From positions 248,001-312,000 of IMG/VR virus record IMGVR_UViG_3300023174_000038: a stretch of DNA of 64,000 nucleotides. The stretch is one strand, 5' to 3'. The notes beneath the pieces were generated by a model that saw only the letters and a program-made list of their open reading frames with translations, made no database searches and was not told the origin of the DNA. How positions within the stretch are numbered: position 1 is the first letter of the stretch; each line of letters starts with the position of its first letter. This document shows positions 1-64,000 of this stretch, in pieces. The position numbers and the translations under genes are program-made.

Positions 1-878
1 GGCATAGTGTCAACTACGTGCCGAATATGTTCAAGTATGGCTATGCGTTTACGCAGTTGAGCATTCCAATGTCCTTCACGGAAATCACTTAATGGAATAA
101 TATCAAAAATATTAAACACACTATCATCTGCTTGCACATCAGTCTTACGGCGTGCTTGTCGCATCAGTTCTTGGAATGTATTACCAATTACTTCTCCATC
201 TAATACAAATCCGTTAATCAATGCGTTCTGATGTCCTCTAGCAATCTTAATAAAGTTGTCGCTAATCTGTTTTTCAATGTGACCAAAGTTATCAAACACT
301 TTACCATTACGGCTGTAGCAAACTGTAGTCACACCCTCACTTGCACCGGGTATTACAAACATCAATACACGAACACCATCTAACTTAGGCTCAAGGCGTT
401 TAGTACCTTTCATCTCAGGACGACCTTCACTATTAGTTGCTAGTTGACAACCAAAGATTGGAATTTCGTAATCAGTTTTCTTACAGATTTTGTTGATTGT
501 TTTTTCAGATATACCAGCACGTAAATCTCTACGAATAACAGGAGCACAGAATGTATTCCATTCTATGCTATCAAATCGTTCACTCATTTCATTGATAGCA
601 TCAAGTGCGGCATTGCCTGACAAATCACGGTGCGACAATAGTGTAAGCAATGTATTAAAATCACTCCAAGGATTTTCAGCATCAACAATACCTACAGTAT
701 CAGGAACTTTACGTACACCAAATGTCACATAAGGATTGTAACAAGCTTTTGTCAAACCCAAAAAAATCTGAGCATTAGTGCTACCTAGGACACTTGCCTC
801 AAGCGCCTGTAAAATGATATCTTCCTTGTGCAGGCGACTATCACTTTCATTTAACTTTGTTATCCACGATGCTGACAT
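1..878 (-). CDS. ATP-dependent DNA ligase (5' part; runs off window edge)
   Basis: Manual translation from ATG at 878: MSASWITKLNESDSRLHKE...RLEPKLDGVR...YSRNGK...VLDGE...FNIFDI; ligase motifs I (KxDG), III and IIIa. Absent from ORF track because truncated. Confidence 0.92.
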   Translation of the reverse strand, partial: MSASWITKLNESDSRLHKEDIILQALEASVLGSTNAQIFLGLTKACYNPYVTFGVRKVPDTVGIVDAENPWSDFNTLLTLLSHRDLSGNAALDAINEMSERFDSIEWNTFCAPVIRRDLRAGISEKTINKICKKTDYEIPIFGCQLATNSEGRPEMKGTKRLEPKLDGVRVLMFVIPGASEGVTTVCYSRNGKVFDNFGHIEKQISDNFIKIARGHQNALINGFVLDGEVIGNTFQELMRQARRKTDVQADDSVFNIFDIIPLSDFREGHWNAQLRKRIAILEHIRHVVDTM

Positions 879-887
879 TTAAAATCC

Positions 888-1070
888 TTATTTTACCTTA
901 CGTTTATTACATTCTTCATATGCCTGATCAGGAACTTGTTCATATGTATCTAGTTTGGAACATTGATACTCTAGTACAATATAATCAGGGTCATCAGTAC
1001 TTTCTCGCACTAACCACAATATTCCTATAATTACTAATATTGTGATAACTGTTGATTTGATGGTATCCAT
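888..1070 (-). CDS. Small membrane-anchored protein (two Cys)
   Basis: N-terminal hydrophobic helix; likely start MDTIKS at 1070. Confidence 0.6.
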   Translation of the reverse strand: MDTIKSTVITILVIIGILWLVRESTDDPDYIVLEYQCSKLDTYEQVPDQAYEECNKRKVK

Positions 1071-1096
1071 GATATTACCCCTTACGGGGTATTTAG

Positions 1097-1525
1097 CTAC
1101 CAACTACTATTATAAAATACTTTCAATCCTAGGAACACTTCTGCCTTAGCGTTGTTTACAAACTCAAGGTCTTGTTCATAGTAATAATTATCTGCAGGAT
1201 TACCAAAGAAGAAACCTTCTGTACTAGGAAGTTTGCCGTGACGAATAGCACGTTCAAGATTATCTAAATCATCCCAAGTAAGTTCTAACTCAATGCCATT
1301 GAATTTTTGATCTTTACTTTGCAGACCAGGTTCTTTTTTACTATGCCAAAGTTGTTCCATCCAACCATGCAAGTTAGGATGTTTACGCCAATAAGCAATC
1401 TCATATGGCTTAGTAACTGTCTTACTCACAAACTCACTTGTAGTTGCATCAAACTCTGCGGTTTCATAGAAGTCATTATATTGACCTTTTTTGTTAGCAA
1501 CATAAGCATACATATCTAATCCCAT
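1097..1525 (-). CDS. Conserved phage hypothetical protein (MGLDMY...YWRK family)
   Basis: MGLDMY start with GGAGG RBS; YWRKHPNLHGWM and terminal YxSSW typical of a widespread phage family. Confidence 0.8.
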   Translation of the reverse strand: MGLDMYAYVANKKGQYNDFYETAEFDATTSEFVSKTVTKPYEIAYWRKHPNLHGWMEQLWHSKKEPGLQSKDQKFNGIELELTWDDLDNLERAIRHGKLPSTEGFFFGNPADNYYYEQDLEFVNNAKAEVFLGLKVFYNSSW

Positions 1526-1554
1526 AATATCCTCCACCTTTTTACGTTTATATT

Positions 1555-1683
1555 TCACTTAGCTTGTTCAACAGTTACCTGTTTAACTTTTTCTACACCG
1601 TTGTCAGCAATTTTGGCAATGCCACTAAAGCCCACAGTTGAGACTACAATACCAAGAATAAACCCTACTAATAATTTTGTCAT
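1555..1683 (-). CDS. Small membrane protein (42 aa)
   Basis: Manual ORF MTKLLVGFILGIVVSTVGFSGIAK..., fills gap between neighbours. Confidence 0.6.
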   Translation of the reverse strand: MTKLLVGFILGIVVSTVGFSGIAKIADNGVEKVKQVTVEQAK

Positions 1684-1684
1684 T

Positions 1685-1918
1685 TTAAATCTCCGGAAAT
1701 TGATATAGTTCCCACTCTTCGGCATACTCTGTTTCTAAAACAGTTGCCGCATCTGTATAGCCATGATTGACTAATGTTTGAATGCAATTTTTAATAATCA
1801 AATTAGCAAACATGTCAGGATCAAAATCGTATGTATACGTAGAACGATTGCCGTCCTCATCAGTTTCAACATAGCCCTTAGCCTGTTTAAAAAGTTTTTC
1901 AATATCTTTATTCATCAT
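1685..1918 (-). CDS. Hypothetical protein (FAxLII family)
   Basis: ORF; FANLIIKNC motif shared with 1908..2135 and 8813..9028. Confidence 0.7.
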   Translation of the reverse strand: MMNKDIEKLFKQAKGYVETDEDGNRSTYTYDFDPDMFANLIIKNCIQTLVNHGYTDAATVLETEYAEEWELYQFPEI

Positions 1919-2135
1919 TCATCTCCACCATCCCAAAATGTATTAACAAATCTCTACCTAACAACGGACCATGTTCCCATGCACTACATGCATAACGATC
2001 ACACTCACGTACAATCAGTTCTGCAAACTTTTCAGTATCAAACCGATCTACCATATAACTATTAAAAGCATTAGTACCTCGTTGTTCACGCACGATACAT
2101 TGTGATTTTAATTCATTAATCAATTCTGTATTCAT
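1908..2135 (-). CDS. Hypothetical protein (EKFAELIVREC family)
   Basis: ORF overlapping neighbours; KFAELIVREC...HFG motif. Confidence 0.72.
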   Translation of the reverse strand: MNTELINELKSQCIVREQRGTNAFNSYMVDRFDTEKFAELIVRECDRYACSAWEHGPLLGRDLLIHFGMVEMNDE

Positions 2136-2869
2136 AATACCTTTACACGATTAAGTTGAGTAATGTTATCTCTATGAGCTTTAACAGTACCATAAATGTT
2201 CATTGTATCACCAATTGGAACCTGTTGCTTATAGCTAAAGAACACTGGCTGATCGTTTGTAGTAATCCCAGTTACAAAAAACACATTATAAATTTGTGAA
2301 TATGTACATTTGATAACTTCAATTTCAAGTTTTACCTTGTCACCTGCTTTACCGATGAAACCACCTGTAGCAAAATTAACACGTTGTTCTGCGGTTTGAC
2401 GTTCAACACCACGCTCATAACATGAGGGCAAACTAGCAATAACAGCAACATCATAGTTACCAGTAATAACTTCCCGATTAGCAATCAACATTGCGGTATT
2501 ATCAAACTCAGTTAGTTGTTTACCTTGCAAGATTTTAAAAGTTAATGCTTGATAAAAAGCACGAACCTTTTTACCTTGTTCACGATCCTCATCAGTAATC
2601 AAAAAAGTATCAGCCAGCAATTGTTCAACAATAATACGATTAGATAGTTTTGTTGTAGCAGGATCTGATTCGGACACTACACTTAACTTGACATAACTAC
2701 CGTTGATACGTTGAGCCGCACATGCCGCACTCCACACATCATCGGCGTTATAATTTACTGTAACCTTTTGTGTTCTAGTTTTAGCACGATACGGAGTAGA
2801 ATCATCAGCATGACCCATACGTTGAATTTGACGACTAGTCATATTTGATACGTTAGCAAATCCGTGCAT
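2132..2869 (-). CDS. Hypothetical protein with C-terminal OB-fold-like domain
   Basis: 245 aa ORF with AGGAG RBS; C-terminal FIGKAGDKV...GTVKAH...TQLNRVK pattern. Confidence 0.7.
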   Translation of the reverse strand: MHGFANVSNMTSRQIQRMGHADDSTPYRAKTRTQKVTVNYNADDVWSAACAAQRINGSYVKLSVVSESDPATTKLSNRIIVEQLLADTFLITDEDREQGKKVRAFYQALTFKILQGKQLTEFDNTAMLIANREVITGNYDVAVIASLPSCYERGVERQTAEQRVNFATGGFIGKAGDKVKLEIEVIKCTYSQIYNVFFVTGITTNDQPVFFSYKQQVPIGDTMNIYGTVKAHRDNITQLNRVKVL

Positions 2870-2879
2870 GTTCTTCTCC

Positions 2880-3146
2880 TTAAACTTCTGTTTCGTATTC
2901 GTAAAACTTAACTGACGGATCCAACTTTTTCAATTGTTTAGCGGCAGTCATCAATTCTTTGTAGCGACGGTTAACTTCTGCACGGGGCAATTCACCATCG
3001 CAAGTAAGGTTCTCAGGGCTAAGAGCCGAATCAATCATATCTGCGACACGCTGACGACCTTTGGCAGTTTGAATTTCATACTGCTCACCTTTGAAAAAAC
3101 TATTCCAGTGATTCTTTTGGTCAATGTATTTTTGCAATGCTGTCAT
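2880..3146 (-). CDS. Early hypothetical protein (LSPENLTCDGE family)
   Basis: ORF directly downstream of a consensus sigma70 promoter, GGAG RBS. Confidence 0.78.
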   Translation of the reverse strand: MTALQKYIDQKNHWNSFFKGEQYEIQTAKGRQRVADMIDSALSPENLTCDGELPRAEVNRRYKELMTAAKQLKKLDPSVKFYEYETEV

Positions 3147-3159
3147 GTTTAACTCCGTT

Positions 3160-3210
3160 GTTTAACTGTTTAAGATTCTATTATATACCCAAAGCCATTT
3201 ATTGTCAAAT
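3160..3210 (-). promoter_or_regulatory. Early sigma70 promoter/leader cassette, copy 1
   Basis: TTGACA-17 nt-TATAAT followed by AGAATCTTAAACAGTTA leader. Confidence 0.9.
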
Positions 3211-3426
3211 ATAGAAATCTGACGTTAAGCCCAATTCTGTATAGACAATTTCACGGACTTCTGTATCCATTGCTTCACCAAATAATTCATAGTCGCAATC
3301 GGCCAAGTCACGCAAATTTTGCAGTACTATGGGCCAAGTGCTTTTATTCATTTTGTGGAATTCAATGATATCGGCAATTTGTTTGTTACCTTCTTCACTA
3401 AACATACCGTATGTTGCTATAGTCAT
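3205..3426 (-). CDS. Early hypothetical protein
   Basis: ORF between two repeated promoter cassettes, AAGGA RBS. Confidence 0.75.
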   Translation of the reverse strand: MTIATYGMFSEEGNKQIADIIEFHKMNKSTWPIVLQNLRDLADCDYELFGEAMDTEVREIVYTELGLTSDFYI

Positions 3427-3430
3427 TTTG

Positions 3431-3489
3431 TGTCCTTTATCTAACTGTCTAAGATTCTATTATAAGCCCAAATCCATTTAATGTCAAAT
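3431..3489 (-). promoter_or_regulatory. Early sigma70 promoter/leader cassette, copy 2
   Basis: TTGACA-17-TATAAT-AGAATCTTAGACAGTTAGATAAAGGACA. Confidence 0.9.
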
Positions 3490-3825
3490 TTAAGCGGCCA
3501 GTCTTTGTAGCGTTTTTGCAACATTATCTTGGACCAACTGTTCAAATCCAGCTTTAGTAACTGGGTAGCCCAACTGTTTTAGTTGTTTTTTGATATGGGG
3601 TTGAATAAAACCCTTAGAACCTACAATTTTAAGGGGAGCCTCACCCTTTTCTAAACGGCTGAAGTATTCTTCAACTGTAAAGTTTTTTGTAAGGAATGTA
3701 AGGAAACTTGCTTTAGAACTTTTAGCATACTTAAAACGGGCTACAAATTTTGTAGTACCGTCAACTGGATTTGTGTAGTCAACGTACTCTGTACCGTAGA
3801 AGTTGCCCTTGATGAATGTAGTCAT
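3490..3825 (-). CDS. Early hypothetical protein
   Basis: ORF between repeated promoter cassettes. Confidence 0.75.
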   Translation of the reverse strand: MTTFIKGNFYGTEYVDYTNPVDGTTKFVARFKYAKSSKASFLTFLTKNFTVEEYFSRLEKGEAPLKIVGSKGFIQPHIKKQLKQLGYPVTKAGFEQLVQDNVAKTLQRLAA

Positions 3826-3829
3826 TTCG

Positions 3830-3889
3830 TGTCCTTTATCTAACTGTCTAAGATTCTATTGTATCAGAAGATCCATTTATTGTCAAATT
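3830..3889 (-). promoter_or_regulatory. Early sigma70 promoter/leader cassette, copy 3
   Basis: TTGACA-17-TACAAT-AGAATCTTAGACAGTTAGATAAAGGACA. Confidence 0.88.
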
Positions 3890-3897
3890 TTGGGTAT

Positions 3898-3928
3898 AAA
3901 AAAGCCCCAAATTTTGGGGTATTTTTTG
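3898..3928 (-). terminator. Probable intrinsic terminator
   Basis: CCCCAA/TTGGGG inverted repeat flanked by A and T runs after 3933..4829. Confidence 0.6.
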
Positions 3929-3932
3929 AATA

Positions 3933-4829
3933 CTAACGTACTATAGTTTTATCGGATGCATTACCACCACCAAATTTACTTTCCCATTCTGTTTCTGTTT
4001 GAACAGTATATCCTTTAGTTTTAAACCATTCAATTAATTTATCTTCCATTTCCCCTAACTTATCTACGTTATTTGGAATTTTTATAACATTGTCGGGTAA
4101 TAGAACTCTGGATTTAGCATGATGACCTACTATCTCATTAAAGTTTATATCCTTATGCCATATTTTATCTAAATATTCAAATCCAAATTTATTTGCTACT
4201 TGAAGAGGTGCAAATTTATATCCACATCGCATTAGTATTGGTCTAATAAGACCGGTAAGTTGTACATCTTCATTCCAATTATTTGTCCACTCTTGTTTCT
4301 TTTTAGCTTTGCCAAGAGATAATGGATTAGGTACGGTATGAGCAATACCATGCACGTTACATGCTTCTAAAAATCTTTTAGTTCTAAATGAAAATCCACC
4401 GTTCTGAATGACAAAGGTGTTTGGTTTATCAAGCCAATGAAATTGTAAAAACAGATGTTCAATAGTATCTACTGCATTATTAAATTGCAATCCACAATGA
4501 GTAGGAGGACCAATGTAATCGTATTGATAAAATTCTTCTGTAAATTTATTGCCGTTTAATACCCAACTATCGTCTTGTACAATTAAACAATAATCTGTTT
4601 TAATAAATGCATAGAGTGAATGCATCATAAAAATACTATGTTGTTTATAATTTAAATAGTAAATTCGTTGCCATTCAATCTCAGATGGTAGATTGTCTGG
4701 TTTAGTAATAGATAATAATAGTCCCCTACTGCCAGGCAATTCTTGTATACTTTTTAGAATAGAAGGTACCGCACTAGAACCATCATTGTGTCCGTATACG
4801 GCTACAACTGTTAATTGGTCATGTAACAT
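3933..4829 (-). CDS. GT-A-fold glycosyltransferase-like protein (DUF5672-like)
   Basis: LIVQDDSW, YDYIG, QNGGFSFR, NED motifs. Confidence 0.7.
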   Translation of the reverse strand: MLHDQLTVVAVYGHNDGSSAVPSILKSIQELPGSRGLLLSITKPDNLPSEIEWQRIYYLNYKQHSIFMMHSLYAFIKTDYCLIVQDDSWVLNGNKFTEEFYQYDYIGPPTHCGLQFNNAVDTIEHLFLQFHWLDKPNTFVIQNGGFSFRTKRFLEACNVHGIAHTVPNPLSLGKAKKKQEWTNNWNEDVQLTGLIRPILMRCGYKFAPLQVANKFGFEYLDKIWHKDINFNEIVGHHAKSRVLLPDNVIKIPNNVDKLGEMEDKLIEWFKTKGYTVQTETEWESKFGGGNASDKTIVR

Positions 4830-4842
4830 TTTAAATGTTATA

Positions 4843-5112
4843 TTATTTTTTATTAGTGCTTTGGTTTACAAAACCATACATTTTCTCAGCAGTTTCAAGG
4901 ATCTTATCTAGACCGGGAAACTCAGGCATAGTAACAGTAGAAACAAGTTGACCTGTTTTCTCATCACGTTTGGCGCTTAGTTCCCAACCCTGAAATTTCA
5001 TTTGATATTCTTGTTGTACAACATCTTTGGCTAGTGCTAAGATATCTGAACGTATTTCATATCCGTTTTTATTGAATTTAACTTCTGGTGCTTTTGGTGT
5101 GTAGTCTGACAT
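4843..5112 (-). CDS. Conserved phage hypothetical protein
   Basis: NGYEIRSDILALAK...AEKMYGFV; AAGGA RBS. Confidence 0.75.
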   Translation of the reverse strand: MSDYTPKAPEVKFNKNGYEIRSDILALAKDVVQQEYQMKFQGWELSAKRDEKTGQLVSTVTMPEFPGLDKILETAEKMYGFVNQSTNKK

Positions 5113-5403
5113 TTTATTTCCTTACTGTGTAAATGTTCAGATAGTATATATAACTTTTTTAGGTTGTTCAAATCTTTCGGGAAAATTTAGTCGTTCCCAT
5201 TCTTCATCTGATACCGGCCACCAATTAGTCATATCCAACCTTTGAATTCACTATCAATGATTGGATGTACTTCCCAACCTTCTTTAGCCCATCTATATAG
5301 CATAATTAGGTCGTTAATCAAATTCATTTTACTTTGCCTGCTTTATATATTTTAAAGTCTTGGACTGTTTGTATTATTGATAATAAAAGTTGTTTAATTT
5401 TGT

Positions 5404-5598
5404 TCATAGATACCTCTGTTGTGATTTTCTTTCAAATTCATTAGTAAAACGGTCAATGTCACCGATATCCTTAGGATTTTTACTATTGATATATTGCTCC
5501 AATTGACTACCGTATGATTGATTAGATAGCAATCCCAATAAAGGAATTGCTATGCCAATCACAGTCATTGTAATGATTGTGATTAATACTGATATCAT
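5404..5598 (-). CDS. Small membrane-anchored protein
   Basis: N-terminal TM; LEQYINSKNP..DID motif. Confidence 0.65.
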   Translation of the reverse strand: MISVLITIITMTVIGIAIPLLGLLSNQSYGSQLEQYINSKNPKDIGDIDRFTNEFERKSQQRYL

Positions 5599-5599
5599 A

Positions 5600-5869
5600 T
5601 TACTTAGATTTCTTTGTGTTAAAAGCAGGGACCATTGTTTTATATTGGTCAGCTAATTGTGAATAGAATTCTTTGCTTGTGAAGATCATACCTAAAGCCA
5701 TCATTGATTGCATTCCTGAATCAGCGGCTTGTTTAGTGTATTTTGATTGTGCATCAACAAATGTAATCATTGCTGTTTTGATGCCTTCGTGTTGAACTGT
5801 TTGTTCTACGAATTTCTTTTTGAAGTCTGAAACGCCGTCAATAAAGGCGTAAGTTGCTGTGTTAAACAT
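5600..5869 (-). CDS. Phasin-like helical protein
   Basis: Likely start MFNTATY with AGGAG RBS; amphipathic helices (FIDGVSDFKKKFV, FVDAQSKYTK). Phasin call is by resemblance only. Confidence 0.5.
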   Translation of the reverse strand: MFNTATYAFIDGVSDFKKKFVEQTVQHEGIKTAMITFVDAQSKYTKQAADSGMQSMMALGMIFTSKEFYSQLADQYKTMVPAFNTKKSK

Positions 5870-5935
5870 TTTATATCTCCTATGTGTGTGTTTAAAAGTT
5901 AGGTTTTTATGAAGAACCCGTAACTTCATATATAT

Positions 5936-6247
5936 TTATGCCGGCTCATAGATTTCTCTATATTTTGACATAGCTAATTCTCTAGCCAGAAACAATCTTA
6001 AGTTGACATAATCAGTTAAATCCTCATTGTCATGTAAAGATGTTTCAATCTTTAATATAATACGACGGGAATTAACTAATATGTCCTCATCATCAACTAG
6101 AACCAGATTAGGGTCAATTCCCAAAGTTCTAATTGATGTGAGTCTATATGGATTACTTCTTAGGAGCTTCGGCTTTTTTATCTTCAGCTTTTGCTGGGGC
6201 TGGGCTAGCAGGCTTGGCATCACTTTTAGTGTCTGCCTTGGGAGCAT
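5936..6247 (-). CDS. Hypothetical protein (start uncertain)
   Basis: 3' part fills otherwise empty space; 5' part overlaps 6153..6413. Confidence 0.45.
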   Translation of the reverse strand: MLPRQTLKVMPSLLAQPQQKLKIKKPKLLRSNPYRLTSIRTLGIDPNLVLVDDEDILVNSRRIILKIETSLHDNEDLTDYVNLRLFLARELAMSKYREIYEPA

Positions 6248-6413
6248 CCTTTTTCTTAGCTAATTTCATTTCAGCTTTTGGTGCTTCTGCTTTAGCAGGT
6301 GCAGCCGGCGCTACTACTGCTGGAGTAGATGTTACTGGAGCTTTTGCTGGTTCAGCGGCAAAAGCTGTTGCTACTGATAGTGTTGTAATTAGGGCGATTG
6401 CTAATGTTTTCAT
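6153..6413 (-). CDS. Secreted Ala/Pro/Lys-rich small protein (acid-shock-protein-like)
   Basis: Sec signal MKTLAIALITTLSVATAFA, low-complexity APK mature part, AAGGA RBS. Confidence 0.7.
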   Translation of the reverse strand: MKTLAIALITTLSVATAFAAEPAKAPVTSTPAVVAPAAPAKAEAPKAEMKLAKKKDAPKADTKSDAKPASPAPAKAEDKKAEAPKK

Positions 6414-6502
6414 TTTAAGTTTCCTTTAAGTTAATGAAGTAGATTTTCTAGTCTACATATATATAACGCATTAGCCTACTGTTTCGTTGACATAAATACA
6501 TT

Positions 6503-6985
6503 ATGTTATATATATCTTATCAAGGAATCTACGACGGGCAAAACTATGAATATGCTAACACACCTGATCAAATAGGAAAATCCTTTAATAACGGTTTTGC
6601 TTGTATGGTAGATGTTTGGAGAATAGATAATACACTATGTGTAGGTCCAGAAGCTGCACCTATTCCTGTAACTAACAAATATCTACAGGGTAACCGTTTT
6701 TGGATTAAATGCGGGAATCAGGAAACATATGATTGGTTTCTCACACAATCATTAAGACAATATCCAAACTATTTCTATCAACCTGTATATAATGAGAATG
6801 TAACTACTAGTAGCAATAGGTTATGGACACCTGGAACAGTGGCAGTAAATGATACTAGTATTGTTGTATTACCCGAAATAGCTGATAGAGGATTGTTTAG
6901 TACTGTACATTTAAGATGCTACGGAGTATGTAGCACCTTTCTAACCTTCATTAAACGTATGCGTAATGAGGGTGAGTGGTATTAA
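6503..6985 (+). CDS. GDPD/PLC-like phosphodiesterase-fold protein
   Basis: ISYQG...NTP...VDVW pattern resembling a degenerate SHRG/EN/ExDV; TAAATA box 4 nt upstream. Confidence 0.55.
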   Translation: MLYISYQGIYDGQNYEYANTPDQIGKSFNNGFACMVDVWRIDNTLCVGPEAAPIPVTNKYLQGNRFWIKCGNQETYDWFLTQSLRQYPNYFYQPVYNENVTTSSNRLWTPGTVAVNDTSIVVLPEIADRGLFSTVHLRCYGVCSTFLTFIKRMRNEGEWY

Positions 6986-7149
6986 CCACCACGTCCACTT
7001 CTACGTACAACTGTTGCACCACCCGATCCTTTTGTAGGTTTAGGACCTTGTGATTTTGGGGCTTTAGCCAATCCAGGATGCTTACTATCTTTTTTAGCGG
7101 CGTTAGCTAAATTGATAAATGGATTTTTACTTTTCTTTTCTTCAGTCAT
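6982..7149 (-). CDS. Small basic protein (55 aa)
   Basis: Manual ORF MTEEKKSKNPF...VVRRSGRGG, ATGA overlap with upstream gene. Confidence 0.6.
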   Translation of the reverse strand: MTEEKKSKNPFINLANAAKKDSKHPGLAKAPKSQGPKPTKGSGGATVVRRSGRGG

Positions 7150-7565
7150 TTTTTTACCTTTATGCTATCTAAATATTCATTTACATTTCCATATAAACTA
7201 ATCATCATGGCAATTTTGCTATCATAAAAACGTATATAGGGAAAACTTTTCTTTCCATCTTTATTTACCCCCATAAAGTAGGGGCATTTGATTTTTTTAT
7301 TAAGCTCTAATAGATAGGCATGATATTGAACTTCAGGTTGTAGTTTCAATTCGTACTGGTAAAATTCTATTTCTGCTGTTCTGAATGCTAGGTCACCTAC
7401 ATCAGTTAGTCGTAGACCGTCTTGGCGCCCAGTCATCCACCATTTAAATAGTAGATTATCTACTGAGATGTTTTTTTCTTGGAGTAATGAATTAGGAAGT
7501 TGAGCCAATACAACTTCTGTTATAGTTTCTTTAAGTGTCTTACGCTTACTCATCTGGGTAGACAA
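7146..7565 (-). CDS. Conserved hypothetical protein
   Basis: WW...GLRLT..G motif; operon-packed. Confidence 0.72.
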   Translation of the reverse strand: MSTQMSKRKTLKETITEVVLAQLPNSLLQEKNISVDNLLFKWWMTGRQDGLRLTDVGDLAFRTAEIEFYQYELKLQPEVQYHAYLLELNKKIKCPYFMGVNKDGKKSFPYIRFYDSKIAMMISLYGNVNEYLDSIKVKK

Positions 7566-7839
7566 CTCTACCGGAGTTCATAAACACCACTGTGAATTTA
7601 TCTGTTTTAAATTGTAAATTCAATTTACGACATAAATTACGTGCATGTCCTGGATTACTAAAACTAGTCTTTTTGTACTTAGGTGTTGCTTCGTTATCTA
7701 AGTAATGTTGGCTTTTTAAATTAATAGGTTGACCGTCATAAAATACAGCCCATATACCTGCGGCTTCTACTATTTGGTCACATTTGTATGTTACTTTGTC
7801 TACTAGTTCAAGTAATACTTTAGGTTGTGTTCTACTCAT
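7546..7839 (-). CDS. Conserved hypothetical protein
   Basis: PKYKKTSFSNPGHARNL; operon-packed. Confidence 0.78.
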   Translation of the reverse strand: MSRTQPKVLLELVDKVTYKCDQIVEAAGIWAVFYDGQPINLKSQHYLDNEATPKYKKTSFSNPGHARNLCRKLNLQFKTDKFTVVFMNSGRVVYPDE

Positions 7840-8039
7840 TAAAATCTACCACCATTCATTTCTACTTGAAATACTGGTTCTACAGTCGTTGTATTTTGTA
7901 ACAATTCGTAGTTATCTGCAAGTAGCTTAGTTAACTCATCTCGCAATCCGCGGGCATCACTTATGGGAATAACCACATCTCTTCCCTGTTTAGTTTCTAT
8001 TAGGGATACTTTGTCCACAAATCGCTTAATATGTATCAT
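7839..8039 (-). CDS. Hypothetical protein
   Basis: TAATG overlaps with both neighbours. Confidence 0.7.
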   Translation of the reverse strand: MIHIKRFVDKVSLIETKQGRDVVIPISDARGLRDELTKLLADNYELLQNTTTVEPVFQVEMNGGRF

Positions 8040-8500
8040 TAGTTATTTATCATGCTTTTTGCTTCATCTTCTGTTTTGTACGGACCTTGATACGGATAAC
8101 GTTGAATAAAGATGTATTTAGGGCAAAAAACTGCTATTTTTTCAATTCCCTGTTGCAATACAAACCATCCTGCGGCATGATAACATTTACTTTTAGTACC
8201 TGTTGTAAACAAATGTAATTTACGTTTAATATCTAACATACTATTAAAAACTTTACCTGTTGTAGGATATACCTTAAAGGGCAAGTCATGTTTAGTTTTA
8301 TCTGCTTTTTGTACAGTTTCAAACTCAATATTTGTTTTACGTTTGATAGCTGTAGTGTTTTTATAATGGCTTTTATTACCATTCAACTTGACTTCAAATC
8401 CAGATCCGTCAGCTAATACATTACCGACTTTTTCTTTACCATCTGTAACAATCCAGAATTGATTTTTAACTACGGGTTTAGCAATTAGTGTTTTTGTCAT
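8039..8500 (-). CDS. Conserved hypothetical protein
   Basis: GAGGA RBS; FCPK..RYPYQGPYKT. Confidence 0.75.
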   Translation of the reverse strand: MTKTLIAKPVVKNQFWIVTDGKEKVGNVLADGSGFEVKLNGNKSHYKNTTAIKRKTNIEFETVQKADKTKHDLPFKVYPTTGKVFNSMLDIKRKLHLFTTGTKSKCYHAAGWFVLQQGIEKIAVFCPKYIFIQRYPYQGPYKTEDEAKSMINN

Positions 8501-8531
8501 TTTTTATTCCTCTGTGTAAGTATAACATCAT

Positions 8532-8816
8532 TTAAATGTATTTGTCAACCTTTGTACCTAAACTATATAGATATTGGTACTCTTGGTATTCCCTAGTAAG
8601 TTTTAATGATTCATAGCGGTTTACTTCTTGGATATGTTCCTGGAATATTCTATCCTGAGATAACCGTCTGTCTAATTGTAATTTTAATATTTTATCCTTT
8701 TCCCGATCAGAATCCCGTTTGATATCGTTTTTCTTTGTTGTTTCAACGATATCCTTTAGCATATTATACCGTAAGGTATAATTAAGTAACGGAGTGGGAG
8801 CGGCTATCTTGTTCAC
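8532..8816 (-). CDS. Hypothetical protein
   Basis: ORF track; overlaps upstream stop. Confidence 0.6.
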   Translation of the reverse strand: MNKIAAPTPLLNYTLRYNMLKDIVETTKKNDIKRDSDREKDKILKLQLDRRLSQDRIFQEHIQEVNRYESLKLTREYQEYQYLYSLGTKVDKYI

Positions 8817-9028
8817 TCTATGCCAAAATGCTTCTTAATTGCAAGTTTTACTTGCATTATGCTACCTTGATGTTGCGCTAAATCAAAAGTAGTATGTACA
8901 TGTGGGCTAACTACATTACCTGTTATGTCAATGCAGTCACGTACTATTATATCAGCAAATCTACCTATGTCAAATGTACCATCAGTAATGCATCTCTCTG
9001 CTATCTCTTTAATTTTTTCATTATCCAT
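8813..9028 (-). CDS. Hypothetical protein (FAxxIVRxC family paralog)
   Basis: RFADIIVRDC...IKKHFG; AAGGA RBS. Confidence 0.7.
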   Translation of the reverse strand: MDNEKIKEIAERCITDGTFDIGRFADIIVRDCIDITGNVVSPHVHTTFDLAQHQGSIMQVKLAIKKHFGIE

Positions 9029-9040
9029 TTTAATCCTTTA

Positions 9041-9280
9041 TTAAGTAAAGGGTCTTATATCCTTGTGTTTAACAATTATAACCCTATGTATTACATCTTT
9101 ATATTTAATAGGCAAATCCAAGTGTATAGTAATTCTTGGACCTTCAAGTTCATTAATTAGTGTATCATTGCCTACTGTGCCCACAAACGGAATCTTATTC
9201 CATTTACCGATAACACGGTCACCGATACTGTATTTACCCGAGTATCGGTTTGCTTTGAAATATTCTGCTAAACTTGGCAT
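9041..9280 (-). CDS. SH3/KOW-like small beta protein
   Basis: YSIGDRVIGKW..PFVGTV pattern. Confidence 0.65.
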   Translation of the reverse strand: MPSLAEYFKANRYSGKYSIGDRVIGKWNKIPFVGTVGNDTLINELEGPRITIHLDLPIKYKDVIHRVIIVKHKDIRPFT

Positions 9281-9477
9281 TATAACATAAACTGCTTTAG
9301 CAAATCACATGCTAAAGACAAGTCCTCTACGATAGGTTCATCAAGCATTTTTCTATATTCTATGATAATTTCCATAGCATAAGCTTGATCCTCATCATTC
9401 AATGTGTTCCACCATTCAAATAATTCATGAGGATTCTTATTTAAAATATATTGAAGGTTTTTGTAATCTCGTGTCAT
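9280..9477 (-). CDS. Hypothetical protein
   Basis: ORF with AGGAG RBS, operon-packed. Confidence 0.65.
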   Translation of the reverse strand: MTRDYKNLQYILNKNPHELFEWWNTLNDEDQAYAMEIIIEYRKMLDEPIVEDLSLACDLLKQFML

Positions 9478-9478
9478 T

Positions 9479-10480
9479 TCATTCTCCTAATTTTCCCTTA
9501 TAAGGATTGTTTAACCATTTTGCATATGTATCTGCTTGTTCACTAATCTTAGTCAACTCATATTTGCCACAAAATTTCATAAAGTGAATTCCCACTTGAG
9601 GAGTAACAGTTGTACGAACACCCTGACAAATGTTTGTATCTACTGATTGTTTAACTTCATCCGGCTGACAAGTCAAATCAATCAATATACGATTACGTTC
9701 ATAGTCATCACGTACACGATGTTCTACTCCATTGTGATCGGACCAGCGTTGCAACATCATGTTGTTCCACAAATATCCTTTTTTGTTACGGTCAGCATAA
9801 GCTTCCATTAAACCTACTTTGTTTTTACTACCTTTACTACGCACCCCGGGAAAAGCAGAAAATACATTGTCAGTTGCGTCTCCTCGCATGGTCTTCTCAA
9901 ATAAAATATATTGGGGGTCACCTAACAGTTTGGGTTCCCCTGTTTTTTTATCTTTAACAATACGACCTTTGTCATCAAAATAACCTTCAACCGTAATCAA
10001 TTGATTAGTGATACCATTATATTGTTTCACATTTTCTGTAATGAGTTGGATGTAATCGCTATCGCTTGAAATAATAAAATGTTCATCTTCTGGATGCAAG
10101 TGAATAAAACGTGCAATCAAATCATCAGCTTCTGCTTTAGGATCACGCAGTACACTTACGTTAGTTTTTTCACGCAAGAAAATTGTGAACTTTTCATACG
10201 TTTCCCAAAAAAGTTCGTTTTCTTCTTTCTCTGCTTGTGTTTGTGATTGTGCATCTACTACACGATTCTTTTTATAGGGCTCGTAATAGTCCTTACGCCA
10301 ACTTCTGCCTTCTAAGCAAAACACAACGTGGTCAATGCCAAATTTACGAACGATTTGATTACATGATGCTAATGTAAGATGTAGTGCCATGCCCACTTTC
10401 TCCCACGGATCACTATTACGTGAAGCAACGTGACGGGCACGGAAGAATGTATTTGCTGTATCGATTAATGCGTATTTCAT
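9479..10480 (-). CDS. rnh: T4 RNase H-like 5'-3' exonuclease/flap endonuclease
   Basis: LIDTAN, WRKDYYEPYKKNR, EADDLIA, ISSDSDY, RGDATDNV motifs. Confidence 0.9.
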   Translation of the reverse strand: MKYALIDTANTFFRARHVASRNSDPWEKVGMALHLTLASCNQIVRKFGIDHVVFCLEGRSWRKDYYEPYKKNRVVDAQSQTQAEKEENELFWETYEKFTIFLREKTNVSVLRDPKAEADDLIARFIHLHPEDEHFIISSDSDYIQLITENVKQYNGITNQLITVEGYFDDKGRIVKDKKTGEPKLLGDPQYILFEKTMRGDATDNVFSAFPGVRSKGSKNKVGLMEAYADRNKKGYLWNNMMLQRWSDHNGVEHRVRDDYERNRILIDLTCQPDEVKQSVDTNICQGVRTTVTPQVGIHFMKFCGKYELTKISEQADTYAKWLNNPYKGKLGE

Positions 10481-10506
10481 GTTTGTATTATATACTACTA
10501 TTTAAA

Positions 10507-11298
10507 TTATTTCAATTGAATTTGGGCAGTTGTCAATCGGGCAAAAACGTCATCACCAAATGTCCAATTCTCAGGCATACTTGTTTGCATATCCAATTCA
10601 TTGTCAAGCAATTCAGCTTCCTCATTAGTAATCAATACAATAGCCAAATTGTTTTTAATCATTTGTGCTACTTCGGTTACGCTACGTTTTTCCATAGTCA
10701 TTGTAACCGCTTGATTATAAATTAAAATACAAGGAACAATATGTTCACGGTAAGTATTCTCTTTAGTGCGTTTTACTGATTCACCAATTGTAATTAAATG
10801 GTCAATACTATCACCCTCAAGCAATGCCCTAGTGTTCTCTAGACCAAATCCATCTTCACTGTCAATAAAGTATTTGAAACGTTTGGCAATCTTTTCAAAG
10901 ATATTACGTTCGGATACTTCACGTGGAATTGGTTTGATAGCTTGACCACGAACCTTACGTACAATAGTTTGTATAGCTTCAATAGTACCAACAATGACCC
11001 AAAAGTTTTCAAGTATATCACCATCAAAAGGGATATTAATAAAGTCTTTTGCATCTTTGCGTGATTCGGAACGTTTACCTGTTTTTTCAGTAAATCCTTG
11101 ACCAAGAATTTGTTTACGCATTTCGGCAACATCTTCTGGACGTGCAAGCCAACCCACGGTATAGTGGTTCTTTTTGATTTCACACTTTACACCGTTGTTA
11201 GTATAAAGTACACAGTTGTTTTGTTCCTCGTAAACACGATCGGTATACCCACGTTCCTCACATGAGTTTTTGAACAGTTTGAATGATATAGCTGCCAT
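10507..11298 (-). CDS. Putative His-Me finger nuclease-like protein
   Basis: YREHIVP...IVLITNEEAELLD motif; own sigma70 promoter. Confidence 0.55.
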   Translation of the reverse strand: MAAISFKLFKNSCEERGYTDRVYEEQNNCVLYTNNGVKCEIKKNHYTVGWLARPEDVAEMRKQILGQGFTEKTGKRSESRKDAKDFINIPFDGDILENFWVIVGTIEAIQTIVRKVRGQAIKPIPREVSERNIFEKIAKRFKYFIDSEDGFGLENTRALLEGDSIDHLITIGESVKRTKENTYREHIVPCILIYNQAVTMTMEKRSVTEVAQMIKNNLAIVLITNEEAELLDNELDMQTSMPENWTFGDDVFARLTTAQIQLK

Positions 11299-11328
11299 AA
11301 AGTAGTCCGTAGTGCGATTTAATAGTTA

Positions 11329-11357
11329 ATTATAGCACCTTTTCCATTACTTGTCAA
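11329..11357 (-). promoter_or_regulatory. Consensus sigma70 promoter
   Basis: TTGACA-17-(TGC)TATAAT. Confidence 0.85.
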
Positions 11358-11376
11358 CTATGGGAGTGTTGTATTT

Positions 11377-11979
11377 TTACAACAAATTATCTGAGTAATA
11401 AGAAAATAACGTTGAGAAATGCTTTATATCTACATTACAATTAACATAAGAATAATTCCTAGTAGGATCTTTGTAGTTGAGTAAGGGTAAACAATGTTTT
11501 TGTTTTTTATGTTGATTTGCCAATTCCCCTTCAACCCATTCAGTCATGTCTCGGTCTTTACGAATAAAACTACTTACTGTGGGTGCCCTACTATCAATAT
11601 TCCAAACACCTACACCCAAATATTTCTTATCATTCAAATAGCTAGGTAAATTACCATTTTTAATTTCAGTCATTGTGTTGAAATAAAAATCTGCGCCATG
11701 GGAGCTTTTTGACTTTTCATAACCCCATCCATCAAACCAAGCAAGCTGTCTACCTAAACGTTCGCCCACAGCTTTTTCAGTATCCTCACCGGGTTCTGGA
11801 CAACTTTGACCAATCTTTAAGAATTCATATTCAATAAAACTTTTTCTATACATAACAGCATAAACATACATTTTACTGATTTGATTATCACGTAAAATTT
11901 GATATATCTTAGTGTGATGATCTATAGATCCCAAATCAAAATAAAAATCTGGATTATTTAACGAAATATTATTAAACAT
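11377..11979 (-). CDS. Hypothetical protein, possible GIY-YIG-like nuclease
   Basis: YVY...LKIGQS...ERLGRQ...E...N spacing resembles GIY-YIG superfamily. Confidence 0.45.
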   Translation of the reverse strand: MFNNISLNNPDFYFDLGSIDHHTKIYQILRDNQISKMYVYAVMYRKSFIEYEFLKIGQSCPEPGEDTEKAVGERLGRQLAWFDGWGYEKSKSSHGADFYFNTMTEIKNGNLPSYLNDKKYLGVGVWNIDSRAPTVSSFIRKDRDMTEWVEGELANQHKKQKHCLPLLNYKDPTRNYSYVNCNVDIKHFSTLFSYYSDNLL

Positions 11980-12395
11980 TAACTTACCTCTGTTCTACCG
12001 TTACCTAAATCTTTTGTACGAATAACTCTTGCGTCACGGTTGTCAGGATCAGCAACCTGTTGTTCATACATCTCTAATGCTACATTCCGACATACTGTCT
12101 GAAACCACCGATCAACTATGATTACATCAGTATCATCTTCACGTTGCCTATATCCTGCTTTGATAAGATTCAATACAAACTTGTCATTGAAATCTAAATC
12201 AAATGCACCATCATTGATATTCTCAGGATTGATTTCTACTTTAGTAATAGCAATGTAGGGTTCACCTGCTGCCGTTGCTTTTTCTTTTTCTGTAAGCTCA
12301 GGTACCTGAGGCTTCTGTTGTTTAGGTTTAGGCTCTTTCTTAACAACAGGTTCAACCTCTTGCTTTTTAAATAAGTTTTTTAATTTTTCAAACAT
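11979..12395 (-). CDS. Conserved hypothetical protein
   Basis: KEKATAAGEPY, FDLDFNDKF, VDRWF; operon-packed. Confidence 0.75.
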   Translation of the reverse strand: MFEKLKNLFKKQEVEPVVKKEPKPKQQKPQVPELTEKEKATAAGEPYIAITKVEINPENINDGAFDLDFNDKFVLNLIKAGYRQREDDTDVIIVDRWFQTVCRNVALEMYEQQVADPDNRDARVIRTKDLGNGRTEVS

Positions 12396-13447
12396 TTGTA
12401 TCTTTCATATAATTTAAAGCTGGCAAGATTTTTTGCCTTTGATTCACACATCATATCAAAATTATCAATAAATGTCAATGCCCAATCATTAACAGCATCG
12501 TTCCAATAATAATCGCTGTGTGCCCGAAGTTTCTGTTTACTATGTCCTGCTTCTATCAACGCACCATGAGAGGGTAACTGTGATCCGGGATGTCCGACAA
12601 GTACATCCTCACGGCTGACGGAGTAATGTAGAGTAGGACGAACACCGCGCCAACTATCAATAACCTTTTTAACCAGATCATCATTGGGGGAAATATATTC
12701 TCCCTCACGTATCCAGTTATGGTGTATATCAATAACTGTAGGGACGAGGTCAGATAACGATAAGCAGTCAGTAAGTCCATGTGTGTATTCCTCATTTTCT
12801 AGTGTTAGTGTGTTTCGTGCCTCAGGGCTTAATCTATTATAAACATCTCTGATACCTTGAGGACCTTTTCTACCAGAGATATGTACATTTACTTTGAAGT
12901 CTTGAAATGATTTGCCATAGCCCATCCAACGAACCATGTCAGTATGATATTCAAATTCTTCTATACTCTTATTTACTACCTCGTCACGGTCACTCGCTAA
13001 AACTACAAACTGATCGGGGTGAAATGATAGCCGAACATCATTTGCTCTAGCTGTTTCACCAATGGGTGCCATCCAACGTTCTAAGCTATTCTGTACATCG
13101 GTACTATGCCAAAATTCTTTGTAGCCATCCATAGTATAAAAACTAAACATATCACTAGTCAAGCGCACCATACGCAATTCGGGTTCCAATGTGGCAACAC
13201 GCTTAACCAATGCATGTGTATTCATAATGTTACGTTTAGCAACATCCATAATCTTTTCTTCTACTACACTACGATTATTACGCTTTGCCCACGCTTGTGT
13301 AGTGCCACCTGTGTTAAAGCCTTCTGCTGAAACAATCTCACCTTTATGATTGATTTCTGCCCATTTACAAGCAAAGCCGATGCGTTTGATAGATTGATTT
13401 GTCAAAGTAATAGTCCAAAGTGATAAATAATAGATGTAGTGTAGCAT
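12380..13447 (-). CDS. uvsE: UV-damage endonuclease (true start probably near 13400)
   Basis: RIGFACK, RLSFHPDQF, NVHISG, LENEE, DIHH, H-Y-S, AHSDY, ESKAKN. Confidence 0.9.
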   Translation of the reverse strand: MLHYIYYLSLWTITLTNQSIKRIGFACKWAEINHKGEIVSAEGFNTGGTTQAWAKRNNRSVVEEKIMDVAKRNIMNTHALVKRVATLEPELRMVRLTSDMFSFYTMDGYKEFWHSTDVQNSLERWMAPIGETARANDVRLSFHPDQFVVLASDRDEVVNKSIEEFEYHTDMVRWMGYGKSFQDFKVNVHISGRKGPQGIRDVYNRLSPEARNTLTLENEEYTHGLTDCLSLSDLVPTVIDIHHNWIREGEYISPNDDLVKKVIDSWRGVRPTLHYSVSREDVLVGHPGSQLPSHGALIEAGHSKQKLRAHSDYYWNDAVNDWALTFIDNFDMMCESKAKNLASFKLYERYKCLKN

Positions 13448-13484
13448 ACCTACGCAATAAAGTCAACTATTTACGGACAACTGA

Positions 13485-14810
13485 ATGAGATTTACCGAGA
13501 TTATAACTGAAAGCACTGATCTTATACCCTTTGCAGATGGGCATTTGGTTGCCAGTAACCATTTTATAAAAGATAGAAGTATCAAAAGAAATATATCTAT
13601 GGATAATATTTTACAGGTATTACATAAATTGGAAAAAACAAGAAAAGAAGAATTATTTAAAATGCCTTTTGTTAATTTTGTTGTAAAGGCCCCTCATCTT
13701 GGTATAGGTTTATCTAAACAAAAAGATTGGCATGGTGACATAGTATATGTAATTACTACCGCTCACGAAACTTTAAGAGTAGGTGATCTAGAAGATGTAT
13801 TTTATTTAGAAGAAGAAACTGGCACCAGACTCAAGGACCTAGCAAAAATTGCTACAAATATGCCGGATGCTGATTTTTGGTTAATACGTAAAGGTAGTGA
13901 TAAAACTGTTGGAAAACCTGTTAAAGAATTTGATCCTTCACGTATTGGTATTAAAGTTGTAAGAACTGATGTGCTTGACCCAAACTATCTTTATTATGTA
14001 ATGATGCATTTACACAATCAAGGACAATTTGCACGTATAGCAAATGGTACTACTAATTTAGTTAATATTACTGTAAATGATATTGCTAATATTCCATTAG
14101 GTCAACAAGGTATGACCGAAGCAGGTAGTCCGGCACAACAGGCTGCTATTGCTATTAATATGAAAAAACATCATAAAAAACCTAAATCAGAAAGCTTAAA
14201 TGAATTTGTATCTGATGATGGTGATGAAGAAGAATCACTACGCAAATATGCTAAGTTGTGGTATAACGGTGATGATACTACACAACAACAAGTTGAAAAA
14301 ATCTTAGCACGTATGGGTTGGGAAATTGGTGAGATAGAATCAGAAGAAGGCGGTGCATTTGTTGTACAGTCCGGTGATATGAATGGTGATAGTTACATTG
14401 GTTTCACTGTTAATGATTTAACTGAGAGTACGGAAAGGTATACAAAAATGAAAATAGAAGAACTAATTACTGAAGGCGAGAATTGGTCAAAGCACAATAA
14501 TCCAAGAGCAGGTGGTATGAGTAAAAAGTCTGTAAAGAGTTACCGCCGCAGTCATCCTGGTAGTAAGATTCAAACAGCAGTAACAACTAAACCAAGCAAA
14601 CTTAAAAAGGGTAGTAAGGCAGCAAAGCGCCGTGCTAGCTTCTGCGCTAGAATGCGTGGGATGAAGAAACATCGTACAGGTGCTAAAACAGCAAATGATC
14701 CAAACAGTAATATCAATAAAAGTTTACGTAGATGGCATTGTGAAAGCATTGAACAAATGCAAGAGTTAGTAATGTTAGCTGAACAAAAAATTAGGGATCT
14801 TAAGAAATGA
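13485..14810 (+). CDS. Mosaic putative virion-internal polyprotein (HsdS/TRD-like domain plus basic modules)
   Basis: N-term MRFTEIITE; linkers YLEEE, QGMTEA, SLNEF, LTES, LITEG; HsdS-like LDPNYLYY...GTT..NIT...IANIP; C-terminal KRRASFCARM module. Confidence 0.7.
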   Translation: MRFTEIITESTDLIPFADGHLVASNHFIKDRSIKRNISMDNILQVLHKLEKTRKEELFKMPFVNFVVKAPHLGIGLSKQKDWHGDIVYVITTAHETLRVGDLEDVFYLEEETGTRLKDLAKIATNMPDADFWLIRKGSDKTVGKPVKEFDPSRIGIKVVRTDVLDPNYLYYVMMHLHNQGQFARIANGTTNLVNITVNDIANIPLGQQGMTEAGSPAQQAAIAINMKKHHKKPKSESLNEFVSDDGDEEESLRKYAKLWYNGDDTTQQQVEKILARMGWEIGEIESEEGGAFVVQSGDMNGDSYIGFTVNDLTESTERYTKMKIEELITEGENWSKHNNPRAGGMSKKSVKSYRRSHPGSKIQTAVTTKPSKLKKGSKAAKRRASFCARMRGMKKHRTGAKTANDPNSNINKSLRRWHCESIEQMQELVMLAEQKIRDLKK

Positions 14811-16180
14811 ATTTTGTAGAACTATTTGAGGGTACAACACCCAAATTACCGGGTGCTGTAGGTGGCATCAAAGTTATGAGTATGGATCAATTCCTTGCTC
14901 AATCGGGTGATGAACCGGAAGAAAAAATAGATGAAATGTCTTCCGAAGAATTAGATAAAATGTCCCCTGAACAATTAGCACAGTTTACACATAAGGCTAG
15001 AACTGATAAAGCTAAGGTAGATCCCAAAACAATTGATCAGGCTTATGGTAAAAGTATGGATATAATGTTTCCGGATCGTAAAAAATCAGAACATAATAAA
15101 CAACAAGGTGTGGCGGAAGCAACCAAACTTCCAGCACAAACACGTGAACTAAAGGGTCAAGAACTAGATGATTACTTAGATAGAATTCGTAATCGTGAAA
15201 AGGGTAAAACAGACAAATATAAACTACCTTACATCCATCGGTCAAGTGTAGTAAAATACTACAATGAAGAAGGTAAACGCTACGATACAGACCAAATCAA
15301 AACAGCATTAGGCGTTCGTCCAAAGAAACTTCTTAAACAAAATGAGAAGATGAAACATAGTAATGGTGAACTAGAACAATTCTATAACATTGGTTTTGCC
15401 GCATTAGTTGGTATCGCACTAGACGAAGGAACTAACGAACTAATTGTAGTTAATACATGTCCGGGTGCTGGATCATGTAAAGTAGATTGTTTTGCTATGA
15501 AGGGAGGCAAAGTACAATTTGAAGGTCCTTGGTTAAGCGACGGAAGAATTCTTACATTCTTATTGAATGATCCAGATGGTTTCTTTAATCAATTAAGTGC
15601 AGAAATCACAAAAGAAGAAAAACAAGCACAAAAAGGTGGTTACAATTTAACTATTCGTTGGCATGATGCTGGTGATTTCTTTAGCCCAGAATATATGGAT
15701 CTAGCATTTAAGTTGGCGGCTGCCCATCCTGATGTTAAATTCTACGCTTATACAAAGATAGCCGATGCGGCATTAGGCCAAAAGCCAAGTAACTTTATTG
15801 TTAACTGGAGTGAAGGTGCAAGCACTAGCCAAGAGAAACAAGTTAAAGCACAGGATGCTAATTTAGATAAAACTAAAAATAGTCGTATTGTTCCAAGTAA
15901 GTTATTCTATGACTTGTTAAAGAAAGATAAGGATGGTAAGTTAGATAAAACTGCCGACGGTGCATGGCAACCACGTGATGCAGCCGCATTGGAAGAATTG
16001 AAAGATAGATTAGCGGCCGCATATAATCTAAAACGTGATAGTATCATTGATTACAATGAGATGATGGCCACCCCACAAAAGAATAACATTAAGAAATGGA
16101 ATGTTATTATTGCTCCGGGTGAGGGCGATATCAGTGCTAATAGACAAGATGTATTATCAACATTATTATTGAAACACTAA
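14807..16180 (+). CDS. Putative virion-internal protein with GP88-like (radical-SAM-related) domain
   Basis: N-term MNFVELFE; QGVAEA linker; CPGAGSCKVDCFA, IRWHDAGDF, FYAYTK. Confidence 0.7.
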   Translation: MNFVELFEGTTPKLPGAVGGIKVMSMDQFLAQSGDEPEEKIDEMSSEELDKMSPEQLAQFTHKARTDKAKVDPKTIDQAYGKSMDIMFPDRKKSEHNKQQGVAEATKLPAQTRELKGQELDDYLDRIRNREKGKTDKYKLPYIHRSSVVKYYNEEGKRYDTDQIKTALGVRPKKLLKQNEKMKHSNGELEQFYNIGFAALVGIALDEGTNELIVVNTCPGAGSCKVDCFAMKGGKVQFEGPWLSDGRILTFLLNDPDGFFNQLSAEITKEEKQAQKGGYNLTIRWHDAGDFFSPEYMDLAFKLAAAHPDVKFYAYTKIADAALGQKPSNFIVNWSEGASTSQEKQVKAQDANLDKTKNSRIVPSKLFYDLLKKDKDGKLDKTADGAWQPRDAAALEELKDRLAAAYNLKRDSIIDYNEMMATPQKNNIKKWNVIIAPGEGDISANRQDVLSTLLLKH

Positions 16181-16201
16181 CTGGTGTGATTAAATATAGT
16201 A

Positions 16202-16942
16202 ATGACAAAACATTGCTTTATTGTGACCAGTGCGGTCAACACAAAATGGGGTATGTATGATAATGAAACTAGGTTCAAACAAACTATTGCTACCTTAGAC
16301 AGCATACATAAATATGCCCCAAATAGTAAAATTATAATTATGGAATGCGCTGCCATTCCATTAACTGAATGGCAAACTCATGTATTGGGTGAGAAATCAA
16401 ATTTGATTGTAGATTGGACTAGTCATCACATGGTTCAACATATTAATGACCAATCAAAAGATGAAAGTATATTAAAAAACTTCACAGAAATCAATTGTTT
16501 CCCTGGAACTATTGAACATTGTTTAGCAACCGATATACTAGATGATGTGGATCGTGTACATAAAATATCAGGTAGATATACATTAAACGAACATTTTAAT
16601 TTAAAACTATACGAAAACAATCAAAAAATTGTTGTTGGTCCAAGACGACCTAGCAGATTACCATTCATATCAGCTTCAGTAGAATATGAATATCCATGTA
16701 GACTGTGGAGTTGGCCTAAGTCTATGTCTAATGATATTGCAACGATGTTCAATGAAATGTTACCATTTCTTGTTAATCATAGAAAAAGAAAATATATAAG
16801 TGAGACCGGAGAAGAACTACAAGCATATATGGATCTTGAACATTTACTATATCATTTCCTTGATCCAAATAAGATTGAATCTGTACCTAAATTGGGTCTT
16901 GATGGAAATCTGTCTTGGACAGGTGAACAAATCAATGATTGA
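16202..16942 (+). CDS. Glycosyltransferase-like hypothetical protein
   Basis: FIVTSAVN...RFKQTIATLDSI, HKISGRY, DLEH motifs; TAAATA box 5 nt upstream. Confidence 0.55.
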   Translation: MTKHCFIVTSAVNTKWGMYDNETRFKQTIATLDSIHKYAPNSKIIIMECAAIPLTEWQTHVLGEKSNLIVDWTSHHMVQHINDQSKDESILKNFTEINCFPGTIEHCLATDILDDVDRVHKISGRYTLNEHFNLKLYENNQKIVVGPRRPSRLPFISASVEYEYPCRLWSWPKSMSNDIATMFNEMLPFLVNHRKRKYISETGEELQAYMDLEHLLYHFLDPNKIESVPKLGLDGNLSWTGEQIND

Positions 16943-17771
16943 TTTTTAACAATTGATCCATAGTATACAAATTACGCATATAGGGTGATACATTAGCTAG
17001 TACTGAACTAGGTAAATCACCCTTTCTTCTTGGACCATATTTTACTTCAAAACTACATTCATTTACTTTTTGAAATAAATCAACAATCTCTTGTACAGTA
17101 TAACCTACTCCGTGACCTAAACATTCAACACTATTGCTAGGCTTTTCAATAGCTTGTATTAATGCATCACATATTTCATTGACATGTACATAATCACGTA
17201 TACATGTACCATCAATAACTGATACATCATAGTCATTACCGTAGATAGTGAACTCACCCGTGTCACGTGCTTTCATTAGATTGTACATTAACCCATCGGG
17301 GTTAGTGGGAGCCACGACGGTACTTCCAATAACATTATAAAATCTAAAGATTGTATATGATGTTGGACGATGGGTAGTACAATATTCTCTAACAACATCT
17401 TCGGCAGCACGTTTACTAATTCCATAAGCACTGGAACAATCTTGTGCGGCACCGGTACTTGCAAAGATAAAGTTTTTAGTCTTTATCTTGTTAATGACAT
17501 TCATTGTACCATTCAAATTGGTAATATAATATTTGATCGGTATCTGTTCACTCTCACCTACACGAACTAATCCCGCTAAATGTATTACTGTATCATATTC
17601 AATATCGCCCGGGATAGCAAATTGTCTATTGATATCACAACGATAAAATTCATTTAAGGGTGCTTGTGGTTCCTCAATATCTAGTCCATGAACTTCATAA
17701 TCATTTTCAAGCATCTTACATAGATGACTACCTATGTATCCCGAGCAACCTGTAATTAAAATCTTTTTCAT
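16932..17771 (-). CDS. NAD-dependent NDP-sugar epimerase/dehydratase (GalE-like)
   Basis: GCSGYIG, HLAG, YGISK, RFYNV, RDYVHV, RRKGD. Confidence 0.9.
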   Translation of the reverse strand: MKKILITGCSGYIGSHLCKMLENDYEVHGLDIEEPQAPLNEFYRCDINRQFAIPGDIEYDTVIHLAGLVRVGESEQIPIKYYITNLNGTMNVINKIKTKNFIFASTGAAQDCSSAYGISKRAAEDVVREYCTTHRPTSYTIFRFYNVIGSTVVAPTNPDGLMYNLMKARDTGEFTIYGNDYDVSVIDGTCIRDYVHVNEICDALIQAIEKPSNSVECLGHGVGYTVQEIVDLFQKVNECSFEVKYGPRRKGDLPSSVLANVSPYMRNLYTMDQLLKINH

Positions 17772-19105
17772 TAAAAACTAAACAGGCTTAATCCTGTTTC
17801 CTCTTCTATTGGTTCAAAACTAGGGTCTTTTGTTAAATATGTATCCTCATCAGTATAGATAACACGGAACTTATGCTTGTTAGTTAATACACTACGTACA
17901 TCATCAATACAAATAATACTACGGTTTAAATCACTAATGAAGTCAACATGTTTAATTGTAGTTTCATTACATATCTTTGCAGTGTTTGTGTTAGATTGTT
18001 TAGGCTTAAAGTTTCTAAAACATTCCATCCATTTATGAAATACATTAGCTTCTTGTTCCTGTGCGTGTTGTAATGCTCCCAAGTTATACCATCTTTCTGC
18101 TTTTTCAAAAATATCATATAACTCTTTTGCTTTACTTGCCATGCCTTTTTTAGTACAAGTATAGAAAAAGCTTTTATTGAAGTTATTAGTCCATCGCTGA
18201 TTCTCTAATACTAATGTAGGCATTTGAATATGTTGTTCATAAAAAGCCATACCATAACTCTCTACTGTGCTAGGATTAAAAGCAATTCTAGCACTTGTAA
18301 TAAAGTCAACTTTCTCTTGACCAATAATACTTACTTTGATTTCGTATGGTACACCAATCTTCTTTAATCTATCTTCAAACTTTTTAGCACCATTAGCACT
18401 AGTCATTACTTTAGCAGGTAATTTTGTTTGTTCAATCAAGTCTAAGAATAGTTCAGGATTCTTACCTTCTTCCCAGCGACCAACAAACAATACACCTTCA
18501 CGTGGTTTATGATGTTCTTCTAATAAACCTTTTTCTGTAATAGGGATAGGTAAGTGATATGAAGATTCATTTAAATGTAGTTGATTGAATTTACTCTGTG
18601 TGCCCACATCAATATTTGTTAAGCTTAATTGGTGACGCATTGCTACATTAGTGTTGAACAAGAAGGGATTCTTAGTGTCTGTAAATATCTGGCTTTCTAA
18701 GTGAGTATATGCAATGATTTGAATCACATCTTCAAGTCCCATAGTACTAGCTACCTGTACAGTTTCATATGTGTTACATATTAATGCATCATATAAATTA
18801 TGTTCTAATGCTTCCACAATAGCTGTACGGAAGTTAGCCATACGTTCATAACAAAAGGTATCTCCATACATAAAGATATTGCTATGGTCAGTATACTTCA
18901 ATGATTCTAATGGAGCTATGATATTTGCAGGAATAGATTTAACAAACTCTGTATCCTGTGGTTCTTTATCTGTAATGATATCAACTTTGATATTATGTTG
19001 GTCCATTAGTTCACAGAAGCTTTTAGCAAATTGTCCTATTCCCCCATGTGGAATGAGAGTTTGATAGCTTACCAAAAAACCAATTCGTTTATCGTATGTT
19101 TTCAT
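17771..19105 (-). CDS. GT-B (GT4-like) glycosyltransferase
   Basis: PHGGIG, LFVGRWEEGKN, PSTVESYGMAFYE. Confidence 0.85.
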   Translation of the reverse strand: MKTYDKRIGFLVSYQTLIPHGGIGQFAKSFCELMDQHNIKVDIITDKEPQDTEFVKSIPANIIAPLESLKYTDHSNIFMYGDTFCYERMANFRTAIVEALEHNLYDALICNTYETVQVASTMGLEDVIQIIAYTHLESQIFTDTKNPFLFNTNVAMRHQLSLTNIDVGTQSKFNQLHLNESSYHLPIPITEKGLLEEHHKPREGVLFVGRWEEGKNPELFLDLIEQTKLPAKVMTSANGAKKFEDRLKKIGVPYEIKVSIIGQEKVDFITSARIAFNPSTVESYGMAFYEQHIQMPTLVLENQRWTNNFNKSFFYTCTKKGMASKAKELYDIFEKAERWYNLGALQHAQEQEANVFHKWMECFRNFKPKQSNTNTAKICNETTIKHVDFISDLNRSIICIDDVRSVLTNKHKFRVIYTDEDTYLTKDPSFEPIEEETGLSLFSF

Positions 19106-19275
19106 TTATCTTCTACAATAGGCACATCTTGCCATTCATTCCATTTTTTTACAGATACATATCTACCATCATCAGTCTTAGTACTGTAATCAGTTACTTC
19201 AAGTTGTGTTCTATATTGTAACACTTGTTCAGGTCCGTCCCAGCCGTTTCGGACAAGATATCTTAATTCAAACAT
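19102..19275 (-). CDS. Small hypothetical protein (57 aa)
   Basis: Manual ORF MFELRILVR...VLQYR...EWQDVPIV; ATGA overlap. Confidence 0.65.
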   Translation of the reverse strand: MFELRYLVRNGWDGPEQVLQYRTQLEVTDYSTKTDDGRYVSVKKWNEWQDVPIVEDK

Positions 19276-19279
19276 ATAT

Positions 19280-19510
19280 TTACCTCGTTAGTTTCCATAT
19301 AATATGGGTATTCTTATCGTGCCATCTATGTTCAAAGACAGGATCACCGGGACCAGTAATGATTCTAGTTAATCGGTATCCATACTTTAACCAAATACGA
19401 TTACCGGATATATCACATCTCTGCGGTAACCAAGCAAACTTGTATTCGGTGCCGATCATTCTTTCATAGAAATGATTGTATGGCTGTGTTTGTGGCATTA
19501 AGTTCCCCAT
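19280..19510 (-). CDS. Hypothetical protein
   Basis: FAWLPQRC..SG..IWL motif. Confidence 0.65.
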   Translation of the reverse strand: MGNLMPQTQPYNHFYERMIGTEYKFAWLPQRCDISGNRIWLKYGYRLTRIITGPGDPVFEHRWHDKNTHIIWKLTR

Positions 19511-20346
19511 TCGTTTTTGAAAAGATCACATTGAAGTCTGGCACTATATCTCCACCCTCTTTCCATAGCAAGGTTGGCAACTGTTTTAGTATTAAGTTGA
19601 TATTTGTCATTTGTTCCGCCCACAGGCATTAAATATACAGGACCTCTGAATCCAGCAATACGATATTCTTTAACTGCCTTTTCTGCCTCTAGTACATCAT
19701 CTTCTGTTGCTACTACAAACTTAAGATACACAAAGCCTATACTTTCATATTGACGAATGATACTAGGACAGATTGCTTCACTCCACTTCTCACCGCTGAT
19801 ACTTAATTTAGGACTGACACTAAATGTTAGAGCATTCTTTTCTCTGTTAATCTTCCATTGCTGTAGATAGATTGATAGGTCTTGACTAAGTTCTTGCGTA
19901 CCGTTAGTTTCAAATGTAATCTCTTTCAAACTTTTCATTTTTTCGTTTGAAAGTAATTCAGGATAAGACCTTTGCCAACCAAGTAGAGGCTCCCCACCAG
20001 TGATAACAAGGTGTTCGTCCATCCAGCGATTGTGAGGAAGCATAGCCATAATGTCGTCAACAATATCATCGGTGGGGCGAACAGGACTAAGATGCTTAAA
20101 CCTAGGATCCCATGAAGCATAGCTATCACACCCTGTACTGACCAGCGGTAATTTTTTATAATCATCATAATAGTGAACCCTTGACGCAATATCTTCTACT
20201 TCTTTACTAGTTTGACCTTTAGGCATGCCGAAGCCTGCACATGTAAAGTTACAACCAAATGTTCTTAGGAAAATACTTGGTACACCGATATATCGGCCCT
20301 CTCCTTGTATACTATAGAATAGTTCTGAAATTTTTATGTTACTCAT
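19498..20346 (-). CDS. queE: 7-carboxy-7-deazaguanine synthase (radical SAM)
   Basis: ELFYSIQGEG, RTFGCNFTC...GCDS, ITGGEP, FETNG, SVSPK. Confidence 0.93.
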   Translation of the reverse strand: MSNIKISELFYSIQGEGRYIGVPSIFLRTFGCNFTCAGFGMPKGQTSKEVEDIASRVHYYDDYKKLPLVSTGCDSYASWDPRFKHLSPVRPTDDIVDDIMAMLPHNRWMDEHLVITGGEPLLGWQRSYPELLSNEKMKSLKEITFETNGTQELSQDLSIYLQQWKINREKNALTFSVSPKLSISGEKWSEAICPSIIRQYESIGFVYLKFVVATEDDVLEAEKAVKEYRIAGFRGPVYLMPVGGTNDKYQLNTKTVANLAMERGWRYSARLQCDLFKNEWGT

Positions 20347-20350
20347 ATTT

Positions 20351-20542
20351 TTACCAATTATGTATTGTGTTTGCTATAATGAAAAAACATGTTATCACAT
20401 GTAGCACCACCCAGAAAGTTTTTAGGAACAATGCGATTCTTGCTTCACCCAATGTAAGAATAGGTACATCAGGACGATCATCATCAGTATTACCCATTAG
20501 ATGACCGGTTGCTCTTGCCCAGATTTTTTCTAAACTATTCAT
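20351..20542 (-). CDS. Small membrane protein
   Basis: C-terminal TM helix; WARATG motif. Confidence 0.65.
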   Translation of the reverse strand: MNSLEKIWARATGHLMGNTDDDRPDVPILTLGEARIALFLKTFWVVLHVITCFFIIANTIHNW

Positions 20543-20958
20543 TAAGCTACCTCGTCTTTATTGTTGCTAGGATATTTTGCACTAGTATATCTAATAACTA
20601 ATACGCTTATTGTTACAATAAATGTAGAAACAGCAACCGCTAACATTTCAACAATATTAATTGGCTGATGACTCATTATATCTACCATATGCCGTGTCAG
20701 TGCTGTTATTGCAATGTATAACAAGAACCTGACAGGCATATGATTGGTCTTGAAATAAATGCCTACCATTGCACCCATTTCTAAATAGATAAACATCAAC
20801 AACAAGTCACCAACAGTTGCGTGATGTTTCTGAAACAGTTCAACAAAAGTACATCCGGCTGCCCATACTGTTGCGGCACCGATACCAAACAATGCTAAAC
20901 GATGAAATATATCTACTAAGGTATGTCCTACCTTATCTACCATTTCTGTTTTTAACAT
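20542..20958 (-). CDS. psiE: Phosphate-starvation-inducible PsiE-family membrane protein
   Basis: 4 TM; DLLLMFIYLE...YFKTNHMPVRFLLYIAITALTR. Confidence 0.88.
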   Translation of the reverse strand: MLKTEMVDKVGHTLVDIFHRLALFGIGAATVWAAGCTFVELFQKHHATVGDLLLMFIYLEMGAMVGIYFKTNHMPVRFLLYIAITALTRHMVDIMSHQPINIVEMLAVAVSTFIVTISVLVIRYTSAKYPSNNKDEVA

Positions 20959-21440
20959 TATTCAAACTCCCTATCTTCTCTATGACCACCTCTACCTGCC
21001 ATATTACTATCAGTCTCACGTACCTCTACCCTACAACACCATACACGCTTTGCTTCTTCACTACCACAATTAGGTAAAAAGATTGTGTTAATGTATTCGT
21101 ATAAGAAGTCAGATATTCCCTCACAACCAGTACGCTCTACTTCTGTAATCTTAGCTAGTTTCAAACGACCTAGTTCTAATAGATGTTCACGCATAGGGTC
21201 ATCCTGTGCGACTAATAATGTATGGTCAAACCATTCTTCTAGTTTATCTTTAAGTGGTCGTAATCCCCCAAAGTCAGTTACCCAGTTACGTGCATCTAGT
21301 GTATCAGCTTCAAATTCAAAGTGAAAACTCATAGCATAGCCATGAATTAGATTACAATGACTGTCGGCACGCCATTGACGATATGCGACAGGACCTATTT
21401 GTCTGTATGTTTTTGTTGAAAAGAATTTTTTGTTTGCCAT
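20958..21440 (-). CDS. queD: 6-carboxytetrahydropterin synthase
   Basis: SHCNLIHGY, WVTDFG, FDHT, E..N C-terminal motif; next to queE/folE. Confidence 0.88.
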   Translation of the reverse strand: MANKKFFSTKTYRQIGPVAYRQWRADSHCNLIHGYAMSFHFEFEADTLDARNWVTDFGGLRPLKDKLEEWFDHTLLVAQDDPMREHLLELGRLKLAKITEVERTGCEGISDFLYEYINTIFLPNCGSEEAKRVWCCRVEVRETDSNMAGRGGHREDREFE

Positions 21441-21516
21441 TGTGTTCTCCTATGTTGTATTATAGCATAGGCAGCAGAATTTGTAAAGCGGGAATGATGC
21501 CAAAAGGCCGCTGTTC
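21441..21516 (-). promoter_or_regulatory. queD leader: sigma70 promoter embedded in structured RNA element
   Basis: TTTACA-17-TATAAT; AGCGG/CCGCT stem; GGCA/TGCC potential pseudoknot; CCTATG/CATAGG hairpin over RBS. Confidence 0.55.
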
Positions 21517-21990
21517 TTATTTATTAAGAGTGTTAATGATTTGGGCATCAGCTACCCGTTTACGTAAACTTGAACTACTAAAACTGTGGTCACGACCATT
21601 GAACACAATTTCAATACCTCGTTCCCCACCTTCATATCTTCCAGTAAACTCTTTATCAGCATATTCAACACCCAAAATGCGAACATCTAGGGGTAGAATC
21701 AGTAATAGGTCAATAAGGTCCTGTTCAGTTTGATATACAACAACTTCATCTACATAACGGCAAGCCGCAAGCTGAATCTGTCGCTCTACAATACTTTGAA
21801 TAGGTTTGTTCTTAGTATCAGGACGATCAATGGTTGGATCTGTTTGTAATCCACAAATCAAGTAATCACAGTGGTTCTTTGCCTCACTTAACATAGCAAC
21901 ATGTCCTGCATGTAGCAAATCAAATGTACTAAAGGTAATACCAATCTTTTTACCTTGTGCTTTTAATTCTTTGATATGATTGAAAATCAT
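21517..21990 (-). CDS. Cytidylyltransferase (glycerol-3-phosphate CTase/TagD-like)
   Basis: FDLLHAGH, ER, YVDEV, SSSSLR; start likely MIFNH at 21990. Confidence 0.88.
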   Translation of the reverse strand: MIFNHIKELKAQGKKIGITFSTFDLLHAGHVAMLSEAKNHCDYLICGLQTDPTIDRPDTKNKPIQSIVERQIQLAACRYVDEVVVYQTEQDLIDLLLILPLDVRILGVEYADKEFTGRYEGGERGIEIVFNGRDHSFSSSSLRKRVADAQIINTLNK

Positions 21991-22223
21991 TTTGAAAGAG
22001 TTCTCCACATTTTAACTTGGTCATGCTCTTTTAAGAATTCATCCTCACCCACAAATGTAGGACTATCTGCCATAATCTCATCTAACAACCACTTGATACG
22101 ATGTAAATCTTTTTTGATTTCAAACTGATTGAAACCATCATTGTAATTGCTATGTAATTCTACACCACTCATATAGATTTGATGATGTACACTGTTGTAA
22201 TCCATTTGTTTACGCAAGCCCAT
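21987..22223 (-). CDS. Hypothetical protein
   Basis: Operon-packed ORF. Confidence 0.7.
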   Translation of the reverse strand: MGLRKQMDYNSVHHQIYMSGVELHSNYNDGFNQFEIKKDLHRIKWLLDEIMADSPTFVGEDEFLKEHDQVKMWRTLSK

Positions 22224-22909
22224 TATTTACATCCCTTGTTAGCAATCTGTAAGAACTCTTGTCGTGCCGCTGGATCTGTTTTAAATCCACCACCTAAACG
22301 ACAAGTAACTGTACTAGAGCCTGTATCTTCTACACCACGTGACTTAACGCAATAGTGTTGTGCATCAATCATAACTGCAACATCTTCTGTATCAAGGATG
22401 AACTGTAAGGTGTGAAATATTTGTTCAGTTAATCTTTCCTGTATTTGCGGACGTTTACTGAAATATTCTACGATACGGTTGATCTTACTAAGACCTAAAA
22501 CTTTTTGTTTAGGGACATAAGCTACAGTAGCCAATCCATCAATCACTACACCGTGATGTTCGCAGTTAGATTGAACATTAACATTACGCTCTACAACCAT
22601 TTCGTTGTATTGCATCTTGTTGTCAACTGTTGTGCATTTCGGAAAGTTTTCATCTTTAAGACCGAAATATATTTCATTAATATACATCTTAGCCATTCTA
22701 TTTGGGGTCTCACGAAGGCTATCATCATTTAAATCTACACCCACTGTTTTCCAAATAGTAGTAAATGCATCCTCTAAAATGTCAATTTTCTTTTTATTTT
22801 CTACTGCAAGAGCAGATTCGTTGATGGGAGTTTCTACTCCTACTTTAGTAAGATACTCTCTTACTTTTTTACCCAATATTGGGTCACATTTGGTTTTGTC
22901 AAAACTCAT
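22223..22909 (-). CDS. folE: GTP cyclohydrolase I
   Basis: ETPNR, CEHH, GLSKINR, RPQIQERLT, HYCVKSRG. Confidence 0.95.
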   Translation of the reverse strand: MSFDKTKCDPILGKKVREYLTKVGVETPINESALAVENKKKIDILEDAFTTIWKTVGVDLNDDSLRETPNRMAKMYINEIYFGLKDENFPKCTTVDNKMQYNEMVVERNVNVQSNCEHHGVVIDGLATVAYVPKQKVLGLSKINRIVEYFSKRPQIQERLTEQIFHTLQFILDTEDVAVMIDAQHYCVKSRGVEDTGSSTVTCRLGGGFKTDPAARQEFLQIANKGCK

Positions 22910-22924
22910 ATTGATTCTCCTTAC

Positions 22925-23767
22925 TCAAATTTGTTTATGATTTAAAAATGTAGGTTTAGTTAAATTCCAAACTAAACCATACTGATACTTCTTATCAGGA
23001 TTAATGGAAATGTCATTATCATTTCTATACTTTCCTTTTAACTCTCCTTCAAAAATTATTCTCTTTCCTGAAGGTTTGTATAATCTTCCGTAGCTTATAG
23101 TGTACTCTAATTTTATTAGTTCTTCAATTTTATCGGGTGAAAGAAATTTCTCTTCACCGTTTACTATACACCATTTCTTACCCTTAACTGCGGACTTACC
23201 ATACATACCATTAACTTCTCCATGTCTGGCCATTTGAGTCTTTGATCCAACTCTAAATTTTATTTCGCTAGTATTGATAATATTAGCAATACTAAAAATT
23301 TGGTGGTACAATGGCAATTGATGATACTTTATAATAGAATGCTCACCTAATATGATATTATATATAGTTATAGTATCTTTTCTAGGATTATTGAATGTTT
23401 TCTTTTTGTGTGATGCCACTGCCCTAGACGATGACCAATTGCTAGTTCGTATATTAGTTAAGCCGTATTTTTGCTTCAACTCCAATATCAATTTTAACTC
23501 TATGCATAGAGCCTCATCTTCTGTAAGACCTTCACTGATTTTTACAATCTTAGGGTTCAATCCTAAACTTTGTATTAACCTAATAGTGTTTAACTTATGA
23601 CTATTTTTATGTTTTCTAGTCGGTCTAGCATCTTTTAAGTGGTCAAAAAGTCTACTACCAATGCCCTTACCTATATAAAAAGGCTTCGCTGAAAAAGAAA
23701 AAACACTTGAATTATAACTTCCCTCTTCCATGGGATTTAAATATGCGTATACATAATACTGTGACAT
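22925..23767 (-). CDS. Free-standing GIY-YIG homing endonuclease
   Basis: YYVYAY...PFYIGKG..R...H...E...LTN; NGMYGK NUMOD-like motif; AT-rich insert. Confidence 0.82.
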   Translation of the reverse strand: MSQYYVYAYLNPMEEGSYNSSVFSFSAKPFYIGKGIGSRLFDHLKDARPTRKHKNSHKLNTIRLIQSLGLNPKIVKISEGLTEDEALCIELKLILELKQKYGLTNIRTSNWSSSRAVASHKKKTFNNPRKDTITIYNIILGEHSIIKYHQLPLYHQIFSIANIINTSEIKFRVGSKTQMARHGEVNGMYGKSAVKGKKWCIVNGEEKFLSPDKIEELIKLEYTISYGRLYKPSGKRIIFEGELKGKYRNDNDISINPDKKYQYGLVWNLTKPTFLNHKQI

Positions 23768-23843
23768 ATAAGCTTCCTAACTCCTTATATTAAAATTTTA
23801 GAGACAGAATCTATCTTATTCTGTCACATGTATTTATGCCTGT

Positions 23844-24041
23844 TTACTTAGCTTTTGCTTTTTCTTCGGCACGTGCGGCTTTTTCTGCTGTAATTTCATT
23901 ACGGCGTGCTTTAACCGCTTTAGCTAACTCTGCTAACGCTTTACGGGCACGTGTACCTGCGGCTGCATTGCCTTTGTTAAATTTATCATTTTCAGCATTG
24001 TATGCTGCCAAACTTGTTTCAATATCGTTTTGTGCGCTCAT
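23844..24041 (-). CDS. Histone H1-like (Hc1-family) DNA-binding protein
   Basis: KFNKGNAAAGTRARKALAEL...RNEI. Confidence 0.8.
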   Translation of the reverse strand: MSAQNDIETSLAAYNAENDKFNKGNAAAGTRARKALAELAKAVKARRNEITAEKAARAEEKAKAK

Positions 24042-24058
24042 TTTGTTTCCTTTAAATG

Positions 24059-25237
24059 TTATGAGTATTTTGTTTCTCTTGTGTATTTACGATAATCGGT
24101 AGTCATACGTAAATATTGTTCTCCGTTGCCTTCCATGATATCACAGATACGGTCAATTGTCCCATCATTGTACTTACTAATACGACCTTGATAGTTATGC
24201 GGTGCCATCAACAAATTTTGCAATTTAGACATAGCATCATCAATACTCCAAGGAATATATAGTCGGGTATTGTCATTTGCAAACGTTTCTGGAAAACTAC
24301 GATATGCTGGATATAATACATTACAACCCAACGTATCTGCTTCACTAACTGTATTACTTACCCAGTCTTGTAAAGCACAATTAAACAGTACTCTAGTATC
24401 ATTTAATAATTGATAGTAATCATTCTTTTCCAAATCTTCATAGATAACTAGTTTACCTTGACTTTGCAGTTTTCTAGTACGTTCCATATAACTTTCGTTA
24501 TTGCTTTTTAGTTTACTACCACTGAATACGCAGAACTCTACTTTAGTATTAGACCTAGAATGAAATGCTTCAATCAAATCCATATAGAAGTCAGGTTGTT
24601 TCTCTTGATCCCAACGTGCTGAAAATGCTACACGCATCTTACGTTGGTTGAAGGGTTTTAACGGTCCTGCAATACGTTCACGTACTTCATCTTTACCAAA
24701 TGCTAATCCTGAAATATTATAGATAGGAGCCTTCCAACCCGCAATCTTCATATGCATTACCATTTCTTCATTAGTAGCTAGTACACCGTCAACGAATGAA
24801 TCAACCATCTTTTCATAGTGACCCATAAATTCACTCATGCCCCATACATGTACGAAATCATCCGGATCAATTGACTGAGCAAGACAACGGACAAATATAC
24901 GAGGACGCAGATTAGCAGGAACTTGCTTAAGTATATAAGGAAGGCTTTCAATGCCCGGCTGAAACATATCTTCAAAATAGATAATATCTTCATCACTACA
25001 CTCACCTTGTTTCATCATCTTTACTAGATTCATTAATTGACTCATACCGTAGTATGTACGTCCATGTGCATCTAATACTTGTCCTGTTACAATAGCTTGG
25101 TCATTACTTAATGTATCACCGGGAACGATAACATAGTTAATGCCTCTACGTTTAAAGACACGTTCATTCCACTCTTGTAACTGTAGTGTATACCTGGCCT
25201 TGTACGGCTCAAGTCCCATGTAGTACAGCTTTCTCAT
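24059..25237 (-). CDS. GT-B glycosyltransferase (putative DNA glycosyltransferase)
   Basis: FSARWDQEKQP, ALQDWVSNTVSEA, YPAYRSFPE; start likely MRKLYY at 25237. Confidence 0.82.
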   Translation of the reverse strand: MRKLYYMGLEPYKARYTLQLQEWNERVFKRRGINYVIVPGDTLSNDQAIVTGQVLDAHGRTYYGMSQLMNLVKMMKQGECSDEDIIYFEDMFQPGIESLPYILKQVPANLRPRIFVRCLAQSIDPDDFVHVWGMSEFMGHYEKMVDSFVDGVLATNEEMVMHMKIAGWKAPIYNISGLAFGKDEVRERIAGPLKPFNQRKMRVAFSARWDQEKQPDFYMDLIEAFHSRSNTKVEFCVFSGSKLKSNNESYMERTRKLQSQGKLVIYEDLEKNDYYQLLNDTRVLFNCALQDWVSNTVSEADTLGCNVLYPAYRSFPETFANDNTRLYIPWSIDDAMSKLQNLLMAPHNYQGRISKYNDGTIDRICDIMEGNGEQYLRMTTDYRKYTRETKYS

Positions 25238-25434
25238 GGACGTGCGTCTTCCTGCCACTGATCCTTAGCCCACTTGCCAGTTACTGCTTTAGTAAATTGA
25301 CGATATGCAAAGCTACGCATATCATATAGGGTTGATTCATCAAACTTGTATCCATAATCTTGACAGAACATTAGATAGTTTTCTAGGTCCTCAAAGATTT
25401 GTTGAACACGTGGGTTAGATTGTTGTTTTGCCAT
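25234..25434 (-). CDS. Hypothetical protein
   Basis: IFEDLENYLMFC..YGY.FDE; AAGGA RBS. Confidence 0.72.
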   Translation of the reverse strand: MAKQQSNPRVQQIFEDLENYLMFCQDYGYKFDESTLYDMRSFAYRQFTKAVTGKWAKDQWQEDARP

Positions 25435-25445
25435 TATATATTCCT

Positions 25446-25901
25446 TTAAATAGCTAGTTGTTGATAAGGTTTGTTTGTGTTATAGACAATAGTAGCACCA
25501 TTCTCATTATCTTCTGATACTTGAATAGCGATATTACGATCTGGATACCGAGTTGCAATGACTTCATAGAGGTCATCACTAATCATTTCACAACTTTTGT
25601 AATCCAATTGAAGAATGCCTTGAGAATATTGATTCTCTAACCATCTTTTAAATTGGATAAACTCAATATCACGGTCGTTGTGAAATACTTCAATAGACAC
25701 TTCAAAATGAAAGATGTGTCTATGTGGAGTAGCTAAAAAGCTAACATCATACTCATCACCTGTAGCAAGTGCTGGGTCTGTTGCAGCCGCTGGGTATTTA
25801 TGAATACCTTCTTTTTGAAAACGTACAAAGATTGTACGTAATGCATTATCTTTAATGCGAGAACGTTTCTCTGCCATTGCTTGTTCATGTTGTTCTATCA
25901 T
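25446..25901 (-). CDS. QueD-paralogous T-fold protein, DpdL-like (putative CDG decarboxylase)
   Basis: LATPHRHIF matches the LxxxHRHxF signature recalled for DpdL; EGIH, SCEM, VSEDNENG. Confidence 0.72.
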   Translation of the reverse strand: MIEQHEQAMAEKRSRIKDNALRTIFVRFQKEGIHKYPAAATDPALATGDEYDVSFLATPHRHIFHFEVSIEVFHNDRDIEFIQFKRWLENQYSQGILQLDYKSCEMISDDLYEVIATRYPDRNIAIQVSEDNENGATIVYNTNKPYQQLAI

Positions 25902-26125
25902 TTAAAATCCCTGTTTAATGTTGCCCATGTTAACCACTTATGAAATGTATTATACACTAATTCTGCTTCTTTGTCATCTTGAGGTACCCGTTTACCACGT
26001 ATATAAAACCCATCTTTTGAAATACGTAACATTTCATCTGAACCACCAGTAAAGGTGATAGTAGAGTCCTGATTATCGGCAGTCATCGTTGACTTAACTG
26101 TAAGTGATGGAGTAATGTTAATCAT
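25898..26125 (-). CDS. Hypothetical protein
   Basis: EMLRISKDGFYIRG; operon-packed. Confidence 0.65.
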   Translation of the reverse strand: MINITPSLTVKSTMTADNQDSTITFTGGSDEMLRISKDGFYIRGKRVPQDDKEAELVYNTFHKWLTWATLNRDFK

Positions 26126-26129
26126 TATA

Positions 26130-26687
26130 TTATTTCCAATAAGGGCCCCAAGCCCAATTAATTAATGACCATCTGGTCCCTGATGTTAACAAACTAACTG
26201 CATGTGTATAAAAACTAGGAAATGATATTAGCGTACCTTTTTTATTAGGCATAGTTTTACCTAAAATACTAAATATCCCGCCCTTGTAATCAGTATCATT
26301 ACTAAGTTGTACTATTGTAGTAAATTTTCTATCCATAGTTTGTCCACGAGATGCTCCAAAATTGTCAGGATGTTCATTAAAAAAGTCAGATGTTTTGTAA
26401 CGTTTTAAAACGTAAGGCTCAATAAAAGTAATATCAAATCCATGAAATTTTACAATTTCTTCCCAATCTTTTTCAAAAACGTCTTTAACTTTATGTTGTT
26501 TATCTAATACACAATCTTCATATTTTAAACGGTTAACATTTGGACTATACTTAGGCACACCGGGTTTAACATGACTGGTGCCATACTCAATTAACTCATC
26601 ACACATATTATTAGATAAAAAATCTTCTTTAATAAGTATTTTATCTAACAAATTCCAAGATATTTCAGGTTTAACTATAATATCCAT
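26130..26687 (-). CDS. 2OG-Fe(II) oxygenase (prolyl-hydroxylase-like)
   Basis: HxD (HPD), YKGG, FPSFYTHAV, GTRWS. Confidence 0.88.
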   Translation of the reverse strand: MDIIVKPEISWNLLDKILIKEDFLSNNMCDELIEYGTSHVKPGVPKYSPNVNRLKYEDCVLDKQHKVKDVFEKDWEEIVKFHGFDITFIEPYVLKRYKTSDFFNEHPDNFGASRGQTMDRKFTTIVQLSNDTDYKGGIFSILGKTMPNKKGTLISFPSFYTHAVSLLTSGTRWSLINWAWGPYWK

Positions 26688-28297
26688 TACCTATTATCCC
26701 CTAGGGCTTCATTCATAGCATCATCGCTATCCTCTATTACTTCTTCAAACTCTTCCTCAACTTTTGGTTGATCTATTACGTCAAAAAATTTGTCAAAGTT
26801 AGTCATTGCATTAGCAGTTTTCTTACCACTAATGCCCTGACTACCCGATTGAAACTGCATCCAGTATCTACTATGATAATCAATCAAATTGATAGCTTCC
26901 TGTTTAGTTTTTTTACTAAAGATTTCATCAATTAACTCACTAAAAAACTTACTACCTTCAAACTTGTGAATTAACATTTTAGGTACAGTGCCATTTTCAT
27001 ATTGACGATTAGCTTCTTGTACTGCATTCATATGCATCCAAACATTATGACTTTGAAGCAAGGTATAACTTAATGTATCCCAACTAGTTTTAGTTTCTTT
27101 ACCATGCTGTCCCAAAAAACCTTGACCACGATAACAAAGATCCTTAAGCACTAGTTTATCAGTTACTGGACTATCTGTAAAGACTTTATGGATGCCTTCA
27201 GCTAATACAGCATCACGAAATTTACGGGTATCATTAGCATAACTTTTCTTTTCAGCAGTCTTTTCCATACTGTATGACCATTTCTTATTATGCTCAATGT
27301 TAGTATTGAAATAAGCTAGACCTTTAGCCGCACTATAGAATGGGCTTGCACAGTCAAAGGTAATCATTAGTTTAGGGTTGTGATATTTGCGTATAGCTTT
27401 CTGAATATCAGTAAACAATACAGCATATTCTAAAATACTTGTACCCAAACAATGAATTAAATCATGTTTACCTTCTACTAATAAACCATCATGGATAATA
27501 TCAATCATACGTGTCAACATCAAATGAGGATCAATCTTATTTTGACCACCAAACGCCCAACCATTAAAGTGATTGTCTGGATATATATTTGGGTCACAAT
27601 ATTTCTTCATCTCATTATACCAATCTTCTGATTGTGTATGATTACGACCCTGCAATACATTTAAGAACTTACATTCGCCTGTGCGATTATTAATAAAGTA
27701 TTCGTTATTAATATGGGTAGCTTTAACTGCATCTGCAATGTATTGAATTCCATGAACACTTACTCCTGATCCAGGAATAACATTACCCTTTTCGTCTTTC
27801 TCAAGAGTTTTTGGATCTTTAAGATGATAGGTTGTTAGTGATTGTGAAGGAATATCTAAACACATACCATAATTCATATATGTATCCATCCAGTTTAATA
27901 CTGCTTTACGCTTAACCATAGCTTTAGGGCAATTAGGATCTTTCCAATCAGCAGGCCATTGACCTTTTAAAATCTGAAATCCACCAGAGTCACCCAACAT
28001 AAACGTATCAGCTTCACGTTCTCTAATAATACTTTCACTAGGATCGTCTTTAGTAGTATCTAAGTTAGCATGACCAGCACTATACAAACCCCACTTATAA
28101 TAATAGAGTCCCTCTTTACTGTTTAAGAAGTTTAGTTTCTCTACATCACCATTGAATTGAGCAGGGATTCGTGCTTGGTCAAAGTACTCTTCACCTTTAC
28201 GTTGCTTACCTAAACCAGAGATATAAAAACTACTGACTGCGGGTAAGAACAATGCCCAATCGGGATTTTGTTTTACTGATAGATTATCTTGTTCCAT
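26687..28297 (-). CDS. dpdA: TGT-superfamily DNA 7-deazaguanine transglycosylase (DpdA-like)
   Basis: GDSGGFQ, LDIP, NVLQG, GWAFGG, HCLG, TFDCASP, terminal HN; sits with folE/queD/queE. Confidence 0.82.
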   Translation of the reverse strand: MEQDNLSVKQNPDWALFLPAVSSFYISGLGKQRKGEEYFDQARIPAQFNGDVEKLNFLNSKEGLYYYKWGLYSAGHANLDTTKDDPSESIIREREADTFMLGDSGGFQILKGQWPADWKDPNCPKAMVKRKAVLNWMDTYMNYGMCLDIPSQSLTTYHLKDPKTLEKDEKGNVIPGSGVSVHGIQYIADAVKATHINNEYFINNRTGECKFLNVLQGRNHTQSEDWYNEMKKYCDPNIYPDNHFNGWAFGGQNKIDPHLMLTRMIDIIHDGLLVEGKHDLIHCLGTSILEYAVLFTDIQKAIRKYHNPKLMITFDCASPFYSAAKGLAYFNTNIEHNKKWSYSMEKTAEKKSYANDTRKFRDAVLAEGIHKVFTDSPVTDKLVLKDLCYRGQGFLGQHGKETKTSWDTLSYTLLQSHNVWMHMNAVQEANRQYENGTVPKMLIHKFEGSKFFSELIDEIFSKKTKQEAINLIDYHSRYWMQFQSGSQGISGKKTANAMTNFDKFFDVIDQPKVEEEFEEVIEDSDDAMNEALGDNR

Positions 28298-28665
28298 TAA
28301 GCTACTTCTGATTTAATTAATGTTTGAACAACCTTGATTTGTTCTTCTTTGTCTTTGATTTGATTAATAAGGTCTTTGATAACTGGATTAGTTTGTGCTA
28401 ATCGTTCTATATAAAGTTCCTCGTCACGTTTCCTACGTGCCCATTCTAACAAACTAACTGCCTCATCACTTAAGTTTAGAGTAGCGTGATGTGCTGAAAG
28501 AATAATCCAAGTACTACCATCATATACTTCTATATTCTGACTATTAGGGTTATATCTCATATTACCCACACCAGGACTATTGCTATAGTTAGCTATATAA
28601 GTGGATCCAGGATTACCACCAGATACAGTTAAGAATGGACTATTAGAGTGTATGCTCTTAATCAT
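28297..28665 (-). CDS. Hypothetical protein
   Basis: GNMRYN...EVYDGSTW plus C-terminal coiled coil. Confidence 0.72.
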   Translation of the reverse strand: MIKSIHSNSPFLTVSGGNPGSTYIANYSNSPGVGNMRYNPNSQNIEVYDGSTWIILSAHHATLNLSDEAVSLLEWARRKRDEELYIERLAQTNPVIKDLINQIKDKEEQIKVVQTLIKSEVA

Positions 28666-29393
28666 TTTGCTTGTGCTGGGAGTAAGTAACGATATACTGC
28701 TAAACCACTGTCAACAACAATCTCTGTTGCACCAGCATCACTAATACGAATAATCTTATCGCCGGGTAGATCCATAATGCTTAAGAATTCTTTAACAGGC
28801 CACATCCATGCTTTATTCAATGAACCAGTAACACCTGGATAGAACACAAAATTACCACTGTGTGTTGAAGGGTCACCAAAGTAAACCATTAAGTTACCAT
28901 TTTCTGTTTTAGTAGTAAAGTTCTTTTCTTCACTATTAGCACTTGCTTGACGCTTCAATCGTTGAATGCCTGCGATAGAGGGTTCAAACTCTACATTCCA
29001 TGTAGTACCTTTGAACATTACATTCTTAACTTTCTCATCAGCAATAGCTTTACTCATTAAACGATAGTCGTTAACGAAATCACCTGCTTTTGTTTCAAAG
29101 TGAATGTATTCTGGTACATCAACACCATCTTTGTTAACACGTGTAACATTGATTTTAGCATGTTCATCATAGTCATCAAAGCCTAGAATTGTTTTTAGTT
29201 TACCTAAATTAGGCATACCGAACACACCGATGAATTCTACGTTAGGATGCTTAAGCACACCACTAACAATAACACTCTTATCTTCTGCCACTGCGTTAAC
29301 AGTAGTTTCTTTGTCAGTTCCACTGACTTTAATCAAATCAATACAGCCTAAGCCATGTGTGTGTTGAATTAAATCTTGTAAATTATCTTTCAT
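28662..29393 (-). CDS. Sliding clamp (gp45-like)
   Basis: 243 aa alpha/beta protein directly downstream of PolB; ends YRYLLPAQ like clamp C-termini. Confidence 0.7.
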   Translation of the reverse strand: MKDNLQDLIQHTHGLGCIDLIKVSGTDKETTVNAVAEDKSVIVSGVLKHPNVEFIGVFGMPNLGKLKTILGFDDYDEHAKINVTRVNKDGVDVPEYIHFETKAGDFVNDYRLMSKAIADEKVKNVMFKGTTWNVEFEPSIAGIQRLKRQASANSEEKNFTTKTENGNLMVYFGDPSTHSGNFVFYPGVTGSLNKAWMWPVKEFLSIMDLPGDKIIRISDAGATEIVVDSGLAVYRYLLPAQAK

Positions 29394-29470
29394 GTTTTTC
29401 CTTTGTTTTAACTATTTAGGTAGTTGTGATACGTATTATAACGGAATATATTACGAAATGCAACACCAAT

Positions 29471-32188
29471 TTAACCGAAACTGAATAAATCATCAAACGT
29501 ACTGTTGGTATCTGTATTGCTACGAATATCCCAACCAAGTACACCCAATAAGTTATCAATCTTCTCATCTACTAACGTCTGTTCCATAGCTGAATCATCA
29601 AATGGTAACTCAGTAAACCATTTGGGTAAACGTAATTCATCTACGGGATATGCCACACTTGTAAACCCTAATGGATTGGGTTTGAGTTTACATACAACAA
29701 CCTTCATACCATCAATAATCTTTTGACTATAATTATCGCTGTTTACTCTACGCAAGTAATTGTAATTAAGTGCCGCTCTTACGTGACCGGGCATATTAGC
29801 TCTGCCTGTACTACTCTTTGCTTCTAAGTCACCATACATTGTAAGTTTGTTGACACCTTTAGGCGATCCTTTAGTCCAACTATCCTGTGCAGATAAGATA
29901 CGTTTGAAATCTTTTACTGCTTCAATAACTTCCTCACGACCTTTACCCTGTTGAAGAACCATCTGTAATACATTCATTAAGAATTCTTGTACATACTTAG
30001 GTGTATCAGCACGTTTTAAATCAAGACCCATAGCTTTGATATCACCCAATTGTCCGTCTTTATCTTTGCGTTTACCTTCTTTGTCAAAGATGTTAATAGC
30101 ATAACGCTTCTTAACAATAAAGATAGCACGGTCACCAATCAGTTCACGACCAGCTTTAATGATTTCACCATTCTTACGTGGTGCATGAAATGCTTTCTCC
30201 ATGAACGCGGGGAAACTATCATTTGCTTGGTCAGCAATACCGTCATATAAACCAATACAAGTTTCTTTATTCCACTCTAATGCACCAGATTCAATCTGTG
30301 GCTTTAGTGTTGGATATGCCGTAAAGTAACAACTATCTGTATCACCATACACAATAGCATTGCCTTCATGTGAATAAATACCTTCAACTGTTTCATTGAT
30401 AGTACTCATCATATGTTTAACAATCTGTCTACCGGATAGTGTTACTGATTGACCGATACGTTTATCATAGAAACGACAATGTTCATTCAACAAGGCACCA
30501 TAAGCACTATTCAATAAAATCTTACGAACAAGTTGTCGCTTATCGTAATAATCAAACATATCAGTACCATATGCTTCTTTAGCTTGTTTTTGAATTGCTT
30601 TACGTTCTGTATACCAGCGTGTGAGTAGACCAGGTACGACACCTTCTTTTTCATAGGTAAAGATTGTACCGTTAGCACTTAACATCCAAGGCTTATGACT
30701 ATCAAATATCATCTTCCAGATTTCAGCCGCTGACATCTCTACACTACGACCATCTTCAAAATCAACTGTAAGAATTGTACCACGTTCTTGGTTCATGATT
30801 GCAGTATATTCTAATGCACCAAATAGATTCTCCCAGAGAATAGATCCTGTTACAGCATCATCACCTTCTTTGTGACGTTTCTTTTCACTAGCTAATCGTA
30901 ATCCCTTATCGTGCATATATTGGTCTGTGATTGTTTGTCTGACCTGAGCAACGATGGTTTCTCCTGCCATGTTGAGGGCACGAATAACCGAGGGATAGAG
31001 TGAGTTAATGTCAACTGCTCCGACATATTCATGCATACCTCTTTTCGGCGTAGCAACAAAGGCACCTGCTGCCTGCTGGACATCTTCTTCATTTTCAACC
31101 TTTCGTTTTTTATCTGGTACTACTAAGCCACGTTCATGTGCTTCATTAAAAATTGCCATCTCAATCATTGCTACAGAACCCATTACTGTTGGAAGCAATA
31201 CTGTGTTCTCATGTGCAAGTTGATTAGCTAATTCTAAAAACTTAAGTTTGTTGTGAATCTTCACCAACAACATCGTATCTTGTCTGTTATATTCAATAAA
31301 CTTTTTAAAGTCTTTGTTATACAGTTGGTCAAGAGTACCTTCATATTGTGTTTTGTTTTCACCTACTTCCATCTCACCGATACTGTCAAGCTTATAACTA
31401 TGGCGTGATTCATAGTTATACTTTTTGTACAACTGTAGATAGTCTAAGTGAATACGACCTACTAAGTCATAAGTTGTTTCGCTTTTACCAAAGCGTTCAT
31501 ATTCTCTAGCTTTAGGCAGTTGACCCATCAAGCAAAACTTGCGTGTGTCATCCTTACTCATTACTCTAGTAACACGATTGACCATGTAGGGAATATCATA
31601 TCCCTCTGAGTTCCATCCAGTTAATACATCAGCATCTTCAATGAGTTGAAAGAAAACATCAAACATTTCCTTCTCTGATTTGAATAGCATTGTATTATCA
31701 AATTCATTAGTGATTTCTTGGGCTGTTTCACTGCTCATATGTTTCGGAGCAATCACTAATGTAATACATTGGTCTAGCCAATCTAAGTAACAACTGATAG
31801 CTGTAACTGGATTGAATGGATCACTAGTAGGACTGAAACCCTTTTCAGGATCAAAGTCTACTTCAATGTCAAAGAAGCAAGTATGAAGTTTGGGCGCATC
31901 AATGCCAAGATAGTTTTCACTTAGGCAACGAAAGACTACTGGTACATCACTTTCAAACAATTTCTTATTTGAGTGGATGCGTTTTTCTTTTTCAAACTCT
32001 TGTCGTTTGCGAGTACTGAAACGACTGACTGGATCGCCATAGATACTACGATGTTTACCCTTACTATCAGGATAATACAATACGTAGTTAGTAGGGTATT
32101 CTTTGTATTGACGCTTGCCGTCTTTGTTTCTCTCTACAACGTAGATACGATCCTCATCCCTGCTATGAATAGCGTCAATATAACTCAA
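29471..32188 (-). CDS. Family B DNA polymerase (T4 gp43-like)
   Basis: DIE and GWNSEGYDIPY exonuclease motifs; DINSLYPS, KILLNSAYG, YGDTDS, KKRY. Confidence 0.97.
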   Translation of the reverse strand: MSYIDAIHSRDEDRIYVVERNKDGKRQYKEYPTNYVLYYPDSKGKHRSIYGDPVSRFSTRKRQEFEKEKRIHSNKKLFESDVPVVFRCLSENYLGIDAPKLHTCFFDIEVDFDPEKGFSPTSDPFNPVTAISCYLDWLDQCITLVIAPKHMSSETAQEITNEFDNTMLFKSEKEMFDVFFQLIEDADVLTGWNSEGYDIPYMVNRVTRVMSKDDTRKFCLMGQLPKAREYERFGKSETTYDLVGRIHLDYLQLYKKYNYESRHSYKLDSIGEMEVGENKTQYEGTLDQLYNKDFKKFIEYNRQDTMLLVKIHNKLKFLELANQLAHENTVLLPTVMGSVAMIEMAIFNEAHERGLVVPDKKRKVENEEDVQQAAGAFVATPKRGMHEYVGAVDINSLYPSVIRALNMAGETIVAQVRQTITDQYMHDKGLRLASEKKRHKEGDDAVTGSILWENLFGALEYTAIMNQERGTILTVDFEDGRSVEMSAAEIWKMIFDSHKPWMLSANGTIFTYEKEGVVPGLLTRWYTERKAIQKQAKEAYGTDMFDYYDKRQLVRKILLNSAYGALLNEHCRFYDKRIGQSVTLSGRQIVKHMMSTINETVEGIYSHEGNAIVYGDTDSCYFTAYPTLKPQIESGALEWNKETCIGLYDGIADQANDSFPAFMEKAFHAPRKNGEIIKAGRELIGDRAIFIVKKRYAINIFDKEGKRKDKDGQLGDIKAMGLDLKRADTPKYVQEFLMNVLQMVLQQGKGREEVIEAVKDFKRILSAQDSWTKGSPKGVNKLTMYGDLEAKSSTGRANMPGHVRAALNYNYLRRVNSDNYSQKIIDGMKVVVCKLKPNPLGFTSVAYPVDELRLPKWFTELPFDDSAMEQTLVDEKIDNLLGVLGWDIRSNTDTNSTFDDLFSFG

Positions 32189-32451
32189 AGTGTTTTGCCC
32201 ACAGTTTCCAAGATTGTATTAAGTTCATCGTGGTCTTTGTTAGTCTGACCCAATGAAGCTTTGTGTGCAATTTTAATTGCTTTCTTTAGTGTAGAAGCCT
32301 TGATTTCAAGTTCTTCTGCAACTGCCTTGATAGTGTCGCTCAATCCACCATTCAATGTATCAATTTCATGTAGTACATGCATACCTTCATTAATTAATTG
32401 TGTTAGTTTAATTTTTGCCTCACCATTAAACGTTCTGTTATAATCTGACAT
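32185..32451 (-). CDS. Small dsDNA-binding protein (T4 DsbA/GapR-like)
   Basis: Helical; DTIKAVAEELEIKASTLKKAIKIAHK; upstream of polymerase. Confidence 0.6.
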   Translation of the reverse strand: MSDYNRTFNGEAKIKLTQLINEGMHVLHEIDTLNGGLSDTIKAVAEELEIKASTLKKAIKIAHKASLGQTNKDHDELNTILETVGKTL

Positions 32452-32539
32452 AGTTTCTCCTTAAATAATTAGTTAGTATACTTGTTTTGTGTAACAAAGT
32501 CAAATATTTTGTGTAAAAAGTGGTTAGATAAATACCCAT

Positions 32540-33181
32540 ATGAAACCCAAAGTTATATTGTATTTGGATCATCCTAGATGTTCCGTACAATCTTGCCACG
32601 GTATTATAAGGGCGCTTAGCCCAAAGTATGAAGTTGACATATTCCAGCAATATGAGATAAAAGAATCTAATTTTAAAAAATACGACATAATTGCCTTTCC
32701 CGGTGGAATTGGAGATAGTGATACATTTGATACTACTATCAGACCTAAAATGGATGTGATTAAAAATCAAATCAGCAAGGGAAAAAGATATCTTGGAATA
32801 TGTATGGGTGCTTTTTGGGCAGGTCATCATTATTTTGATATCCTCGATGATATTAAATGTGAGCAATACATTAAACAACCCGATAGCGATGTTCGTAGAC
32901 CATTTAGTACTACCGCACCTGTACTTTGGGAAGGCAAAAAATATAACATGTTTTTCTATGATGGTTGTTCATTAGTAGGAGACAATAGTAAATTTGAAAC
33001 TATTGCTACATATGTAAATAGTGATCCAATGGCTATAATACAAAACAATATAGGATTAATAGGTTGTCATCCTGAAAGTGATGAATATTGGTATGATAAA
33101 CCTTATTTAAAGAAATATTGGCATAACTTTGTACATCATCAATTGTTATTAGATTTTGTAGATAAGTTAATCAAACATTGA
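32540..33181 (+). CDS. Class I glutamine amidotransferase-like (BPL_N-like) protein
   Basis: FPGG, YLGICMGA nucleophile elbow, HPE. Confidence 0.82.
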   Translation: MKPKVILYLDHPRCSVQSCHGIIRALSPKYEVDIFQQYEIKESNFKKYDIIAFPGGIGDSDTFDTTIRPKMDVIKNQISKGKRYLGICMGAFWAGHHYFDILDDIKCEQYIKQPDSDVRRPFSTTAPVLWEGKKYNMFFYDGCSLVGDNSKFETIATYVNSDPMAIIQNNIGLIGCHPESDEYWYDKPYLKKYWHNFVHHQLLLDFVDKLIKH

Positions 33182-33768
33182 TTTTTACCTTCTACAATCT
33201 TTTTTACCAATTTAGGTAAACCCGGATTGACATGTAATGCATGTGGCATTAGTTCATTGCGAATATAATTTCGGGTATATCTGGAATTTTTATTTGATTC
33301 ATCTTCAATCCAGGGTACATTATGGCTTTCGCACCAATAGATAAATTCTTGTTTGCGTGTAGTTAGAAATGGTCTGATTACATTGTTGCGAGTTAACGGG
33401 ATAACTTTGGGCGTGCCGTGTAAGCTTGACCAAATATATGTTTCAACACAATCATCTAAATGATGACAGGTGACGACTGGTCCAAGCCCACTTAAAAAGT
33501 CATAGCGTTCTCTACGCCAGTATTCTTCTTGACTTTCTTTACTACCCTTTTGACTTCGTGGTGATCCATATAGCATTGGGATATTATTATCATTGCAATA
33601 TCTAGAAACAAACTCACTGGCTTTTTCACCGTTTTGTGTTCTATGATTAAAATGGGCGATAGTGATATCGTGTTTACGACTTAAAAAGTCAACTACTGCC
33701 ATGCTATCTACACCACCACTACATGCGATTGTGATACTTTTGGGTAAGGGTACTGTTAACTTAATCAT
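33139..33768 (-). CDS. tilS: tRNA(Ile)-lysidine synthetase, catalytic domain only
   Basis: SGGVDS, HFNH, RRERY, HHLDDCVET, RPFL, EDESN...RNYIR. Confidence 0.88.
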   Translation of the reverse strand: MIKLTVPLPKSITIACSGGVDSMAVVDFLSRKHDITIAHFNHRTQNGEKASEFVSRYCNDNNIPMLYGSPRSQKGSKESQEEYWRRERYDFLSGLGPVVTCHHLDDCVETYIWSSLHGTPKVIPLTRNNVIRPFLTTRKQEFIYWCESHNVPWIEDESNKNSRYTRNYIRNELMPHALHVNPGLPKLVKKIVEGKNQCLINLSTKSNNN

Positions 33769-33805
33769 TTATCTATTATAACATAGAATGATTTATTTTG
33801 CAATA

Positions 33806-34036
33806 TTATTGGATACCTGAGGTTGATGCGACTACACGTGTACCTATACTTAATGGACCTCTTGCAGTTGCCGTTGCAGTATCAGTAGCAAAGGTAATAC
33901 GTTGTACAGTAGATGTTTGACCGGGTGCGCTGGCCCCTCCTGCAAACCATCCTGCAGTATTACCTGAAGGCGGAGGTGCAACTGAAAATGTGATACCACC
34001 ACTAAATGTTATTCCAGCTGTAAACGTTCCTGTCAT
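33806..34036 (-). CDS. Single-repeat derivative of neighbouring repeat protein
   Basis: Similar N-leader, one AGWFAGG..RITFATDTATA.RGPLS unit and same SGIQ end as 34063..35001. Confidence 0.65.
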   Translation of the reverse strand: MTGTFTAGITFSGGITFSVAPPPSGNTAGWFAGGASAPGQTSTVQRITFATDTATATARGPLSIGTRVVASTSGIQ

Positions 34037-34062
34037 ATTGTTCTCTTTATTTGTTTTATTGT

Positions 34063-35001
34063 TTATTGTATTCCTGATGAACCGGCTGAGCTATACAATG
34101 CTGCACTTAAAGGACCACGTACACTTGCTGTTGCTGTATCTGTTGCATATGTAATTCTATCCACTAATGACGTTGCAGAAAATCCTCCTGCAAACCAACC
34201 ATAACTGTTATTACCAACTGAGGTAAAATATCCTCTACTAGAGCTAAGTGGGCCACGAATACTAGCGGTAGCAGTATCTGATGCATATGTAATACGTGAA
34301 ACGGTTGATATAACACTACTTCCACCTGCCCACCACCCATATGTGGTATTATCAGAAGATGCTGCCTGTGCATATGTACTTAGACCAAGTGGACCACGTA
34401 CACTTGCCGTTGCTGTATCTGTTGCATATGTAATACGATTGACTGTTGACACACCGCCTGGTATACCTCCGCCACCAAACCAACCATCAGTACTAATTCC
34501 GGCCGCCGCAAACCTAGAATTAGCCAAACTAAGTGGACCACGCACACTTGCTGTTGTTGTATCTGTTGCATATGTTACACGATCTACTAATGACGTTGGT
34601 GCACCCAAAGTGACCCCGCCACCAAACCAACCATCAGTAGTATTTCCGGCCGCAGCTAAATAAAATTTGGCTGCACTTAATGGGCCCCGAACACTTGCTG
34701 TTGCTGTATCAGTTGCATATGTTATTCTATTTACGGCTGATGAAGGTCCATTAACGTTGCCACCGACCCAACCATTAGTAGTATTGCCGGCACCTGCTGC
34801 GCTGCCTGTACCTGTACTTAATGGTCCGCGAATACTTGTTGTAGTAGTATCTGTGGTAAATGTAATACGATTGACAGTACTACGTACAGCAGGATTTCCT
34901 CCACTGACCCATCCTGCTGTTGCTTCAGATGGAGGTGCTGCCGTAAGCGTCCATCCTCCGCCCGATATTGTTACACCGCCACCACTAAATGTTACTGACA
35001 T
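34063..35001 (-). CDS. Repeat (beta-propeller-like) virion/surface protein
   Basis: Six ~46 aa repeats GW.GG...V.RITYATDTATASVRGPLS. Confidence 0.75.
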   Translation of the reverse strand: MSVTFSGGGVTISGGGWTLTAAPPSEATAGWVSGGNPAVRSTVNRITFTTDTTTTSIRGPLSTGTGSAAGAGNTTNGWVGGNVNGPSSAVNRITYATDTATASVRGPLSAAKFYLAAAGNTTDGWFGGGVTLGAPTSLVDRVTYATDTTTASVRGPLSLANSRFAAAGISTDGWFGGGGIPGGVSTVNRITYATDTATASVRGPLGLSTYAQAASSDNTTYGWWAGGSSVISTVSRITYASDTATASIRGPLSSSRGYFTSVGNNSYGWFAGGFSATSLVDRITYATDTATASVRGPLSAALYSSAGSSGIQ

Positions 35002-35069
35002 TCTTTATTCCCTTTATTGTATTTATCAAAAAAGGCCCTGTAGAGCCTCTTTTTAGTGAATGTAGAATC

Positions 35070-35741
35070 TTACTTAGTTCTTTTTATTTTTTTCTTTGCT
35101 GGAAGTGTTTTCTGTTCTTCCGCTACCTTATCAAGTACCGTTGTTTCACCATTAGGTAATTCTAACATAATATCTTTTTGCTCTAATAACACTGTACCTT
35201 GTGGAACTAATCCAACCATCATCAATGATTGTAATGTTTGTGGGTTACTCATAGCATTTAACAATTTAGCTGGACTTGGTCTACCCATTGCAATAATTTC
35301 AGATTGTATCTCACGACCAACCGTTACTGTAAATTCATAGTTAGCATTAGCTTCAAACATTTCATCATCACTATATGGTGTGCCATCTGGATGTTTAAGT
35401 CTAGTTGGTTCTACTTCTGCATAGAGTTCAGCCAACAATTTTTCTAGTATTTTAATCTCTTTACGATTAAGTTCAAAAGCATGTTTTTGATCGTCCAAGT
35501 GTGATTCCAATTCAAGTATTTCTGCTTGTAGATTAAGTAGAATATGGGGTAATGCTGGAACTGTTTTTAGATGTTTAAGTTCTTCAAGTTTAGCCTGATA
35601 TTTTAATTCGGCACATTCTTCTAGTACTGCGGCACGTTTTCTTCCAACATAGAAGCCTTGAAGTGTTTTGATTTTTTCCCAGGGGGTACTACCGATAACC
35701 TGATAGCGGTAGTTAAATTCTGAATTTAGATTTGAAGCCAT
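35070..35741 (-). CDS. Coiled-coil hypothetical protein
   Basis: NSEFNYRYQVIG.TPWEK; helical. Confidence 0.72.
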   Translation of the reverse strand: MASNLNSEFNYRYQVIGSTPWEKIKTLQGFYVGRKRAAVLEECAELKYQAKLEELKHLKTVPALPHILLNLQAEILELESHLDDQKHAFELNRKEIKILEKLLAELYAEVEPTRLKHPDGTPYSDDEMFEANANYEFTVTVGREIQSEIIAMGRPSPAKLLNAMSNPQTLQSLMMVGLVPQGTVLLEQKDIMLELPNGETTVLDKVAEEQKTLPAKKKIKRTK

Positions 35742-35808
35742 TTTTTCTCTCTATAAGTTGTTTATAGAGATATTTAATAGCTTTTTTGTGTGAGTAAATT
35801 TTTTTAAT

Positions 35809-36018
35809 TTATTCTCTTGGATAATCTGGAAATGGTACCCAATTAGTTGTAGCTTCATCCCATAAGTATGGATAACCATCACTTGGAATACTAACTGGTG
35901 CAACATATGTAGTTGCTGCCTCATCCCATGTCCATGATGATGGATGTTCTGCATTGAATGCATTTTCTCTTGCTTGTGCAATTTCCTCTTGTGTTGGAGG
36001 TGTTGTGTTTTCTATCAT
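35809..36018 (-). CDS. Small Trp/Pro-rich tail-fibre-associated-like protein
   Basis: PSSWTWDE...YLWDEATTNW; AAGGA RBS. Confidence 0.65.
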   Translation of the reverse strand: MIENTTPPTQEEIAQARENAFNAEHPSSWTWDEAATTYVAPVSIPSDGYPYLWDEATTNWVPFPDYPRE

Positions 36019-36039
36019 TTTGTTTTCCTTTTTAAAAAA

Positions 36040-36972
36040 TTAAGAACCGTAGGCTGCGGCTCCAAGTTCGCCTCTAGCAGTGCCCACCCCGGTAGTATCT
36101 GTAGCAACCACGCCTGTATTTGATACTAGATTAGTCATTGATACTCTTACTCCAACCTCACCGTATCCAAAGATAGCTTTATCAGTTCCATAACCTGCGG
36201 CTGCAAGATTCATTCTAGCAGTACCGACTCCGGTAGTATCAGTTGCGACAACACCGGTGTTTGATACTAGATTGGTAATTGAATAATAACCACCATCAAA
36301 TCCATAACCAAATATAGCTTTACCTGTACCGTAACCAGCGGCCGCCAAACTATTTCTAACAGTACCGACACCCGTGGTATCTGTTGCTACTACTCCTGTG
36401 TTTGACACTAGGTTGGTTACTGCTGTTCTAGCACTTCCATATCCATATCCAAAAATAGCTTGTCCACTACTGCCGTAGCCGGCAGCTGCCAATGCCTGTC
36501 TAGCTGTACCAACCCCTGTTGTATCTGTGGCTACTACGCCTGTGTTTGAAACTAAATTAGTCATTGAGAACACAATAGTATTATTTGTTCCATATCCAAA
36601 TAAGGCTTTATCAGTGCCATACCCTGCGGCCGCCAAACTAGTTCTAGCAGTGCCCACTCCAGTTGTGTCATTGGCAACCACGCCTGTATTACTTACTAAA
36701 TTGGTTATTGCCGTATTACCGGTAGAATACCCGTATCCAAAAATAGCTTTATCTGTACCGTAACCTGCGGCTGCAAGTTGATATCTAGCAGTGCCCACAC
36801 CAGTTGTATCTGTAGCAACTACACCCGCACTTGTTACTAGGTTGGTTATTGCTGTTACACCTACCCCACCAATGTATCCATATCCAAATATAGCTTTATT
36901 ACCGCCTGGAGGTGGTGTAATAGCCCATCCTCCGCCATTTAATGTTATTCCACCTGTAATTGTTATTGACAT
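36040..36972 (-). CDS. Repeat (beta-propeller-like) virion/surface protein
   Basis: Six ~47 aa repeats KAIFGYG...TNLVSNTGVVATDTTGVGTAR..LAAAGYG. Confidence 0.78.
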   Translation of the reverse strand: MSITITGGITLNGGGWAITPPPGGNKAIFGYGYIGGVGVTAITNLVTSAGVVATDTTGVGTARYQLAAAGYGTDKAIFGYGYSTGNTAITNLVSNTGVVANDTTGVGTARTSLAAAGYGTDKALFGYGTNNTIVFSMTNLVSNTGVVATDTTGVGTARQALAAAGYGSSGQAIFGYGYGSARTAVTNLVSNTGVVATDTTGVGTVRNSLAAAGYGTGKAIFGYGFDGGYYSITNLVSNTGVVATDTTGVGTARMNLAAAGYGTDKAIFGYGEVGVRVSMTNLVSNTGVVATDTTGVGTARGELGAAAYGS

Positions 36973-36982
36973 TTTTTAACCT

Positions 36983-37936
36983 TTATTGAAAAATTTCTGG
37001 ATGTGCTTTGCCAAATATCTTAATATACTTGCCAGCCATTACATCCGCTTCAGCTTCTATTGGACTACCAGGATAACTATCACCCGGCTTAATCATATTT
37101 AATTCACCCTGACGTACATGTGTTAATTCATGGAACACAGTACGTAATATATCTACTAAATTTCTATTAGCACAATAAACCCATACTTCACCCGTCTCTG
37201 GATTATGTCTTCCAGTATGATGACCTTCTTGTGCTTCATCACTATCATAACTAAACTCTATCTTTGGAGTATTTTGTAAATTCAACTTCTTACTTGTCCA
37301 AGCAAGAAACTTCTGTACAATAGGATTACTATTCAAATCTTCTTGTTCAGCTTCTGTAATGTAGGGCTTTAATAACTCTGGATCATATCCTTTATGTCTA
37401 GCAGAATCTCGTAATCGTCTTAACCCTTTAGCTTCAATTTGTCTTATTCTATCTCTAGACAAGTCAAACCTATCACCAATCTGTTGTAATGTCATGTCAT
37501 ACCAAAATCTTAAAATTAATACTTTTCGTTGGTCATCGGTTAATCTGTCTAAGCCGTTTTGGATAATTTGTTTAATACTATCATCTGTTGCAGGCTCCTC
37601 ACCAGCTGGATCTTTATATGGTACTCGTTCTGCCCTATTATAAATATCGTTTGGATCATTTAATGTTGGCATTTTATTATGAGCTCCACGATATGTAGCA
37701 CCATCTGGGTTGTAATGTCGTCCTCCAACCTCATCTAGTTTATCTTTAATCCAATTGTCTGGAGTTTTATGATATTTTCTAACAAATAAATCATGCAATG
37801 CATCACCAGTAATACGGTGTTTCTTTGCTATGTTTTTCATTAGCTTATCAATGGTATTATAGTCGTGTTTCTCTAAGCTAGGAAGTTTCTTAGCTAGTTC
37901 AACTGCGGCTGATTCGTATAGTTCTATTGCTCTCAT
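36983..37936 (-). CDS. Mosaic putative virion-internal protein: sigma70 region 4 plus HExxH zincin
   Basis: Start MRAIELYE after TAAATA; LT..QR.VL.LRF...TLQQIG..FDLSRDRIRQIEAKGLRRLR; YITEA linker; FHELTH...EAEA. Confidence 0.78.
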   Translation of the reverse strand: MRAIELYESAAVELAKKLPSLEKHDYNTIDKLMKNIAKKHRITGDALHDLFVRKYHKTPDNWIKDKLDEVGGRHYNPDGATYRGAHNKMPTLNDPNDIYNRAERVPYKDPAGEEPATDDSIKQIIQNGLDRLTDDQRKVLILRFWYDMTLQQIGDRFDLSRDRIRQIEAKGLRRLRDSARHKGYDPELLKPYITEAEQEDLNSNPIVQKFLAWTSKKLNLQNTPKIEFSYDSDEAQEGHHTGRHNPETGEVWVYCANRNLVDILRTVFHELTHVRQGELNMIKPGDSYPGSPIEAEADVMAGKYIKIFGKAHPEIFQ

Positions 37937-37947
37937 ATTAGTATTTA

Positions 37948-38038
37948 TGCTCACTTTTGATTTCACAGTAGCGAATTGTTACATCAGGCCAGCAGCCGGC
38001 CCACACTTGAAAACGCAAAGGTCCTAAGGTAGTGTGTT
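37948..38038 (-). ncRNA. Candidate structured non-coding RNA
   Basis: GC-rich intergenic with stems CACACT/AGTGTG, GGCCG/TGGCC, TGAT..ACA/TGT..ATCA. Confidence 0.4.
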
Positions 38039-38039
38039 C

Positions 38040-38852
38040 TTAATCATTCGTCTTACATTTAGCACGTTTAGCATTGGTTAATGCTCCGTAATCTACTGGC
38101 CATTCTTTACCAGGCTGTAACTCTTTAGCGTTTGCAGGGAAATGGTACTTTACACCTGCATATTCTTGTATCTGTGCTAATGGAGCACGAAACTGTGTCA
38201 AATCATTACCCAAATTAACATATGGTTTCTTATGTGGGAACTGCCATCCAGCAACTTCATGTGTAACATTGTTAATAACAATCTTGTAGTAACCATGAGG
38301 AACAACTACACCATTACCAATCTTTTCATTACCTGTACCATAATATGCACCTACATAAATTGTGAATGGTTGTTTTAGTTGTACTGCCCATCCACGTATA
38401 CTTGTTTCTAATAGTTTCCATATGCCACGATTCAATGAACCATGTTGAGGATACATATTAGTCATTAAAAAACTTTCATATTCTACTTGTTGTGTCCAAG
38501 ATAGATCACCATCTGGTGCAGCATGACCTTTGTCATAACCCGTAGCTACATAATCATCAGGCTTTGCACCATCTTTAATACTAGCATCAGCAACAAAAGC
38601 GTTTGTTCTTGGGAAACAACCTAAAGCATTTTCTGGCTTAAGAGTGTATGCTACATATACTGGTATCTTTGCTGGCGAATCATATGCTACAAGATATGCT
38701 TCACGACATATTGGTTGTGATGGTCTTGCTGTTTGTGCAAATCCGTACGGACTATGTATTTGACATTGTTGTACTGGTAAGGGAGCACGTTGATCCCATG
38801 CAAATATATTTGTTGATATTAGTACTGTTGCTATTGCTATTATTTTTTTCAT
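38040..38852 (-). CDS. Secreted DNA/RNA non-specific endonuclease (NucA/EndA family)
   Basis: Signal peptide; YDKGHAAP, TNMYPQ...LNRGIW..LE, VPHGYYK. Confidence 0.9.
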   Translation of the reverse strand: MKKIIAIATVLISTNIFAWDQRAPLPVQQCQIHSPYGFAQTARPSQPICREAYLVAYDSPAKIPVYVAYTLKPENALGCFPRTNAFVADASIKDGAKPDDYVATGYDKGHAAPDGDLSWTQQVEYESFLMTNMYPQHGSLNRGIWKLLETSIRGWAVQLKQPFTIYVGAYYGTGNEKIGNGVVVPHGYYKIVINNVTHEVAGWQFPHKKPYVNLGNDLTQFRAPLAQIQEYAGVKYHFPANAKELQPGKEWPVDYGALTNAKRAKCKTND

Positions 38853-38862
38853 TCAATCCTCT

Positions 38863-39489
38863 TTATCCTACTACTGTACGATTCTTTACTTTACTAATTT
38901 CTACACTGAGTGGTGTATTAGTTGTTTTTGCTCTAAATATCTTATCAGTCTCACGTACACCTGGCTTAAGTTCAGATGCTACAATTAAGAATCTTGCTCT
39001 ATTCTTTCTCATGCCAATAAACTCACCTACTAATACTTGGTAATTAGGATAGTTAGGTGTTAAATCTATTTTAGGATTTTCTTGTTCATTGATGCTTTCT
39101 GACACACCTTGTGCAATTGCTTCACGTGCCTGACGTTCATTTTCTTGTTTGAATCGTTGCATGGCTTGACTATCATTTATTTGTCCACGATCCAGTGCTT
39201 GCCAAATTGGCAAATCAAATGTGAGATATTTTTTTTGTACTGCTTGAGCATAACTAACTTCATTGCCACGACCTTGCCAATCAGGTTTATGCCCCCAAAC
39301 AACAGATACAGATTGACCATTTGGGAAGTTGATACGCATACGCTCTCCATAAAATACATATGTACTACCTTGCCATGTAAAAGCAAGATCGCCATTAACT
39401 GTTTTACCCATAGACCAGCCATGCTTTTTTAACAGTGAATCAACTGCGGCTTGATTATCATTCTCAATAATAAACTCTGTTGCTCTCAT
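38863..39489 (-). CDS. Mosaic putative virion-internal protein
   Basis: N-term MRATEFIIE; internal QGVSESINE linker. Confidence 0.68.
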   Translation of the reverse strand: MRATEFIIENDNQAAVDSLLKKHGWSMGKTVNGDLAFTWQGSTYVFYGERMRINFPNGQSVSVVWGHKPDWQGRGNEVSYAQAVQKKYLTFDLPIWQALDRGQINDSQAMQRFKQENERQAREAIAQGVSESINEQENPKIDLTPNYPNYQVLVGEFIGMRKNRARFLIVASELKPGVRETDKIFRAKTTNTPLSVEISKVKNRTVVG

Positions 39490-39929
39490 TACTCACGTTC
39501 TCTTTTTAATGTTGAACGGATAAACCATGCTTTCTTACCGTATAGGTCTTGCAGTTCAGCCATGTAGTTAGCAATACCCTGTTGACGTTCATTTGTTGCT
39601 TCATCAAACATAGCAACAACAAGTTGACCTAATGTTTCACAATCTTGTAGTAACTCAATAAACATGAGTTCAGCTCTTGGAACTTTAGTTTGGTCTTGAA
39701 TGATACTTAATTCAGCATAACGTGTTAGACTGCCAGGAGTATAGTGACCTAATATTCTGATATATTCAGCTACAGGATCAATAGTAGCATTTACATCTTC
39801 ATACAATGTATTAAAGAATTCGTGATATTGTGGGAAGTTACTTCCCTCCACATTCCAATGAAAGTTTTGTGATTTGATAGCAAAGCTTTGTGTACTAGCT
39901 AATAGTACTTTTAAATTATCTGATAACAT
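39489..39929 (-). CDS. dps: Dps/ferritin-like protein
   Basis: FHWNVEGSNF..YHEFF...D.VAE.IR. Confidence 0.9.
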   Translation of the reverse strand: MLSDNLKVLLASTQSFAIKSQNFHWNVEGSNFPQYHEFFNTLYEDVNATIDPVAEYIRILGHYTPGSLTRYAELSIIQDQTKVPRAELMFIELLQDCETLGQLVVAMFDEATNERQQGIANYMAELQDLYGKKAWFIRSTLKRERE

Positions 39930-39938
39930 GATTACTCG

Positions 39939-42900
39939 TTAGTCTTTCTTTTTTGTATTAACATTGATGGCTTTACCACTACGGTCAGGATTAGGATCTT
40001 CTCTACGTTTACGTTGAGCGGCACTTGCACGACCCTTCTTACCTAGACTATGTGCTTTACTTTGTGGCAAGCATTTTGGTTTACCTTCTCCTGGTTCTCT
40101 AGCACATGGACCTTTAATCTTTCCTTTAGTATCCATGCGAACCCACTTTTCTTTATTAAACCAATCATGCAAACTTTCATCTGCCCTTTCAATACCTTCT
40201 AGTATAGAACTTTCATTCTTCTTCCCACCGTTACCCCAGTTACTTGCGCCTTTGTTGCGACACTTAACTAATGCACCACTGGCATAAGCACTTGGCCATA
40301 CTTTATAACGACTCTTTACTTTGTAGTAGCAAGCATCTTTCTTTTCGTTCATTAATTCTTCACTAACCATTTCGCCACCACAGTGTGGGCAACTTTCACT
40401 GTGTTGGTCTTCATTTGTTTTATTTTTAGCACAACTACCCGGAAAGCCTGCTTTAGTACCAGCAACTCTATGATAGCCGGACCAGCATTTCAATTCATCT
40501 AGTTGATCTTTTGAATGGTCACCGTGTGTTTCACACATACCGCAGTCTTCACAGACCATTTCCATTTCAATGCTTTCATTGTGCTTCTTCTTACCTGCAC
40601 AATGAGCCTTTTGACTAAAGCCTTTAGGATGACTACAGTTAATACTGCTCTTATATTTTTGACTCCAGCCTTCATCCATCTCTTGTTCATTAACGTAAAT
40701 TGCGGCAGTTGTTTTATTTAAACTTTGTGGATCTTTTACGCCGGCTGCTACTTTAATTGCTTTAACTTTTTGTCTATAGTCATCAGCATATTCGGCTAAT
40801 CTGTAGCCTAACATTTTACCAATTTCTTCAGGTGTAGCTGGTTTATCTTGCGGAGTATTTGCACCAAAAGTTGTGTCTAGTATCTTAGGCCATGCCATCC
40901 AGACCATATTTGATAACTCTTTATATGCTTTGCTTCTTAATTCTTTAATTTGAGCTTCAGCCTCATCTTCAGAAATACTAGGTGCGGGTGCAGGAATAGT
41001 TCCTTTGAATGCTTGAGCATTACCGGCACCGCCTAATCCTGCGGCAGCTAATGCGCCGGCGCCTGCTGCCTTACCCATGTTACCTAAAAACCCTCTACGG
41101 TTCATATCAGCTTCTTTCAAACCTGATTTTTTACGTATATACAATCTATCCTGTAATATTGAAATAGCATTGTCTAACTTTTTATTCAATGATTGATAGT
41201 TATCTTTTGCACCATACTTAACGTGCATACTAGTATCAGTATCATTCTGCATTGCAGGAGTTAACAAACCTTTACGTTCTAATCTATCAACTAACTTATC
41301 TAATAGTTCTTGCTTTTGTATAGCATTATCTAATTGTGCTAATCTAGCTTTTAATACAGAATGTTTTTCACCAGGTTGTGCAACTGGTGTTGGTTGAAAT
41401 TCTCTACGTAAACCTTGTTGTGCTTTTTGTACTGTGTTCTTTTCAAAATCTTGTCTCCAAGCTTCTATTTCAGCTTCACGCTGTTTCTCTATAGCTAATT
41501 TAGCTTGAATCAACGCATCCAATGATGTAGATTTTAATTGATCACCTAAGTTTTCATCAATTGATGCATAACGCTTATCATCTAAATCATCGTGGTAACT
41601 TCTTTGTGGTGGTTTTTTTAGCTCTATTGGTTTCTTAGATGAACCTCTATAACCACGTTCCCATGCCGCTGCACCTGCTGCCGCACTTTTACCATTTTTA
41701 ACAAAGTGATTAATGACTTCTTGTTTACTGTTAAATCTAGGTGATTCTATACCTTCATTTGTTGCCATTTCGCCATCATTACTATGACCATAATATTTGG
41801 CTACTTTTTGTAAATCAGCAGAATTTCTATCGTTAAGATAATCAGTTACTAAATCATGTATCTGATATCTTTGTTCTTGCGGGGCTGGTAATTCTATTTC
41901 ACCTTCACTTGCATCAGCAATATGTGCGGCGCCGGGACTGTCTAAGAACCATATCTCATCATCCTCATCCCATTCTAATCCCCATTTGTCTATTGTTGCA
42001 GTTAATACATAGTTGTTAGTAGTACCTACTACAAATTTGTTACCGCCTATATAACGTGAGCTATTTGGTTGACCGTAATCTTTTGGTCCTTTAGGGCCGC
42101 CAGTTTGTACAAATTCATTTATACCTTGACTGATACCAGATTTCTTTGTATCATTAGCAAATTGTTTTTTAGTTGCACGAACAATACCACTGAAACGTTT
42201 ATCACCACGCTTGTAATCGCCCTCTTTATCAGCTTTTCCTGCATCGGCAGCGGCCGCTGTTTTATATTGTGCTAGTTTCTCATTAGAGATTTCATCTAGT
42301 TGTGATTCAGGCATTAATCCGTGCTTTGTAATACGAGCATCTAATTCATCACGCTCTTTGGAATATTTTTGTATAAGTTCTTTATTACCTACTTGAATTG
42401 CTTGTCTAAGTTTTTCCTGAATGGCATCTGCTAAATCATAGTATTGATCCATTTTCATTCTAGTGGTATTATCTTCTTTTATTGTTTTACCTTGACCTAA
42501 TTGTTGTAAATCACTTGTTAATACATCTTGTGTAACACTACCCATACCTTTTGAAATCGTAATGCGAGAATGTTTACGATCCTTACTCATAGCAACTACT
42601 TTTGATGGTTGTCCAAAATACTTAACAGTATCACCTATCTGTATGTTCTTCATAGATACATTACCAACATTAACCGGTTTATCACCTGCAAAGTTACCTT
42701 GATCTCCCCATGGGTCATCTAAACTTTCATTTGTACCAGTAGCTAATCTATCATGGTCACTATCACGTTGGGCTTTTTCTGCCGCTGCCTTCATAGCACG
42801 ACCTTTAGCAAAATCTTTTTCTTGTCTTATTAAACCATATGGATCATACTCATCATCATCTGTTTGTGTATGTCTACCACGTTTAGGATATGATGGTGCA

Positions 42901-42983
42901 TCTGCCCCGTATTCTCTTGCTGGATCATTATGTCCGTAAAAAGGATTGGATTCGTTTATTATACCTTTTAGAATATTGCTCAT
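39939..42983 (-). CDS. Large mosaic putative virion-internal polyprotein
   Basis: Many short unrelated modules separated by xxE linkers (IINES, TNES, IKED, LDEI, INEF, TNEG, IDEN, LKEA, MDEG, LDEL, MNEK, ILEG). Confidence 0.75.
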   Translation of the reverse strand: MSNILKGIINESNPFYGHNDPAREYGADAPSYPKRGRHTQTDDDEYDPYGLIRQEKDFAKGRAMKAAAEKAQRDSDHDRLATGTNESLDDPWGDQGNFAGDKPVNVGNVSMKNIQIGDTVKYFGQPSKVVAMSKDRKHSRITISKGMGSVTQDVLTSDLQQLGQGKTIKEDNTTRMKMDQYYDLADAIQEKLRQAIQVGNKELIQKYSKERDELDARITKHGLMPESQLDEISNEKLAQYKTAAAADAGKADKEGDYKRGDKRFSGIVRATKKQFANDTKKSGISQGINEFVQTGGPKGPKDYGQPNSSRYIGGNKFVVGTTNNYVLTATIDKWGLEWDEDDEIWFLDSPGAAHIADASEGEIELPAPQEQRYQIHDLVTDYLNDRNSADLQKVAKYYGHSNDGEMATNEGIESPRFNSKQEVINHFVKNGKSAAAGAAAWERGYRGSSKKPIELKKPPQRSYHDDLDDKRYASIDENLGDQLKSTSLDALIQAKLAIEKQREAEIEAWRQDFEKNTVQKAQQGLRREFQPTPVAQPGEKHSVLKARLAQLDNAIQKQELLDKLVDRLERKGLLTPAMQNDTDTSMHVKYGAKDNYQSLNKKLDNAISILQDRLYIRKKSGLKEADMNRRGFLGNMGKAAGAGALAAAGLGGAGNAQAFKGTIPAPAPSISEDEAEAQIKELRSKAYKELSNMVWMAWPKILDTTFGANTPQDKPATPEEIGKMLGYRLAEYADDYRQKVKAIKVAAGVKDPQSLNKTTAAIYVNEQEMDEGWSQKYKSSINCSHPKGFSQKAHCAGKKKHNESIEMEMVCEDCGMCETHGDHSKDQLDELKCWSGYHRVAGTKAGFPGSCAKNKTNEDQHSESCPHCGGEMVSEELMNEKKDACYYKVKSRYKVWPSAYASGALVKCRNKGASNWGNGGKKNESSILEGIERADESLHDWFNKEKWVRMDTKGKIKGPCAREPGEGKPKCLPQSKAHSLGKKGRASAAQRKRREDPNPDRSGKAINVNTKKKD

Positions 42984-42984
42984 A

Positions 42985-43866
42985 TCACGCTTTCTTATTC
43001 TTGTTATCTAACATGCCACGCTTATTAGCTGTTGCCCAAGCAATGTTCTCCGCTTCTTTTTTACTGTGACCTAATTTCTTTTCACTTTGTGCTACATGCT
43101 TAACCATACGGTCTACTTTAGCACCTTCATCTATTGGTGCATGAACTGGACATTGGTCTTGACCATGTGTTCTACACACACATTTCAAATTAGGTTTGCC
43201 TTCTGCTACGCCCTGTTGACCATACGTATCAAGAATTTGTCTAACATAAAAATTATAAAAACCACGACGGCTATTGTATTCTCTATCTCCAAGTACAGTC
43301 TTTAGTGCTTTTACAGCATCAGTTACTTCTGGGCCACGCATTATTTTTAATGAGTCAGTAACTAGTGTATCACCTCTTTGTGAGCCTTCTGATACACCTT
43401 GAACTTGTTTACCTTCTAAGTATTCACGTATAGTGTTTAGATAATCATTGGCTTTAATAATCTTTTCTTGTACCCAACCATCAAGACCTTCTTCTTCACT
43501 AAGGTCTTTAATCATTGAATAAACTTGTTGAGCATTCTTTGCGGCACTGAATAGATCACTACGTGCCATCTCAACTTCGTGGTCTATACGACTTTGACCA
43601 TGTGGCACAAATCCATTTTTACGACTACGTCCTTGTCCCGGAACGACAATAACATCATCTTCTTGTAGTTCTGCTTCACTTATTTCAGCACTTTCATTAA
43701 TGCTGTTAGCATATGGAGCACTAGTCTTTTTACCCTTGAATAGTGTGCCTACTTTCTTGCCACCATATATGCTAGGATTTCCCCTAGATTGTGTGCCACC
43801 TAATGGTGAATTTACAGTAGCTATTGCACCTGCTGTTGTAGTTTCAGTGATTTGTTTGATTTTCAT
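42985..43866 (-). CDS. Mosaic putative virion-internal polyprotein
   Basis: MKIKQITE; SINES, QGVSEG, QGVAEG, IDEG linkers; DHEVEMARSDL...WVQEKI module. Confidence 0.72.
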   Translation of the reverse strand: MKIKQITETTTAGAIATVNSPLGGTQSRGNPSIYGGKKVGTLFKGKKTSAPYANSINESAEISEAELQEDDVIVVPGQGRSRKNGFVPHGQSRIDHEVEMARSDLFSAAKNAQQVYSMIKDLSEEEGLDGWVQEKIIKANDYLNTIREYLEGKQVQGVSEGSQRGDTLVTDSLKIMRGPEVTDAVKALKTVLGDREYNSRRGFYNFYVRQILDTYGQQGVAEGKPNLKCVCRTHGQDQCPVHAPIDEGAKVDRMVKHVAQSEKKLGHSKKEAENIAWATANKRGMLDNKNKKA

Positions 43867-43920
43867 AAGGATTTCCGTACTAATAGTGTATTTATCAAAA
43901 TACCATAATATGGAAACTTA

Positions 43921-44835
43921 TTAGATTTTGCCTGAGGGCTTTGCTGTTGGTGGGATACCTGCTCTACTAGTATTCCAATAGAATGCTTTTGCGTTCTTTT
44001 TGATACTGTCAGGCTTAACATCTACTGTTAATGCTGTACTAAAACGAGGGTCATTCTTCTGTTTTTTGCTTGGGATATAGCCCGAAGCTTCACCTACATA
44101 CATTTCATCTACATTAGCGTACATATTGTCTAAACTTAAATGTTTGCTATGTAATTTGTCTCTCAAGTCATATAGTTTTGTAATATAGCCCCTGCTACGT
44201 AATGCTTTATATGCTAAATTTTCAGGGCTAAACTCACCACCTTTATCTAATCCAGCTTGACGATATTGTTTAATCTTTTTTAATACTTTATTGACTTTAC
44301 TTATTTTATCAGATTGTAATACTGTATCAATAATGTCTAATAGTTTTATATATTTTGCTTTAGTAGCTGTTTGGTCAAAGTTAGCTCTACGTTTTGCAGG
44401 CATACGCAACCATTTATTATCTTTAACACTATACTCACCTAAGCTAGTGACAGGTTCTGCCGCATCTTGTATGTATAATTCTACCGGAATTCCATTGATA
44501 GTAATATCATGTGAATCATTGTATAAATCTTTTTTAGCCTTAAAGAATTCATGGTAAATGTCATCGTCAGGTAAATCCTTCATATTGACTAAGATATGTA
44601 AATCTAAATCACTATGGTCTGTATAACTATAGGCTGCATTACTTCCGGATATAGTAATATCACGTACATCCAAATCATGTATACCCATCTCTTGTAAGAA
44701 ATCTTGTGCTATGTGTTTTAGTTGTAGTTCAACTTCAGGTTGAAGATGTTGTCCACGGAATAACTTTGGATTGAGGTTATCGTGAAATGTCACAGCATCT
44801 GACATTTTGAATGAATGTAATTCTTTTAAGTCCAT
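43921..44835 (-). CDS. Pol-beta-superfamily nucleotidyltransferase with appended C-terminal module
   Basis: SGSNAAY...SDLDLH...VELY; VGEA linker then SGYIPSKKQKNDPRF module. Confidence 0.78.
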   Translation of the reverse strand: MDLKELHSFKMSDAVTFHDNLNPKLFRGQHLQPEVELQLKHIAQDFLQEMGIHDLDVRDITISGSNAAYSYTDHSDLDLHILVNMKDLPDDDIYHEFFKAKKDLYNDSHDITINGIPVELYIQDAAEPVTSLGEYSVKDNKWLRMPAKRRANFDQTATKAKYIKLLDIIDTVLQSDKISKVNKVLKKIKQYRQAGLDKGGEFSPENLAYKALRSRGYITKLYDLRDKLHSKHLSLDNMYANVDEMYVGEASGYIPSKKQKNDPRFSTALTVDVKPDSIKKNAKAFYWNTSRAGIPPTAKPSGKI

Positions 44836-44857
44836 AGAGTATTTATCTAAAAACTAT

Positions 44858-44879
44858 AAAGCCCCTTTCGGGGCTTTAT
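44858..44879 (-). terminator. Intrinsic terminator
   Basis: AAAGCCC-(CGAAA)-GGGCTTT hairpin at end of 44879..45850. Confidence 0.65.
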
Positions 44880-45850
44880 TATGCGGCAGTAATTTTCTTT
44901 ATTTCGTTACCATCTTTATCGATGAACTTCATTCCGAACTTTTCTTGCTGTTCTTGTAGGAACATAGGACCAACTGTTTTCATTAGATGTTCCTGATTTT
45001 CCATACAGAATACATAAGATCCTGAGTGACGTAATAGAATACGTTTGTCAACCCAAATCTTACCACCTAAATCACGCCAGTTCTCACAGAATGTCCAATC
45101 TTCACTATAATAACGATTCTGACGGACCGCTGTATCAAAGTAGGTTTTTAAGTGTTGGTCAAACTTAGGATCTAATCCAATGTCGTTTTTATATTGCTTA
45201 ACAGCAGGATGCGATTTGAGTTTTTCAAACACATGTTTCTTCATCAATAAGAAACCTGTACCTGCTTTAGATACTTCTTGGAATCCATCTGGTCCTTCTT
45301 CTGCACCTTCAAATCCATTAACAACCCATTTAATTGGCATTGTTTTCATTGGATATAATCCTGCACAAACATCTACGTTACGGTTCAATAGAACTAATAG
45401 ATGCCATGGTTCCCAACCAATGTCAGCATCAACAAAGAATAAATGTGTTGCGTCTGGCATATCTAGGAACTTAGCAGTCAATGTATTTCGTGCTCGGCTA
45501 ATAAGTGATTCATTAACCATTGTTTCTAATGTCCAATCAATACCAAGTTGACGAGCTGTATTAGCCCACTTGATAAATGACATGAATGTTGATTCTGTTA
45601 ACATACCACCATAGCAGGGCATAGCGATATGTACTTTAGTAGTTTTTAAAAAGTCTACATTAACTTGAACTTGTCCGGGACTCGGTGCTTGTTCTTTTGC
45701 AGCCTGTTCAGCGATTTCCTGTATTTTTTCTACGGGAACTGTTTTTTCTGACATGTCTACTTTAGGTGCTTTAGTAGCTTTAGTAGTTGTTTTTGTTGCG
45801 GCTTTTGCAGGTTTGTCTGCTGCCTTGTCGATTGTTTTCTTTGTTGCCAT
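44879..45850 (-). CDS. GT-A glycosyltransferase-like protein
   Basis: AMPCYGG, ESLISRARN, FFVDADI, GTGFLL, SEDWTFC; Lys/Ala-rich N-tail. Confidence 0.8.
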   Translation of the reverse strand: MATKKTIDKAADKPAKAATKTTTKATKAPKVDMSEKTVPVEKIQEIAEQAAKEQAPSPGQVQVNVDFLKTTKVHIAMPCYGGMLTESTFMSFIKWANTARQLGIDWTLETMVNESLISRARNTLTAKFLDMPDATHLFFVDADIGWEPWHLLVLLNRNVDVCAGLYPMKTMPIKWVVNGFEGAEEGPDGFQEVSKAGTGFLLMKKHVFEKLKSHPAVKQYKNDIGLDPKFDQHLKTYFDTAVRQNRYYSEDWTFCENWRDLGGKIWVDKRILLRHSGSYVFCMENQEHLMKTVGPMFLQEQQEKFGMKFIDKDGNEIKKITAA

Positions 45851-45901
45851 TTGATCCTCTTGTTAAGATACTATTATTTACATCAAAACAAGGGGGTCAA
45901 A

Positions 45902-47029
45902 TTATTTTTCCTCTAGATAATCCACACTTTCGGTAACCTTAACTGGATCTTCTTCTGCGTTTCTAAACTCAAAACGACTTTGTTGTAGATTGTACTTTTT
46001 AATAGCTAATTCTAAATATCTATCAATTAAATTGTACGGTACTTTACGATTAACTAACAGAGGTGTTCTTCTTGGACCATCTAAGTAATATACATCTACA
46101 TATTGTGGATGAAATACTTTAGCTGTTTTTTCTGCTTCTGCCAAACCTTGCTTTACTGTTTTATAAGCACTCTGTAGCACAAACATATATTCTTTATCTG
46201 TTATATCCGGTAGTATACCTTCAACTGCTGTATTGAAAAAGTCATCACCTGCTATCATATTCATAGCATGTATCATACCCAATTCATCAACATTTTTTTG
46301 TTTTGCTACTTGTATAGCAATTTCCAATAGTTTTCTTATTCTACGATTTCTATCATTCTCGCCACCACCATCACCCCTGTCGCTACTCGGCGGGACAAAT
46401 TCATTTAATGATCCTTCTGACAATTCATTACCCATACCCATATCTAACATCTTAACAACATTAGCGGCTAGTTTAGGATTCTTTTGTGTTGCAGGATATA
46501 AACTCATAACCATTGCTGTCTTACGCTTATCATTCAATGTAGGCCATGCATTACGTATCTCTGTGGCACTAGTGATACCAGGACCAAATTCTACTGTGGG
46601 TAAATAAGCCATGTAAGCATGTTTGCCAAATGGTTGTACATTTTCGCCTGTGTATGGTTGAAAGTATGCCGGACTACCGTCTTTCTTTGTACCACCTGGT
46701 TTAGGACTTTCATTACGATCCTTTTCACTACGAACAAAGATTACCACGTCTTGTTCTGGATTAAACTTATCAGTGATTTCTCTAGGTTGAAATGGACTTT
46801 TAACTTGTATAAAATGTCCAGGACTAACTCCTGCTACCTTAGCTAGTTTTTCTTTAATAGCAAAGGGGAAAGGTCTGGTCTTTGTATCATTGGTAGCGGC
46901 TACATATACATCAGCACCGGGAAATGCTTTAAGTGCGGCTTGGTACAACGATGCATGACCAGCATGAAAAGGATGAAAGCCTCCTGGCATTATAACAACT
47001 GTACTCATATCAGTATGATAATTTAACAA
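45902..47029 (-). CDS. HxGH nucleotidyltransferase with appended modules
   Basis: PGGFHPFHAGH, SATEIR; then LSEGSLNEF, QGLAEA, VTES linkers; start likely MSTVV. Confidence 0.78.
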   Translation of the reverse strand: MLNYHTDMSTVVIMPGGFHPFHAGHASLYQAALKAFPGADVYVAATNDTKTRPFPFAIKEKLAKVAGVSPGHFIQVKSPFQPREITDKFNPEQDVVIFVRSEKDRNESPKPGGTKKDGSPAYFQPYTGENVQPFGKHAYMAYLPTVEFGPGITSATEIRNAWPTLNDKRKTAMVMSLYPATQKNPKLAANVVKMLDMGMGNELSEGSLNEFVPPSSDRGDGGGENDRNRRIRKLLEIAIQVAKQKNVDELGMIHAMNMIAGDDFFNTAVEGILPDITDKEYMFVLQSAYKTVKQGLAEAEKTAKVFHPQYVDVYYLDGPRRTPLLVNRKVPYNLIDRYLELAIKKYNLQQSRFEFRNAEEDPVKVTESVDYLEEK

Positions 47030-47396
47030 AATTAACTACACCACCATTAAAGTCTACAACCTTTGCTCTCATATATACAAAATTACCATCTATATTTGTA
47101 TAGACAGAAGCATTACTAGCAATTTGTGGTGCAGAGTTAGCTGCCGCATTTGCATTAGCTTCTAATTCATATACTTTGAACCAATCAGTGCTACTTGGTG
47201 TTGTGGCTAAACTAGCTTCAATTGTGATATTACCTGTACAGTTTGTTACATTGATATTAACAGTTTGCAGTGAACGTGGTGTTATGATATATGATGCACC
47301 GGGTTGGCTATCACCAGTTACAGTATAGGGTGAATTATTGCCTGGATTAATATAGGTAGTTTGCGGCAATAGAATAAGAGTAGTTGTTTGGCTCAT
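47010..47396 (-). CDS. Beta-rich hypothetical (possibly structural) protein
   Basis: IEASL...DWF...GNFVYMRA. Confidence 0.7.
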   Translation of the reverse strand: MSQTTTLILLPQTTYINPGNNSPYTVTGDSQPGASYIITPRSLQTVNINVTNCTGNITIEASLATTPSSTDWFKVYELEANANAAANSAPQIASNASVYTNIDGNFVYMRAKVVDFNGGVVNFVKLSY

Positions 47397-47560
47397 TATG
47401 CTTTTACAACCTCAACAACTACACTATCACCAATTAATTCTTGGGCAACTTGCTCTAAAGCCGCTTGGATATCAGGACTAGTGATACTAGTGCCGGAATC
47501 ATTATCTTTTACTATCTTACTAAAAGTGATTACGATTGATTCTGTTACAATCTTTGCCAT
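47396..47560 (-). CDS. Small hypothetical protein (54 aa)
   Basis: Manual ORF MAKIVTESIVITFSK...VVVEVVKA, GAGGA RBS, upstream TAAATA. Confidence 0.65.
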   Translation of the reverse strand: MAKIVTESIVITFSKIVKDNDSGTSITSPDIQAALEQVAQELIGDSVVVEVVKA

Positions 47561-47595
47561 GGTAAATCCTCTATTTTATTAGAGTATTTATCATT

Positions 47596-48321
47596 TTAAA
47601 TAGCTTCTGGGCGTTTTTCTAATTTGTAACGTTTTCCAAGAAATTCCCCGTGCATTAGTGCTAGATAGCTTAATAGGGTTTCGTCATCATAATCAATAAA
47701 GTGATTACTATTGGTATAACGATAGCGCCAACTCCATGAAGGAGCAGTATTATTGTATCCTTGTAACCAGTATTTTAATGACGGGCTAGGATGTAAGTCT
47801 TTGGAACGTTTCAATAAATCATCTAATTGCGTAACAAATGATTCTTGGATCATTTTAGATTTCAAATAAACCCTATACTTATGTTTAGGGTCATTAACAA
47901 ATGCTTTTATTCCTACAAAATTATTTGTTTGAGCTTCTGTATAATCATAAAAGATACCATTTTTAATACTTTCACTAGTCTTTAATAAGGCTAAATCATT
48001 GCTAAAGATTGCTATTCTATTACTCTCAATACGAACTAATCCGGTATTGTTTTCTTTAATCATATTACGAAAATCTATAAACTTCCCAAGAGCCTCTAGA
48101 TTTTCTGTAACTACCGGTCTATCTGCATCTTTTATCTTTTTCCAACCAGTTAAGATATTATATCGTTTCATCAACCCATCAAAGTTTTTTTCATACATAG
48201 CATATCTAACACCCTCTATAGAGAATCTTACACGATACTTGTATTTGCCATAGTAATCACTATCCCGATAATCGTAAAAATCAATACCCGGAGTATCAGT
48301 TGCTAATTTCAATAATCCCAT
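47596..48321 (-). CDS. Hypothetical protein
   Basis: Two internally similar KYxYRV subdomains. Confidence 0.7.
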   Translation of the reverse strand: MGLLKLATDTPGIDFYDYRDSDYYGKYKYRVRFSIEGVRYAMYEKNFDGLMKRYNILTGWKKIKDADRPVVTENLEALGKFIDFRNMIKENNTGLVRIESNRIAIFSNDLALLKTSESIKNGIFYDYTEAQTNNFVGIKAFVNDPKHKYRVYLKSKMIQESFVTQLDDLLKRSKDLHPSPSLKYWLQGYNNTAPSWSWRYRYTNSNHFIDYDDETLLSYLALMHGEFLGKRYKLEKRPEAI

Positions 48322-50572
48322 CGGATCCTACTTTCGCTATTGATTTCTGTACTACATTGAACTCAATTTTATCATCTACTAATACACAAGTTACTGTAGC
48401 ATTTTTAATACGTTCAAACAATACTTTCTTACTGAGAGGTACACGAATCAATTCATCAATCTTCCGAGCTAATGGACGAGCACCCATCTTCTTATCATAA
48501 CCCTGTTCAGCCAAATAATCAATTACTGGCTCAGTTAAATTCAAACTGACATTATACTTGTCAAGTAATGATTTCTTTAGTTCTTCTGTAAACTTAATTA
48601 CAATCTTCTTAATAGCCAATGTATCTAGTTTACCAAACTTACAAATCAAATCAACACGATTTCTAAATTCTGGTTTGAAGAACTCTTTAATTGCTTTATC
48701 ATCCTCACCTGTCTTTTCTTGGCTACCGAATCCGATATTGTTTTTCTCACTATCACTACTACCCAAGTTACTAGTCATAATGATGATAGTATTTTTACAG
48801 TTAACTTCTTTACCATTACTACCAGTGATACGACCTTCATCTAACATCTGTAAGAAGATATTAAAGATATCCGGATGAGCTTTCTCTACTTCATCAAAGA
48901 GTAAGATACTATGTGGGTTCTTGCTCAAATCATTGATTAATCGTCCACCACCTACTTGACTATCACCAAAGCCAACATAGCCAGGAGGAGGACCAATCAA
49001 ACTTGATACAGAATGTTTCTCACTATATTCTGACATATCATACTTAAGTAATGTCATGTCAAGGTTTTTACTTAGTAGTTTAGCTAATTCTGTTTTACCT
49101 GTACCAGTTGGGCCTAAGAAGATAAAGCTTGCTGTAGGTTTGTTCTCATTACCAATACCAGCAAATGACACATATACACGTTCTAATACTTGTTCAACTG
49201 TTTCATCTTGTCCATACAGTTTACCTTTAATGTTAACTTCAAGGCTACTAATACGGTCGTAGTTATCATCGTTTAGTTTATCAGCAGGTACACCAGTGAA
49301 TCGTTCAACTTGTTCGTGTATTAGTTCTTTGGTAATTAATGCACCTTTGTTCATTGCAACACGTTGTTTAGCACAAGCCGCATCTAGCAAATCAATAGAT
49401 TTGTCAGGGTTTTTACGGTCATGAATGTAACGTGCTGAACTATCAACTGCGGCAGTTATTGCTTCCTCAGTGATTTCTACTTCATGGAAATCATTCAACC
49501 GTGAGCTTAAACCTTTGAGGATACGAATTGTACTATCATGTGATGGTTCATCAATAGATACACGATAGAATCTACGCATCAATGCACGATCCTTCTCAAA
49601 ACTTTCGTAGTATTCTTCCCAAGTTGTACTAGCAATAACTTTAAGTGTACCTTTAGTGATAGCTGGTTTAATCATATTAGCAAAGTCAATACTTCCACTA
49701 GTAGATGAACCACTACCTTTCATGGTATGTGCTTCATCAATGAATAGTACTGATTTCTTTTTTGTGTTTAATGCATCCAGTACCTGTTTAACTTTTTCTT
49801 CAAAGTCACCACGATATTTACTTCCGGCAAGCAATGCACCTACTTCAAGTGAGTATAGTTCATGTCCGTGTAAGAATTCCGGTACTGTTTTATCAACTAG
49901 CATTTGTGCTAGACCTTCAGCGATAGCAGTTTTACCTACACCCGGATCACCTACCATCAATACATTTGATTTGAAACGTTTAGCAAGAACATTAATCATA
50001 TCATCAAGTTCTGTACTACGACCAATCAACGGTTCAAGTTTACCTTGTCGTGCAAGATCGGTTAAGTTAGTAGTATATTCTTCAAGGATTTCATCAGCTT
50101 GACTTTCTGATAGTTTAGCAGTGAACTCTTGACCCTTATATGTTTTTTGCCAATGTGCCACGAAATCATTTTTATTGATACCGTATTTTAATAAGAAATA
50201 ATGTGCATGACTATTGCCCTCACTAGCGATAGAGAGATATAAGTCAATAGTAGTTACTTGTCTACGACCAGTAAACAATACTTGTGTTACAGAACGATTC
50301 ATTACACGTTCCAAGCTATTTGTTTTGCGTGGTTGAACTTCTGTATCTGGATCTACTTTAGCTACAATAGCGTGTAAGCTATCAATATATGAAGTAACCT
50401 CTTGAATCATATTTGGGGTATCGCACCCAAAACTATCCAAACATTTTTTAAATGGTGTATGTGTTATAAGAGATAACAGTAAATGTTCAATTGTACAATA
50501 TTGATGTTTACGTTGTTTAGACAACTCAATAGCCTGTTCAATGATGGCTTCAATTTCGGGTGAATTATTCAC
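48296..50572 (-). CDS. clpA: ClpA-type AAA+ chaperone
   Basis: Clp N domain, GDPGVGKT, FIDEAH, GPTGTGKT, DMSEY, FDEVEKAHP, GARPL. Confidence 0.93.
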   Translation of the reverse strand: MNNSPEIEAIIEQAIELSKQRKHQYCTIEHLLLSLITHTPFKKCLDSFGCDTPNMIQEVTSYIDSLHAIVAKVDPDTEVQPRKTNSLERVMNRSVTQVLFTGRRQVTTIDLYLSIASEGNSHAHYFLLKYGINKNDFVAHWQKTYKGQEFTAKLSESQADEILEEYTTNLTDLARQGKLEPLIGRSTELDDMINVLAKRFKSNVLMVGDPGVGKTAIAEGLAQMLVDKTVPEFLHGHELYSLEVGALLAGSKYRGDFEEKVKQVLDALNTKKKSVLFIDEAHTMKGSGSSTSGSIDFANMIKPAITKGTLKVIASTTWEEYYESFEKDRALMRRFYRVSIDEPSHDSTIRILKGLSSRLNDFHEVEITEEAITAAVDSSARYIHDRKNPDKSIDLLDAACAKQRVAMNKGALITKELIHEQVERFTGVPADKLNDDNYDRISSLEVNIKGKLYGQDETVEQVLERVYVSFAGIGNENKPTASFIFLGPTGTGKTELAKLLSKNLDMTLLKYDMSEYSEKHSVSSLIGPPPGYVGFGDSQVGGGRLINDLSKNPHSILLFDEVEKAHPDIFNIFLQMLDEGRITGSNGKEVNCKNTIIIMTSNLGSSDSEKNNIGFGSQEKTGEDDKAIKEFFKPEFRNRVDLICKFGKLDTLAIKKIVIKFTEELKKSLLDKYNVSLNLTEPVIDYLAEQGYDKKMGARPLARKIDELIRVPLSKKVLFERIKNATVTCVLVDDKIEFNVVQKSIAKVGSDGIIEISN

Positions 50573-50596
50573 ATCCAGTTCCTTTTAAAATAATAT

Positions 50597-51394
50597 TTAC
50601 TGTGTTTTAGATTGCAAAATGCTATCAGTTATACGACTGTCTATATTATCAGGTATAAAGGGTTTTAGCAAGATGATTTGGTCGCCATATGCATTAGTAC
50701 CTTGTATAGGCATTCCATGTCCGGCTAATTTTAAATGCATAAATGGTTGTGTTTTTGATGGGACAGTTACCTCTAGTGATTTCCCATTAATGGTAGTAAA
50801 TTGAAATGTAGATCCTACAATCAAATCCAATACAGATATAGAATGATTAGTATGTAAGTCATTCATTCTTCTTTCATATTTTAAATGATTATGTACCCTA
50901 TATTCTACTATTAAGTCATGTGAATCAACTACCTTTTCATAACGTACTTGTCCACCATCAGGTATACCTTTTGGAATATTTACCCTTACCATATGTAATC
51001 CAGATGGTGTTTGTAGTTTTAATAGTTCTTCACCGCCATTATAAACTTGTTCTAAACTAATCCAATAGGTAGTCCTATATGTGTTTTGTTGTTGCGGGTG
51101 TTGTTGTCTAAACATTTGTCCAAACAGATCATCCATATTGAAACCATTCATATTGAAATGAAATCCACCACCCGGGAATCCTTGAAACGGATTACCTTGT
51201 GGCATTGGGTTATCATATTGTTGACGTTGTTGTGGGTCTGAAAGAATGCGATATGCTTCTTCAATCTTTTGAAATGTAGAAGTATCGCCGCCCTTATCAG
51301 GATGATGTTTACCTGCTAATTTTCTATATGCTTTTTTTATGTCGTCGGCATTAGCATTTTTACCAACGCCTAATGTTGAGTAATGGTCTGTCAT
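50597..51394 (-). CDS. DnaJ/CbpA-like co-chaperone (no Zn finger)
   Basis: J-domain HPD, G/F region, C-terminal substrate domain. Confidence 0.9.
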   Translation of the reverse strand: MTDHYSTLGVGKNANADDIKKAYRKLAGKHHPDKGGDTSTFQKIEEAYRILSDPQQRQQYDNPMPQGNPFQGFPGGGFHFNMNGFNMDDLFGQMFRQQHPQQQNTYRTTYWISLEQVYNGGEELLKLQTPSGLHMVRVNIPKGIPDGGQVRYEKVVDSHDLIVEYRVHNHLKYERRMNDLHTNHSISVLDLIVGSTFQFTTINGKSLEVTVPSKTQPFMHLKLAGHGMPIQGTNAYGDQIILLKPFIPDNIDSRITDSILQSKTQ

Positions 51395-51436
51395 AATATC
51401 AAGTATAACACAGTTAGTGTGTTAAGTCAATATTTA

Positions 51437-52132
51437 TTATGATTTGCCTTCAATTTTTTCTTTTGTTCGGCAGTTTTCAAAGTGCCATCTACCCATAGTA
51501 TTTTTTCCACCAACTTTGTGGCAGTGAGGGCATTCAACTTGTTCTTTTGGTACTCCTTTAAATCGTAATGATGTTTGTTGTCGCAACTCATCCGTATGTT
51601 TTTTACCATAAAAAGGGTTAGTATTGCCTGGTCTACTTAGTTGTTTTCTGACCTCCGGCCTTTTAGCTGGATTGGACTCACCGTATTGCCAGTAGTTTTT
51701 TCTGCCTTTTAATTTAGTAGATACTTTTAACGCAATCTCCGGATCTCTCATAGGATTATTATTTCCTAATTTTTTAGGAGTATTTTTAGAAATTAACATA
51801 CGAACCTCAGGTCGTTTTGCAGGGTTATCCAATCCATATAATGGAGCAATAGAAATATTATCTGTTCTATTAATCCATTTTTCAGAATGTACTACTTTAA
51901 TTCTCTGTAGTACTCGCTGTTCCCATCGTCTAGCAGAAATAGAATTATTAAATATTTTTCGTACTTCAATAATTGAAGGCTCTCCGTACAATTGTACAAT
52001 GGTGCTAACATGCCTGCTTGAAGTTTTGTAACTAACCCACAAATCACCCGGGTGACATTTTTTAGCATAGCGGACTCCGTAATACCATCTATTAATTTTT
52101 GGCCAACCTAATAGATATGTATAAGGTATCAT
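51437..52132 (-). CDS. GIY-YIG/NUMOD3 homing endonuclease
   Basis: Start MIPYTYLL..WYYGVR; NPAKRPEVR repeats; NPFYGKKHT; CPHC. Confidence 0.82.
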   Translation of the reverse strand: MIPYTYLLGWPKINRWYYGVRYAKKCHPGDLWVSYKTSSRHVSTIVQLYGEPSIIEVRKIFNNSISARRWEQRVLQRIKVVHSEKWINRTDNISIAPLYGLDNPAKRPEVRMLISKNTPKKLGNNNPMRDPEIALKVSTKLKGRKNYWQYGESNPAKRPEVRKQLSRPGNTNPFYGKKHTDELRQQTSLRFKGVPKEQVECPHCHKVGGKNTMGRWHFENCRTKEKIEGKS

Positions 52133-52755
52133 TGTTTTCCTTCTAATTTTTCTTTTGTTCTTCCATAAGCTGCAACTCCTAATACAGCACCCATAGCAAT
52201 ATGATAAAGTCCGGCACCTTGTAATGTTAACGGTTGCCATTGATTAGTGACTTGACCCTTACTCATTGCTTGTAATAAACTCCATAATACGGGGAATATA
52301 ACAAAATCACATGTACATGTTATCATATAAACGAATGCCATTAATGGTCGCCATTTTTTATTAATAAAATCTGTGTTATCATTAGCTACTAATACATCTG
52401 CCCCGCTTGCGGCATTTGTTGGGGCTGCTCCTGTGAGGACGGGTTGATTACTGTTTGATTGGTTAATGTTTTGTGTGCTACCAAATCCAGACGTTGGCGC
52501 TCCAAATCCTGAACCACCACCAAAGCCCGTTGATGTTGACGTACCAAAACCACCGGGTGAGCCGAAGCCTCCTGCTGACGGTGAGCCAAATGTTGAAGAC
52601 CCGCCAAATGATATGTTGACTGCATTACTATCTCCAAATGAACTGCCTTGCGGAAATTGCTGTATTGTAGGATCAGCCGCTAACATTTCGTGATGGTCAT
52701 CATCTAATGTCATTGGTTGCTCAAATCCTGTTTTCTTAGGTAATATCGTTGCCAT
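52129..52755 (-). CDS. Holin-like membrane protein with FG-rich N-terminal region
   Basis: KWRP..TM..TM..LG.AAYGRTKEK resembles the 3TM-holin family; N-terminal FG repeats. Confidence 0.65.
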   Translation of the reverse strand: MATILPKKTGFEQPMTLDDDHHEMLAADPTIQQFPQGSSFGDSNAVNISFGGSSTFGSPSAGGFGSPGGFGTSTSTGFGGGSGFGAPTSGFGSTQNINQSNSNQPVLTGAAPTNAASGADVLVANDNTDFINKKWRPLMAFVYMITCTCDFVIFPVLWSLLQAMSKGQVTNQWQPLTLQGAGLYHIAMGAVLGVAAYGRTKEKLEGKQ

Positions 52756-53312
52756 TATAAACCTGCCATTGCTTTAAATGCTTTAATATCAGCATCTTGT
52801 TTGTCAGCATGAATTACTTTGACTTCTAGTCCAGCACGTTCACGCATTTCATTAATTTCTTCTTCTTCAACTTCTTCTACCTCACGATAATCATGTGGGC
52901 TAATAGTTATTACTTGTTTCAATATATCTTCTTCAGGAGCATGTTCTTCTTCATCAACAACTATTGTCCAATCTTTAACTGGTATTGCTGTTAATGTTTC
53001 TAAATCATCTAGTAATTCTATGATACGTTTAGGTACGCTACTCCTACGATTCATTTCAACGAACACTAAGTATTGTCCGGGCTTTACTTCACCTTCACTT
53101 ACTTGAGCATCTAATACAAAGTCATAACCACGTTCAAACCAATCAACTAAATCATTACCGGCTGCTTCACTTTTAATAGTAAAAGCTAGTGTTACAATTT
53201 CACTATCACTTCCCATATGTGCGGCATATTCATCTACAGTAACTGTAGGGATCATTTGACCTTCTAGGTCATGATAGTCTAAACCTTCATTTAATATAGT
53301 TTTATTAGTCAT
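52755..53312 (-). CDS. Conserved hypothetical protein
   Basis: MTNKTILNEG start; VDEY, WFERGYDFVLDA, VFVEM; ends MAGL. Confidence 0.75.
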   Translation of the reverse strand: MTNKTILNEGLDYHDLEGQMIPTVTVDEYAAHMGSDSEIVTLAFTIKSEAAGNDLVDWFERGYDFVLDAQVSEGEVKPGQYLVFVEMNRRSSVPKRIIELLDDLETLTAIPVKDWTIVVDEEEHAPEEDILKQVITISPHDYREVEEVEEEEINEMRERAGLEVKVIHADKQDADIKAFKAMAGL

Positions 53313-53313
53313 A

Positions 53314-53922
53314 TTACATTGCCGGTAATGGAGGAGGCATTCCCATGCCAGGTGCTGCTGTACCAGTTTGATCCATCATATCGTCTTGTTGATCGTCCTC
53401 TTCACCGGTATCTTCTTTATCTAAATCGTCATCATAAGCATCATCTAACTCATTCAAGTCAATATTCTGACCTGCTAAATCAACTGATCCTTCACGTATA
53501 TCATCCATCAATTCTTTAGGCATTTCAATGTAAACTAGCCATACTTCACGCATAGCAGTCTTTGGATATCTTGTACCGGGAATATAATCATCTGGATTTT
53601 CAACCGCTACAGGTACTTTAATCTTAGTTTTTTTGAACTTGATTTTGCAACCAACGCCGGCCAAACGTTTAGCACCACGTGGATCAGGCATTAATTTATA
53701 TGGGTACATGAATATACATGCTACTGTATAGCGTCTAACGTCAGGACCTTGAACTAATTCGCCCAATTCCCAATTTTTAAATGCATATAAGTCGGCTTCA
53801 TCTAGGACTCGCTCGTAGTCTAGTAGAACAGCCATTGATCCGTCGCTGGTAAATATACCTTTTACGGTGTCAATTATGCTTACATAATCAACGTTGTCAA
53901 AAAATTCGTCTGCGGTTTTCAT
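53314..53922 (-). CDS. Conserved hypothetical protein with acidic tail
   Basis: Start MKTADEF after TAAATA; ERVLDE.DLYAFKNW..GELV.GP, MPDPRGA.RL. Confidence 0.78.
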   Translation of the reverse strand: MKTADEFFDNVDYVSIIDTVKGIFTSDGSMAVLLDYERVLDEADLYAFKNWELGELVQGPDVRRYTVACIFMYPYKLMPDPRGAKRLAGVGCKIKFKKTKIKVPVAVENPDDYIPGTRYPKTAMREVWLVYIEMPKELMDDIREGSVDLAGQNIDLNELDDAYDDDLDKEDTGEEDDQQDDMMDQTGTAAPGMGMPPPLPAM

Positions 53923-54050
53923 ATATATATTTATCTTTTGTAGTTTGAATACATCAAATAACGATATTTGATACCGTAGCCTAATATTTATCATTAATAG
54001 CTACACAATAAGTATGCTACTATGTCTCTATGTATTGACCTTAAATAAAC

Positions 54051-54875
54051 TTGAGTGTTATGAGAACTCACGCTCTACAAAGGAGAATTAACTTGAGCAA
54101 AAGAAAAACTAGCGCATTACGTACACAAGACACACGGTTTTCACACAATAAAAAACAAGATAATCAAACTTTTTATACACATGAATCAAAAACGATAGAT
54201 TTCTCACAAGCACAGAGGGAAATGCGGGTCAATAAAAAGCCCGTTCAACTTATCCCCAAGTCAGTTAACCAAGAAAATTACATCCTCGCACTACTGGACG
54301 AAGAGACAGATATTGTCGTAGTCACAGGTCCTGCGGGTACTGGTAAAACTTACTTAGCTATGCTTGCTGCCATAAAAGCTATGCGTAATGGTGAATGTGA
54401 TAGAATTATATTATCTAGGCCAGCAGTAGGTGTTGATGATGAAAAACACGGTTTCTTACCGGGAGATATCAATCAAAAGATGGAACCATGGACTAGGCCG
54501 TTATTAGACGTTCTGCGTGAATACTACACCACAAAGGAAATAGCCCACATGCTAGAAGAACAGATAGTGGAAATTGCACCTCTAGCATTCTGTCGAGGAA
54601 GAAATTTCAAACATAGTTGGGTAGTATTAGACGAGGCACAAAACGCAACCCCGGGTCAACTCAAAATGATTATGACCAGAATCGGCGTCGGTAGTAAGAT
54701 TGTAATTACTGGCGATATTGAACAAGCCGATCGTAAAACAGCCGACAACGGGCTATTAGATTTACAAAATAGGTTGAGGAAGGGGGTGATTCCGGGATTG
54801 CAATTATGTAAGTTTGAACTGAAAGATGTTCAACGACATAAAATAATTGAACATGTGCTTAACTTATATAGTTAA
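54051..54875 (+). CDS. phoH: PhoH-family ATPase (start probably TTG near 54093)
   Basis: GPAGTGKT, GFLPG, RGRNF, DEAQN, TGD..Q.D. Confidence 0.93.
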   Translation: MSVMRTHALQRRINLSKRKTSALRTQDTRFSHNKKQDNQTFYTHESKTIDFSQAQREMRVNKKPVQLIPKSVNQENYILALLDEETDIVVVTGPAGTGKTYLAMLAAIKAMRNGECDRIILSRPAVGVDDEKHGFLPGDINQKMEPWTRPLLDVLREYYTTKEIAHMLEEQIVEIAPLAFCRGRNFKHSWVVLDEAQNATPGQLKMIMTRIGVGSKIVITGDIEQADRKTADNGLLDLQNRLRKGVIPGLQLCKFELKDVQRHKIIEHVLNLYS

Positions 54876-54877
54876 CA

Positions 54878-54906
54878 AAATGGGGCTTAGGCCCCATTTG
54901 TTTTTT
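54878..54906. terminator. Bidirectional terminator between convergent genes
   Basis: AATGGGGC-TTAG-GCCCCATT hairpin. Confidence 0.65.
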
Positions 54907-55159
54907 CAGTAATAGTTGCTTCTTTTTCAAGTTGTGCAATAAGATTAGGATAAATTCGTACATAATAATCATGCATCCTATCCCACTCACGTTCTAATGA
55001 CTTACCTTCAATTACACATTTATCTACTTTTTTCTTAGCATAATCTAATATAACATTGCAGGTCTGTAAGTCGCTTGGCTTAACTTTTTTAGCAACAGTA
55101 ACTTGTTCATCAATTTGCCCGCCGGGCTTCCTCAGGAATTGGATTAGTAAATAACGCAT
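54887..55159 (-). CDS. Hypothetical protein
   Basis: GQIDE, NVILD, YY...YP motifs. Confidence 0.72.
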   Translation of the reverse strand: MRYLLIQFLRKPGGQIDEQVTVAKKVKPSDLQTCNVILDYAKKKVDKCVIEGKSLEREWDRMHDYYVRIYPNLIAQLEKEATITEKTNGA

Positions 55160-55250
55160 TTTAATCTTTCTGTATAAATAGTAGTGTAGCCCACGAGAAT
55201 CTGACCTCTCCGACTACTCTAATGCTCATATCTTGAAAGGAAGCACCAGC

Positions 55251-56084
55251 ATGACTATTTATTATTTAATGATTAAGACGCATAATATTACGGGTCTTAA
55301 ATATTTGTGTCAAACTAAACAAAAGAATCCTATTAATTACACAGGTTCCGGAGTTGATTGGAAAATACACTTAAAAGAGCACGGCATAGATATTAGGACT
55401 AGTATCATTAAAGCATCAACTGATAAACATATCATCAATGAGTTAGGAAGACATCTCAGTAATCTATGGAAAATAACTACTGCCATGAATGATTACGGGG
55501 ACAGAATATGGGCTAATAAAATACCTGAAACGGGCGGTGGTGCAGGAGTTACTAGTGATATAGCAAAACAAAGATACGTAGATCATCCTGAGTTGATTGA
55601 ACAATTCAAGAAAACAATGACATTGCCGCAAAGTGTTCAGAGAAGAAAAAAATCTAGGGCTGTTACAGTTTCACAACCTGAATTTAGAGAAAAATTCAAA
55701 TCAACAATGAAACTTGCCATGAATAGACCAGAAGTCAGATTGAATAATAGCATCAATCAGACGAAAGCTCAAAATAGACCCGACGTAAAACTGAATAAAA
55801 GTATTAAACAAAAGGAAGCTCAAAATAGACCCGAAGTTAAGATGCTCAAGAGTAAAAATGGCAAAATAGCACAGAATAGACCAGAGGTTAAAGATTCCAA
55901 ATCAGGTAAAAATAATTATAGATACGATCCAACAATTCGCACATTTATTCATTCTGACGGAACGATAGAAAAAATGCCAGCTAACGATTTCAGTCTAAAG
56001 TACAACTTAGATCGCGGGTGGCTATCCAATGTAATTCTTGGAAATAGAAAAACAATAAAAGGTTGGTCTGTTAAAGTGCAGTAA
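55251..56084 (+). CDS. GIY-YIG (Seg-like) homing endonuclease with NRPEVK repeats
   Basis: IYYLMIKTHNITGLKYLCQT, YTGSG, WANKIPETG.G; five 14-aa A.NRP.V repeats; C-terminal HTH-like. Confidence 0.78.
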   Translation: MTIYYLMIKTHNITGLKYLCQTKQKNPINYTGSGVDWKIHLKEHGIDIRTSIIKASTDKHIINELGRHLSNLWKITTAMNDYGDRIWANKIPETGGGAGVTSDIAKQRYVDHPELIEQFKKTMTLPQSVQRRKKSRAVTVSQPEFREKFKSTMKLAMNRPEVRLNNSINQTKAQNRPDVKLNKSIKQKEAQNRPEVKMLKSKNGKIAQNRPEVKDSKSGKNNYRYDPTIRTFIHSDGTIEKMPANDFSLKYNLDRGWLSNVILGNRKTIKGWSVKVQ

Positions 56085-56997
56085 GTTCACAAAGAGTTGC
56101 CGCCAAACTTATTTCAGGGATACCTACCATACTTAAATTAGCTAAACCATTTCTAATAACAATAATACTAGCATCACGCTTTTCATTAGACTTACCCCAT
56201 AAATCTAAATTCTGATACATCCATGCATATGTATCTTCAATACGTGTAGGATACAATGCAATATATTGTAATAACTGTTGTCTGCCTTCAAGGATTTTAC
56301 CCGCTTTAAACAAAGTAGTTGCTTCTACTAATAACTCATCTTCACCGCTACTTTGAGTTTGTGCTGATAACAATGTTCCTGTACTACTGTTAACTTGTAA
56401 TTGATTTAAACATTTACGCAAGTCTGGATACGTAGCACGTACATAATTATCCAAATCATCTAAATCAAATACAATGTTTTCACTCACTAACACAGTTGCC
56501 GCTCTCGCAGTGAACTCTGTTTTATCTGTTTTTGTAATGTGAAACTCATGGCATCGTGACTTTAATGCAGGGATAATCCTATGTTGATAGTTACATGTTA
56601 GAATAAATCGTGCGGTCATATGATATGCTTCCATATCGTTACGCAATGCCGCTTGCCCAGCTGGTGTCAAATAATCTGCTTCATCTAGTAATACTACTTT
56701 GAAGTTACCGAAAGGCATTGTTTGTACAAAGTTAACAATCTTGTTACGTACAACATCTACACTATTCTCACGTGATGCATTGATTTCTAATACATCATAT
56801 TCACTTACATCAAGTTCATGGATCAATACTTTAGCAAGAGTTGTTTTACCTGTACCCGGATCACCTGATAGTAATAGATGAGGGATAGAGCCATCTTTAA
56901 CCCAACCATGTACTTGATTCTTTTGTCGTTCATCTACAAACACGTAGTCTGCTACTGTTGATGGCCTGTATGATTCTACCCAAAGTTTCTTATTCAT
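56071..56997 (-). CDS. Clamp loader AAA+ subunit (RFC small/gp44-like)
   Basis: LWVESYRP, GDPGTGKTT, INAS, LDEADYL, SRC, DLR. Confidence 0.93.
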   Translation of the reverse strand: MNKKLWVESYRPSTVADYVFVDERQKNQVHGWVKDGSIPHLLLSGDPGTGKTTLAKVLIHELDVSEYDVLEINASRENSVDVVRNKIVNFVQTMPFGNFKVVLLDEADYLTPAGQAALRNDMEAYHMTARFILTCNYQHRIIPALKSRCHEFHITKTDKTEFTARAATVLVSENIVFDLDDLDNYVRATYPDLRKCLNQLQVNSSTGTLLSAQTQSSGEDELLVEATTLFKAGKILEGRQQLLQYIALYPTRIEDTYAWMYQNLDLWGKSNEKRDASIIVIRNGLANLSMVGIPEISLAATLCELTAL

Positions 56998-57287
56998 TTT
57001 CTTAACATTTCTAGTGTAATTATGTGAGCTATGCCCTGACCCATATCTTGGTCAGATGGGATGATATGTAAATTGTGATTGTGTCTATCTGTCTTGTCGT
57101 CATATGCTGAGTATTCTAGGACATATCCACCACTAGCCATATGAATAGTAAAACTCATACCTCTACTATCAAGGCTTGATCCTCTAACAAGAACGCCTCT
57201 TCTGGTATGTTGTTTTGATTCTACTAGACAATCATTATCTTGTGGATACAGAAAATCACGTAGTTTTTGTCTAAACCAATTTATCAT
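56994..57287 (-). CDS. Hypothetical protein
   Basis: Operon-packed ORF. Confidence 0.7.
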   Translation of the reverse strand: MINWFRQKLRDFLYPQDNDCLVESKQHTRRGVLVRGSSLDSRGMSFTIHMASGGYVLEYSAYDDKTDRHNHNLHIIPSDQDMGQGIAHIITLEMLRK

Positions 57288-57664
57288 TAAAATACCTTAT
57301 CACCCATTGTTTCATCCTCCATCGGTTCATCCGATACTAATAGTATATCACCGGGATCAACTTTACGCAATGTTTGTTTACCCAAAGGTGTCTCAACTGT
57401 AATACCCCTTGTCCAACGCCCGTGACTGATAAGAATCCATTTACCAATTTCTAATTGCGGATCATCCTGTTCTGGACCCAAACCATAAATCTTTGCCCAA
57501 CGTGGACGAATGCCTGAACTTTTTTTATCATCATCTGGTATAATGATACCACCTTTACTGATACGTTCATCAAAATGCATCTCGGATACAATGATATGAT
57601 CCTTAAAGAATCTCATTGTATCTACTTTAGTAGGGCTAAATGCTGGTTTACTATATTGGTTCAT
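57287..57664 (-). CDS. GroES-like co-chaperonin
   Basis: SKGGIIIPDD mobile loop, GPEQ, IGKWIL, DILLV. Confidence 0.82.
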   Translation of the reverse strand: MNQYSKPAFSPTKVDTMRFFKDHIIVSEMHFDERISKGGIIIPDDDKKSSGIRPRWAKIYGLGPEQDDPQLEIGKWILISHGRWTRGITVETPLGKQTLRKVDPGDILLVSDEPMEDETMGDKVF

Positions 57665-58020
57665 TTCTTTTTAAGTTCCTGTAATTTAATTTGTTCAACT
57701 TCTAATTCATCTTCTAACGATTCTTCTAGTTCACGCTCAATTTCATTAAGTTCTGATAAATCAATCGCTGGTTTGGGAGGAGCAGGTGGTGCAGATGTTT
57801 TTGGTTTGTTACGTATTAGTTGTGCTGAACGATTACCTACAGTTTTATTGTATGAATCGTTTACTTTAGTTGTTGCAGTTTTTATAATACGACCTTGTGC
57901 ATCAATTGTGTCTCCACGTGCATTAACTTTCATATTACCCACTGCTCTAGTTTTTTCATTTTTAGCAGTTAGTGCTGCCATGTCAACGATTTTGCCCATT
58001 GCTGTTTTGTAATTAGCCAT
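57661..58020 (-). CDS. Hypothetical protein
   Basis: TAMGK.VDM..L...NE...AVGNM.VNARGD; AGGAG RBS. Confidence 0.75.
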   Translation of the reverse strand: MANYKTAMGKIVDMAALTAKNEKTRAVGNMKVNARGDTIDAQGRIIKTATTKVNDSYNKTVGNRSAQLIRNKPKTSAPPAPPKPAIDLSELNEIERELEESLEDELEVEQIKLQELKKK

Positions 58021-58030
58021 TATGTTCTCC

Positions 58031-58537
58031 TTATTTTAAAAACTCATCTATAGACAAGTCATAGTACAAGCTATTTATACGGTGTATTCCTATTATAAAC
58101 AATACAAAACTAGCTACACTACTACCACGACCTACACCCCAAACAACATTATTCTTACGCATTGTGTCAACTAAGTATTTCAAATACTGCAATAGTACAA
58201 ACATATTACGTTCTTGAAATTTAATTAGTTCATCACCGGCACGTTGCAACTCTGCTTCATTTTTGCATTGATCTAATACCCATTTAGCAATATCAAACTC
58301 ATAATACTCTTTGGGCATATGCCATTTTGTTTGATTTAATCTATCAAACTCTTCCAAAGAAATAGTTGAAGTGGTGTATTGTTTTAGATTTGGGATATTC
58401 TCTAATGAGAGAAACCCATTAAATTCTATGGGACTATCTACTAATGCGTTAGAGATTGTACGTGTTGGGTCTTGTAAGAACAATTCACATAAATCGTTCT
58501 GATTGTAAATTAATTGACCATACTTATCTGTTTTCAT
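58031..58537 (-). CDS. Stand-alone DNA polymerase III alpha (DnaE) fragment
   Basis: R...EL, VWGVGRGSSVASFVLF.IGI..I....Y.L...F, the DnaE GRGS region. Confidence 0.75.
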   Translation of the reverse strand: MKTDKYGQLIYNQNDLCELFLQDPTRTISNALVDSPIEFNGFLSLENIPNLKQYTTSTISLEEFDRLNQTKWHMPKEYYEFDIAKWVLDQCKNEAELQRAGDELIKFQERNMFVLLQYLKYLVDTMRKNNVVWGVGRGSSVASFVLFIIGIHRINSLYYDLSIDEFLK

Positions 58538-58585
58538 TTATGTATTATAGCACAACTGTTACTAAAATACAATATGTTTGGATAA

Positions 58586-59188
58586 TTACTTTTCCTGTTC
58601 AGTTGTAAAAACAATTTCACAATTAGCTGTGTGTTCTTTTTCTTTCCAAACTAAATTATATTCTGCCCAATCTGTTGTGGGTGTTTTAAACAGTTTGACA
58701 ATCTTGTCTTTTCTTATTGATTTTTTGATAGGGTCGGATATAGAAGTTCCACTATCTGTCCACCATCCGGGAGACTCTAACGGACCACGTGGACTTTCAA
58801 TATCACATATGAATTTAACCTCATCACTTATACGTGAACCCAATGTCATATCAGTAATAATCAATCTACCCTCAGTAATGCTATTGAGTTTAGTTAATAA
58901 TAACAATGTTATAATTTGGTCATAAGGTTCTTCAGGAACAGTACATACCTTAAATCCACATGTGTTATATTTTTCAATAACTTTATGTTCAGTATCCTGA
59001 ACAAAAATACCATTTTCTAAACAATCACTTAGGAAGTATTTTATTCGTTCCATTGCTACATTTTGTTCTCGGATGGATTGAGTTTCTACTTCCATATACA
59101 ATGTTATTGTATATAGATTCATTAAAAATTCTTCCTTAAAATAAACGCCCGCTTGAAATGAAAATTCTCGTTCTATACGTGTGGTCAA
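58586..59188 (-). CDS. Hypothetical protein
   Basis: EQNVAMERIKYF, PEEPYDQ. Confidence 0.72.
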   Translation of the reverse strand: MTTRIEREFSFQAGVYFKEEFLMNLYTITLYMEVETQSIREQNVAMERIKYFLSDCLENGIFVQDTEHKVIEKYNTCGFKVCTVPEEPYDQIITLLLLTKLNSITEGRLIITDMTLGSRISDEVKFICDIESPRGPLESPGWWTDSGTSISDPIKKSIRKDKIVKLFKTPTTDWAEYNLVWKEKEHTANCEIVFTTEQEK

Positions 59189-59190
59189 TT

Positions 59191-59424
59191 TTAGCTTTCT
59201 TTTTGAATATTAATTTGTGTCCGATCACCTTGCTTTTTAAGCAGTTCGTCCATTTTGCGGCCGTATTCAGCTTTATAGCTAGCTATAACCATATTTAGTT
59301 GATGAATCATAGCACTATTTTGCATACGATATGCAAAGTTAAGTTTTTTGGTCAAGTCTGATATAGAACCTTGAAGTTCTTCTAAGGTTTTATCAGATAG
59401 TGATGAAATGAACGGGTGTTCCAT
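59191..59424 (-). CDS. Small coiled-coil protein
   Basis: MEHP start 5 nt after TAAATA. Confidence 0.7.
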   Translation of the reverse strand: MEHPFISSLSDKTLEELQGSISDLTKKLNFAYRMQNSAMIHQLNMVIASYKAEYGRKMDELLKKQGDRTQINIQKES

Positions 59425-59435
59425 TCAAATATTTA

Positions 59436-60701
59436 TTACCAAGAAGTAAGTGCAATTCTTTTCCAAATGTCCGAACCCACATATGCAGTCGCTACACATG
59501 TACCGGATGCAGTTGTTAATGTTAATGCTGTACCCGCAACTCCATTTGTCCTAGATTGACTGATAGTGATATTACCACCTGTTCCGATTGCTTTAATGTA
59601 ATATACTGTATTTGCTGTTATTCCACCAAACGTAGTACCAGTAAACACAACGGGAGCATTATTAGCCAATGAAGTTGTATTATTTAAAGTAATATTACCT
59701 GTACTATTAGTAGCTGTTGCTGATTTATCATATGCTGTAGAGTTATAATCATCAGTACACACGTATAGATATGACACTGGGTTAGCATACATTGGAATTG
59801 TTGGGCTAGCATTTCCTGCTAAATTAACATTTGCTCCACCTAATGTTGATGATACTGTAAAATATGTATTAGCTGAAACATTACGTACATAATAAGTTGT
59901 ACCAACAGTAATATTAGCTTCCATAGTAACACCGGTGAATACAATTGGCATATCTGTATACAATTGTACTGTATTGGCAGTATTAAAATAATCTGCGGCA
60001 TTAGAACTAGTTATTGTTAGTTGATTTACCCCATTACTAGTTGCGATATCACCTACCATATCACCTTGATTACCGGTAGGTATAACGTCACGAGTTTTTA
60101 TTTGGGACGCTATTCTATTATTATTAAATGGCTCTACTGTAATTGTATTACCGCAATCAAGCGTACTAAATCTATAGTCTAATTGAGTCACCCCATATGG
60201 TACAGTAACTGTATTTGTGTTAGCTATATTAGCATAATTTTCTAAAGTAGTTACACCGTCAGTAACTTGACTAGGGAAAGATAATACTGCTAAATTGTTT
60301 GAGACAGCGAGTTGAAGTTGTACATTGCTTTGTGTACTAGTAGGTGCCCATCCTGTAAACTGAATAGTTGTGTTACCTGCGATAGTACCATATTGAACAT
60401 CACCCAATGATACATTTACTGATACAACACCTGATAAAGCATTACCCAAATTATAAGTACTAGCACGAAAACTACGTGTTAATGCATTACTAATAAGAGT
60501 ATTAGCCATATCGTTATTAACAGTAGAATTAGCTAGTGCAGACTTGACTACAACTTTATTTTGTAGGTCTGTTATTTCTGTGCCAGCTGTATTCAAGTTA
60601 GTTCTAATAGATGCAAAGTTATCTCTGAATCCTTGACTATTGTTGTTTATCCCCGGTACAGGGTAATTTACATTGATGCCGTTTGTGTTAATTGTACTCA
60701 T
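59436..60701 (-). CDS. Baseplate/tail structural protein
   Basis: YPVPGINNNSQGFRDNF N-term; repeated T.YYV/I modules; WKRIAL.W end. Confidence 0.72.
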   Translation of the reverse strand: MSTINTNGINVNYPVPGINNNSQGFRDNFASIRTNLNTAGTEITDLQNKVVVKSALANSTVNNDMANTLISNALTRSFRASTYNLGNALSGVVSVNVSLGDVQYGTIAGNTTIQFTGWAPTSTQSNVQLQLAVSNNLAVLSFPSQVTDGVTTLENYANIANTNTVTVPYGVTQLDYRFSTLDCGNTITVEPFNNNRIASQIKTRDVIPTGNQGDMVGDIATSNGVNQLTITSSNAADYFNTANTVQLYTDMPIVFTGVTMEANITVGTTYYVRNVSANTYFTVSSTLGGANVNLAGNASPTIPMYANPVSYLYVCTDDYNSTAYDKSATATNSTGNITLNNTTSLANNAPVVFTGTTFGGITANTVYYIKAIGTGGNITISQSRTNGVAGTALTLTTASGTCVATAYVGSDIWKRIALTSW

Positions 60702-60724
60702 ATTTTTGTTGTTCCGTTATATAT

Positions 60725-63202
60725 TTAGTATTGTGTTTTGTTTGGTAAAATTGTTTGTCTAGGGAACAATACATAGAAATCCTTGCTATCTAATGGATCG
60801 GGTACAGGTGTTGCACTCGGTAAGCCTGTCCAAGCAGGTGGATTTAATTTCTTATCATAATTATAAGTTTCGCTCTTATCTACACTAAATCTATCAATTC
60901 TAAAGTTAATTTCATTCAATGTATATGGCCAATTAGTATTAATATTATTTTTAATAATATCGGCAAATCCCGGTTTAGTGTAACATATTACCCAAGCTTG
61001 AGTATAACCTAATGTACCACCGTTAGCTTGTTGACTTGTCATCCATAATGGTAATAATCTACTATCAAATTCTTGACCTACAACTTGACCCACACGATTA
61101 CGCATATTAAATAGACTATTTGGATATAGTGTTCTTGCATATCCGGGTGTTAAACTAGTATAGTAATCCTGTCCCAATACATTTTCATAACTTGTAAATG
61201 TATCAGTAACACTTGTATACCATGGACCTAATTGTAAATCAATTGGGCGGGGCCAGTATATTTGTTGTTGTATACTTACTCCAGCTGGATTAACTAAGTT
61301 ATCAATAACTTCGCTATATACTACTTCATATATTATTTCACCTGCATTATTTTTTGCCACAGCAGTTTTTATTTCACCTAATGTTATATTTCTCCAATAG
61401 TGATTTTGTGTTACCGCTAGCAAATATTCATCAATCTCACTAGCATATATACCATATGCATGGTCATATATTATACTAGTTGCTTTACCAAAATATATAT
61501 CATTAGGTCTATAAACCATTGATTCCGGAATTAATGTTTCACTTGATAATAAAGTGTTTAATATAGTTCTATCATTTATACTAGGTGTTGCCTTAATATA
61601 TAATGTATCAGTTGGCTGGGTATATTCTTGTAATACTGTTACTGTAAAAGTTTTAGTAGATTGAACTACAGGATATATTAGTGAATAAGCTTGAATGGTA
61701 AATGTGAAAACAGTTTGAGCATTTTGTTCTAATAATGTGTCTGTAGGTTGATCCGCTACTCTACCGGTTATTTCTCCGTTATCTAGTAATATTAGATTAG
61801 GTGGAAGTGCTCCACTAGTTATTCTATATGATAAACTAGTATCAGCTTCTGCAAGGACATTTAAAGTACTTACTGTACTATTAAATATTGTTCCTAAATT
61901 ACTTGGTGTTATCCATATTATAGTATCAGTTACCTGATTACTTAAGTTATATCTAAAATTAAAATTAGTTGTACCTATACTAGGATTATTTGTTTTATAT
62001 ACATTTACCGCAAAATTAAAAGTGCTTAAACCAGTTGAATTTAATGTGGGTGTTCCTGTAATCCATCCTGTGTCAGGGTCACCGTCTAAATTAGAAGGTA
62101 AATCAACATATTCATATGTTAATGGATTACCATCAAAATCATAACCTATTATTTTAAATGTGAAATATTCACCACTACGTATTGTGCCAATAAAAGCATT
62201 AACAGTAGGGTTTACCGGTGGTAAAATATAATACCCATAATATGGATCACTATCTGTAATTATAAATGTTTTTGGTCTAGTATTAAGTATAGTAGGGATG
62301 CGTGAATTAGGCGTATATCCCGGTCCACCTTGACTTACTGGAGTATTTTGATTTACTACGGTAATAGTATATGTAGCGGTATCACCTCCTAAATTACTTG
62401 ATAATCTAAGAACAAATGAATAAGTACGTATTGTAGGTTGACCAACTGATATAGCCGGCAATGTAACAGTCATTGATCCGGTAGCAGATGTTAGTGGGAA
62501 TACTTCACCATTTTGAGTAGCGGCTATTGTAAATGTTGTAGTGCTATCAATAGTTTTAATGTAGTAAGTCTCACCTTCACTTATACCACCAAATGCAGTA
62601 GAGGTAAAAATTACAGGTCTTCCTATAGTGAATTGAATAGTAGTAGTACATGTTATTAAGTTAGTAGTACTATCTGTAATAGTTGCATTAGTTTGTACTT
62701 GATTTAAAGTAATATTAACAGTGGGCGGGTTAGCATAACCTCTAATTAAACCCTCAGCATTTATTTCTAAACCCGGTGGTAAAAGACCTTCTTGCAATTC
62801 TATTACCACAGCATTAGTATTATCTGGGTTTGAATATGTTATAGGTAACTCAATCCAAACACTATCTAATGTGTTTAAAATACTGCCGGCAGGTGTGGTG
62901 AATGCTGGAATGGCTACACCAGAAATAGTCATTGAAAATGTTCTATCACGCAAATTAGAATTATTATCAGTAGCTCTAATTGTAAAAGTACTAGTTGTAT
63001 CGGCAGTAACTAATGTAGGAGTCCCGCTTATTAATCCACTAGTACTAATAGATATTCCAGGTGGTAGTGTACCACTTAGTAGAGTATATGTTATTGTTGT
63101 AGCGGGAAATACAGCCGAAGCTGATAATTGATTTACCATTACAATAGTAGCAGGATATCTACCTATAGAACCAGCGGGTGTGTTCCAAATTGGTTGTGCC
63201 AT
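60725..63202 (-). CDS. Baseplate/tail protein with Ig/cadherin-like repeats
   Basis: W.TPAGS, LPPG..I...G.I.G.P repeats; LPLWM. Confidence 0.75.
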   Translation of the reverse strand: MAQPIWNTPAGSIGRYPATIVMVNQLSASAVFPATTITYTLLSGTLPPGISISTSGLISGTPTLVTADTTSTFTIRATDNNSNLRDRTFSMTISGVAIPAFTTPAGSILNTLDSVWIELPITYSNPDNTNAVVIELQEGLLPPGLEINAEGLIRGYANPPTVNITLNQVQTNATITDSTTNLITCTTTIQFTIGRPVIFTSTAFGGISEGETYYIKTIDSTTTFTIAATQNGEVFPLTSATGSMTVTLPAISVGQPTIRTYSFVLRLSSNLGGDTATYTITVVNQNTPVSQGGPGYTPNSRIPTILNTRPKTFIITDSDPYYGYYILPPVNPTVNAFIGTIRSGEYFTFKIIGYDFDGNPLTYEYVDLPSNLDGDPDTGWITGTPTLNSTGLSTFNFAVNVYKTNNPSIGTTNFNFRYNLSNQVTDTIIWITPSNLGTIFNSTVSTLNVLAEADTSLSYRITSGALPPNLILLDNGEITGRVADQPTDTLLEQNAQTVFTFTIQAYSLIYPVVQSTKTFTVTVLQEYTQPTDTLYIKATPSINDRTILNTLLSSETLIPESMVYRPNDIYFGKATSIIYDHAYGIYASEIDEYLLAVTQNHYWRNITLGEIKTAVAKNNAGEIIYEVVYSEVIDNLVNPAGVSIQQQIYWPRPIDLQLGPWYTSVTDTFTSYENVLGQDYYTSLTPGYARTLYPNSLFNMRNRVGQVVGQEFDSRLLPLWMTSQQANGGTLGYTQAWVICYTKPGFADIIKNNINTNWPYTLNEINFRIDRFSVDKSETYNYDKKLNPPAWTGLPSATPVPDPLDSKDFYVLFPRQTILPNKTQY

Positions 63203-63203
63203 G

Positions 63204-63824
63204 TTATGCGCCTAAATAGTCTAATGCTATATGATAGTGATGTTGTCTATCTTCTAAACCAATAGTACCACCATTAATACGTTTTGTTAATGTAATAAAA
63301 TCATCTTTATCACAGAACTGATTTAGTTTGTTATTATCCCAGAACCAACCAGCACTAGCAACAGCACCATTAGGTGTCTCTAAGTATCTAACTGTATCTT
63401 CAATACTCATGTCTAGTGCTTCAGCAAAACGTGTATAGTTATCACGACCAGTTAACTGAATCAATCCGCGACCTCTGAATCTAAATCCATCACCACTGTT
63501 CTCATCACCGTTTTTCATCCGATTAGCATAAACACGATTAGCAATCATTTCTGGCTTACGTTCATATTGTTTAGCAATATCTTCAGTTGGGAAATATTTT
63601 TTAAATGTACCCATTAATCCTTTTGCTGAATAGTTCAAATTTTCAATTACAGCATTAAAGCCACCACTTTCATGTGCTACTTGTGCTAAAAAGCCCGCAA
63701 CACGTTTTGGATTGTCAAACATTTCGTAGTATTCTGCTACAGTGTTTAGTGGCTCAACAAAACCCTCTAATGTAGAGCGTTTTGTTTTTGGACACATTGC
63801 TGTTAATAATTCTATTGTTACCAT
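63204..63824 (-). CDS. Glycoside hydrolase family 19 endolysin
   Basis: FLAQVAHESG, ENLNYS, FRGRGLIQLTG..NY, WFW, INGG..GL.DR. Confidence 0.92.
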   Translation of the reverse strand: MVTIELLTAMCPKTKRSTLEGFVEPLNTVAEYYEMFDNPKRVAGFLAQVAHESGGFNAVIENLNYSAKGLMGTFKKYFPTEDIAKQYERKPEMIANRVYANRMKNGDENSGDGFRFRGRGLIQLTGRDNYTRFAEALDMSIEDTVRYLETPNGAVASAGWFWDNNKLNQFCDKDDFITLTKRINGGTIGLEDRQHHYHIALDYLGA

Positions 63825-63833
63825 TTGTTTTCC

Positions 63834-64000
63834 TTATGCGTATGTTCCACCAACAGTGTACCATTGGGTTGCGGTTGGTGCAATAAATTGTATAGTTGCT
63901 CCGGTTGTTTGAGTAAACCCTACATTAATTGCAAGCGTATTAATAGCTGTACTAGCTGCCGGATAAACTAATAAGCTATTAGCACTTGTATTAGTAATAG
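63834..64000 (-). CDS. 3' end of a structural protein (partial)
   Basis: Open frame ...TSANSLLVYPAAS...TQWYTVGGTYA* reaching window edge. Confidence 0.6.
   Translation of the reverse strand, partial: ITNTSANSLLVYPAASTAINTLAINVGFTQTTGATIQFIAPTATQWYTVGGTYA

Follow-up and report, generated by a model that had tools for sequence, protein, structure and literature searches.

The window analysed here is a stretch of 64,000 nucleotides from the IMG/VR virus record IMGVR_UViG_3300023174_000038 (positions 248,001 to 312,000 of that record). The DNA belongs to a giant phage and encodes a DNA polymerase, a sliding clamp and a clamp-loader subunit, together with a DpdA-like transglycosylase, a glycosyltransferase (GT), several 7-deazaguanine precursor genes and a protein with no assigned function (ORF 11377). 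The features are as follows, with coordinates numbered from the first nucleotide of the window.

11377..11979, minus strand: ORF 11377, a 200-aa protein with no assigned function, with HFSTLFSY at 11398-11421
17771..19105, minus strand: GT-B-like glycosyltransferase, 444 aa (Glycos_transf_1, below the Pfam cutoff)
19498..22909, minus strand: genes for 7-deazaguanine precursors, flanked by those of the GT and the DpdA-like protein
19498-20346, minus strand: QueE-like gene
20958-21440, minus strand: QueD/PTPS gene
21517-22008, minus strand: cytidylyltransferase-like gene
22223-22909, minus strand: FolE gene
26687..28297, minus strand: DpdA-like DNA transglycosylase of the TGT superfamily, 536 aa, assigned by motif, fold and context
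26696..26737, minus strand: second conserved motif of the DpdA-like tail, IEDSDDAMNEALGD (residues 521-534), recognised by its conservation
26783..26800, minus strand: DpdA-like tail motif NFDKFF (residues 500-505), a putative PolB-like epitope read as NFDKFFDV
28662..29393, minus strand: sliding clamp of the PCNA/gp45 type, 243 aa, assigned by fold, with no sequence-level family match
29471..32188, minus strand: PolB, a gp43-like family B DNA polymerase (Pfam DNA_pol_B, 1.6e-40; phrog_262, 2.5e-197)
56071..56997, minus strand: gp44-like clamp-loader subunit (BLASTP to T4 gp44, 32% identity over 272 aa, E 5.9e-26)

PolB matches T4 gp43 by BLAST (E 2e-59) and ends in NSTFDDLFSFG, the tail motif being encoded at 29474-29500 on the minus strand; TFD[DE]LFxF is invariant across 80 related viral loci. 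The clamp gene adjoins PolB, and this synteny is kept in PA5oct, Vibrio 2.275.O, Phosso and CBB. The AF2 model of the clamp (pLDDT 96.9, pTM 0.91) has exclusively PCNA proteins as its top Foldseek matches (prob 1.00, TM 0.61-0.73), and VIA aligns it with PCNA (Z 18.5, rmsd 3.8, 222 aligned) and with T4 gp45 in 6drt (Z 16.7, rmsd 3.2, 213 aligned). Searches of Pfam and NCBIfam gave no match, PHROG returned only phrog_12062 ('unknown function'), phmmer and profile searches of PDB sequences were blank, and hhalign against T4 gp45 gave a probability of 14% or less; the identity of the clamp is settled only by fold. The two-domain protomer fold expected of a PCNA/gp45-type clamp is present in the predicted model and is secure, and the gene is encoded with both a polymerase (PolB, adjacent) and a clamp loader (the gp44-like protein in the window). 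The related-locus search used for the clamp and the GT gave no relatives below 75% identity.

The DpdA-like protein contains the catalytic-type motif LGDSGGFQ at residues 101-108, in which D103-Q108 are invariant in the distant homologs of PA5oct, Vibrio and Phosso; this contains DSGG[FL]Q, which we take to be the TGT catalytic-aspartate motif. All of the top 50 Foldseek matches are tRNA-guanine transglycosylases (TGT/ArcTGT; prob 1.00, E 3e-6), with the qualification that the model searched has a pLDDT of 66.6 and the TM values are only 0.33/0.45, and an ESM feature match links the protein to a PF01702 cluster (0.93). Neither Pfam (PF01702) nor the NCBIfam TGT model gives a match up to E 0.01, PHROGs likewise give none, profile searching of PDB sequences returned nothing, and tblastn found only PA5oct-like, Phosso and Vibrio 2.275.O homologs. 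Of three marks of a TGT-family enzyme, the fold and the catalytic motif are present and the match to a sequence-family model is not. That the enzyme inserts a 7-deazaguanine into DNA is an inference, supported only by the genomic context (FolE, QueD and QueE); nothing above cutoff was found for QueC in the genome. The GT scores 22 bits against Pfam Glycos_transf_1 (PF00534), under the 26.4 cutoff, and a precomputed PF00534 match exists for many of its orthologs (86-93% identity). A second GT of the cluster (24059-25258) lacks a polymerase-like tail.

The sequence-only reading had proposed that PolB, the GT, the DpdA-like protein and ORF 11377 share a C-terminal peptide like that with which T4 proteins bind their clamp, and all four peptides were confirmed at their positions. 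In the GT the protein ends EEETGLSLFSF, with GLSLFSF encoded at 17774-17794 on the minus strand. The T4 precedent is also correct: the T4 tails were read from NC_000866, and the review PMC2988020 describes the tails of gp43, gp55 and gp33 as binding gp45, interchangeably, on divergent linkers. Two features expected of such an epitope are found here. The GT, the DpdA-like protein and the ORF 11377 orthologs carry a short peptide, hydrophobic and acidic, at the C-terminal end or not far from it, and a conserved epitope is joined to the protein by a flexible linker that diverges in sequence and varies in length. No tail among the four matches the canonical PIP-box pattern Qxx[ILM]xx[FY][FY].

Judged on this genome by itself, the peptide match does not stand out clearly from chance: a loose motif regex applied to the last 9-12 residues finds 4-5 ORFs, against 2-3 expected from shuffles. 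When the C-termini of all 392 ORFs are scored for similarity to TFDDLFSF, the conserved core of the PolB tail, the GT comes first, in a post hoc test; when the whole tail was used naively, variable last residue and all, both the GT and the DpdA-like protein ranked poorly. Similar C-terminal peptides, taken as background, occur in a baseplate protein, a pirin and a sulfotransferase. As the single-genome match is near chance, the weight of the argument rests on the conservation of the tails in orthologs and on their co-variation with polymerase tails in other phages.

The conservation is narrowly focused on the peptides. Beyond the folded domain, 51 GT orthologs have just two conserved positions, L441 (at least 90%) and F442 (invariant), and among about 58 distinct tail variants the LF always lies within the last 2-4 residues while linker length and sequence vary; an ortholog with only 43% identity ends ALFDW. 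In the DpdA-like protein the motif stops 31 residues short of the C-terminus and is followed by an acidic stretch. Residues 484-536 are modelled with pLDDT below 50 except near short helices, one of which (501-504) coincides with the motif. Across 22 orthologs at 70-90% identity F505 is invariant and F501 is kept in at least 90%, with variants including TMFDQLFEV and SKFEELFEV, and in the L058/L060-62 variants the motif is shifted to the C-terminus (MFNELFQLGT). The only other conserved part of this tail is the DSD motif, in which D523, S524 and D525 are nearly invariant, a helix is predicted at 524-531, and G533 is invariant across the PA5oct, Vibrio and Phosso homologs. The more diverged orthologs of ORF 11377 (81-91% identity) end exactly in HFSTLFSY or HFSKLFSF; the protein has no match in Pfam, PHROG or NCBIfam, with only a weak GIY-YIG lead, and is inferred, without binding data, to be a fourth candidate clamp client. 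Overall, the LF core is kept in hundreds of metagenomic orthologs and the linkers and tails around it vary, and the GT, DpdA-like and ORF 11377 tails behave like a short linear interaction motif with a fixed core on a variable, disordered, acidic linker. The first of the two refuting outcomes named in the sequence-only reading, tails that are not conserved, is thereby excluded, the core being invariant or nearly so in all three proteins.

A conserved peptide of this kind might instead be a degradation or localisation tag, such as a protease degron limiting the lifetime of replication-phase enzymes. Hydrophobic C-terminal tags on disordered linkers are typical of degrons, and the carriers are all early- or middle-phase DNA enzymes. 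Against this, the same class of peptide on gp43 and gp55 is an experimentally established clamp epitope (PMC2988020), and the internal position of the DpdA-like motif is a poor fit to a strictly C-terminal degron. We consider this explanation very improbable, and the reading as a clamp epitope is preferred.

Co-variation with the polymerase was examined in homologs from other phages, which were selected by catalytic domain with the tail ignored. In Vibrio 2.275.O, PolB ends NNTDLFDW and the DpdA-like protein NNNDLFGW, ranking 1 of 501 ORFs. The corresponding tails are SSLESLFG and QSLEELFG in BUDD, PSLDDLFE and TTLDELFE in ACP17, and SSLEDLFGW and NSLDDLFG in Moby (PolB and DpdA-like, respectively). 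BUCT-ZZ01, a cyanophage, serves as a positive control in that true gp45, gp44, gp62 and gp55 homologs are present; its gp43 ends STLDDFFS, its GT homolog (39.5% identical) ends GSLEDFFND and ranks 1 of 239 for likeness to the gp43 tail, and its DpdA-like protein ends ASLDSFFD and ranks second. The motif [ST]L[DE]xFF occurs within the last 45 residues only in gp43, gp55, the DpdA-like protein and the GT (4 of 240 ORFs, where shuffled sequences would give 0.04); this regex is among those drafted after the tails were known. In these five phages the DpdA-like motif is C-terminal. PA5oct is a less close match (PolB HFDSLFGW, DpdA-like SFNSLFDV), and a good rank is obtained only with a trimmed peptide.

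The echo is not universal. The DpdA homolog KVP40.0122 does not match its own polymerase tail, that of pf16 does so only partially (TLDLMCA), and the DpdA-like protein of Phosso is weak, keeping only EGLF at its end. A distant GT homolog in BUDD is without the motif, and GT homologs were not found in PA5oct, Vibrio 2.275.O or Phosso. The echo of a phage's own polymerase tail recurs in most other lineages checked, and the high similarity to the cognate polymerase tail expected of a shared epitope is present with KVP40, pf16 (partial) and Phosso (weak) as the exceptions. Over ten lineages the summed PolB/DpdA tail similarity is 227 for matched pairs versus 169 +/- 14.5 for permuted pairs (p about 4e-5), a value that overstates independence because several of the ten lineages may be related.

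These comparisons bear on the objection that the resemblance is a chance or compositional effect of short hydrophobic C-termini with no common function. In its favour, the loose motif is about as frequent in shuffled proteins as in this genome, and the unrelated baseplate, pirin and sulfotransferase proteins have similar endings. Against it are the conservation of the LF core in the many orthologs with variable linkers, the ranks in Vibrio 2.275.O and BUCT-ZZ01, and the permutation result. Chance is therefore disfavoured and appears very unlikely to account for the pattern, and we retain the interpretation as a shared functional epitope.

Whether the peptides bind this clamp is a matter of prediction. 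The clamp trimer was modelled together with a GT fragment (residues 410-444) in three runs, giving ipSAE values of 0.44, 0.10 and 0.47 (median 0.44; best control 0.01), with partner pLDDT of 39-47, contact agreement of at least 49% and no interface reported; this is rated as weak support. The mark used for such predictions is reached by 58 of 80 solved complexes and by 2 of 110 mismatches, and scores of 0.60 or below come from only seven of the 80 solved complexes and from both mismatches. The weak prediction is not counted alone as evidence of binding.

The shared peptide could alternatively bind another replisome hub, such as the host beta clamp, the phage SSB, the clamp loader or the polymerase itself. 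The bacterial beta-clamp pentapeptide is QL[SD]LF, which the GT tail GLSLF resembles; T4 gp43 tails reportedly use more than one site on gp45 (PMC2988020); and the clamp-GT prediction is only weak. On the other side, the phage clamp gene lies directly beside PolB and the DpdA-like gene in conserved synteny, this class of tail binds gp45 in T4 and RB69 (PMC2988020), and the tails follow the phage's own polymerase tail across hosts that include a cyanobacterium, Vibrio, Xanthomonas and Acidovorax. Tracking across such different hosts is easier to reconcile with a partner encoded by the phage than with one supplied by the host, and we regard a different hub as unlikely.

We conclude that the DpdA-like enzyme, the GT and ORF 11377 are likely clients of the phage clamp, with binding inferred and no binding data available. 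The analysis shows the peptides and how well they are conserved, how they co-vary with the tail of the cognate polymerase from lineage to lineage, and the folds of the clamp and the TGT-like enzyme. Binding of the peptides to this clamp, binding of the PolB tail as in T4 and RB69, and action of the GT on DNA are inferred. The sequence-only reading, that modifying enzymes ride the sliding clamp, is thus supported overall. Its placing of the clamp at 28662..29393 is upheld by the PCNA/gp45 fold and the gp44-like loader in the window, and its claim of clamp binding remains a prediction, with weak support for the GT tail. Its further suggestion, that the tail independently supports GT action on newly replicated DNA, held only in part: the tail argues for DNA near replication, and the substrate of the GT is not shown.

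[quoted passage not shown] Clamps remaining on new duplex DNA would recruit the transglycosylase and the GT, and the transglycosylase would exchange G for a 7-deazaguanine base. Modification would thereby be coupled to replication in space and time, and may gain from one-dimensional sliding along DNA. A bolder reading, offered tentatively and with less confidence than its contrary, is that tethering to the clamp is a general and as yet unrecognised principle by which phages organise the 7-deazaguanine modification of their DNA, in which the DpdA-type enzymes and following GTs of clamp-encoding phages ride their own clamp by means of a copy of the polymerase tail; in that case the second acidic motif of the DpdA-like protein may be a hand-off site to another replisome component.

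The recurrence of the tail echo in most lineages checked points to a physical link between DNA modification and the replication clamp. There is no explanation as yet of how DpdA locates and covers a genome that is being replicated rapidly, and a clamp epitope offers a concrete mechanism; if the bolder reading is true, tethering would explain quick whole-genome modification by a post-replicative base-exchange enzyme. The list of phage clamp clients would be widened, and cultivable carriers are available in Moby, ACP17, BUDD, PA5oct and BUCT-ZZ01. For the GT at 17771-19105, the polymerase-like tail is independent but indirect evidence that it works on DNA. Scanning a polymerase tail against its proteome may also be a cheap finder of DNA-acting enzymes among unannotated genes, e.g. 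ORF 11377.

The arrangement resembles the gp43, gp55 and gp33 epitopes of T4 and RB69 (SLDFLFG, SLDFLYEAND), in which a short peptide on a variable linker is common to the polymerase and other clients. It differs in that the clients here are a TGT-fold transglycosylase, a GT-B glycosyltransferase and a 200-aa protein of unknown function rather than transcription factors, and in that the DpdA-like motif is internal and followed by a second conserved acidic motif. Also unlike T4, the gp55-like sigma (late sigma factor) of this phage has no recognisable epitope, and the clamp lacks detectable sequence similarity to gp45. Eukaryotic PIP-box clients are a parallel in concept: DNMT1 is recruited by PCNA, and a PIP-box peptide with a small helix brings a DNA-modifying enzyme to newly replicated DNA, although the motifs here have no Q and a different spacing.

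Among modifying enzymes, a close precedent is the T4 alpha-GT, which co-purifies with gp45 (PMC13216743, which cites Sommer 2004 and re-tests the interaction) and is likewise a phage DNA GT that binds the clamp and is proposed to modify DNA alongside replication. The T4 enzyme is from another GT family and has 5-hmC as its substrate, whereas the context here is 7-deazaguanine; its tail (FKEQFDIITK, NC_000866) has no gp43-like epitope, and no binding motif is defined in the bearing sections of PMC13216743, a 2026 study which concluded that the alpha/beta glucosylation ratio is set mainly by something other than clamp binding. The T4 DNA ligase peptide solved on gp45 (PDB 6drt, from the entry title) is another case of a DNA-processing enzyme tethered to the clamp, differing in enzyme class from the clients here. 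The DpdA-like protein itself resembles phage DpdA1-4 (PMC6884629, PMC10516641) as a TGT-superfamily enzyme encoded with FolE, QueD and QueE. DpdA is regarded as a post-replicative inserter of 7-deazaguanine, with efficiencies in phages from under 0.1% to 100% of guanines (PMC10516641), and no clamp link for DpdA was found in the literature searched or in the bearing sections of PMC6884629 and PMC10516641. The likely clamp clients described here would extend the T4 toolbelt, the alpha-GT-gp45 association included, to DNA transglycosylases.

The virus record, of 348.7 kb with the window as its bases 248001–312000, is rated complete, and the window's family B polymerase is nearest to those of jumbo myophages, among them Phosso, Atu_ph07, RaK2 and CBB (42–48% identity). 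No near-identical phage record was found among those searched, and metagenome relatives are plentiful by word search (1562 for the glycosyltransferase, at least 6938 for the DpdA-like protein and 2860 for the clamp). The sequence-only reading had claimed that four proteins share a C-terminal peptide resembling the clamp-binding tail of T4 gp43, and all of the peptides it quoted are confirmed by translation.

Features and tail peptides in this genome
29471–32188, minus strand: family B polymerase (PolB), NSTFDDLFSFG at the C-terminus
17771–19105, minus strand: first GT-B-like glycosyltransferase (GT), EEETGLSLFSF at the C-terminus
26687–28297, minus strand: DpdA-like enzyme, NFDKFFDV at residues 500–507 (26777–26800; NFDKFF is 26783–26800), then an acidic stretch
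11377–11979, minus strand: ORF 11377, HFSTLFSY six residues before the protein end
28662–29393, minus strand: predicted sliding clamp
56071–56997: gp44-like clamp loader

Without other genomes for comparison, the resemblance does not clearly exceed chance: a search of the final 9–12 residues with a loose motif picks out 4–5 ORFs versus 2–3 in shuffles, and a baseplate protein, a pirin and a sulfotransferase have similar endings, so the evidence on which the shared tail was first proposed is merely suggestive. Tails without conservation would have counted against that proposal, and here they proved conserved, with the LF or F positions retained in orthologs. The GT tails compared came from 120 close orthologs, 80 GT loci and a more distant ortholog (43% identity). 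Beyond TYLTKDP, where the folded domain ends, they vary in length and sequence apart from an LF pair 2–4 residues before the C-terminus (LSLFSF, LSLFEGL, ELFQW, SLFSW, ALFDW); within the pair, F442 never changes and L441 is conserved at 90% or more. In the DpdA-like enzymes F505 never varies and F501 hardly does (variants include TMFDQLFEV and SKFEELFEV). The linker after the motif is variable, and one sublineage has a different sequence in place of the acidic part, with MFNELFQLGT at the C-terminus. The PolB tail, TFD[DE]LFxF, is invariant (80/80 loci), and ORF 11377 orthologs (81–91% identity) end exactly in HFSTLFSY or HFSKLFSF. In the AlphaFold model the DpdA-like tail has low confidence, and its motif forms a helix of four residues. 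Such a pattern is typical of short linear interaction motifs, with binding itself inferred.

Beyond its variable acidic linker the DpdA-like tail carries a second conserved motif, IEDSDDAMxExLGE (residues 521–534, 26696–26737). PA5oct still shows this motif faintly (INDEKLTELEQGLDN); the sublineage of loci L058 and L060–62 has lost it. The gp55 of BUCT-ZZ01, a T4-like cyanophage, has a similar two-motif layout (SLEKFFDDSDEAN...), and a 63-aa ORF outside the window (9007–9198 of contig C1 of the whole genome, G000) ends ...DEELFEVIKEALALELDN, resembling the two-part tail (xFDQLFEV ... AMNEALGE), possibly by chance.

The evidence that appears decisive for reading these tails as those of clamp clients, short of binding data, is their co-variation with the polymerase tail in other phages. 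Homologs were picked by catalytic domain, and the tail was then read beside the polymerase tail of the same phage.

Tails of polymerases and modifying enzymes in other phages (sequences end at the C-terminus unless stated)
Vibrio phage 2.275.O: PolB NNTDLFDW; DpdA-like NNNDLFGW
PA5oct: PolB HFDSLFGW; DpdA-like SFNSLFDV, with an acidic tail after
BUCT-ZZ01: gp43 STLDDFFS; GT homolog (39.5% identity) GSLEDFFND; DpdA-like (adjacent gene, 416 aa, HADSGGLQ) ASLDSFFD
BUDD: PolB SSLESLFG; DpdA-like QSLEELFG
ACP17: PolB PSLDDLFE; DpdA-like TTLDELFE
Moby: PolB SSLEDLFGW; TGT NSLDDLFG
Phosso: PolB TTFNDLFTF; DpdA-like ...VEGLF (weak)
pf16: PolB SLEDFFS; DpdA-like TLDLMCA (partial)
KVP40: PolB TLESFFG; KVP40.0122 ...EFPAFKEQE (no match)

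A polymerase-like tail on modifying enzymes recurs in at least seven lineages; the motif is absent from the tail of a distant BUDD GT homolog. When the last 6–8 residues of the polymerase were scored against the C-termini of every ORF in the same genome, the DpdA-like protein of Vibrio phage 2.275.O ranked first of 501, and the GT and DpdA-like proteins of BUCT-ZZ01 ranked first and second of 239. BUCT-ZZ01 encodes genuine gp45, gp44, gp62 and gp55 homologs, and [ST]L[DE]xFF is found in the last 45 residues of only 4/240 of its ORFs (gp43, gp55, DpdA-like and GT; 0.04 in shuffles). This expression was composed once the tails were known; its recovery of gp55 serves as a positive control, since the gp55 C-terminal epitope is conserved in T4-related phages (PMC2988020). 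Permutation over ten lineages, including the negatives, gave a matched-pair similarity of 227 versus 169 ± 14.5 (p about 4e-5), which is optimistic because some lineages are related.

The proposed partner (243 aa) has no match in Pfam or NCBIfam, its sole family match is phrog_12062, of unknown function, and sequence comparison connects it neither to solved structures nor to T4 gp45. An AlphaFold2 model built from an alignment of 120 diverse representatives (pLDDT 96.9, pTM 0.91) matches PCNA in every top Foldseek match (probability 1.00), and an exhaustive structure aligner gives Z 18.5 against PCNA and Z 16.7 against T4 gp45 (6drt; rmsd 3.2, 213 residues aligned). The gene directly follows PolB, an order shared by PA5oct, Vibrio phage 2.275.O, Phosso and CBB. 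With this predicted fold, the PolB adjacency and the gp44-like loader, the product is almost certainly the phage's sliding clamp, and the earlier clamp call stands. The clamp gene is separated from the DpdA-like gene by a 122-aa ORF (28297–28665) that many relatives lack (e.g. L006, L020 and L028); in these the DpdA-like gene begins 3 bases past the clamp gene. In PA5oct (L001, MK797984.1 216595–221821) the clamp homolog is annotated as a 'structural protein' with mass-spectrometry evidence, and the polymerase is two ORFs split by a Hef-like homing endonuclease gene.

The DpdA-like protein (536 aa) has no family match in Pfam, NCBIfam or PHROGs, and a profile search of PDB sequences was blank. 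It contains LGDSGGFQ, which is invariant among distant homologs; the Foldseek top 50 for its moderate model (pLDDT 66.6) are tRNA-guanine transglycosylases only (probability 1.00, E 3e-6, TM 0.33/0.45), and a language-model search points to a PF01702 cluster. By tblastn it is linked to PA5oct-like phages, Phosso and Vibrio phage 2.275.O only. The gene clusters with those for FolE, QueD and QueE (within 19498–22909), a 2OG oxygenase, two GT-B-like proteins, a nucleotidyltransferase-like protein and an epimerase. We accept the product as probably a DpdA-like member of the TGT superfamily, of undetermined subfamily, with DNA base exchange inferred. For QueC, the whole genome yields only hits below the Pfam cutoff (best 16.5 bits, G000:C1:206841–207029), so the pathway may end at 7-carboxy-7-deazaguanine or borrow a host enzyme. 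The second GT-B-like gene (24059–25258), whose product lacks a clamp-like tail, is 64% identical to a BUCT-ZZ01 gene (L003:6989–8155), compared with only 39.5% for the first GT, suggesting that a deazaguanine/GT module may have been exchanged recently between very different phages. The 2OG-Fe(II) oxygenase gene (26130–26687) abuts the DpdA-like gene, and genes for a PsiE-family membrane protein (20542–20958) and a LEM-3-like GIY-YIG nuclease (22925–23767) are interspersed with the deazaguanine genes.

The multimer check that had been suggested was run with the clamp trimer and GT residues 410–444, with alignments, and returned ipSAE values of 0.44, 0.10 and 0.47 (median 0.44; best control 0.01), a tool verdict of 'weak support' only. 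The tool's mark is reached by 58/80 solved complexes and 2/110 mismatches, with scores of 0.60 or less belonging to 7 of those 80 and to both mismatches. Partner pLDDT does not fall below 39, nor contact agreement below 49%, and the output names no interface; the prediction is compatible with binding and is no proof of it.

The T4 and RB69 gp43, gp55 and gp33 clamp-binding tails, those of T4 re-read here from its genome, are interchangeable and sit on divergent linkers (PMC2988020). By analogy, the PolB tail would bind the phage clamp as its T4 counterpart does, and the DpdA-like enzyme, GT and ORF 11377 would be further clients, recruited onto clamps sitting on freshly replicated DNA, such that base exchange and later decoration would trail the replication fork. 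The motifs, their conservation and co-variation, and the folds are shown; that these three proteins are clamp clients is the most economical reading and a probable one, with binding, the clamp site, timing and the GT's DNA substrate inferred. The main rival is that the tails engage another hub, for instance the beta clamp of the host, SSB or the clamp loader. The bacterial beta-clamp motif is QL[SD]LF, which GLSLF of the GT resembles. However, in phages of hosts as different as cyanobacteria and Xanthomonas, the tails track that of the polymerase encoded by the same phage, which favors a phage-encoded partner and makes the rival unlikely.

Clamp recruitment may also extend to repair: ORF 11377 is unannotated (200 aa, with its polymerase-like tail) and yields only a weak GIY-YIG lead by language-model search, and it may be a clamp-recruited repair nuclease, both binding and activity being inferred. 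Its neighbors are a UvdE UV-endonuclease gene (12380–13447) and a 333-aa ORF (9479–10480). The gp55-like late sigma factor, outside the window (G000:C1:86506–87417), ends ...SSSTVYEE without a clamp-like epitope, its PA5oct and Vibrio phage 2.275.O homologs are similar, and BUCT-ZZ01 gp55 retains the epitope; late transcription in these jumbo phages is therefore perhaps not clamp-activated, unlike that of T4.

Modification with 7-deazaguanines is post-replicative and affects from <0.1% to 100% of guanines (PMC10516641), and clamp tails offer a testable mechanism for a process of such widely varying efficiency. There is firm precedent both for clamp toolbelts and for DNA-modifying enzymes that bind clamps. 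Co-purification with gp45 is known for T4 alpha-GT (Sommer 2004; PMC13216743 confirms it), whose own tail has no gp43-like epitope; a peptide of T4 DNA ligase has been solved on gp45 (6drt), and DNMT1–PCNA is a eukaryotic parallel. No clamp epitope on DpdA-type transglycosylases or 7-deazaguanine-cluster glycosyltransferases was reported in the literature searched, and what is new here is thus probably a known recruitment device on these two new classes of client.

Follow-up and report, generated by a model that had tools for sequence, protein, structure and literature searches.

The preQ1-I riboswitch (Rfam RF00522; types I-III) is a compact H-type pseudoknot that controls translation and is associated with 7-deazaguanine (queuosine precursor) genes, including queD, queE and yhhQ-type transporters. 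The hallmarks of all preQ1-I subtypes include a 5-bp P1, a cytidine at the 3' end of L2 next to P1 and an A-rich L3 (PMC10622847), and all known preQ1 classes are OFF switches. The THF-I and THF-II (folE motif) riboswitches act at the GTP-to-pterin branch, on folE and folate genes, and recognise the guanine-like face of pterins; these classes are OFF switches in bacteria, and THF-II is an elongated hairpin. Translational ON switches are represented by the Vibrio vulnificus add adenine riboswitch, in which a strand needed for the ligand-bound aptamer also forms part of a helix that masks the SD/AUG, so that ligand binding frees the ribosome-binding site. In phages, the T4 gene 32 leader contains an H-type pseudoknot that nucleates cooperative binding of its own protein product and represses translation. 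Riboswitch classes that occur mainly or only in phages are very rare, and none is known to control a DNA-hypermodification pathway.

The window analysed here comprised 64,000 nucleotides, bases 248001-312000 of the 348.7 kb IMG/VR virus record IMGVR_UViG_3300023174_000038, which is rated complete, has about 35% G+C and represents an uncultured jumbo phage. The 76-nt leader of its queD gene was found to contain an H-type pseudoknot followed by a hairpin that covers the AGG of the ribosome-binding site, with a sigma-70-like promoter embedded in the same sequence (Table 1). All of the features listed in the initial annotation, which had proposed either a ligand-sensing switch on read-through transcripts or translational control dependent on promoter choice, were confirmed on the minus (mRNA) strand. 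One refinement was made: P2, which had been described as GGCA paired with UGCC, is longer, since the conserved L2 CA pairs with the conserved UG of UCUGC across a conserved U-C mismatch.

Table 1. Positions in the window of the queD leader features and of neighbouring genes.
Feature	Position	Strand	Description
Upstream ORF	21517-22008	-	Cytidylyl/adenylyltransferase-like
Stop codon of the upstream ORF	21517-21519	-	TAA, 4 nt before P1
Pseudoknot to ribosome-binding site	21447-21512	-	About 65 nt
P1 5' strand	21508-21512	-	AGCGG, pairs with 21487-21491
L1	21502-21507	-	CCUUUU; the first three nt fit the family pattern NCU (CU invariant), the rest varies in length and sequence
P2 5' strand	21495-21501	-	GGCA-U-CA; GGCA at 21501-21498; U21497 faces C21474; A21495 pairs with U21476
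L2	21492-21494	-	UUC; the last C, directly 5' of the P1 3' strand, is invariant in the family
P1 3' strand	21487-21491	-	CCGCU
-35-like hexamer	21482-21487	-	TTTACA; overlaps the last nt of P1 and the start of L3
L3	21477-21486	-	UUACAAAUUC; A-rich, highly conserved, family pattern N-W-A-N-A-N-A-Y-U-C
P2 3' strand	21470-21476	-	UG-C-UGCC; UGCC at 21473-21470
Alternative MFE pairing	21471-21512	-	CAGCGG (P1 5' strand plus one nt) with CUGCUG (end of L3 and start of the P2 3' strand)
Hairpin 5' arm	21466-21471	-	CCUAUG; shares C21471 and C21470 with the P2 3' strand
Hairpin loop	21455-21465	-	CUAUAAUACAA; contains the -10-like TATAAT at 21459-21464
Hairpin 3' arm	21449-21454	-	CAUAGG; covers the AGG of the Shine-Dalgarno sequence
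Shine-Dalgarno sequence	21447-21451	-	AGGAG, 6 nt upstream of the ATG
Start codon	21438-21440	-	ATG
QueD/PTPS-family gene	20958-21440	-	160 aa, C-x3-HGY motif
PsiE-like ORF	20542-20958	-	PsiE-family membrane protein (Pfam 8.7e-21)
63-aa ORF	20351-20542	-	
QueE-like gene	19498-20346	-	Radical-SAM, same transcription direction as queD
folE	22223-22909	-	GTP cyclohydrolase I (NF006824, 300 bits); supplies the QueD substrate
LEM-3-like GIY-YIG nuclease ORF	22925-23767		280 aa, directly upstream of folE
Sugar-nucleotide genes	16932-19105 and 21517-22008		GalE-like epimerase, glycosyltransferase-like ORF and RfaE-domain-II/cytidylyltransferase-like ORF

Taken alone, the sequence of the leader was not above chance. 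The RNAfold z-score was -0.77 for the 83-nt leader and -1.35 for 161 nt. The TTTACA-17-TATAAT promoter was the second-best sigma-70-like match in a 9 kb scan, agreeing at 11 of 12 positions with an upstream TG, but promoter-like sites in the region were no more frequent than in shuffled sequences. The MFE fold of this sequence preferred the alternative pairing shown in Table 1 over P1; this pairing was not conserved in other subgroups and was rejected, although it could act as a local folding trap.

To determine if the leader was conserved, a protein-guided search with QueD was carried out and returned 80 viral loci with QueD proteins 92-100% identical. Their upstream regions shared a conserved block, AGCGG-YCU...UCAYC-CCGCU-WUAYAAAYUCUGC, although the upstream gene differed from locus to locus, and P1 exchanges (ACCGG/CCGGU and AGAGG/CCUCU) were already apparent in this set. 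In total, more than 300 IMG/VR stretches, about 275 distinct versions, were found to carry the element; 225 unique versions were parsed, together with about 50 of the UCG/UCCGC type. Part of the apparent conservation of L3 and the P1 3' strand was imposed by the search patterns that were used; the versions found through protein searches showed the same conserved positions, but were fewer. L1 was not part of any search pattern, and in the 225 versions it began with UCU (105), ACU (64) or CCU (56). Two loci (L566 and L599) were variants in which L1 started AUGG and the P1 loop was longer, while UCG...UCCGC and P1 AGUGG/CCACU were kept, and may form a further subclass.

The comparative data made the structure far more than a chance occurrence. 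P1 was paired in 99.5% of cells in an alignment of 112 sequences, with G-C to C-G (14 sequences) and C-G to A-U exchanges, and other subgroups added AGUGG/CCACU and UGCGG/CCGCA. Since the MAFFT alignment of the whole aptamer misplaced the variable loop and the tail register, it was used only for P1, and P2 was tested on gap-free 37-nt alignments. On 77 sequences the P2 covariation score was 0.519, compared to 0.229±0.019 in shuffles (0 of 500 reached it) and 0.085-0.184 in slid controls. Each of the four core P2 pairs showed three or four Watson-Crick types, examples being GGCA/UGCC, GGCG/CGCC, GGUG/CACC, GGGC/GCCC, GAAC/GUUC, GGAA/UUCC, GUGU/ACAC and UGGCAU/AUGUCA. A nested hairpin in the P1 loop (GCC-UUUU-GGC, GUC-UUCG-GAC) was considered as an alternative to P2, but was rejected as the conserved structure because variants such as GGAA/UUCC and GAAC/GUUC break it while keeping P2.

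The extension of P2 was supported by a loop-loop pair in which L2 UCA changed to UCG when L3 UCUGC changed to UCCGC. A/U occurred in hundreds of versions; with UCCGC the L2 base was G in 51 unique versions and A in 1, and UCG with UCUGC (G/U) occurred nowhere in the collection. On 148 sequences the extended P2 scored 0.581, compared to 0.228±0.012 in shuffles, with the pair in question being A-U in 119, G-C in 28 and other in 1. The resulting architecture consisted of a 5-bp P1, an L1 of NCU plus 1-9 variable nt, a P2 of 4-6 bp, a U-C mismatch and a further 2 bp, an L2 of 1-3 nt ending in a C that was invariant in both the 77 and the 148 aligned sequences, and the A-rich L3.

These results refuted the possibility that there is no RNA function and that the conservation reflects only the promoter boxes or a chance palindrome over the -10, despite the strong promoter match and the non-significant single-sequence fold. 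Compensatory changes occurred in P1, P2 and the sequestering arm, and roughly half of the versions kept the aptamer but lacked both the -10 box and the CCUAUG hairpin. Furthermore, the spacing between the hairpin arms varied from 6 to 11 nt, which does not fit a dimeric operator, and C-to-U changes in the 5' arm kept G-U pairing only on the mRNA strand.

The element was specifically associated with queD. It and the CCTATG...CATAGG repeat each occurred once in the 348.7 kb genome, and a covariance model built from the whole-aptamer alignment gave a single hit of 67 bits there, with the next best at 11 bits. Of 193 versions, 186 were located directly upstream of a QueD/PTPS gene; these proteins fell into several clusters at 50% identity and diverged to about 21% identity. 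In two loci (L074/L076; motif at about L074:2577-2659) a 113-aa ORF with no family assigned was inserted between the element and queD, so the element regulates the inserted gene first. One 524.6 kb contig, IMGVR_UViG_3300027749_002876, held two queD copies (loci L008 and L053; 99% and 98% identical to that of the window) in opposite orientation and about 470 kb apart, each with its own, different version of the leader element; this contig may be a chimeric or concatenated assembly of two related phages. The element is not required for queD expression, since among queD loci retrieved purely through the protein only 12 of 80 and 10 of 80 carried it, always ending 10-25 nt before the start codon, whereas the remainder had queD inside an operon or behind a plain promoter.

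To determine if the element occurred outside uncultured phages, 185,579 bacterial and archaeal species genomes (GTDB) were scanned. Of 42 pattern hits, 40 were chance matches in coding DNA. Only two, on contigs of 5.5 and 6.3 kb (L211 and L232) binned into a Bacteroidetes and a Crocinitomicaceae MAG, carried the real motif; these are probably mis-binned phage fragments, although the sigma-70-type promoters seen in many loci argue against Bacteroidota hosts. BLAST of three motif variants against the cultured phages of INPHARED gave only noise, and the nearest cultured QueD homologues (Acidovorax ACP17, Xanthomonas X1 and BUDD) have queD inside an operon with no leader.

The region following the aptamer was then examined for competing pairings. 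In 97.8% of the 225 versions, at least 4 of the first 8 nt after UCUGC, which comprise the variable 3' part of the P2 3' strand and its continuation, paired with the SD or AUG region in the MFE fold of the platform alone, compared to 47% when those nt were shuffled (mean of 6.1 against 3.4). The arms had unrelated sequences in different subgroups (CCUAUG/CAUAGG, GUCAUC/GAUGGC over the start codon, GUCAUUG/CAAUGGC, GUCUUC/GGAGAC, ACUCC/GGAGU and CCCUC/GAGG), which amounts to covariation at the level of the whole helix. In the window the hairpin was worth -5.7 kcal/mol, but +0.5 without the two C's that it shares with P2, and the probability that the AGG of the Shine-Dalgarno sequence was unpaired rose from 0.01-0.04 to about 0.9 when the P2 strands were engaged. 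The pseudoknot and the RBS-sequestering hairpin are therefore mutually exclusive, and anything that stabilises the pseudoknot is predicted to turn translation ON, a sign of regulation that was not stated in the initial annotation.

The embedded promoter is plausible. TAnnnT was located 16-18 nt after the L3 hexamer in 117 of the 225 versions, essentially all of the hairpin type (110), and the hairpin-type versions mostly abutted the stop codon of an upstream ORF. Versions without the internal -10 often had a sigma-70-like promoter ending 4-12 nt before P1: 49 of 112, compared to 12 in a shifted control, and 36 compared to 3 when a -35 was also required. This complementary pattern suggests that the internal promoter is real, and that in this window the aptamer acts on read-through transcripts from the upstream genes, while short transcripts that lack the aptamer and the 5' arm would escape control; if the internal promoter dominates, the aptamer may matter little in this particular phage. 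Assembled contigs from RNA libraries, belonging to relatives, spanned the aptamer plus queD, but this is weak evidence for transcription. An alternative is that the switch needs no ligand and that pseudoknot and hairpin set a fixed, or temperature- or translation-coupled, level of queD translation on read-through transcripts, with control by promoter choice. The upstream stop codon is positioned such that terminating ribosomes would unfold P1, and the promoter distributions are in keeping with this model. However, it was considered unlikely, since versions with a promoter directly upstream of P1 and no internal promoter keep the full aptamer and the competing arm, so promoter choice cannot be the general function, and about 20 unpaired positions are invariant, more than a passive structural element needs.

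Comparison with preQ1-I showed that the element shares the H-type fold, the 5-bp P1, the L2 cytidine and the pathway context; one subgroup even has the P1 AGAGG/CCUCU. L3 is likewise A-rich and placed to lie in the P1 minor groove, but whether the conserved L1 and L3 nucleotides correspond to those of preQ1-I is unclear, as their spacing differs. The description in the initial annotation of a preQ1-I-like topology without its consensus was accurate. A scan of the whole window against Rfam 15 at the gathering threshold found nothing, including the THF classes, and E-value scans of the leader and of 25 divergent loci gave only noise hits such as PsrR1 and miRNAs. RF00522 did not report the element even at E<=10 in the window, in the 25 relatives or in the whole genome, where its eight sub-threshold hits did not include the leader. 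In addition, P2 has 7 positions with a conserved U-C mismatch and a covarying A:U/G:C pair, compared to 3-4 bp in preQ1-I; an extra invariant UCUGC forms part of P2; and L1 is longer and starts NCU rather than with the conserved U. In preQ1-I the P2 3' strand contains the start of the Shine-Dalgarno sequence, whereas here it was located 19-45 nt upstream of the start codon in all but 2 of the 225 versions and overlapped the anti-RBS arm, which predicts ON where preQ1-I is OFF. We therefore do not assign the element to preQ1-I; it may be a deep relative or a convergent fold, but it is doubtful that it is a highly divergent member that binds preQ1 or preQ0 through the L2 cytidine. The predicted logic is that of the add riboswitch, although the aptamer fold (a pseudoknot rather than a three-way junction), the ligand and the gene context are unrelated.

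It is also possible, although improbable, that the pseudoknot is an operator for a protein, such as QueD itself or another phage or host RNA-binding protein, in a manner resembling the T4 gene 32 leader or ribosomal-protein leaders. Conserved loops around a small pseudoknot are typical of protein-binding leaders, the only gene always associated with the element is queD, and the element is phage-restricted. However, no sequence similarity to the T4 element exists, and nothing here points to a protein partner, although one cannot be excluded. The element occurs in phages of very different size and gene content (contigs of 4-520 kb) with highly divergent QueD proteins, whereas an RNA-protein interface would be expected to co-vary or be lost. 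Binding that stabilises the pseudoknot would activate translation, which is not the usual autoregulatory logic, and the invariant nucleotides cluster at the helix junction, as in small-molecule pockets.

That this is a real, conserved cis-regulatory RNA is as good as certain. In the absence of ligand-binding data, we consider it more likely than not that it is a small-molecule riboswitch controlling queD translation, one that is apparently undescribed, since full-text literature searches, which did not cover subscription journals, found no description of it. The stabiliser is most likely a molecule with a guanine-like face, such as a 7-deazapurine, a pterin such as the QueD substrate dihydroneopterin triphosphate, which lies at the same branch point as the THF riboswitches, or a guanine nucleotide, and would bind at the P1/P2 junction. 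An ON switch on the first committed biosynthetic step is unusual, and simple end-product feedback does not fit. More tentatively, the element may be a new riboswitch class, so far found only in viruses, that switches ON the first committed enzyme of 7-deazaguanine DNA-modification synthesis in response to a metabolite that no known riboswitch senses in this way. If it binds a ligand, it would add either a new aptamer fold or a deep branch of preQ1-I with the regulatory sign inverted, show which metabolite phages monitor when they divert GTP into 7-deazaguanines, a pathway used to evade host restriction, and provide a compact natural ON switch. The embedded promoter would also be an unusual example of two layers of control written in the same 40 nucleotides.

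The QueD-like protein matched PF01242 (3e-15), but its TIGR03367 QueD score of 33.5 bits was below the NCBIfam cut-off of 89, and the C-x3-HGY motif differs from what appears to be the canonical C-x3-HGH. The protein was 47.7% identical to QueD of Pseudomonas phage Iggy, which is reported to carry dPreQ0 (PMC10484667). The genome gave no Pfam TGT/DpdA hit and only a weak QueC-like PP-loop hit (16.5 bits; 206841-207029 of the whole genome) far from the cluster, so the end product of the pathway, and the fate of the 7-carboxy-7-deazaguanine that the phage could make, is uncertain.

Downstream genes varied between loci, but often included a QueE-like gene, which was found after queD in 49 related loci, and sometimes a Vut_1/YhhQ-type transporter. 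A conserved ORF of about 63 aa also followed queD in 61 related loci, and the PsiE-family gene that separates queD from the QueE-like gene is an odd partner for a nucleotide-modification operon. In the window, sugar-nucleotide genes are interleaved with the deazaguanine genes, and relatives also place KdsA-like, GT2 and epimerase genes after queD; this could mean a glycosylated or otherwise decorated modification, or it could be unrelated. Finally, the GIY-YIG nuclease ORF upstream of folE may encode a homing endonuclease.

What the first reader, a model, noticed from the sequence alone, without database searches (positions are those of the whole stretch)
37400..37575. Isolated sigma-70 region 4 module within a putative packaged polyprotein
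Seen: a close match to primary-sigma region 4.2 (TLQQIGDRFDLSRDRIRQIEAKGLRRLR) without region 2, flanked by LDEV and ITEA linkers, next to a zincin domain. Inference: once released it could bind the RNAP beta-flap or -35 elements, or titrate anti-sigma factors, giving immediate transcription takeover by mimicry.
Basis: partly seen in the sequence, partly recalled or inferred. Interest (0 to 1): 0.62.

Follow-up and report, generated by a model that had tools for sequence, protein, structure and literature searches.

The report
Sigma region-4 cassette in phage polyprotein
A giant T4-related phage carries a stand-alone copy of the promoter- and polymerase-docking end of the bacterial sigma factor as a movable cassette inside a protein built like a capsid-packaged, protease-cut cargo, so it may be injected to tamper with host transcription, though neither packaging nor that function has been shown.

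Summary
ORF 36983-37936 (- strand, 317 aa from the ATG that all homologues use) has a complete sigma-70 region 4 (Pfam PF04545, E 8e-19) and no region 2. It is the only sigma domain Pfam finds in this 348.7 kb T4-related jumbo phage.

Layout: an 8-residue leader ending LYE; a 60-residue helical domain ending LDE; a 126-residue cassette (a conserved, disordered stretch plus region 4) ending ITE; and a zincin with intact HExxH and ExxxD.

Over 1,400 metagenomic homologues exist. Most are 191-194 aa and lack exactly this cassette, at the same genomic position. The cut runs from one x-E site to the next.

The cassette also recurs in unrelated phage polyproteins, with x-E on both sides wherever both flanks are held; one shows eight stereotyped G-V-A-E linkers.

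The genome encodes a T4 gp21-type prohead protease, whose T4 enzyme cuts after L/I-x-E. A cytidylyltransferase homologue with a similar leader was detected in cyanophage S-SM1 virions.

Processing and packaging are therefore well supported by comparison but remain unproven. Beta-flap binding has only weak support (score 0.39, best control 0.00). I rate it a new variant of packaged internal or polyvalent phage proteins.

The parts
36983..37936 (-). Whole gene: 317 aa plus stop, from the ATG used by all homologues. The ORF listing extends it to a GTG at 37966.
37942..37949 (-). CATAAATA, a T4-late-promoter-like motif that ends 5 nt before the ATG.
   Evidence: The same NATAAATA motif precedes baseplate, virion and tail-fibre-like genes. 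A gp55-like late sigma is present.
37913..37936 (-). 8-residue N-terminal leader ending L-Y-E before Ser, resembling the T4 capsid targeting sequence.
37730..37912 (-). N-domain, residues 9-69: four helices, ending in the near-invariant L-D-E.
   Evidence: It resembles an AraC/Ada-type HTH at Z 6-7.7. A similar stretch occurs in cytidyltransferase-like polyproteins.
37352..37729 (-). Mobile sigma-4 cassette, residues 70-195, delimited by LDE|V and ITE|A. It is absent from the 191-194 aa orthologues.
37586..37729 (-). N-terminal extension of the cassette, residues 70-117. AF2 predicts it disordered, yet it holds the invariant Y-x-P-x-G-x-T-Y-R-G ... M-P-x-L motif.
37388..37585 (-). Sigma-70 region 4 fold (4.1 + 4.2 + C-terminal helix), residues 118-183.
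36986..37351 (-). Minimal gluzincin domain, residues 196-317.
   Evidence: pLDDT about 88. Matches Wss1, SPRTN, selecase and ArdC at Z 6-8. Matches viral IrrE-N-terminal-like proteins at E 9e-8.
37118..37132 (-). HExxH (H-E-L-T-H) catalytic motif. H, E and H are invariant in the family.
37043..37057 (-). E-x-x-x-D (E-A-E-A-D), the gluzincin third-ligand helix. E and D are invariant.

Best explanation
The sigma region-4 segment is an autonomous, mobile protein cassette (residues 70-195). It sits inside a small polyprotein of a T4-related jumbo phage.

Shown:
- It is a genuine, complete sigma-70 region 4 without region 2.
- It is an insertion relative to syntenic orthologues.
- It is delimited exactly by x-E sites.
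- The same cassette occurs in at least four to five other polyprotein architectures.

Inferred:
- The gene is transcribed late.
- The N-terminal leader, which resembles the T4 capsid targeting sequence, takes the protein into the prohead.
- The phage's gp21-type prohead protease cuts after LYE, LDE and ITE.
- A free fragment of about 14 kDa (conserved unstructured extension plus the sigma-4 fold) and a free zincin stay in the head and enter the cell with the DNA.

Most speculative step: the fragment acts as a sigma-4 mimic that engages a natural region-4 partner on the host transcription machinery. The most likely partner is the beta-flap tip of RNA polymerase, with the invariant extension adding a second contact. 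This would bias host transcription from the first moments of infection. The outcome would resemble that of T4 AsiA or gp33, without homology to either.
For: - Domain identity.
- Only one sigma-4 and no region 2 in the genome.
- Insertion relative to syntenic 191-aa orthologues, with junction LDE|[cassette...ITE]|(A/S)EQEDL against LDE|S-(K/E)QEDL.
- Patchy presence on the backbone tree (at least 8 changes, 2 forced by starred branches).
- The same cassette at 34-48% identity in other contexts: cytidylyltransferase polyproteins on 241 kb and 165 kb contigs, an 808+ aa polyprotein with eight (Q/K)GVAE| linkers, membrane-like fusions, and a second insertion position in the zincin family.
- [LI]xE sites only at residues 8, 69 and 195 of the window protein. 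P = 3e-5 in shuffles for hitting all three borders and nowhere else. The sites are conserved across the family and lie in low-confidence linkers.
- Peptidase_S77 prohead protease in the genome.
- T4 gp21 cuts after L/I-x-E and a 10-residue CTS suffices for packaging: PMC9026906.
- Leader-type N-termini are enriched in this genome, 27 of 384 genes against about 10 expected.
- S-SM1 T4-GC190 cytidylyltransferase has a T4-like leader, is homologous to the cassette-bearing P0124, and was detected in purified virions.
- A late-promoter-like motif precedes the gene and a gp55 homologue is present.
- Cassette invariants lie in the extension and the hydrophobic core or pocket rather than the recognition helix.
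- Complex prediction with E. coli beta 831-1057: ipSAE 0.39 against a best control of 0.00; runs agree in at least 82% of contacts; partner pLDDT at least 71. The tool's verdict is weak support.
Against: - There is no proteomic, transcript or biochemical evidence for this protein or this phage.
- The virion evidence concerns a distant homologue of a different cassette-bearing family, not the zincin family.
- The S-SRM01 stand-alone zincin has no such leader.
- The complex score is in the range the tool calls more often wrong than right unless the guess was already likely. It may also reflect memory of solved sigma-4/flap complexes.
- A free region 4 would have to compete with the tethered region 4 of host sigma-70, which is unfavourable unless the extension adds affinity (inference).
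- Close relatives without the cassette exist, so it is dispensable.
- No stand-alone cassette gene was found.
- The host is unknown.
Confidence: 0.4

Rival explanations
1. The module is not released. It acts as a tether that brings the attached zincin to promoter DNA or to RNA polymerase, so the protease cleaves a DNA- or RNAP-associated host protein. This would be a DNA-dependent protease in the manner of Wss1/SPRTN, ArdC or IrrE.
For: The zincin resembles Wss1, SPRTN, ArdC and IrrE-like proteins. The N-domain also looks HTH-like. The catalytic motifs are intact.
Against: The same cassette occurs in polyproteins with no zincin at all. The I-x-E site between cassette and zincin is kept in most divergent copies. 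The linker L-D-E is near-invariant although predicted disordered.
Confidence: 0.2
2. The protein is not packaged. It is a cytoplasmic late protein, and its sigma-4 domain works with the phage's gp55-like region-2-only sigma as a split sigma or gp33-like co-activator on the beta flap.
For: A gp55 homologue is present. No gp33 homologue was detected (uninformative because gp33 is small and divergent). A late-promoter-like motif precedes the gene. T4 gp33 sets a precedent for a separate flap binder (PMC7824862).
Against: Near-identical phages lack the cassette at this locus, so it cannot be a core transcription factor. This reading does not explain the leader, the x-E flanks or the recurrence in heterogeneous polyproteins.
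Confidence: 0.15
3. The region-4 fold serves as a generic DNA-binding handle. It keeps the cargo on the packaged DNA for co-ejection, or it coats or protects -35-like sites on the phage DNA. It has no interaction with RNA polymerase.
For: In the window copy the sigma-70 -35 contact residues (equivalents of R584, R586, R588, Q589) are retained. T4 internal proteins are DNA-associated.
Against: These residues vary among cassette copies, while the extension motif and core residues are invariant. The disordered extension would remain unexplained.
Confidence: 0.12
4. The protein is an ordinary phage sigma factor, as JGI's automatic name suggests ('RNA polymerase sigma factor (sigma-70 family)').
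For: The automatic names and the Pfam region 4 match.
Against: There is no region 2 or 3. Two thirds of the protein consists of an unrelated helical domain and a zincin. Orthologues lack the sigma part altogether.
Confidence: 0.01

Closest known systems
T4 internal proteins (IPI, IPII, IPIII) and Alt: capsid-targeted, gp21-processed, injected head proteins
   Same: A short N-terminal leader ending in hydrophobic-x-E, comparable to the T4 CTS MKTYQEFIAE. The genome has a gp21-type protease. There is a late-promoter-like motif. The cargo is hypervariable and mostly of unknown family. Alt is a precedent for an injected protein acting on host RNAP (PMC5512222).
   Different: Here several cargo units are strung into polyproteins with internal x-E linkers. 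The cargo is a sigma-4 domain, which is not known for any T4 internal protein. Packaging of this protein has not been shown.
Polyvalent proteins of phages and conjugative elements (Iyer, Burroughs, Anand, de Souza, Aravind 2017, PMC5512222)
   Same: Multi-domain proteins built from shuffled effector cassettes, with a zincin-like metallopeptidase as the commonest hub domain. They are predicted to be delivered with the DNA and to jump-start or subvert transcription. The zincin and N-domain of this family recur in large viral amidoligase, AAA and cytidyltransferase proteins.
   Different: That paper does not mention a sigma domain ('sigma' occurs 0 times). It proposes processing by the zincin itself. 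Here the stereotyped x-E linkers and the gp21 homologue point to the prohead protease instead. This protein is also small, with only three units.
T4 AsiA and gp33 (phage factors acting at the sigma region 4 / beta-flap interface)
   Same: The proposed site of action is the same: the region 4 / beta-flap-tip interface that governs -35-dependent initiation (PMC6755090, listed and not read; PMC7824862).
   Different: There is no sequence or fold relationship. AsiA binds region 4 and gp33 replaces it, whereas this is region 4 itself. Both T4 factors are made after infection rather than carried in the virion.
'Minimal' single-HTH sigma factors of group 2 jumbo phages (Iyer et al. 2021, PMC7824862)
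   Same: The same phage group (family B polymerase, gp23-type capsid, no own RNAP) is reported to encode sigma-like proteins reduced to one HTH that binds the flap.
   Different: Those are described as free-standing transcription factors. This one is a cassette inside a leader-bearing, x-E-delimited polyprotein next to a zincin, and it is absent from close relatives.
ImmA/IrrE (M78), SprT/Wss1/SPRTN and ArdC minimal zincins
   Same: The C-terminal domain has the HExxH plus downstream Glu helix. It has the three-strand, three-helix zincin core.
   Different: No Pfam family reaches threshold and there is no PDB sequence match. Structural Z scores of 6-8 are in the range the tool calls common. 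The substrate is unknown.

Membership tests
Sigma-70 family sigma factor | Region 2 (core binding, -10 recognition and melting) | tested here: not met
   No PF04542 hit in the protein or anywhere in the genome at E <= 0.1. The N-domain is shared with sigma-less orthologues.
Sigma-70 family sigma factor | Region 4 HTH (4.1 + 4.2) | tested here: met
   PF04545 at E 8.4e-19. Aligns with RpoD 534-604. AF2 helices span residues 119-192.
T4-type capsid-targeted internal head proteins | N-terminal leader of about 10 residues ending in L/I-x-E | tested here: met
   The leader ends L-Y-E at residue 8. The motif is kept in nearly all of the 120 homologues listed, though the leader sequence varies. Such leaders are enriched genome-wide, 27 against about 10 expected.
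T4-type capsid-targeted internal head proteins | A gp21-type (Peptidase_S77) prohead protease in the same genome | tested here: met
   PF03420 at 97 bits, G000 98606-99037. It lies next to portal, scaffold-like and major head genes.
T4-type capsid-targeted internal head proteins | Late expression | tested here: inconclusive
   CATAAATA lies 5 nt upstream of the ATG. NATAAATA also precedes baseplate and virion genes. A gp55 homologue is present. No transcript data were examined.
T4-type capsid-targeted internal head proteins | Physical presence of the processed protein in virions | not testable with these tools
   Only indirect evidence: the S-SM1 T4-GC190 cytidylyltransferase (same type of leader, homologous to cassette-bearing P0124) was detected in virions.
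Polyvalent proteins (Iyer et al. 2017) | Several unrelated effector-type domains in one phage-encoded polypeptide, shuffled between architectures | tested here: met
   Three units in this protein. The cassette, N-domain and zincin each recur in other architectures.
Polyvalent proteins (Iyer et al. 2017) | Zincin-like metallopeptidase hub domain | tested here: met
   Invariant HExxH and ExxxD. Zincin fold.
Polyvalent proteins (Iyer et al. 2017) | Delivery into the recipient cell together with the DNA | not testable with these tools
   Inferred only from the leader, the protease and the virion-detected homologue.
Beta-flap / region-4 directed phage factors (AsiA, gp33) | Homology to AsiA or gp33 | tested here: not met
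   The module is homologous to sigma region 4 itself. A T4 gp33 query finds nothing in the genome. AsiA was not queried.
Beta-flap / region-4 directed phage factors (AsiA, gp33) | Binding at the beta-flap tip | tested here: inconclusive
   Complex prediction gave 0.39 against a best control of 0.00. The tool's verdict is weak support, and the score may reflect memory of solved complexes.
ImmA/IrrE (Peptidase_M78) zincins | Match to the family profile | tested here: not met
   No PF06114 hit at E <= 1. There are only fold-level and language-model resemblances.

The most novel reading that the evidence does not exclude
Aquatic T4-related (jumbo) phages use a cassette system of capsid-targeted polyproteins. 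The prohead protease dices these at x-E linkers into many small injected effectors. One effector is a host-derived sigma-70 region-4 mimic with an added invariant peptide. It docks on the RNA polymerase beta flap (or on another region-4 partner such as an anti-sigma) and reprogrammes host transcription before any phage gene is expressed. This would be a virion-delivered form of sigma mimicry not described so far.
Probability: 0.25. Interest if true: 0.85.

Novelty: new variant of a known kind. Interest (0 to 1): 0.66.

Why it matters
Phages are known to attack the sigma region 4 / beta-flap interface with proteins made after infection, such as AsiA and gp33. They are also known to inject enzymes that modify RNA polymerase, such as Alt. 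An injected copy of region 4 itself would be a third strategy: molecular mimicry delivered at time zero.

The wider pattern may matter more. Leader-bearing polyproteins with stereotyped x-E linkers and freely shuffled cassettes appear here, including the sigma-4 module, zincin, cytidylyltransferase and a Tat-signal-bearing unit. This suggests a large, mostly unannotated effector repertoire in abundant freshwater and marine T4-like phages. The leader and linkers give a simple sequence rule for finding such cargo.

The idea is directly testable with virion proteomics, the established T4 CTS packaging system, and standard RNAP binding assays.

Tried and rejected
- Megablast of 4 kb around the gene against 50,697 phage records: no match.
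- tblastn of the protein against the same records: only partial hits, to bacterial-type rpoD fragments and to one cyanophage stand-alone zincin.
- Word search for stand-alone versions of the cassette (69-220 aa): nothing. This is not proof of absence.
- PDB sequence search with the zincin: nothing at E <= 10.
- Foldseek against the PDB: no hit at E <= 0.001 for either model. The full-length model's long alignments to whole sigma factors have TM about 0.2 and rmsd above 20 A, so I rejected them as evidence that the N-domain is a region 2.
- Pfam on ten other leader-bearing or neighbouring proteins: almost nothing.
- Sigma-70 promoter scan of 33000-48000: 59 sites against 54.6 +/- 6.7 in shuffles, so uninformative.
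- T4 gp33 query against the genome: no match, uninformative.
- Complex prediction of the sigma-4 part with the E. coli beta flap: only 'weak support'. I use it as a weak indication only.
- Recent capture from the host: rejected. The cassette GC (0.362) equals the genome's (0.358), and all phage copies share a Trp and lack the 4-residue insert of cellular primary sigmas.
- Intein or homing element: considered on domain content only and set aside, because nothing but region 4 is detected in the insert.

Full report
**What the window is.** The window is bases 248001-312000 of a single 348,701-bp virus record that CheckV rates as complete. Its family B DNA polymerase (29471-32188, - strand) is at most 48% identical to any cultured phage. 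The closest are Sinorhizobium phage Phosso, Agrobacterium phage Atu_ph07 and the RaK2-like Klebsiella phages. These are T4-related jumbo myoviruses of 'group 2' in the scheme of PMC7824862. Megablast finds no close relative among 50,697 phage records. The genome is 36% G+C.

**The observation.**
- The ORF listing gives a 327-aa ORF from a GTG at 37966. All homologues start at the ATG at 37936 with M-R-A, so the protein is 317 aa (36983-37936 including the stop).
- Pfam Sigma70_r4 matches at E 8.4e-19.
- Against the PDB, residues about 115-192 align with region 4 of RpoD, SigA and RpoS, from the end of the 3.2 linker almost to sigma's C-terminus.
- There is no region 2 in the protein or in the whole genome. 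This is also the genome's only region 4 match.
The JGI automatic name 'RNA polymerase sigma factor' is wrong as a description of the whole protein.

**Anatomy.** AlphaFold2 with a 46-sequence alignment gave mean pLDDT 73. It shows:
- four helices at residues 3-70;
- a stretch at residues 66-116 with pLDDT below 50;
- the region 4 helices at residues 119-192;
- a confident alpha/beta domain at residues 205-317.

The last domain carries H-E-L-T-H and, 21 residues later, E-A-E-A-D. Both the HExxH and the ExxxD residues are invariant in the family.

A second model, of a 191-aa orthologue (pLDDT 82), was searched against structure libraries:
- The C-domain matches Wss1, SPRTN, selecase, abylysin and ArdC at Z 6-8.
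- It matches viral 'IrrE N-terminal-like' proteins at E 9e-8.
- No Pfam family passes threshold and there is no PDB sequence match.
- It is a minimal gluzincin of unassigned family.
- The N-domain resembles one AraC/Ada-type HTH subdomain at Z 6-7.7. That range is common for small helical domains.

**The module is an insertion that orthologues lack.**
- The word-index search returned 1,483 homologues.
- About 30 clusters are 315-382 aa and carry Sigma70_r4.
- The great majority are 191-194 aa and consist only of leader, N-domain and zincin.
- In four metagenomic contigs the 191-aa gene lies between an Endonuclease_NS gene and a 310-314 aa glycine-rich gene, a few kb from a PP-loop ATPase gene and the DNA polymerase. 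This is the same position as in the window (compare).
- Junction in short forms: L-D-E, then S-(K/E)-Q-E-D-L.
- Junction in long forms: L-D-E, then the cassette ending I-T-E or I-K-E, then (A/S)-E-Q-E-D-L.
- The insert therefore runs exactly from just after one x-E to the next x-E.
- On a tree of the shared 191 columns, cassette presence needs at least 8 changes. Starred branches force 2 of them.
- Forms with and without the cassette can be 95% identical on the backbone.
- Some variants carry a further 40-65-residue insert at the same point.

**The same cassette in other proteins.** Searching with the cassette region and scanning IMG/VR found it at 34-48% identity in unrelated contexts:
1. After a cytidylyltransferase-like domain, in proteins of 380-538 aa on 165-kb and 241-kb contigs. 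It is followed there by modules that also occur in the window's 1014-aa ORF.
2. As the last unit of a protein of at least 808 aa, in which eight units are separated by a stereotyped (Q/K)-G-V-A-E then G/A/S linker (L042).
3. Fused to Gly/Ala-rich hydrophobic tails (L039, L041).
4. In a 382-aa protein on a 101-kb contig (L043).
5. At a different position in the zincin family, after a duplicated leader (P0058).

Wherever both flanks are on the contig, an x-E precedes and follows the cassette.

All phage copies share a Trp at the position of sigma-70 G564. All lack the four-residue insert that cellular primary sigmas have between 4.1 and 4.2. This suggests one capture followed by spread among phages (inference). 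The cassette's G+C equals the genome's.

**Evidence for processing and packaging.**
- T4 internal proteins enter the prohead through a 10-residue capsid targeting sequence, MKTYQEFIAE.
- The T4 prohead protease gp21 cuts after L/I-x-E (PMC9026906).
- This genome encodes a Peptidase_S77 homologue of gp21 at 97 bits. It lies beside the portal, a scaffold-like gene and the major head gene.
- The window protein has exactly three [LI]xE sites, with the Glu at residues 8, 69 and 195. These are the end of the leader and the two borders of the cassette.
- In 100,000 shuffles of the protein, the chance that all three borders are hit within 3 residues and no other site exists is 3e-5.
- The three sites are conserved in nearly all of the homologues examined, while the leader sequence itself varies.
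- Leader-type N-termini are enriched genome-wide: 27 of 384 genes against a mean of 10 in control windows.
- Several leaders begin M-R-A-x-E-F. Four lie in the gene row containing the target.
- One window gene (13485-14810) has a second, internal leader complete with its Met. This is what a fusion of two leader-bearing genes would look like.
- The S-SRM01 'cytidyltransferase' begins MKNFHQFITE then A.
- The S-SM1 orthologue SSM1_190 (T4-GC190) begins MKKFSAFLNE then A. It matches the N-terminal domain of the cassette-bearing protein P0124 at E 9e-8. T4-GC190 was detected by mass spectrometry in purified S-SM1 virions (PMC3037559).
- This is the only experimental anchor, and it is indirect.

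**Expression.**
- CATAAATA ends 5 nt before the ATG.
- NATAAATA occurs within 60 nt upstream of 75 of 384 genes. These include baseplate wedge, virion structural and tail-fibre-like genes.
- A homologue of the T4 late sigma gp55 is present.
- This is consistent with late expression, as expected for head cargo. No transcript data were examined.

**What the fragment might do.**
- Across eleven cassette copies, the invariant positions are ten residues of the AF2-disordered extension (Y-x-P-x-G-x-T-Y-R-G, then M-P-x-L) plus five residues of the region 4 core or pocket.
- The equivalents of the sigma-70 -35 contact residues are intact in the window copy. That residue mapping is my own, derived from the alignment.
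- The same residues are replaced in several other copies.
- This pattern favours a conserved protein partner over a fixed DNA site.
- The single complex prediction, of residues 118-205 (P0001 numbering, from the GTG; 108-195 in the 317-aa numbering used elsewhere) with E. coli beta 831-1057, scored 0.39 against a best control of 0.00. Runs agreed in at least 82% of contacts and partner pLDDT was at least 71.
- The tool rates this as weak support and warns that solved sigma-4/flap complexes may be remembered.
- My best reading is a virion-delivered sigma-4 mimic acting at the beta flap, with the extension as a second contact. I hold that last step at roughly one in three.

**Rival readings.** These are:
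- a non-released tether for the zincin;
- a cytoplasmic gp33-like co-activator;
- a plain DNA handle.

The cassette's occurrence without any zincin, and its absence from near-identical phages, count against the first two.

**Relation to known systems.** The closest known kinds are T4 CTS-bearing internal proteins and Alt, and the 'polyvalent proteins' of PMC5512222.
- That paper names the zincin-like peptidase as the hub domain and proposes processing by it. It never mentions a sigma domain.
- PMC7824862 notes minimal single-HTH sigma factors in group 2 jumbo phages, but describes them as free-standing factors.
- Three searches of the held papers for phage sigma-4 decoys, a virion-borne sigma-4 domain and CTS polyproteins found no description of a sigma-4 cassette in capsid-targeted polyproteins.
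- I therefore class it as a new variant of a known kind.

Noticed in passing
window 39939-42983 (-), Tat-like stretch at 40986-41105: A 1014-aa leader-bearing ORF that looks like a polyprotein. It shares modules with P0124, L042 and cyanophage small proteins. It contains an internal twin-arginine-type signal (R-R-G-F-L followed by an Ala/Gly-rich stretch ending A-Q-A) directly after an L-K-E site. If cleaved there, the released piece would begin with an export signal.
   Followed up: partly
window 13485-14810 (+), second leader at 14448: A 441-aa protein that starts with an M-R-F-T-E-I-I-T-E leader and has a second complete leader (M-K-I-E-E-L-I-T-E) at residue 322, before a DUF6321 domain. 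It looks like a fusion of two leader-bearing genes.
   Followed up: partly
window 37942-37949, 44840-44847 and others; genome-wide: About 24 genes have NATAAATA starting 11-13 nt before the ATG, which puts the motif at canonical -10 spacing for a transcript starting at the ATG (possible leaderless mRNAs). A second class at -24 to -36 precedes structural genes.
   Followed up: partly
window 36040-36972 (-) and 34063-35001 (-): Glycine-rich proteins built of repeats of about 45 residues (for example ...T-N-L-V-S-N-T-G-V-V-A-T-D-T-T-G-V-G-T-A-R...). Many paralogues across the genome begin M-S-(V/I)-T-(F/I)-(S/T)-G-G, and several have a GATAAATA motif upstream. They may be fibres or decoration proteins.
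   Followed up: no
window 38040-38852 (-) and 39489-39929 (-): An Endonuclease_NS gene with a Sec-type signal peptide and a Dps/ferritin-like gene lie in the same gene row as the leader-bearing genes.
   Followed up: no
window 45902-47029 (-): A cytidylyltransferase-like protein (PF01467, E 5.6e-4, below cut-off). It is called from a TTG start and has no obvious leader. Its start site deserves checking.
   Followed up: partly
window 42985-43866 (-): A 293-aa leader-bearing protein with internal Q-G-V-A-E-G and Q-G-V-S-E-G linkers of the same type as in the L042 polyprotein.
   Followed up: partly
L059 (G000 87076-87318) and L002/L055 (G000 98540-101514): A gp55-like late sigma lies in a 309-aa open frame, against 185 aa in T4. 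The major head protein has several [LI]xE sites in its first 45 residues, and a GIY-YIG-like ORF follows its gene.
   Followed up: no
L008 3959-4357 (Synechococcus phage S-SRM01): A stand-alone 132-aa version of the zincin without a CTS-like leader lies next to the leader-bearing cytidyltransferase gene and near the DNA polymerase. Not every member of the zincin family looks capsid-targeted.
   Followed up: partly

What the first reader, a model, noticed from the sequence alone, without database searches (positions are those of the whole stretch)
40690..41115. Cryptic twin-arginine signal peptide exposed only after predicted protease cleavage
Seen: in the middle of the 1014 aa protein, directly after the GLKE linker, is ADMNRRGFLGNMGKAAGAGALAAAGLGGAGNAQA-FKG. 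This is a textbook Tat signal (xRRxFL, Ala/Gly-rich h-region, AQA peptidase site) followed by a ~105 aa helical domain. Tat signals normally work only at N-termini. Inference: head maturation unmasks the signal so the injected fragment is routed to the membrane/periplasm (for example for exclusion) or jams the Tat translocon. An internal start at Met 41105 is the alternative, but it has no clear RBS.
Basis: partly seen in the sequence, partly recalled or inferred. Interest (0 to 1): 0.78.

Follow-up and report, generated by a model that had tools for sequence, protein, structure and literature searches.

The report
Hidden export signal inside phage polyprotein
A giant freshwater phage has a Tat-type bacterial export signal buried in the middle of a long multi-part protein, inside a swappable cassette bounded by likely protease cut sites; the pattern recurs in dozens of related phages, so these phages may pre-load proteins meant for the next host's periplasm.

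Summary
Residues 625-658 of the 1014-aa ORF (window 39939-42983, minus strand) have the three parts of a Tat-type signal: NRRGFLG, a weakly hydrophobic Ala/Gly core, and AQA. A helical-hairpin domain follows.

The signal is not a one-off. It opens a 147-codon cassette (40671-41111) bounded by LKE|A and MDE|G. A co-occurring strain lacks or replaces exactly this cassette.

Comparable internal signals occur in dozens of mosaic proteins of related AT-rich freshwater/marine T4-like phages. Nearly all follow a Glu-ending junction 4-5 residues before RR. Some precede periplasm-type domains (TonB/TolA C-terminal, LysM plus lytic transglycosylase) or carry lipoboxes.

Family members start with leaders resembling T4 capsid-targeting sequences. 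One family member lies between the portal and gp21-protease genes.

Best reading (about 0.4): cleavage after Glu unmasks a working export signal, probably by the prohead protease, on a protein delivered to the next host.

Cleavage, packaging and Tat dependence are not shown. The window's own signal scores below the curated Tat HMM cut-offs. No gp21 gene was found in the window.

Internal initiation is unlikely as a general mechanism, because sister cassettes have CTA or ATA in place of ATG.

The parts
39939..42983 (-). 1014-aa mosaic multi-module protein (host gene of the finding)
   Evidence: ORF and translation. BLASTP breakpoints against 120 homologs define modules at about 1-90, 135-290, 385-624, 625-771, 772-805, 822-862 and 863-1013. 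Positional orthologs lie between the cytidylyltransferase-like and ferritin/Dps genes in related contigs.
42951..42983 (-). N-terminal leader MSNILKGIINE, resembling a T4 capsid-targeting sequence
   Evidence: Nearly invariant across the family even where the following region differs. T4 IPII/IPIII begin MKTYQEFIAE and Alt begins MELITELFDE. In the T4 capsid-targeting sequence (CTS), targeting maps mainly to residues 4 and 7 and processing to residues 8 and 10 (PMC9026906).
41112..41120 (-). Upstream junction L-K-E (putative cleavage after Glu624)
   Evidence: Coordinates verified. 30 of 34 distinct contexts have [LIVMF]-x-E with Glu 4-5 (or 8) residues before RR, against a 13% background. This is also the exact boundary of the strain-level indel.
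40671..41111 (-). 147-codon cassette A625-E771 (signal plus passenger)
   Evidence: A co-occurring contig in run X1 joins 40669 to 41111, skipping 441 nt; what lies between is not known. Otherwise collinear homologs lack it (P0028, P0030, P0035, P0045).
41010..41111 (-). Tat-type signal: n-region ADMN-RR (RR at 41094-41099), h-region GFLGNMGKAAGAGALAAAGLGGAG (41022-41093), c-region AQA (41010-41018)
   Evidence: TIGR01409 scores 14.0, below its 16.7 cut-off. The RR box is 75-81% identical in P0123 and P0124, whose cassettes are only 38-52% identical overall.
40671..41009 (-). Passenger F659-E771: orphan helical hairpin ending in VNE/MDE junctions
   Evidence: AF2 helices at cassette residues 48-82 and 94-122. 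No Pfam hit, no Foldseek PDB match with E below 1, best atlas score 0.63, and only 5 relatives among 1.84 billion cluster representatives. P0122 has the passenger without the signal.
42985..43866 (-). Upstream co-oriented 293-aa gene with leader MKIKQITE; its orthologs elsewhere carry internal Tat-type cassettes
   Evidence: Leader. Related ORFs in L022 and L049 carry SVTE|ADMNRRGFLG at residue 172 and DTDE|DMSRRGFLKG at residue 207. It shares a module with the L146 polyprotein in a head gene cluster.
15095..15130 (+). Empty insertion site (..NKQQ-GVAE|ATKL..) in the GP88-domain protein 14807-16180 (leader MNFVELFE)
   Evidence: 93%-identical orthologs in L048 and L071 carry a 113-aa in-frame cassette here: NVNE|AG-MNRRGFLKG...VAGC (lipobox)...LNE|ATKLP (Pfam TAT_signal 23.4 bits).

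Best explanation
The segment is a working Tat-type export signal. It opens a self-contained, exchangeable cassette (signal plus small passenger) embedded in a mosaic, leader-bearing polyprotein of a T4-related jumbo phage.

The cassette is bounded on both sides by short junctions ending in Glu, the kind of site cut by T4-family prohead proteases. The proposed sequence of events is:
1. The N-terminal leader takes the polyprotein into the prohead core.
2. The protease cuts at the junctions, leaving ADMN-RR... as a new N-terminus.
3. The fragments travel with the DNA into the next cell.
4. Host Tat, the route open to ready-made proteins, exports the passenger to the periplasm.
5. Signal peptidase cuts after AQA.

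Shown: the signal's anatomy, cassette behaviour, recurrence and conservation; periplasm-type passengers in sister cassettes; leader similarity to the T4 CTS; and a family member inside a head gene cluster.

Inferred: cleavage, packaging, ejection, Tat dependence, and the passenger's function. Early envelope modification or superinfection exclusion is a guess.
For: - Signal anatomy is present and the hydrophobic core is unique in the protein.
- Internal signals recur with distinct passengers in the protein database and in IMG/VR. h-regions are weakly hydrophobic, with mean KD mostly 0.3-1.2.
- Curated Tat models pass on sister cassettes.
- Passengers include TonB_2/TolA C-terminal (5e-19) and LysM plus SLT. 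Lipobox variants LSGC and VAGC occur.
- The cassette is a unit: an exact 441-nt skip in a co-occurring strain, and a 113-aa insertion at a Glu junction in a 93%-identical ortholog.
- Glu junctions are enriched just before RR: 30 of 34 contexts against a 13% background.
- Leaders resemble the T4 CTS (PMC9026906).
- A family member with a HicA domain lies between the Portal_T4 and Peptidase_S77 genes.
- The GWSQKYK and CWxGY modules lie on either side of the signal in different proteins.
- The region after the cassette is strongly basic (+15), like DNA-associated internal head proteins.
Against: - No direct evidence of cleavage, packaging or export.
- The window's own signal is below the curated Tat cut-offs and lacks the consensus Lys.
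- No gp21 gene is in the window, and the scan for one did not return this contig.
- The window gene sits among replication and chaperone genes, not head genes.
- Contexts share ancestry, so 30 of 34 is not 30 independent events.
- Modules 1-620 are always upstream and DUF5872 always downstream of the signal, which a fixed-topology model also predicts.
- In minimal forms (L052, L068, P0124) the leader could simply be a long n-region.
- No cultured relative carries such a cassette.
Confidence: 0.4

Rival explanations
1. Loop-type export without prior cleavage. The full-length protein is made in the infected cell. The internal signal engages Tat with the N-terminal 620 residues left in the cytoplasm, and everything downstream is exported and released by signal peptidase.
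For: - Internal Tat signals can work, as in the Streptomyces Rieske protein.
- Modules 1-620 are always upstream and DUF5872 always downstream of the signal.
- This needs no packaging step.
Against: - The GWSQKYK and CWxGY modules occur upstream in 8 proteins and downstream in 15-17.
- Cassettes are bounded by Glu junctions on both sides and are inserted between otherwise unchanged modules.
- The downstream part is strongly basic (+15), which is odd for a periplasmic cargo.
- No upstream transmembrane segment exists, unlike Rieske.
Confidence: 0.15
2. Nested gene. Translation starts at Met627 (ATG at 41105), giving an ordinary N-terminal Tat precursor during infection.
For: - Met two residues before RR is present in most cassettes.
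- Anti-SD pairing upstream (mean -2.8 kcal/mol) equals that of genuine starts and exceeds random internal ATGs (p = 0.0015).
- The gene's own start context resembles the internal one.
- T4 gene 21 itself has an internal start.
Against: - Five sister cassettes keep an intact signal with CTA, ATA or no candidate codon at that position.
- No SD motif is conserved, and the purine-rich Asp/Glu codons alone explain the pairing.
- Minimal forms start at the leader's ATG; P0124's has a GGAG upstream.
- No RNA run was listed for testing.
Confidence: 0.12
3. The signal is real, but it is released by some other protease in the producing cell. The polyprotein is then a way to make several proteins at once, and export happens during the same infection.
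For: - Glu junctions and cassette structure.
- The gene lies outside the head gene cluster.
- An exported LysM-SLT protein could act in lysis.
Against: - No peptidase domain is in the protein or its neighbours.
- Leaders resemble the T4 CTS, and a family member sits next to gp21.
- T4-family prohead proteases are the known enzymes that cut after Glu at such short motifs.
Confidence: 0.1
4. The segment is not an export signal in use. It is either a relic of captured secreted-protein genes or an Ala/Gly-rich hydrophobic segment with another role, such as membrane contact during ejection or contacts inside the capsid.
For: - The window's signal is sub-threshold in Tat models.
- The passenger has no known fold or function.
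- P0122 carries the passenger without a signal, and the window's GP88 protein lacks the cassette its orthologs have.
Against: - RRGFLG is invariant where the rest of the cassette has diverged to 38-52% identity.
- All three signal regions persist across different passengers, including AxA sites and lipoboxes.
- Passengers include domains that act in the periplasm.
Confidence: 0.2

Closest known systems
T4 internal head proteins and Alt, with capsid-targeting sequences cut by gp21
   Same: A short N-terminal leader ends in hydrophobic-x-Glu. It is encoded by a T4-related phage, and a family member lies next to the gp21 protease gene. The logic of packaging, cleavage and delivery with the DNA is shared.
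   Different: T4 internal proteins are single-domain with one or two cuts and act in the cytoplasm. Here a chain of at least seven modules has junctions between modules and a second targeting signal behind a junction. Packaging and cleavage are untested.
Polyvalent proteins of phages and conjugative elements (Iyer et al. 2017, PMC5512222)
   Same: Many unrelated modules sit in one phage polypeptide, predicted to be injected with the DNA and released by proteolysis. A relative carries a HicA toxin domain.
   Different: No embedded peptidase is present. The modules are mostly small orphan domains. The paper does not contain the terms signal peptide, twin-arginine or periplasm.
Bipartite presequences of thylakoid-lumen proteins (transit peptide followed by a Tat signal)
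   Same: Two targeting signals lie in series, and a protease removes the first and exposes a Tat signal (PMC10267391).
   Different: That system is eukaryotic organelle import with a different protease. Here the first 'compartment' would be a virus capsid, and delivery crosses from one cell to the next.
Internal Tat signal of the Streptomyces Rieske protein
   Same: A twin-arginine signal lies far from the N-terminus and directs Tat transport of the domain behind it (PMC13186574; PMC3471239).
   Different: In Rieske the signal follows Sec-inserted membrane helices and stays as an anchor. Here there is no upstream hydrophobic segment and an AxA cleavage site is present.
Ordinary N-terminal Tat signal peptides (PF10518, TIGR01409), including those on other phage proteins
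   Same: RR-x-F-L, a weakly hydrophobic core and AxA. Other phage contigs carry the same MNRRGFLKG at true N-termini (L043-L046, L053 and others).
   Different: The position differs: residue 627 of 1014, always behind a leader or a Glu junction in this phage group. The window copy scores below the curated cut-offs.

Membership tests
Tat (twin-arginine) signal peptide | Consensus S/T-R-R-x-F-L-K | tested here: inconclusive
   The window has N-R-R-G-F-L-G: RR, F and L are present, and the Lys is missing (a Lys lies four residues further on). Sister cassettes have S/N-RRGFLKG.
Tat (twin-arginine) signal peptide | Score above the curated cut-off of PF10518 or TIGR01409 | tested here: not met
   Window: TIGR01409 14.0 against 16.7, and no PF10518 hit. 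Met by sister cassettes P0100, P0060, P0114, P0044, P0033, L048 and L068.
Tat (twin-arginine) signal peptide | Weakly hydrophobic uncharged h-region followed by an AxA peptidase site | tested here: met
   A 21-residue uncharged run, a maximum 19-residue KD mean of 1.02, and AQA at residues 656-658.
Tat (twin-arginine) signal peptide | Located at the N-terminus of the translated product | tested here: not met
   Residue 627 of 1014. No relative has the signal at the extreme N-terminus; the shortest forms keep a 9-13 residue leader.
Tat (twin-arginine) signal peptide | Export depends on TatABC and on the RR pair | not testable with these tools
   Needs a reporter assay. The host is unknown.
T4-type capsid-targeted internal head protein | A 10-20 residue N-terminal propeptide ending in hydrophobic-x-Glu | tested here: met
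   MSNILKGIINE compared with T4 MKTYQEFIAE and MELITELFDE.
T4-type capsid-targeted internal head protein | gp21-type prohead protease (Peptidase_S77) in the same genome | tested here: inconclusive
   None among the window ORFs scanned. Relatives by PolB have one (the RaK2-like jumbo phage pEa_SNUABM_47), and so does L146.
T4-type capsid-targeted internal head protein | Present in the virion and cut at the predicted site | not testable with these tools
   No cultured relative and no proteome available.
T4-type capsid-targeted internal head protein | Association with head-morphogenesis genes | tested here: inconclusive
   The window gene lies between cytidylyltransferase-like and Dps genes. Family member L146 3335-5494 lies between Portal_T4 and Peptidase_S77. 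The cyanophage relative lies between gp15 and gp16 in P-SSM2 and between gp16 and gp17 in S-SM2. T4 ip genes are themselves scattered.
Polyvalent proteins (Iyer et al. 2017) | Several disparate domains in one phage-encoded polypeptide | tested here: met
   At least seven shuffled modules. Relatives add Sigma70_r4, TonB_2 and HicA.
Polyvalent proteins (Iyer et al. 2017) | Embedded peptidase domain for self-release | tested here: not met
   No peptidase family in Pfam or PHROGs scans of the protein.
Rieske-type internal Tat signal | Signal preceded by Sec-inserted transmembrane helices | tested here: not met
   No hydrophobic segment upstream of residue 625.

The most novel reading that the evidence does not exclude
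These phages load their capsids with precursor chains in which a capsid-targeting leader and a masked Tat signal act in series. Head maturation unmasks the signal. The ejected, ready-made fragment then uses the new host's Tat system to reach the periplasm within moments of infection. It would be the first virion-delivered cargo addressed to a compartment other than the cytoplasm, with swappable cassettes (TonB/TolA decoys, wall-binding lytic enzymes, lipoproteins) as an arms-race toolkit.
Probability: 0.3. Interest if true: 0.85.

Novelty: new variant of a known kind. Interest (0 to 1): 0.72.

Why it matters
If the signal works after cleavage, phage-injected proteins are not limited to the cytoplasm. 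A capsid could deliver envelope-acting proteins that work before any phage gene is expressed, for example to block rival phages or loosen the wall.

It would also be a prokaryotic case of serial targeting signals, so far a hallmark of organelle import. And it would identify a large, unannotated family of mosaic proteins in abundant lake and ocean phages as processed multi-cargo precursors.

The cassette with its junctions could serve as a tool for delivering proteins to the periplasm through phage heads. Even if the mechanism proves different, the recurrent internal export signal needs an explanation.

Tried and rejected
- Megablast of the gene against cultured phages found no match. tblastn found only the C-terminal modules in cyanomyophages. 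The TonB and P0060-type cassettes have no cultured-phage match.
- Passenger function was not resolved: no Pfam or NCBIfam hit, ESM Atlas best 0.63, Foldseek PDB nothing below E = 1.
- Standalone N-terminal version: an exhaustive HMMER search of the cluster-representative library found five relatives and none with the signal at the extreme N-terminus.
- Transcript evidence: no RNA run was listed, so start sites could not be examined.
- gp21 protease in this genome: not in the window. I ran no further search on this.
- Candidate promoter-like element ACTATTTACGGA is not enriched: 12 matches against 6.9 expected. Dropped.
- 'Jamming of Tat': nothing bears on it.
- Literature: no paper combines capsid targeting with twin-arginine. 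The 'internal/cryptic Tat signal' search returned nothing on phages.
Full report
**Observation**

The window holds a 1014-aa ORF on the minus strand (39939-42983). Residues 625-658 read ADMN-RR-GFLGNMGK..., then an Ala/Gly-rich stretch, then AQA, followed by FKG.
- This is the only hydrophobic stretch in the protein. The top 19-residue hydropathy mean is 1.02, too weak for a membrane helix and typical of Tat signals.
- None of 200,000 shuffles of the protein produced a comparable pattern, and no other listed window ORF has one.
- AlphaFold2 gives a disordered signal and then two long helices, a helical hairpin of moderate confidence.

One caveat applies: the window's copy falls below the curated Tat models (TIGR01409 14.0 against 16.7; no PF10518 hit).

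**Genome**

The window is bases 248,001-312,000 of a 348,701-bp IMG/VR contig (L001 is 100% identical). The runs holding it are mostly lake and freshwater metagenomes.
- GC is about 36%.
- The family-B DNA polymerase is closest (43-48%) to jumbo T4-related myoviruses such as Phosso, Atu_ph07 and RaK2/K64-1.
- Neighbouring genes encode DnaJ, ClpB, a cytidylyltransferase-like protein, Dps/ferritin, a signal-bearing nuclease and a Sigma70_r4 protein.

**The signal belongs to a cassette**

BLASTP against 120 homologs shows a mosaic family with sharp breakpoints. One unit spans residues 622/625 to 771 and is missing from otherwise collinear proteins.

In the lake sample that holds the phage, a co-occurring contig (depth 16 against about 91) joins 40669 to 41111. 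That skips exactly 441 nt, or 147 codons, from Ala625 to Glu771; the tool could not tell whether other letters replace them. The unit is bounded by LKE|A on one side and by VNE..MDE|G on the other.

A second case lies in the same genome lineage. Close relatives L048 and L071 have neighbouring genes 92-97% identical to the window's. Their ortholog (93% identical) of window ORF 14807-16180 carries a 113-aa in-frame insertion, NVNE|AG-MNRRGFLKG...VAGC...LNE|ATKLP. The window has only ...KQQGVAE|ATKLP at that point.

The signal can also be separated from its passenger. P0122 has the window-type passenger without it.

**Recurrence**

Among the stored homologs, 34 distinct internal contexts carry RRxF[LIMV] plus a small/hydrophobic stretch.
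- Positions range from residue 36 to 917, and about ten unrelated passengers follow.
- In 30 of the 34, a hydrophobic-x-Glu ends 4-5 (or 8) residues before RR, against 13% for random positions in the same proteins. The contexts share ancestry, so this is not 30 independent events.
- A DNA-pattern scan of IMG/VR for E-[AD]-D-M-[NS]-RRGF found 25 loci. By construction the motif is internal in all of them, at ORF positions 37-638. Five are contigs of 199-349 kb.
- An unbiased scan for M-[NS]-RRGFLKG found 35 loci of two kinds. Various other phages, both GC-rich and AT-rich, have true N-terminal signals. A set of AT-rich contigs has signals that are internal or preceded by a leader.
- Minimal forms exist: MRFKEILE|D-MSRRGFLKG (L052, L060), MKINEIITE|G-MNRRGFLKG (L068), and MSDMRALLDIVNE|AEAVDQS-RRGFLG (P0124, whose leader ATG has a GGAG upstream).

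**Are these real export signals?**

Several lines say yes for the class.
- Curated Tat models pass on sister cassettes.
- h-regions are 15-26 residues long and weakly hydrophobic.
- c-regions keep AxA, and two variants carry lipoboxes (LSGC, VAGC).
- Two passengers are domains that act in the periplasm: TonB_2/TolA C-terminal in P0044 (5e-19; precomputed PF13103 in P0089), and LysM plus SLT lytic transglycosylase in L052.
- In the distant cassettes P0123 and P0124 (52% and 38% identical overall), the first 16 residues around RR are 81% and 75% identical (my count). The RR box is thus the most constrained part.

The window's own passenger is an orphan. It has five relatives among 1.84 billion cluster representatives, no Pfam family and no fold match.

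**Evidence for packaging and cleavage**

- T4 IPII and IPIII begin MKTYQEFIAE|A, and Alt begins MELITELFDE|D.
- In the T4 CTS, targeting maps mainly to residues 4 and 7 and processing to residues 8 and 10. T4-family prohead proteases cut after Glu at short motifs (PMC9026906; PMC5694885).
- The family's N-terminus MSNILKGI(I/L)NE is nearly invariant even where the next region differs.
- Other window ORFs begin MRATEFIIE, MRFTEIITE, MNFVELFE and MKIKQITE.
- In some relatives such a leader is followed directly by a module that is internal in the window protein. For example, P0119 has MKISEILTE|GWSQKYK where the window has MDE|GWSQKYK.
- In contig L146 the gene order is sheath, tube, Portal_T4, a 719-aa member of this mosaic family (with a HicA toxin domain), a 135-aa ORF, Peptidase_S77, scaffold, Gp23. 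In T4 that slot holds the prohead core genes 67 and 68.
- Cyanomyophage relatives of the C-terminal modules lie among the neck and terminase genes: between gp15 and gp16 in P-SSM2, and between gp16 and gp17 in S-SM2. S-SM2 gene 108 begins MKTLKQFLKE and ends in the GWSQKYK-type module.

Against this, no gp21 gene was found in the window. A scan with a gp21 alignment returned 80 other contigs. The window gene is not in a head cluster, and nothing shows cleavage.

**Rivals**

- *Internal initiation at Met627.* Anti-SD pairing upstream equals that of genuine starts, so it cannot be dismissed on RBS grounds. However, sister cassettes keep intact signals with CTA (L156, L157), ATA (L158, L016) or no start-like codon (P0124) at that position. 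It is therefore not the general mechanism.
- *Loop-type export of the uncleaved protein.* This is mechanistically possible, given the Rieske precedent, and it fits the fixed position of modules 1-620 and of DUF5872. It fits poorly with modules found on either side of the signal, with cassettes flanked by junctions on both sides, and with the strongly basic downstream region.
- *A relic or a non-export role.* The conservation pattern and the periplasmic passengers argue against it, but it is the fallback for the window's sub-threshold copy.

**Comparison with known systems**

The nearest kinds are:
- T4 internal proteins.
- Polyvalent injected proteins. PMC5512222 contains none of the terms signal peptide, twin-arginine or periplasm.
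- Bipartite thylakoid presequences, where removing the first signal exposes a Tat signal (PMC10267391).

No paper in the library combines capsid targeting with twin-arginine, and the 'internal/cryptic Tat signal' search returned nothing on phages.

**Verdict**

This is a new variant of a known kind. The pattern is robust and the proposed mechanism is testable, but its key steps remain inferred.

Noticed in passing
window 14807-16180 (+); L048 9568-11172; L071 7712-9430: The GP88-domain protein (leader MNFVELFE) lacks a 113-aa Tat-lipoprotein cassette that its 93%-identical orthologs in two related contigs carry at a Glu junction. This is a presence/absence polymorphism of an export cassette between near-identical phages.
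   Followed up: yes
L146 3335-5494 (IMGVR_UViG_3300036944_001020): A 719-aa mosaic-family protein with a HicA toxin domain (PF07927, 3e-11) lies between the T4-type portal and prohead protease genes. It may be a virion-delivered mRNA interferase.
   Followed up: partly
window 36983-37966 (-); P0100 / L017 3123-5612: A Sigma70 region-4 protein probably starts at an internal MRAIELYE leader (the listed start is GTG). In a related phage the Sigma70_r4 domain is fused into the positional ortholog of the 1014-aa polyprotein, upstream of its Tat-type signal.
   Followed up: partly
window 38040-38852 (-): A DNA/RNA non-specific endonuclease (PF01223, 1e-36) begins with what reads as an ordinary Sec-type N-terminal signal (MKKIIAIATVLISTNIFA; judged by eye, not tested), two genes from the polyprotein. 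The phage therefore also encodes a conventionally exported envelope-space enzyme.
   Followed up: no
window 19498-23767 and 33139-33768 (-): GTP cyclohydrolase I, a radical-SAM protein and a PP-loop ATPase lie in this stretch. This looks like a 7-deazaguanine (queuosine-type) base-modification pathway, with a GIY-YIG endonuclease gene among them.
   Followed up: no
window 48296-51394 (-): The phage encodes a ClpB-like double-AAA chaperone (758 aa) next to a DnaJ. The pair is conserved in related contigs (L016, L022).
   Followed up: no
window 40002-40168, 40503-40669, 43175-43341: Assembler depth rises 3- to 5-fold over the flanks in lake metagenomes exactly at short modules (DUF6321-like, GWSQKYK-type). 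These modules are shared by many co-occurring phages.
   Followed up: partly
window 34063-35001 and 36040-36972 (-): Two paralogous roughly 310-aa proteins have Gly-rich N-termini (MSVTFSGGGVTISGGGW.. and MSITITGGITLNGGGW..) and no confident family match (only a sub-threshold DUF6531 hit for 34063-35001).
   Followed up: no
L043-L046, L063 (IMG/VR, GC 33-35%): Unrelated AT-rich phage contigs encode 500-790-aa proteins that start directly with MNRRGFLKG, with no upstream start. These are conventional N-terminal Tat-type signals on large phage proteins without a Pfam match.
   Followed up: no
window 13460-13484; L034 upstream of the MRITEIITE gene: The 18-nt element AAGTCAACTATTTACGGA lies 7 nt (window) to 8 nt (L034) before the start of orthologous leader-bearing genes. 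The 12-nt core is not enriched in the window as a whole (12 matches against 6.9 expected).
   Followed up: partly
L016 8530-9999: The gene next to the positional ortholog P0044 also carries an internal VAE|ADMNRRGFLK signal, so a single locus can hold two export cassettes in adjacent genes.
   Followed up: no
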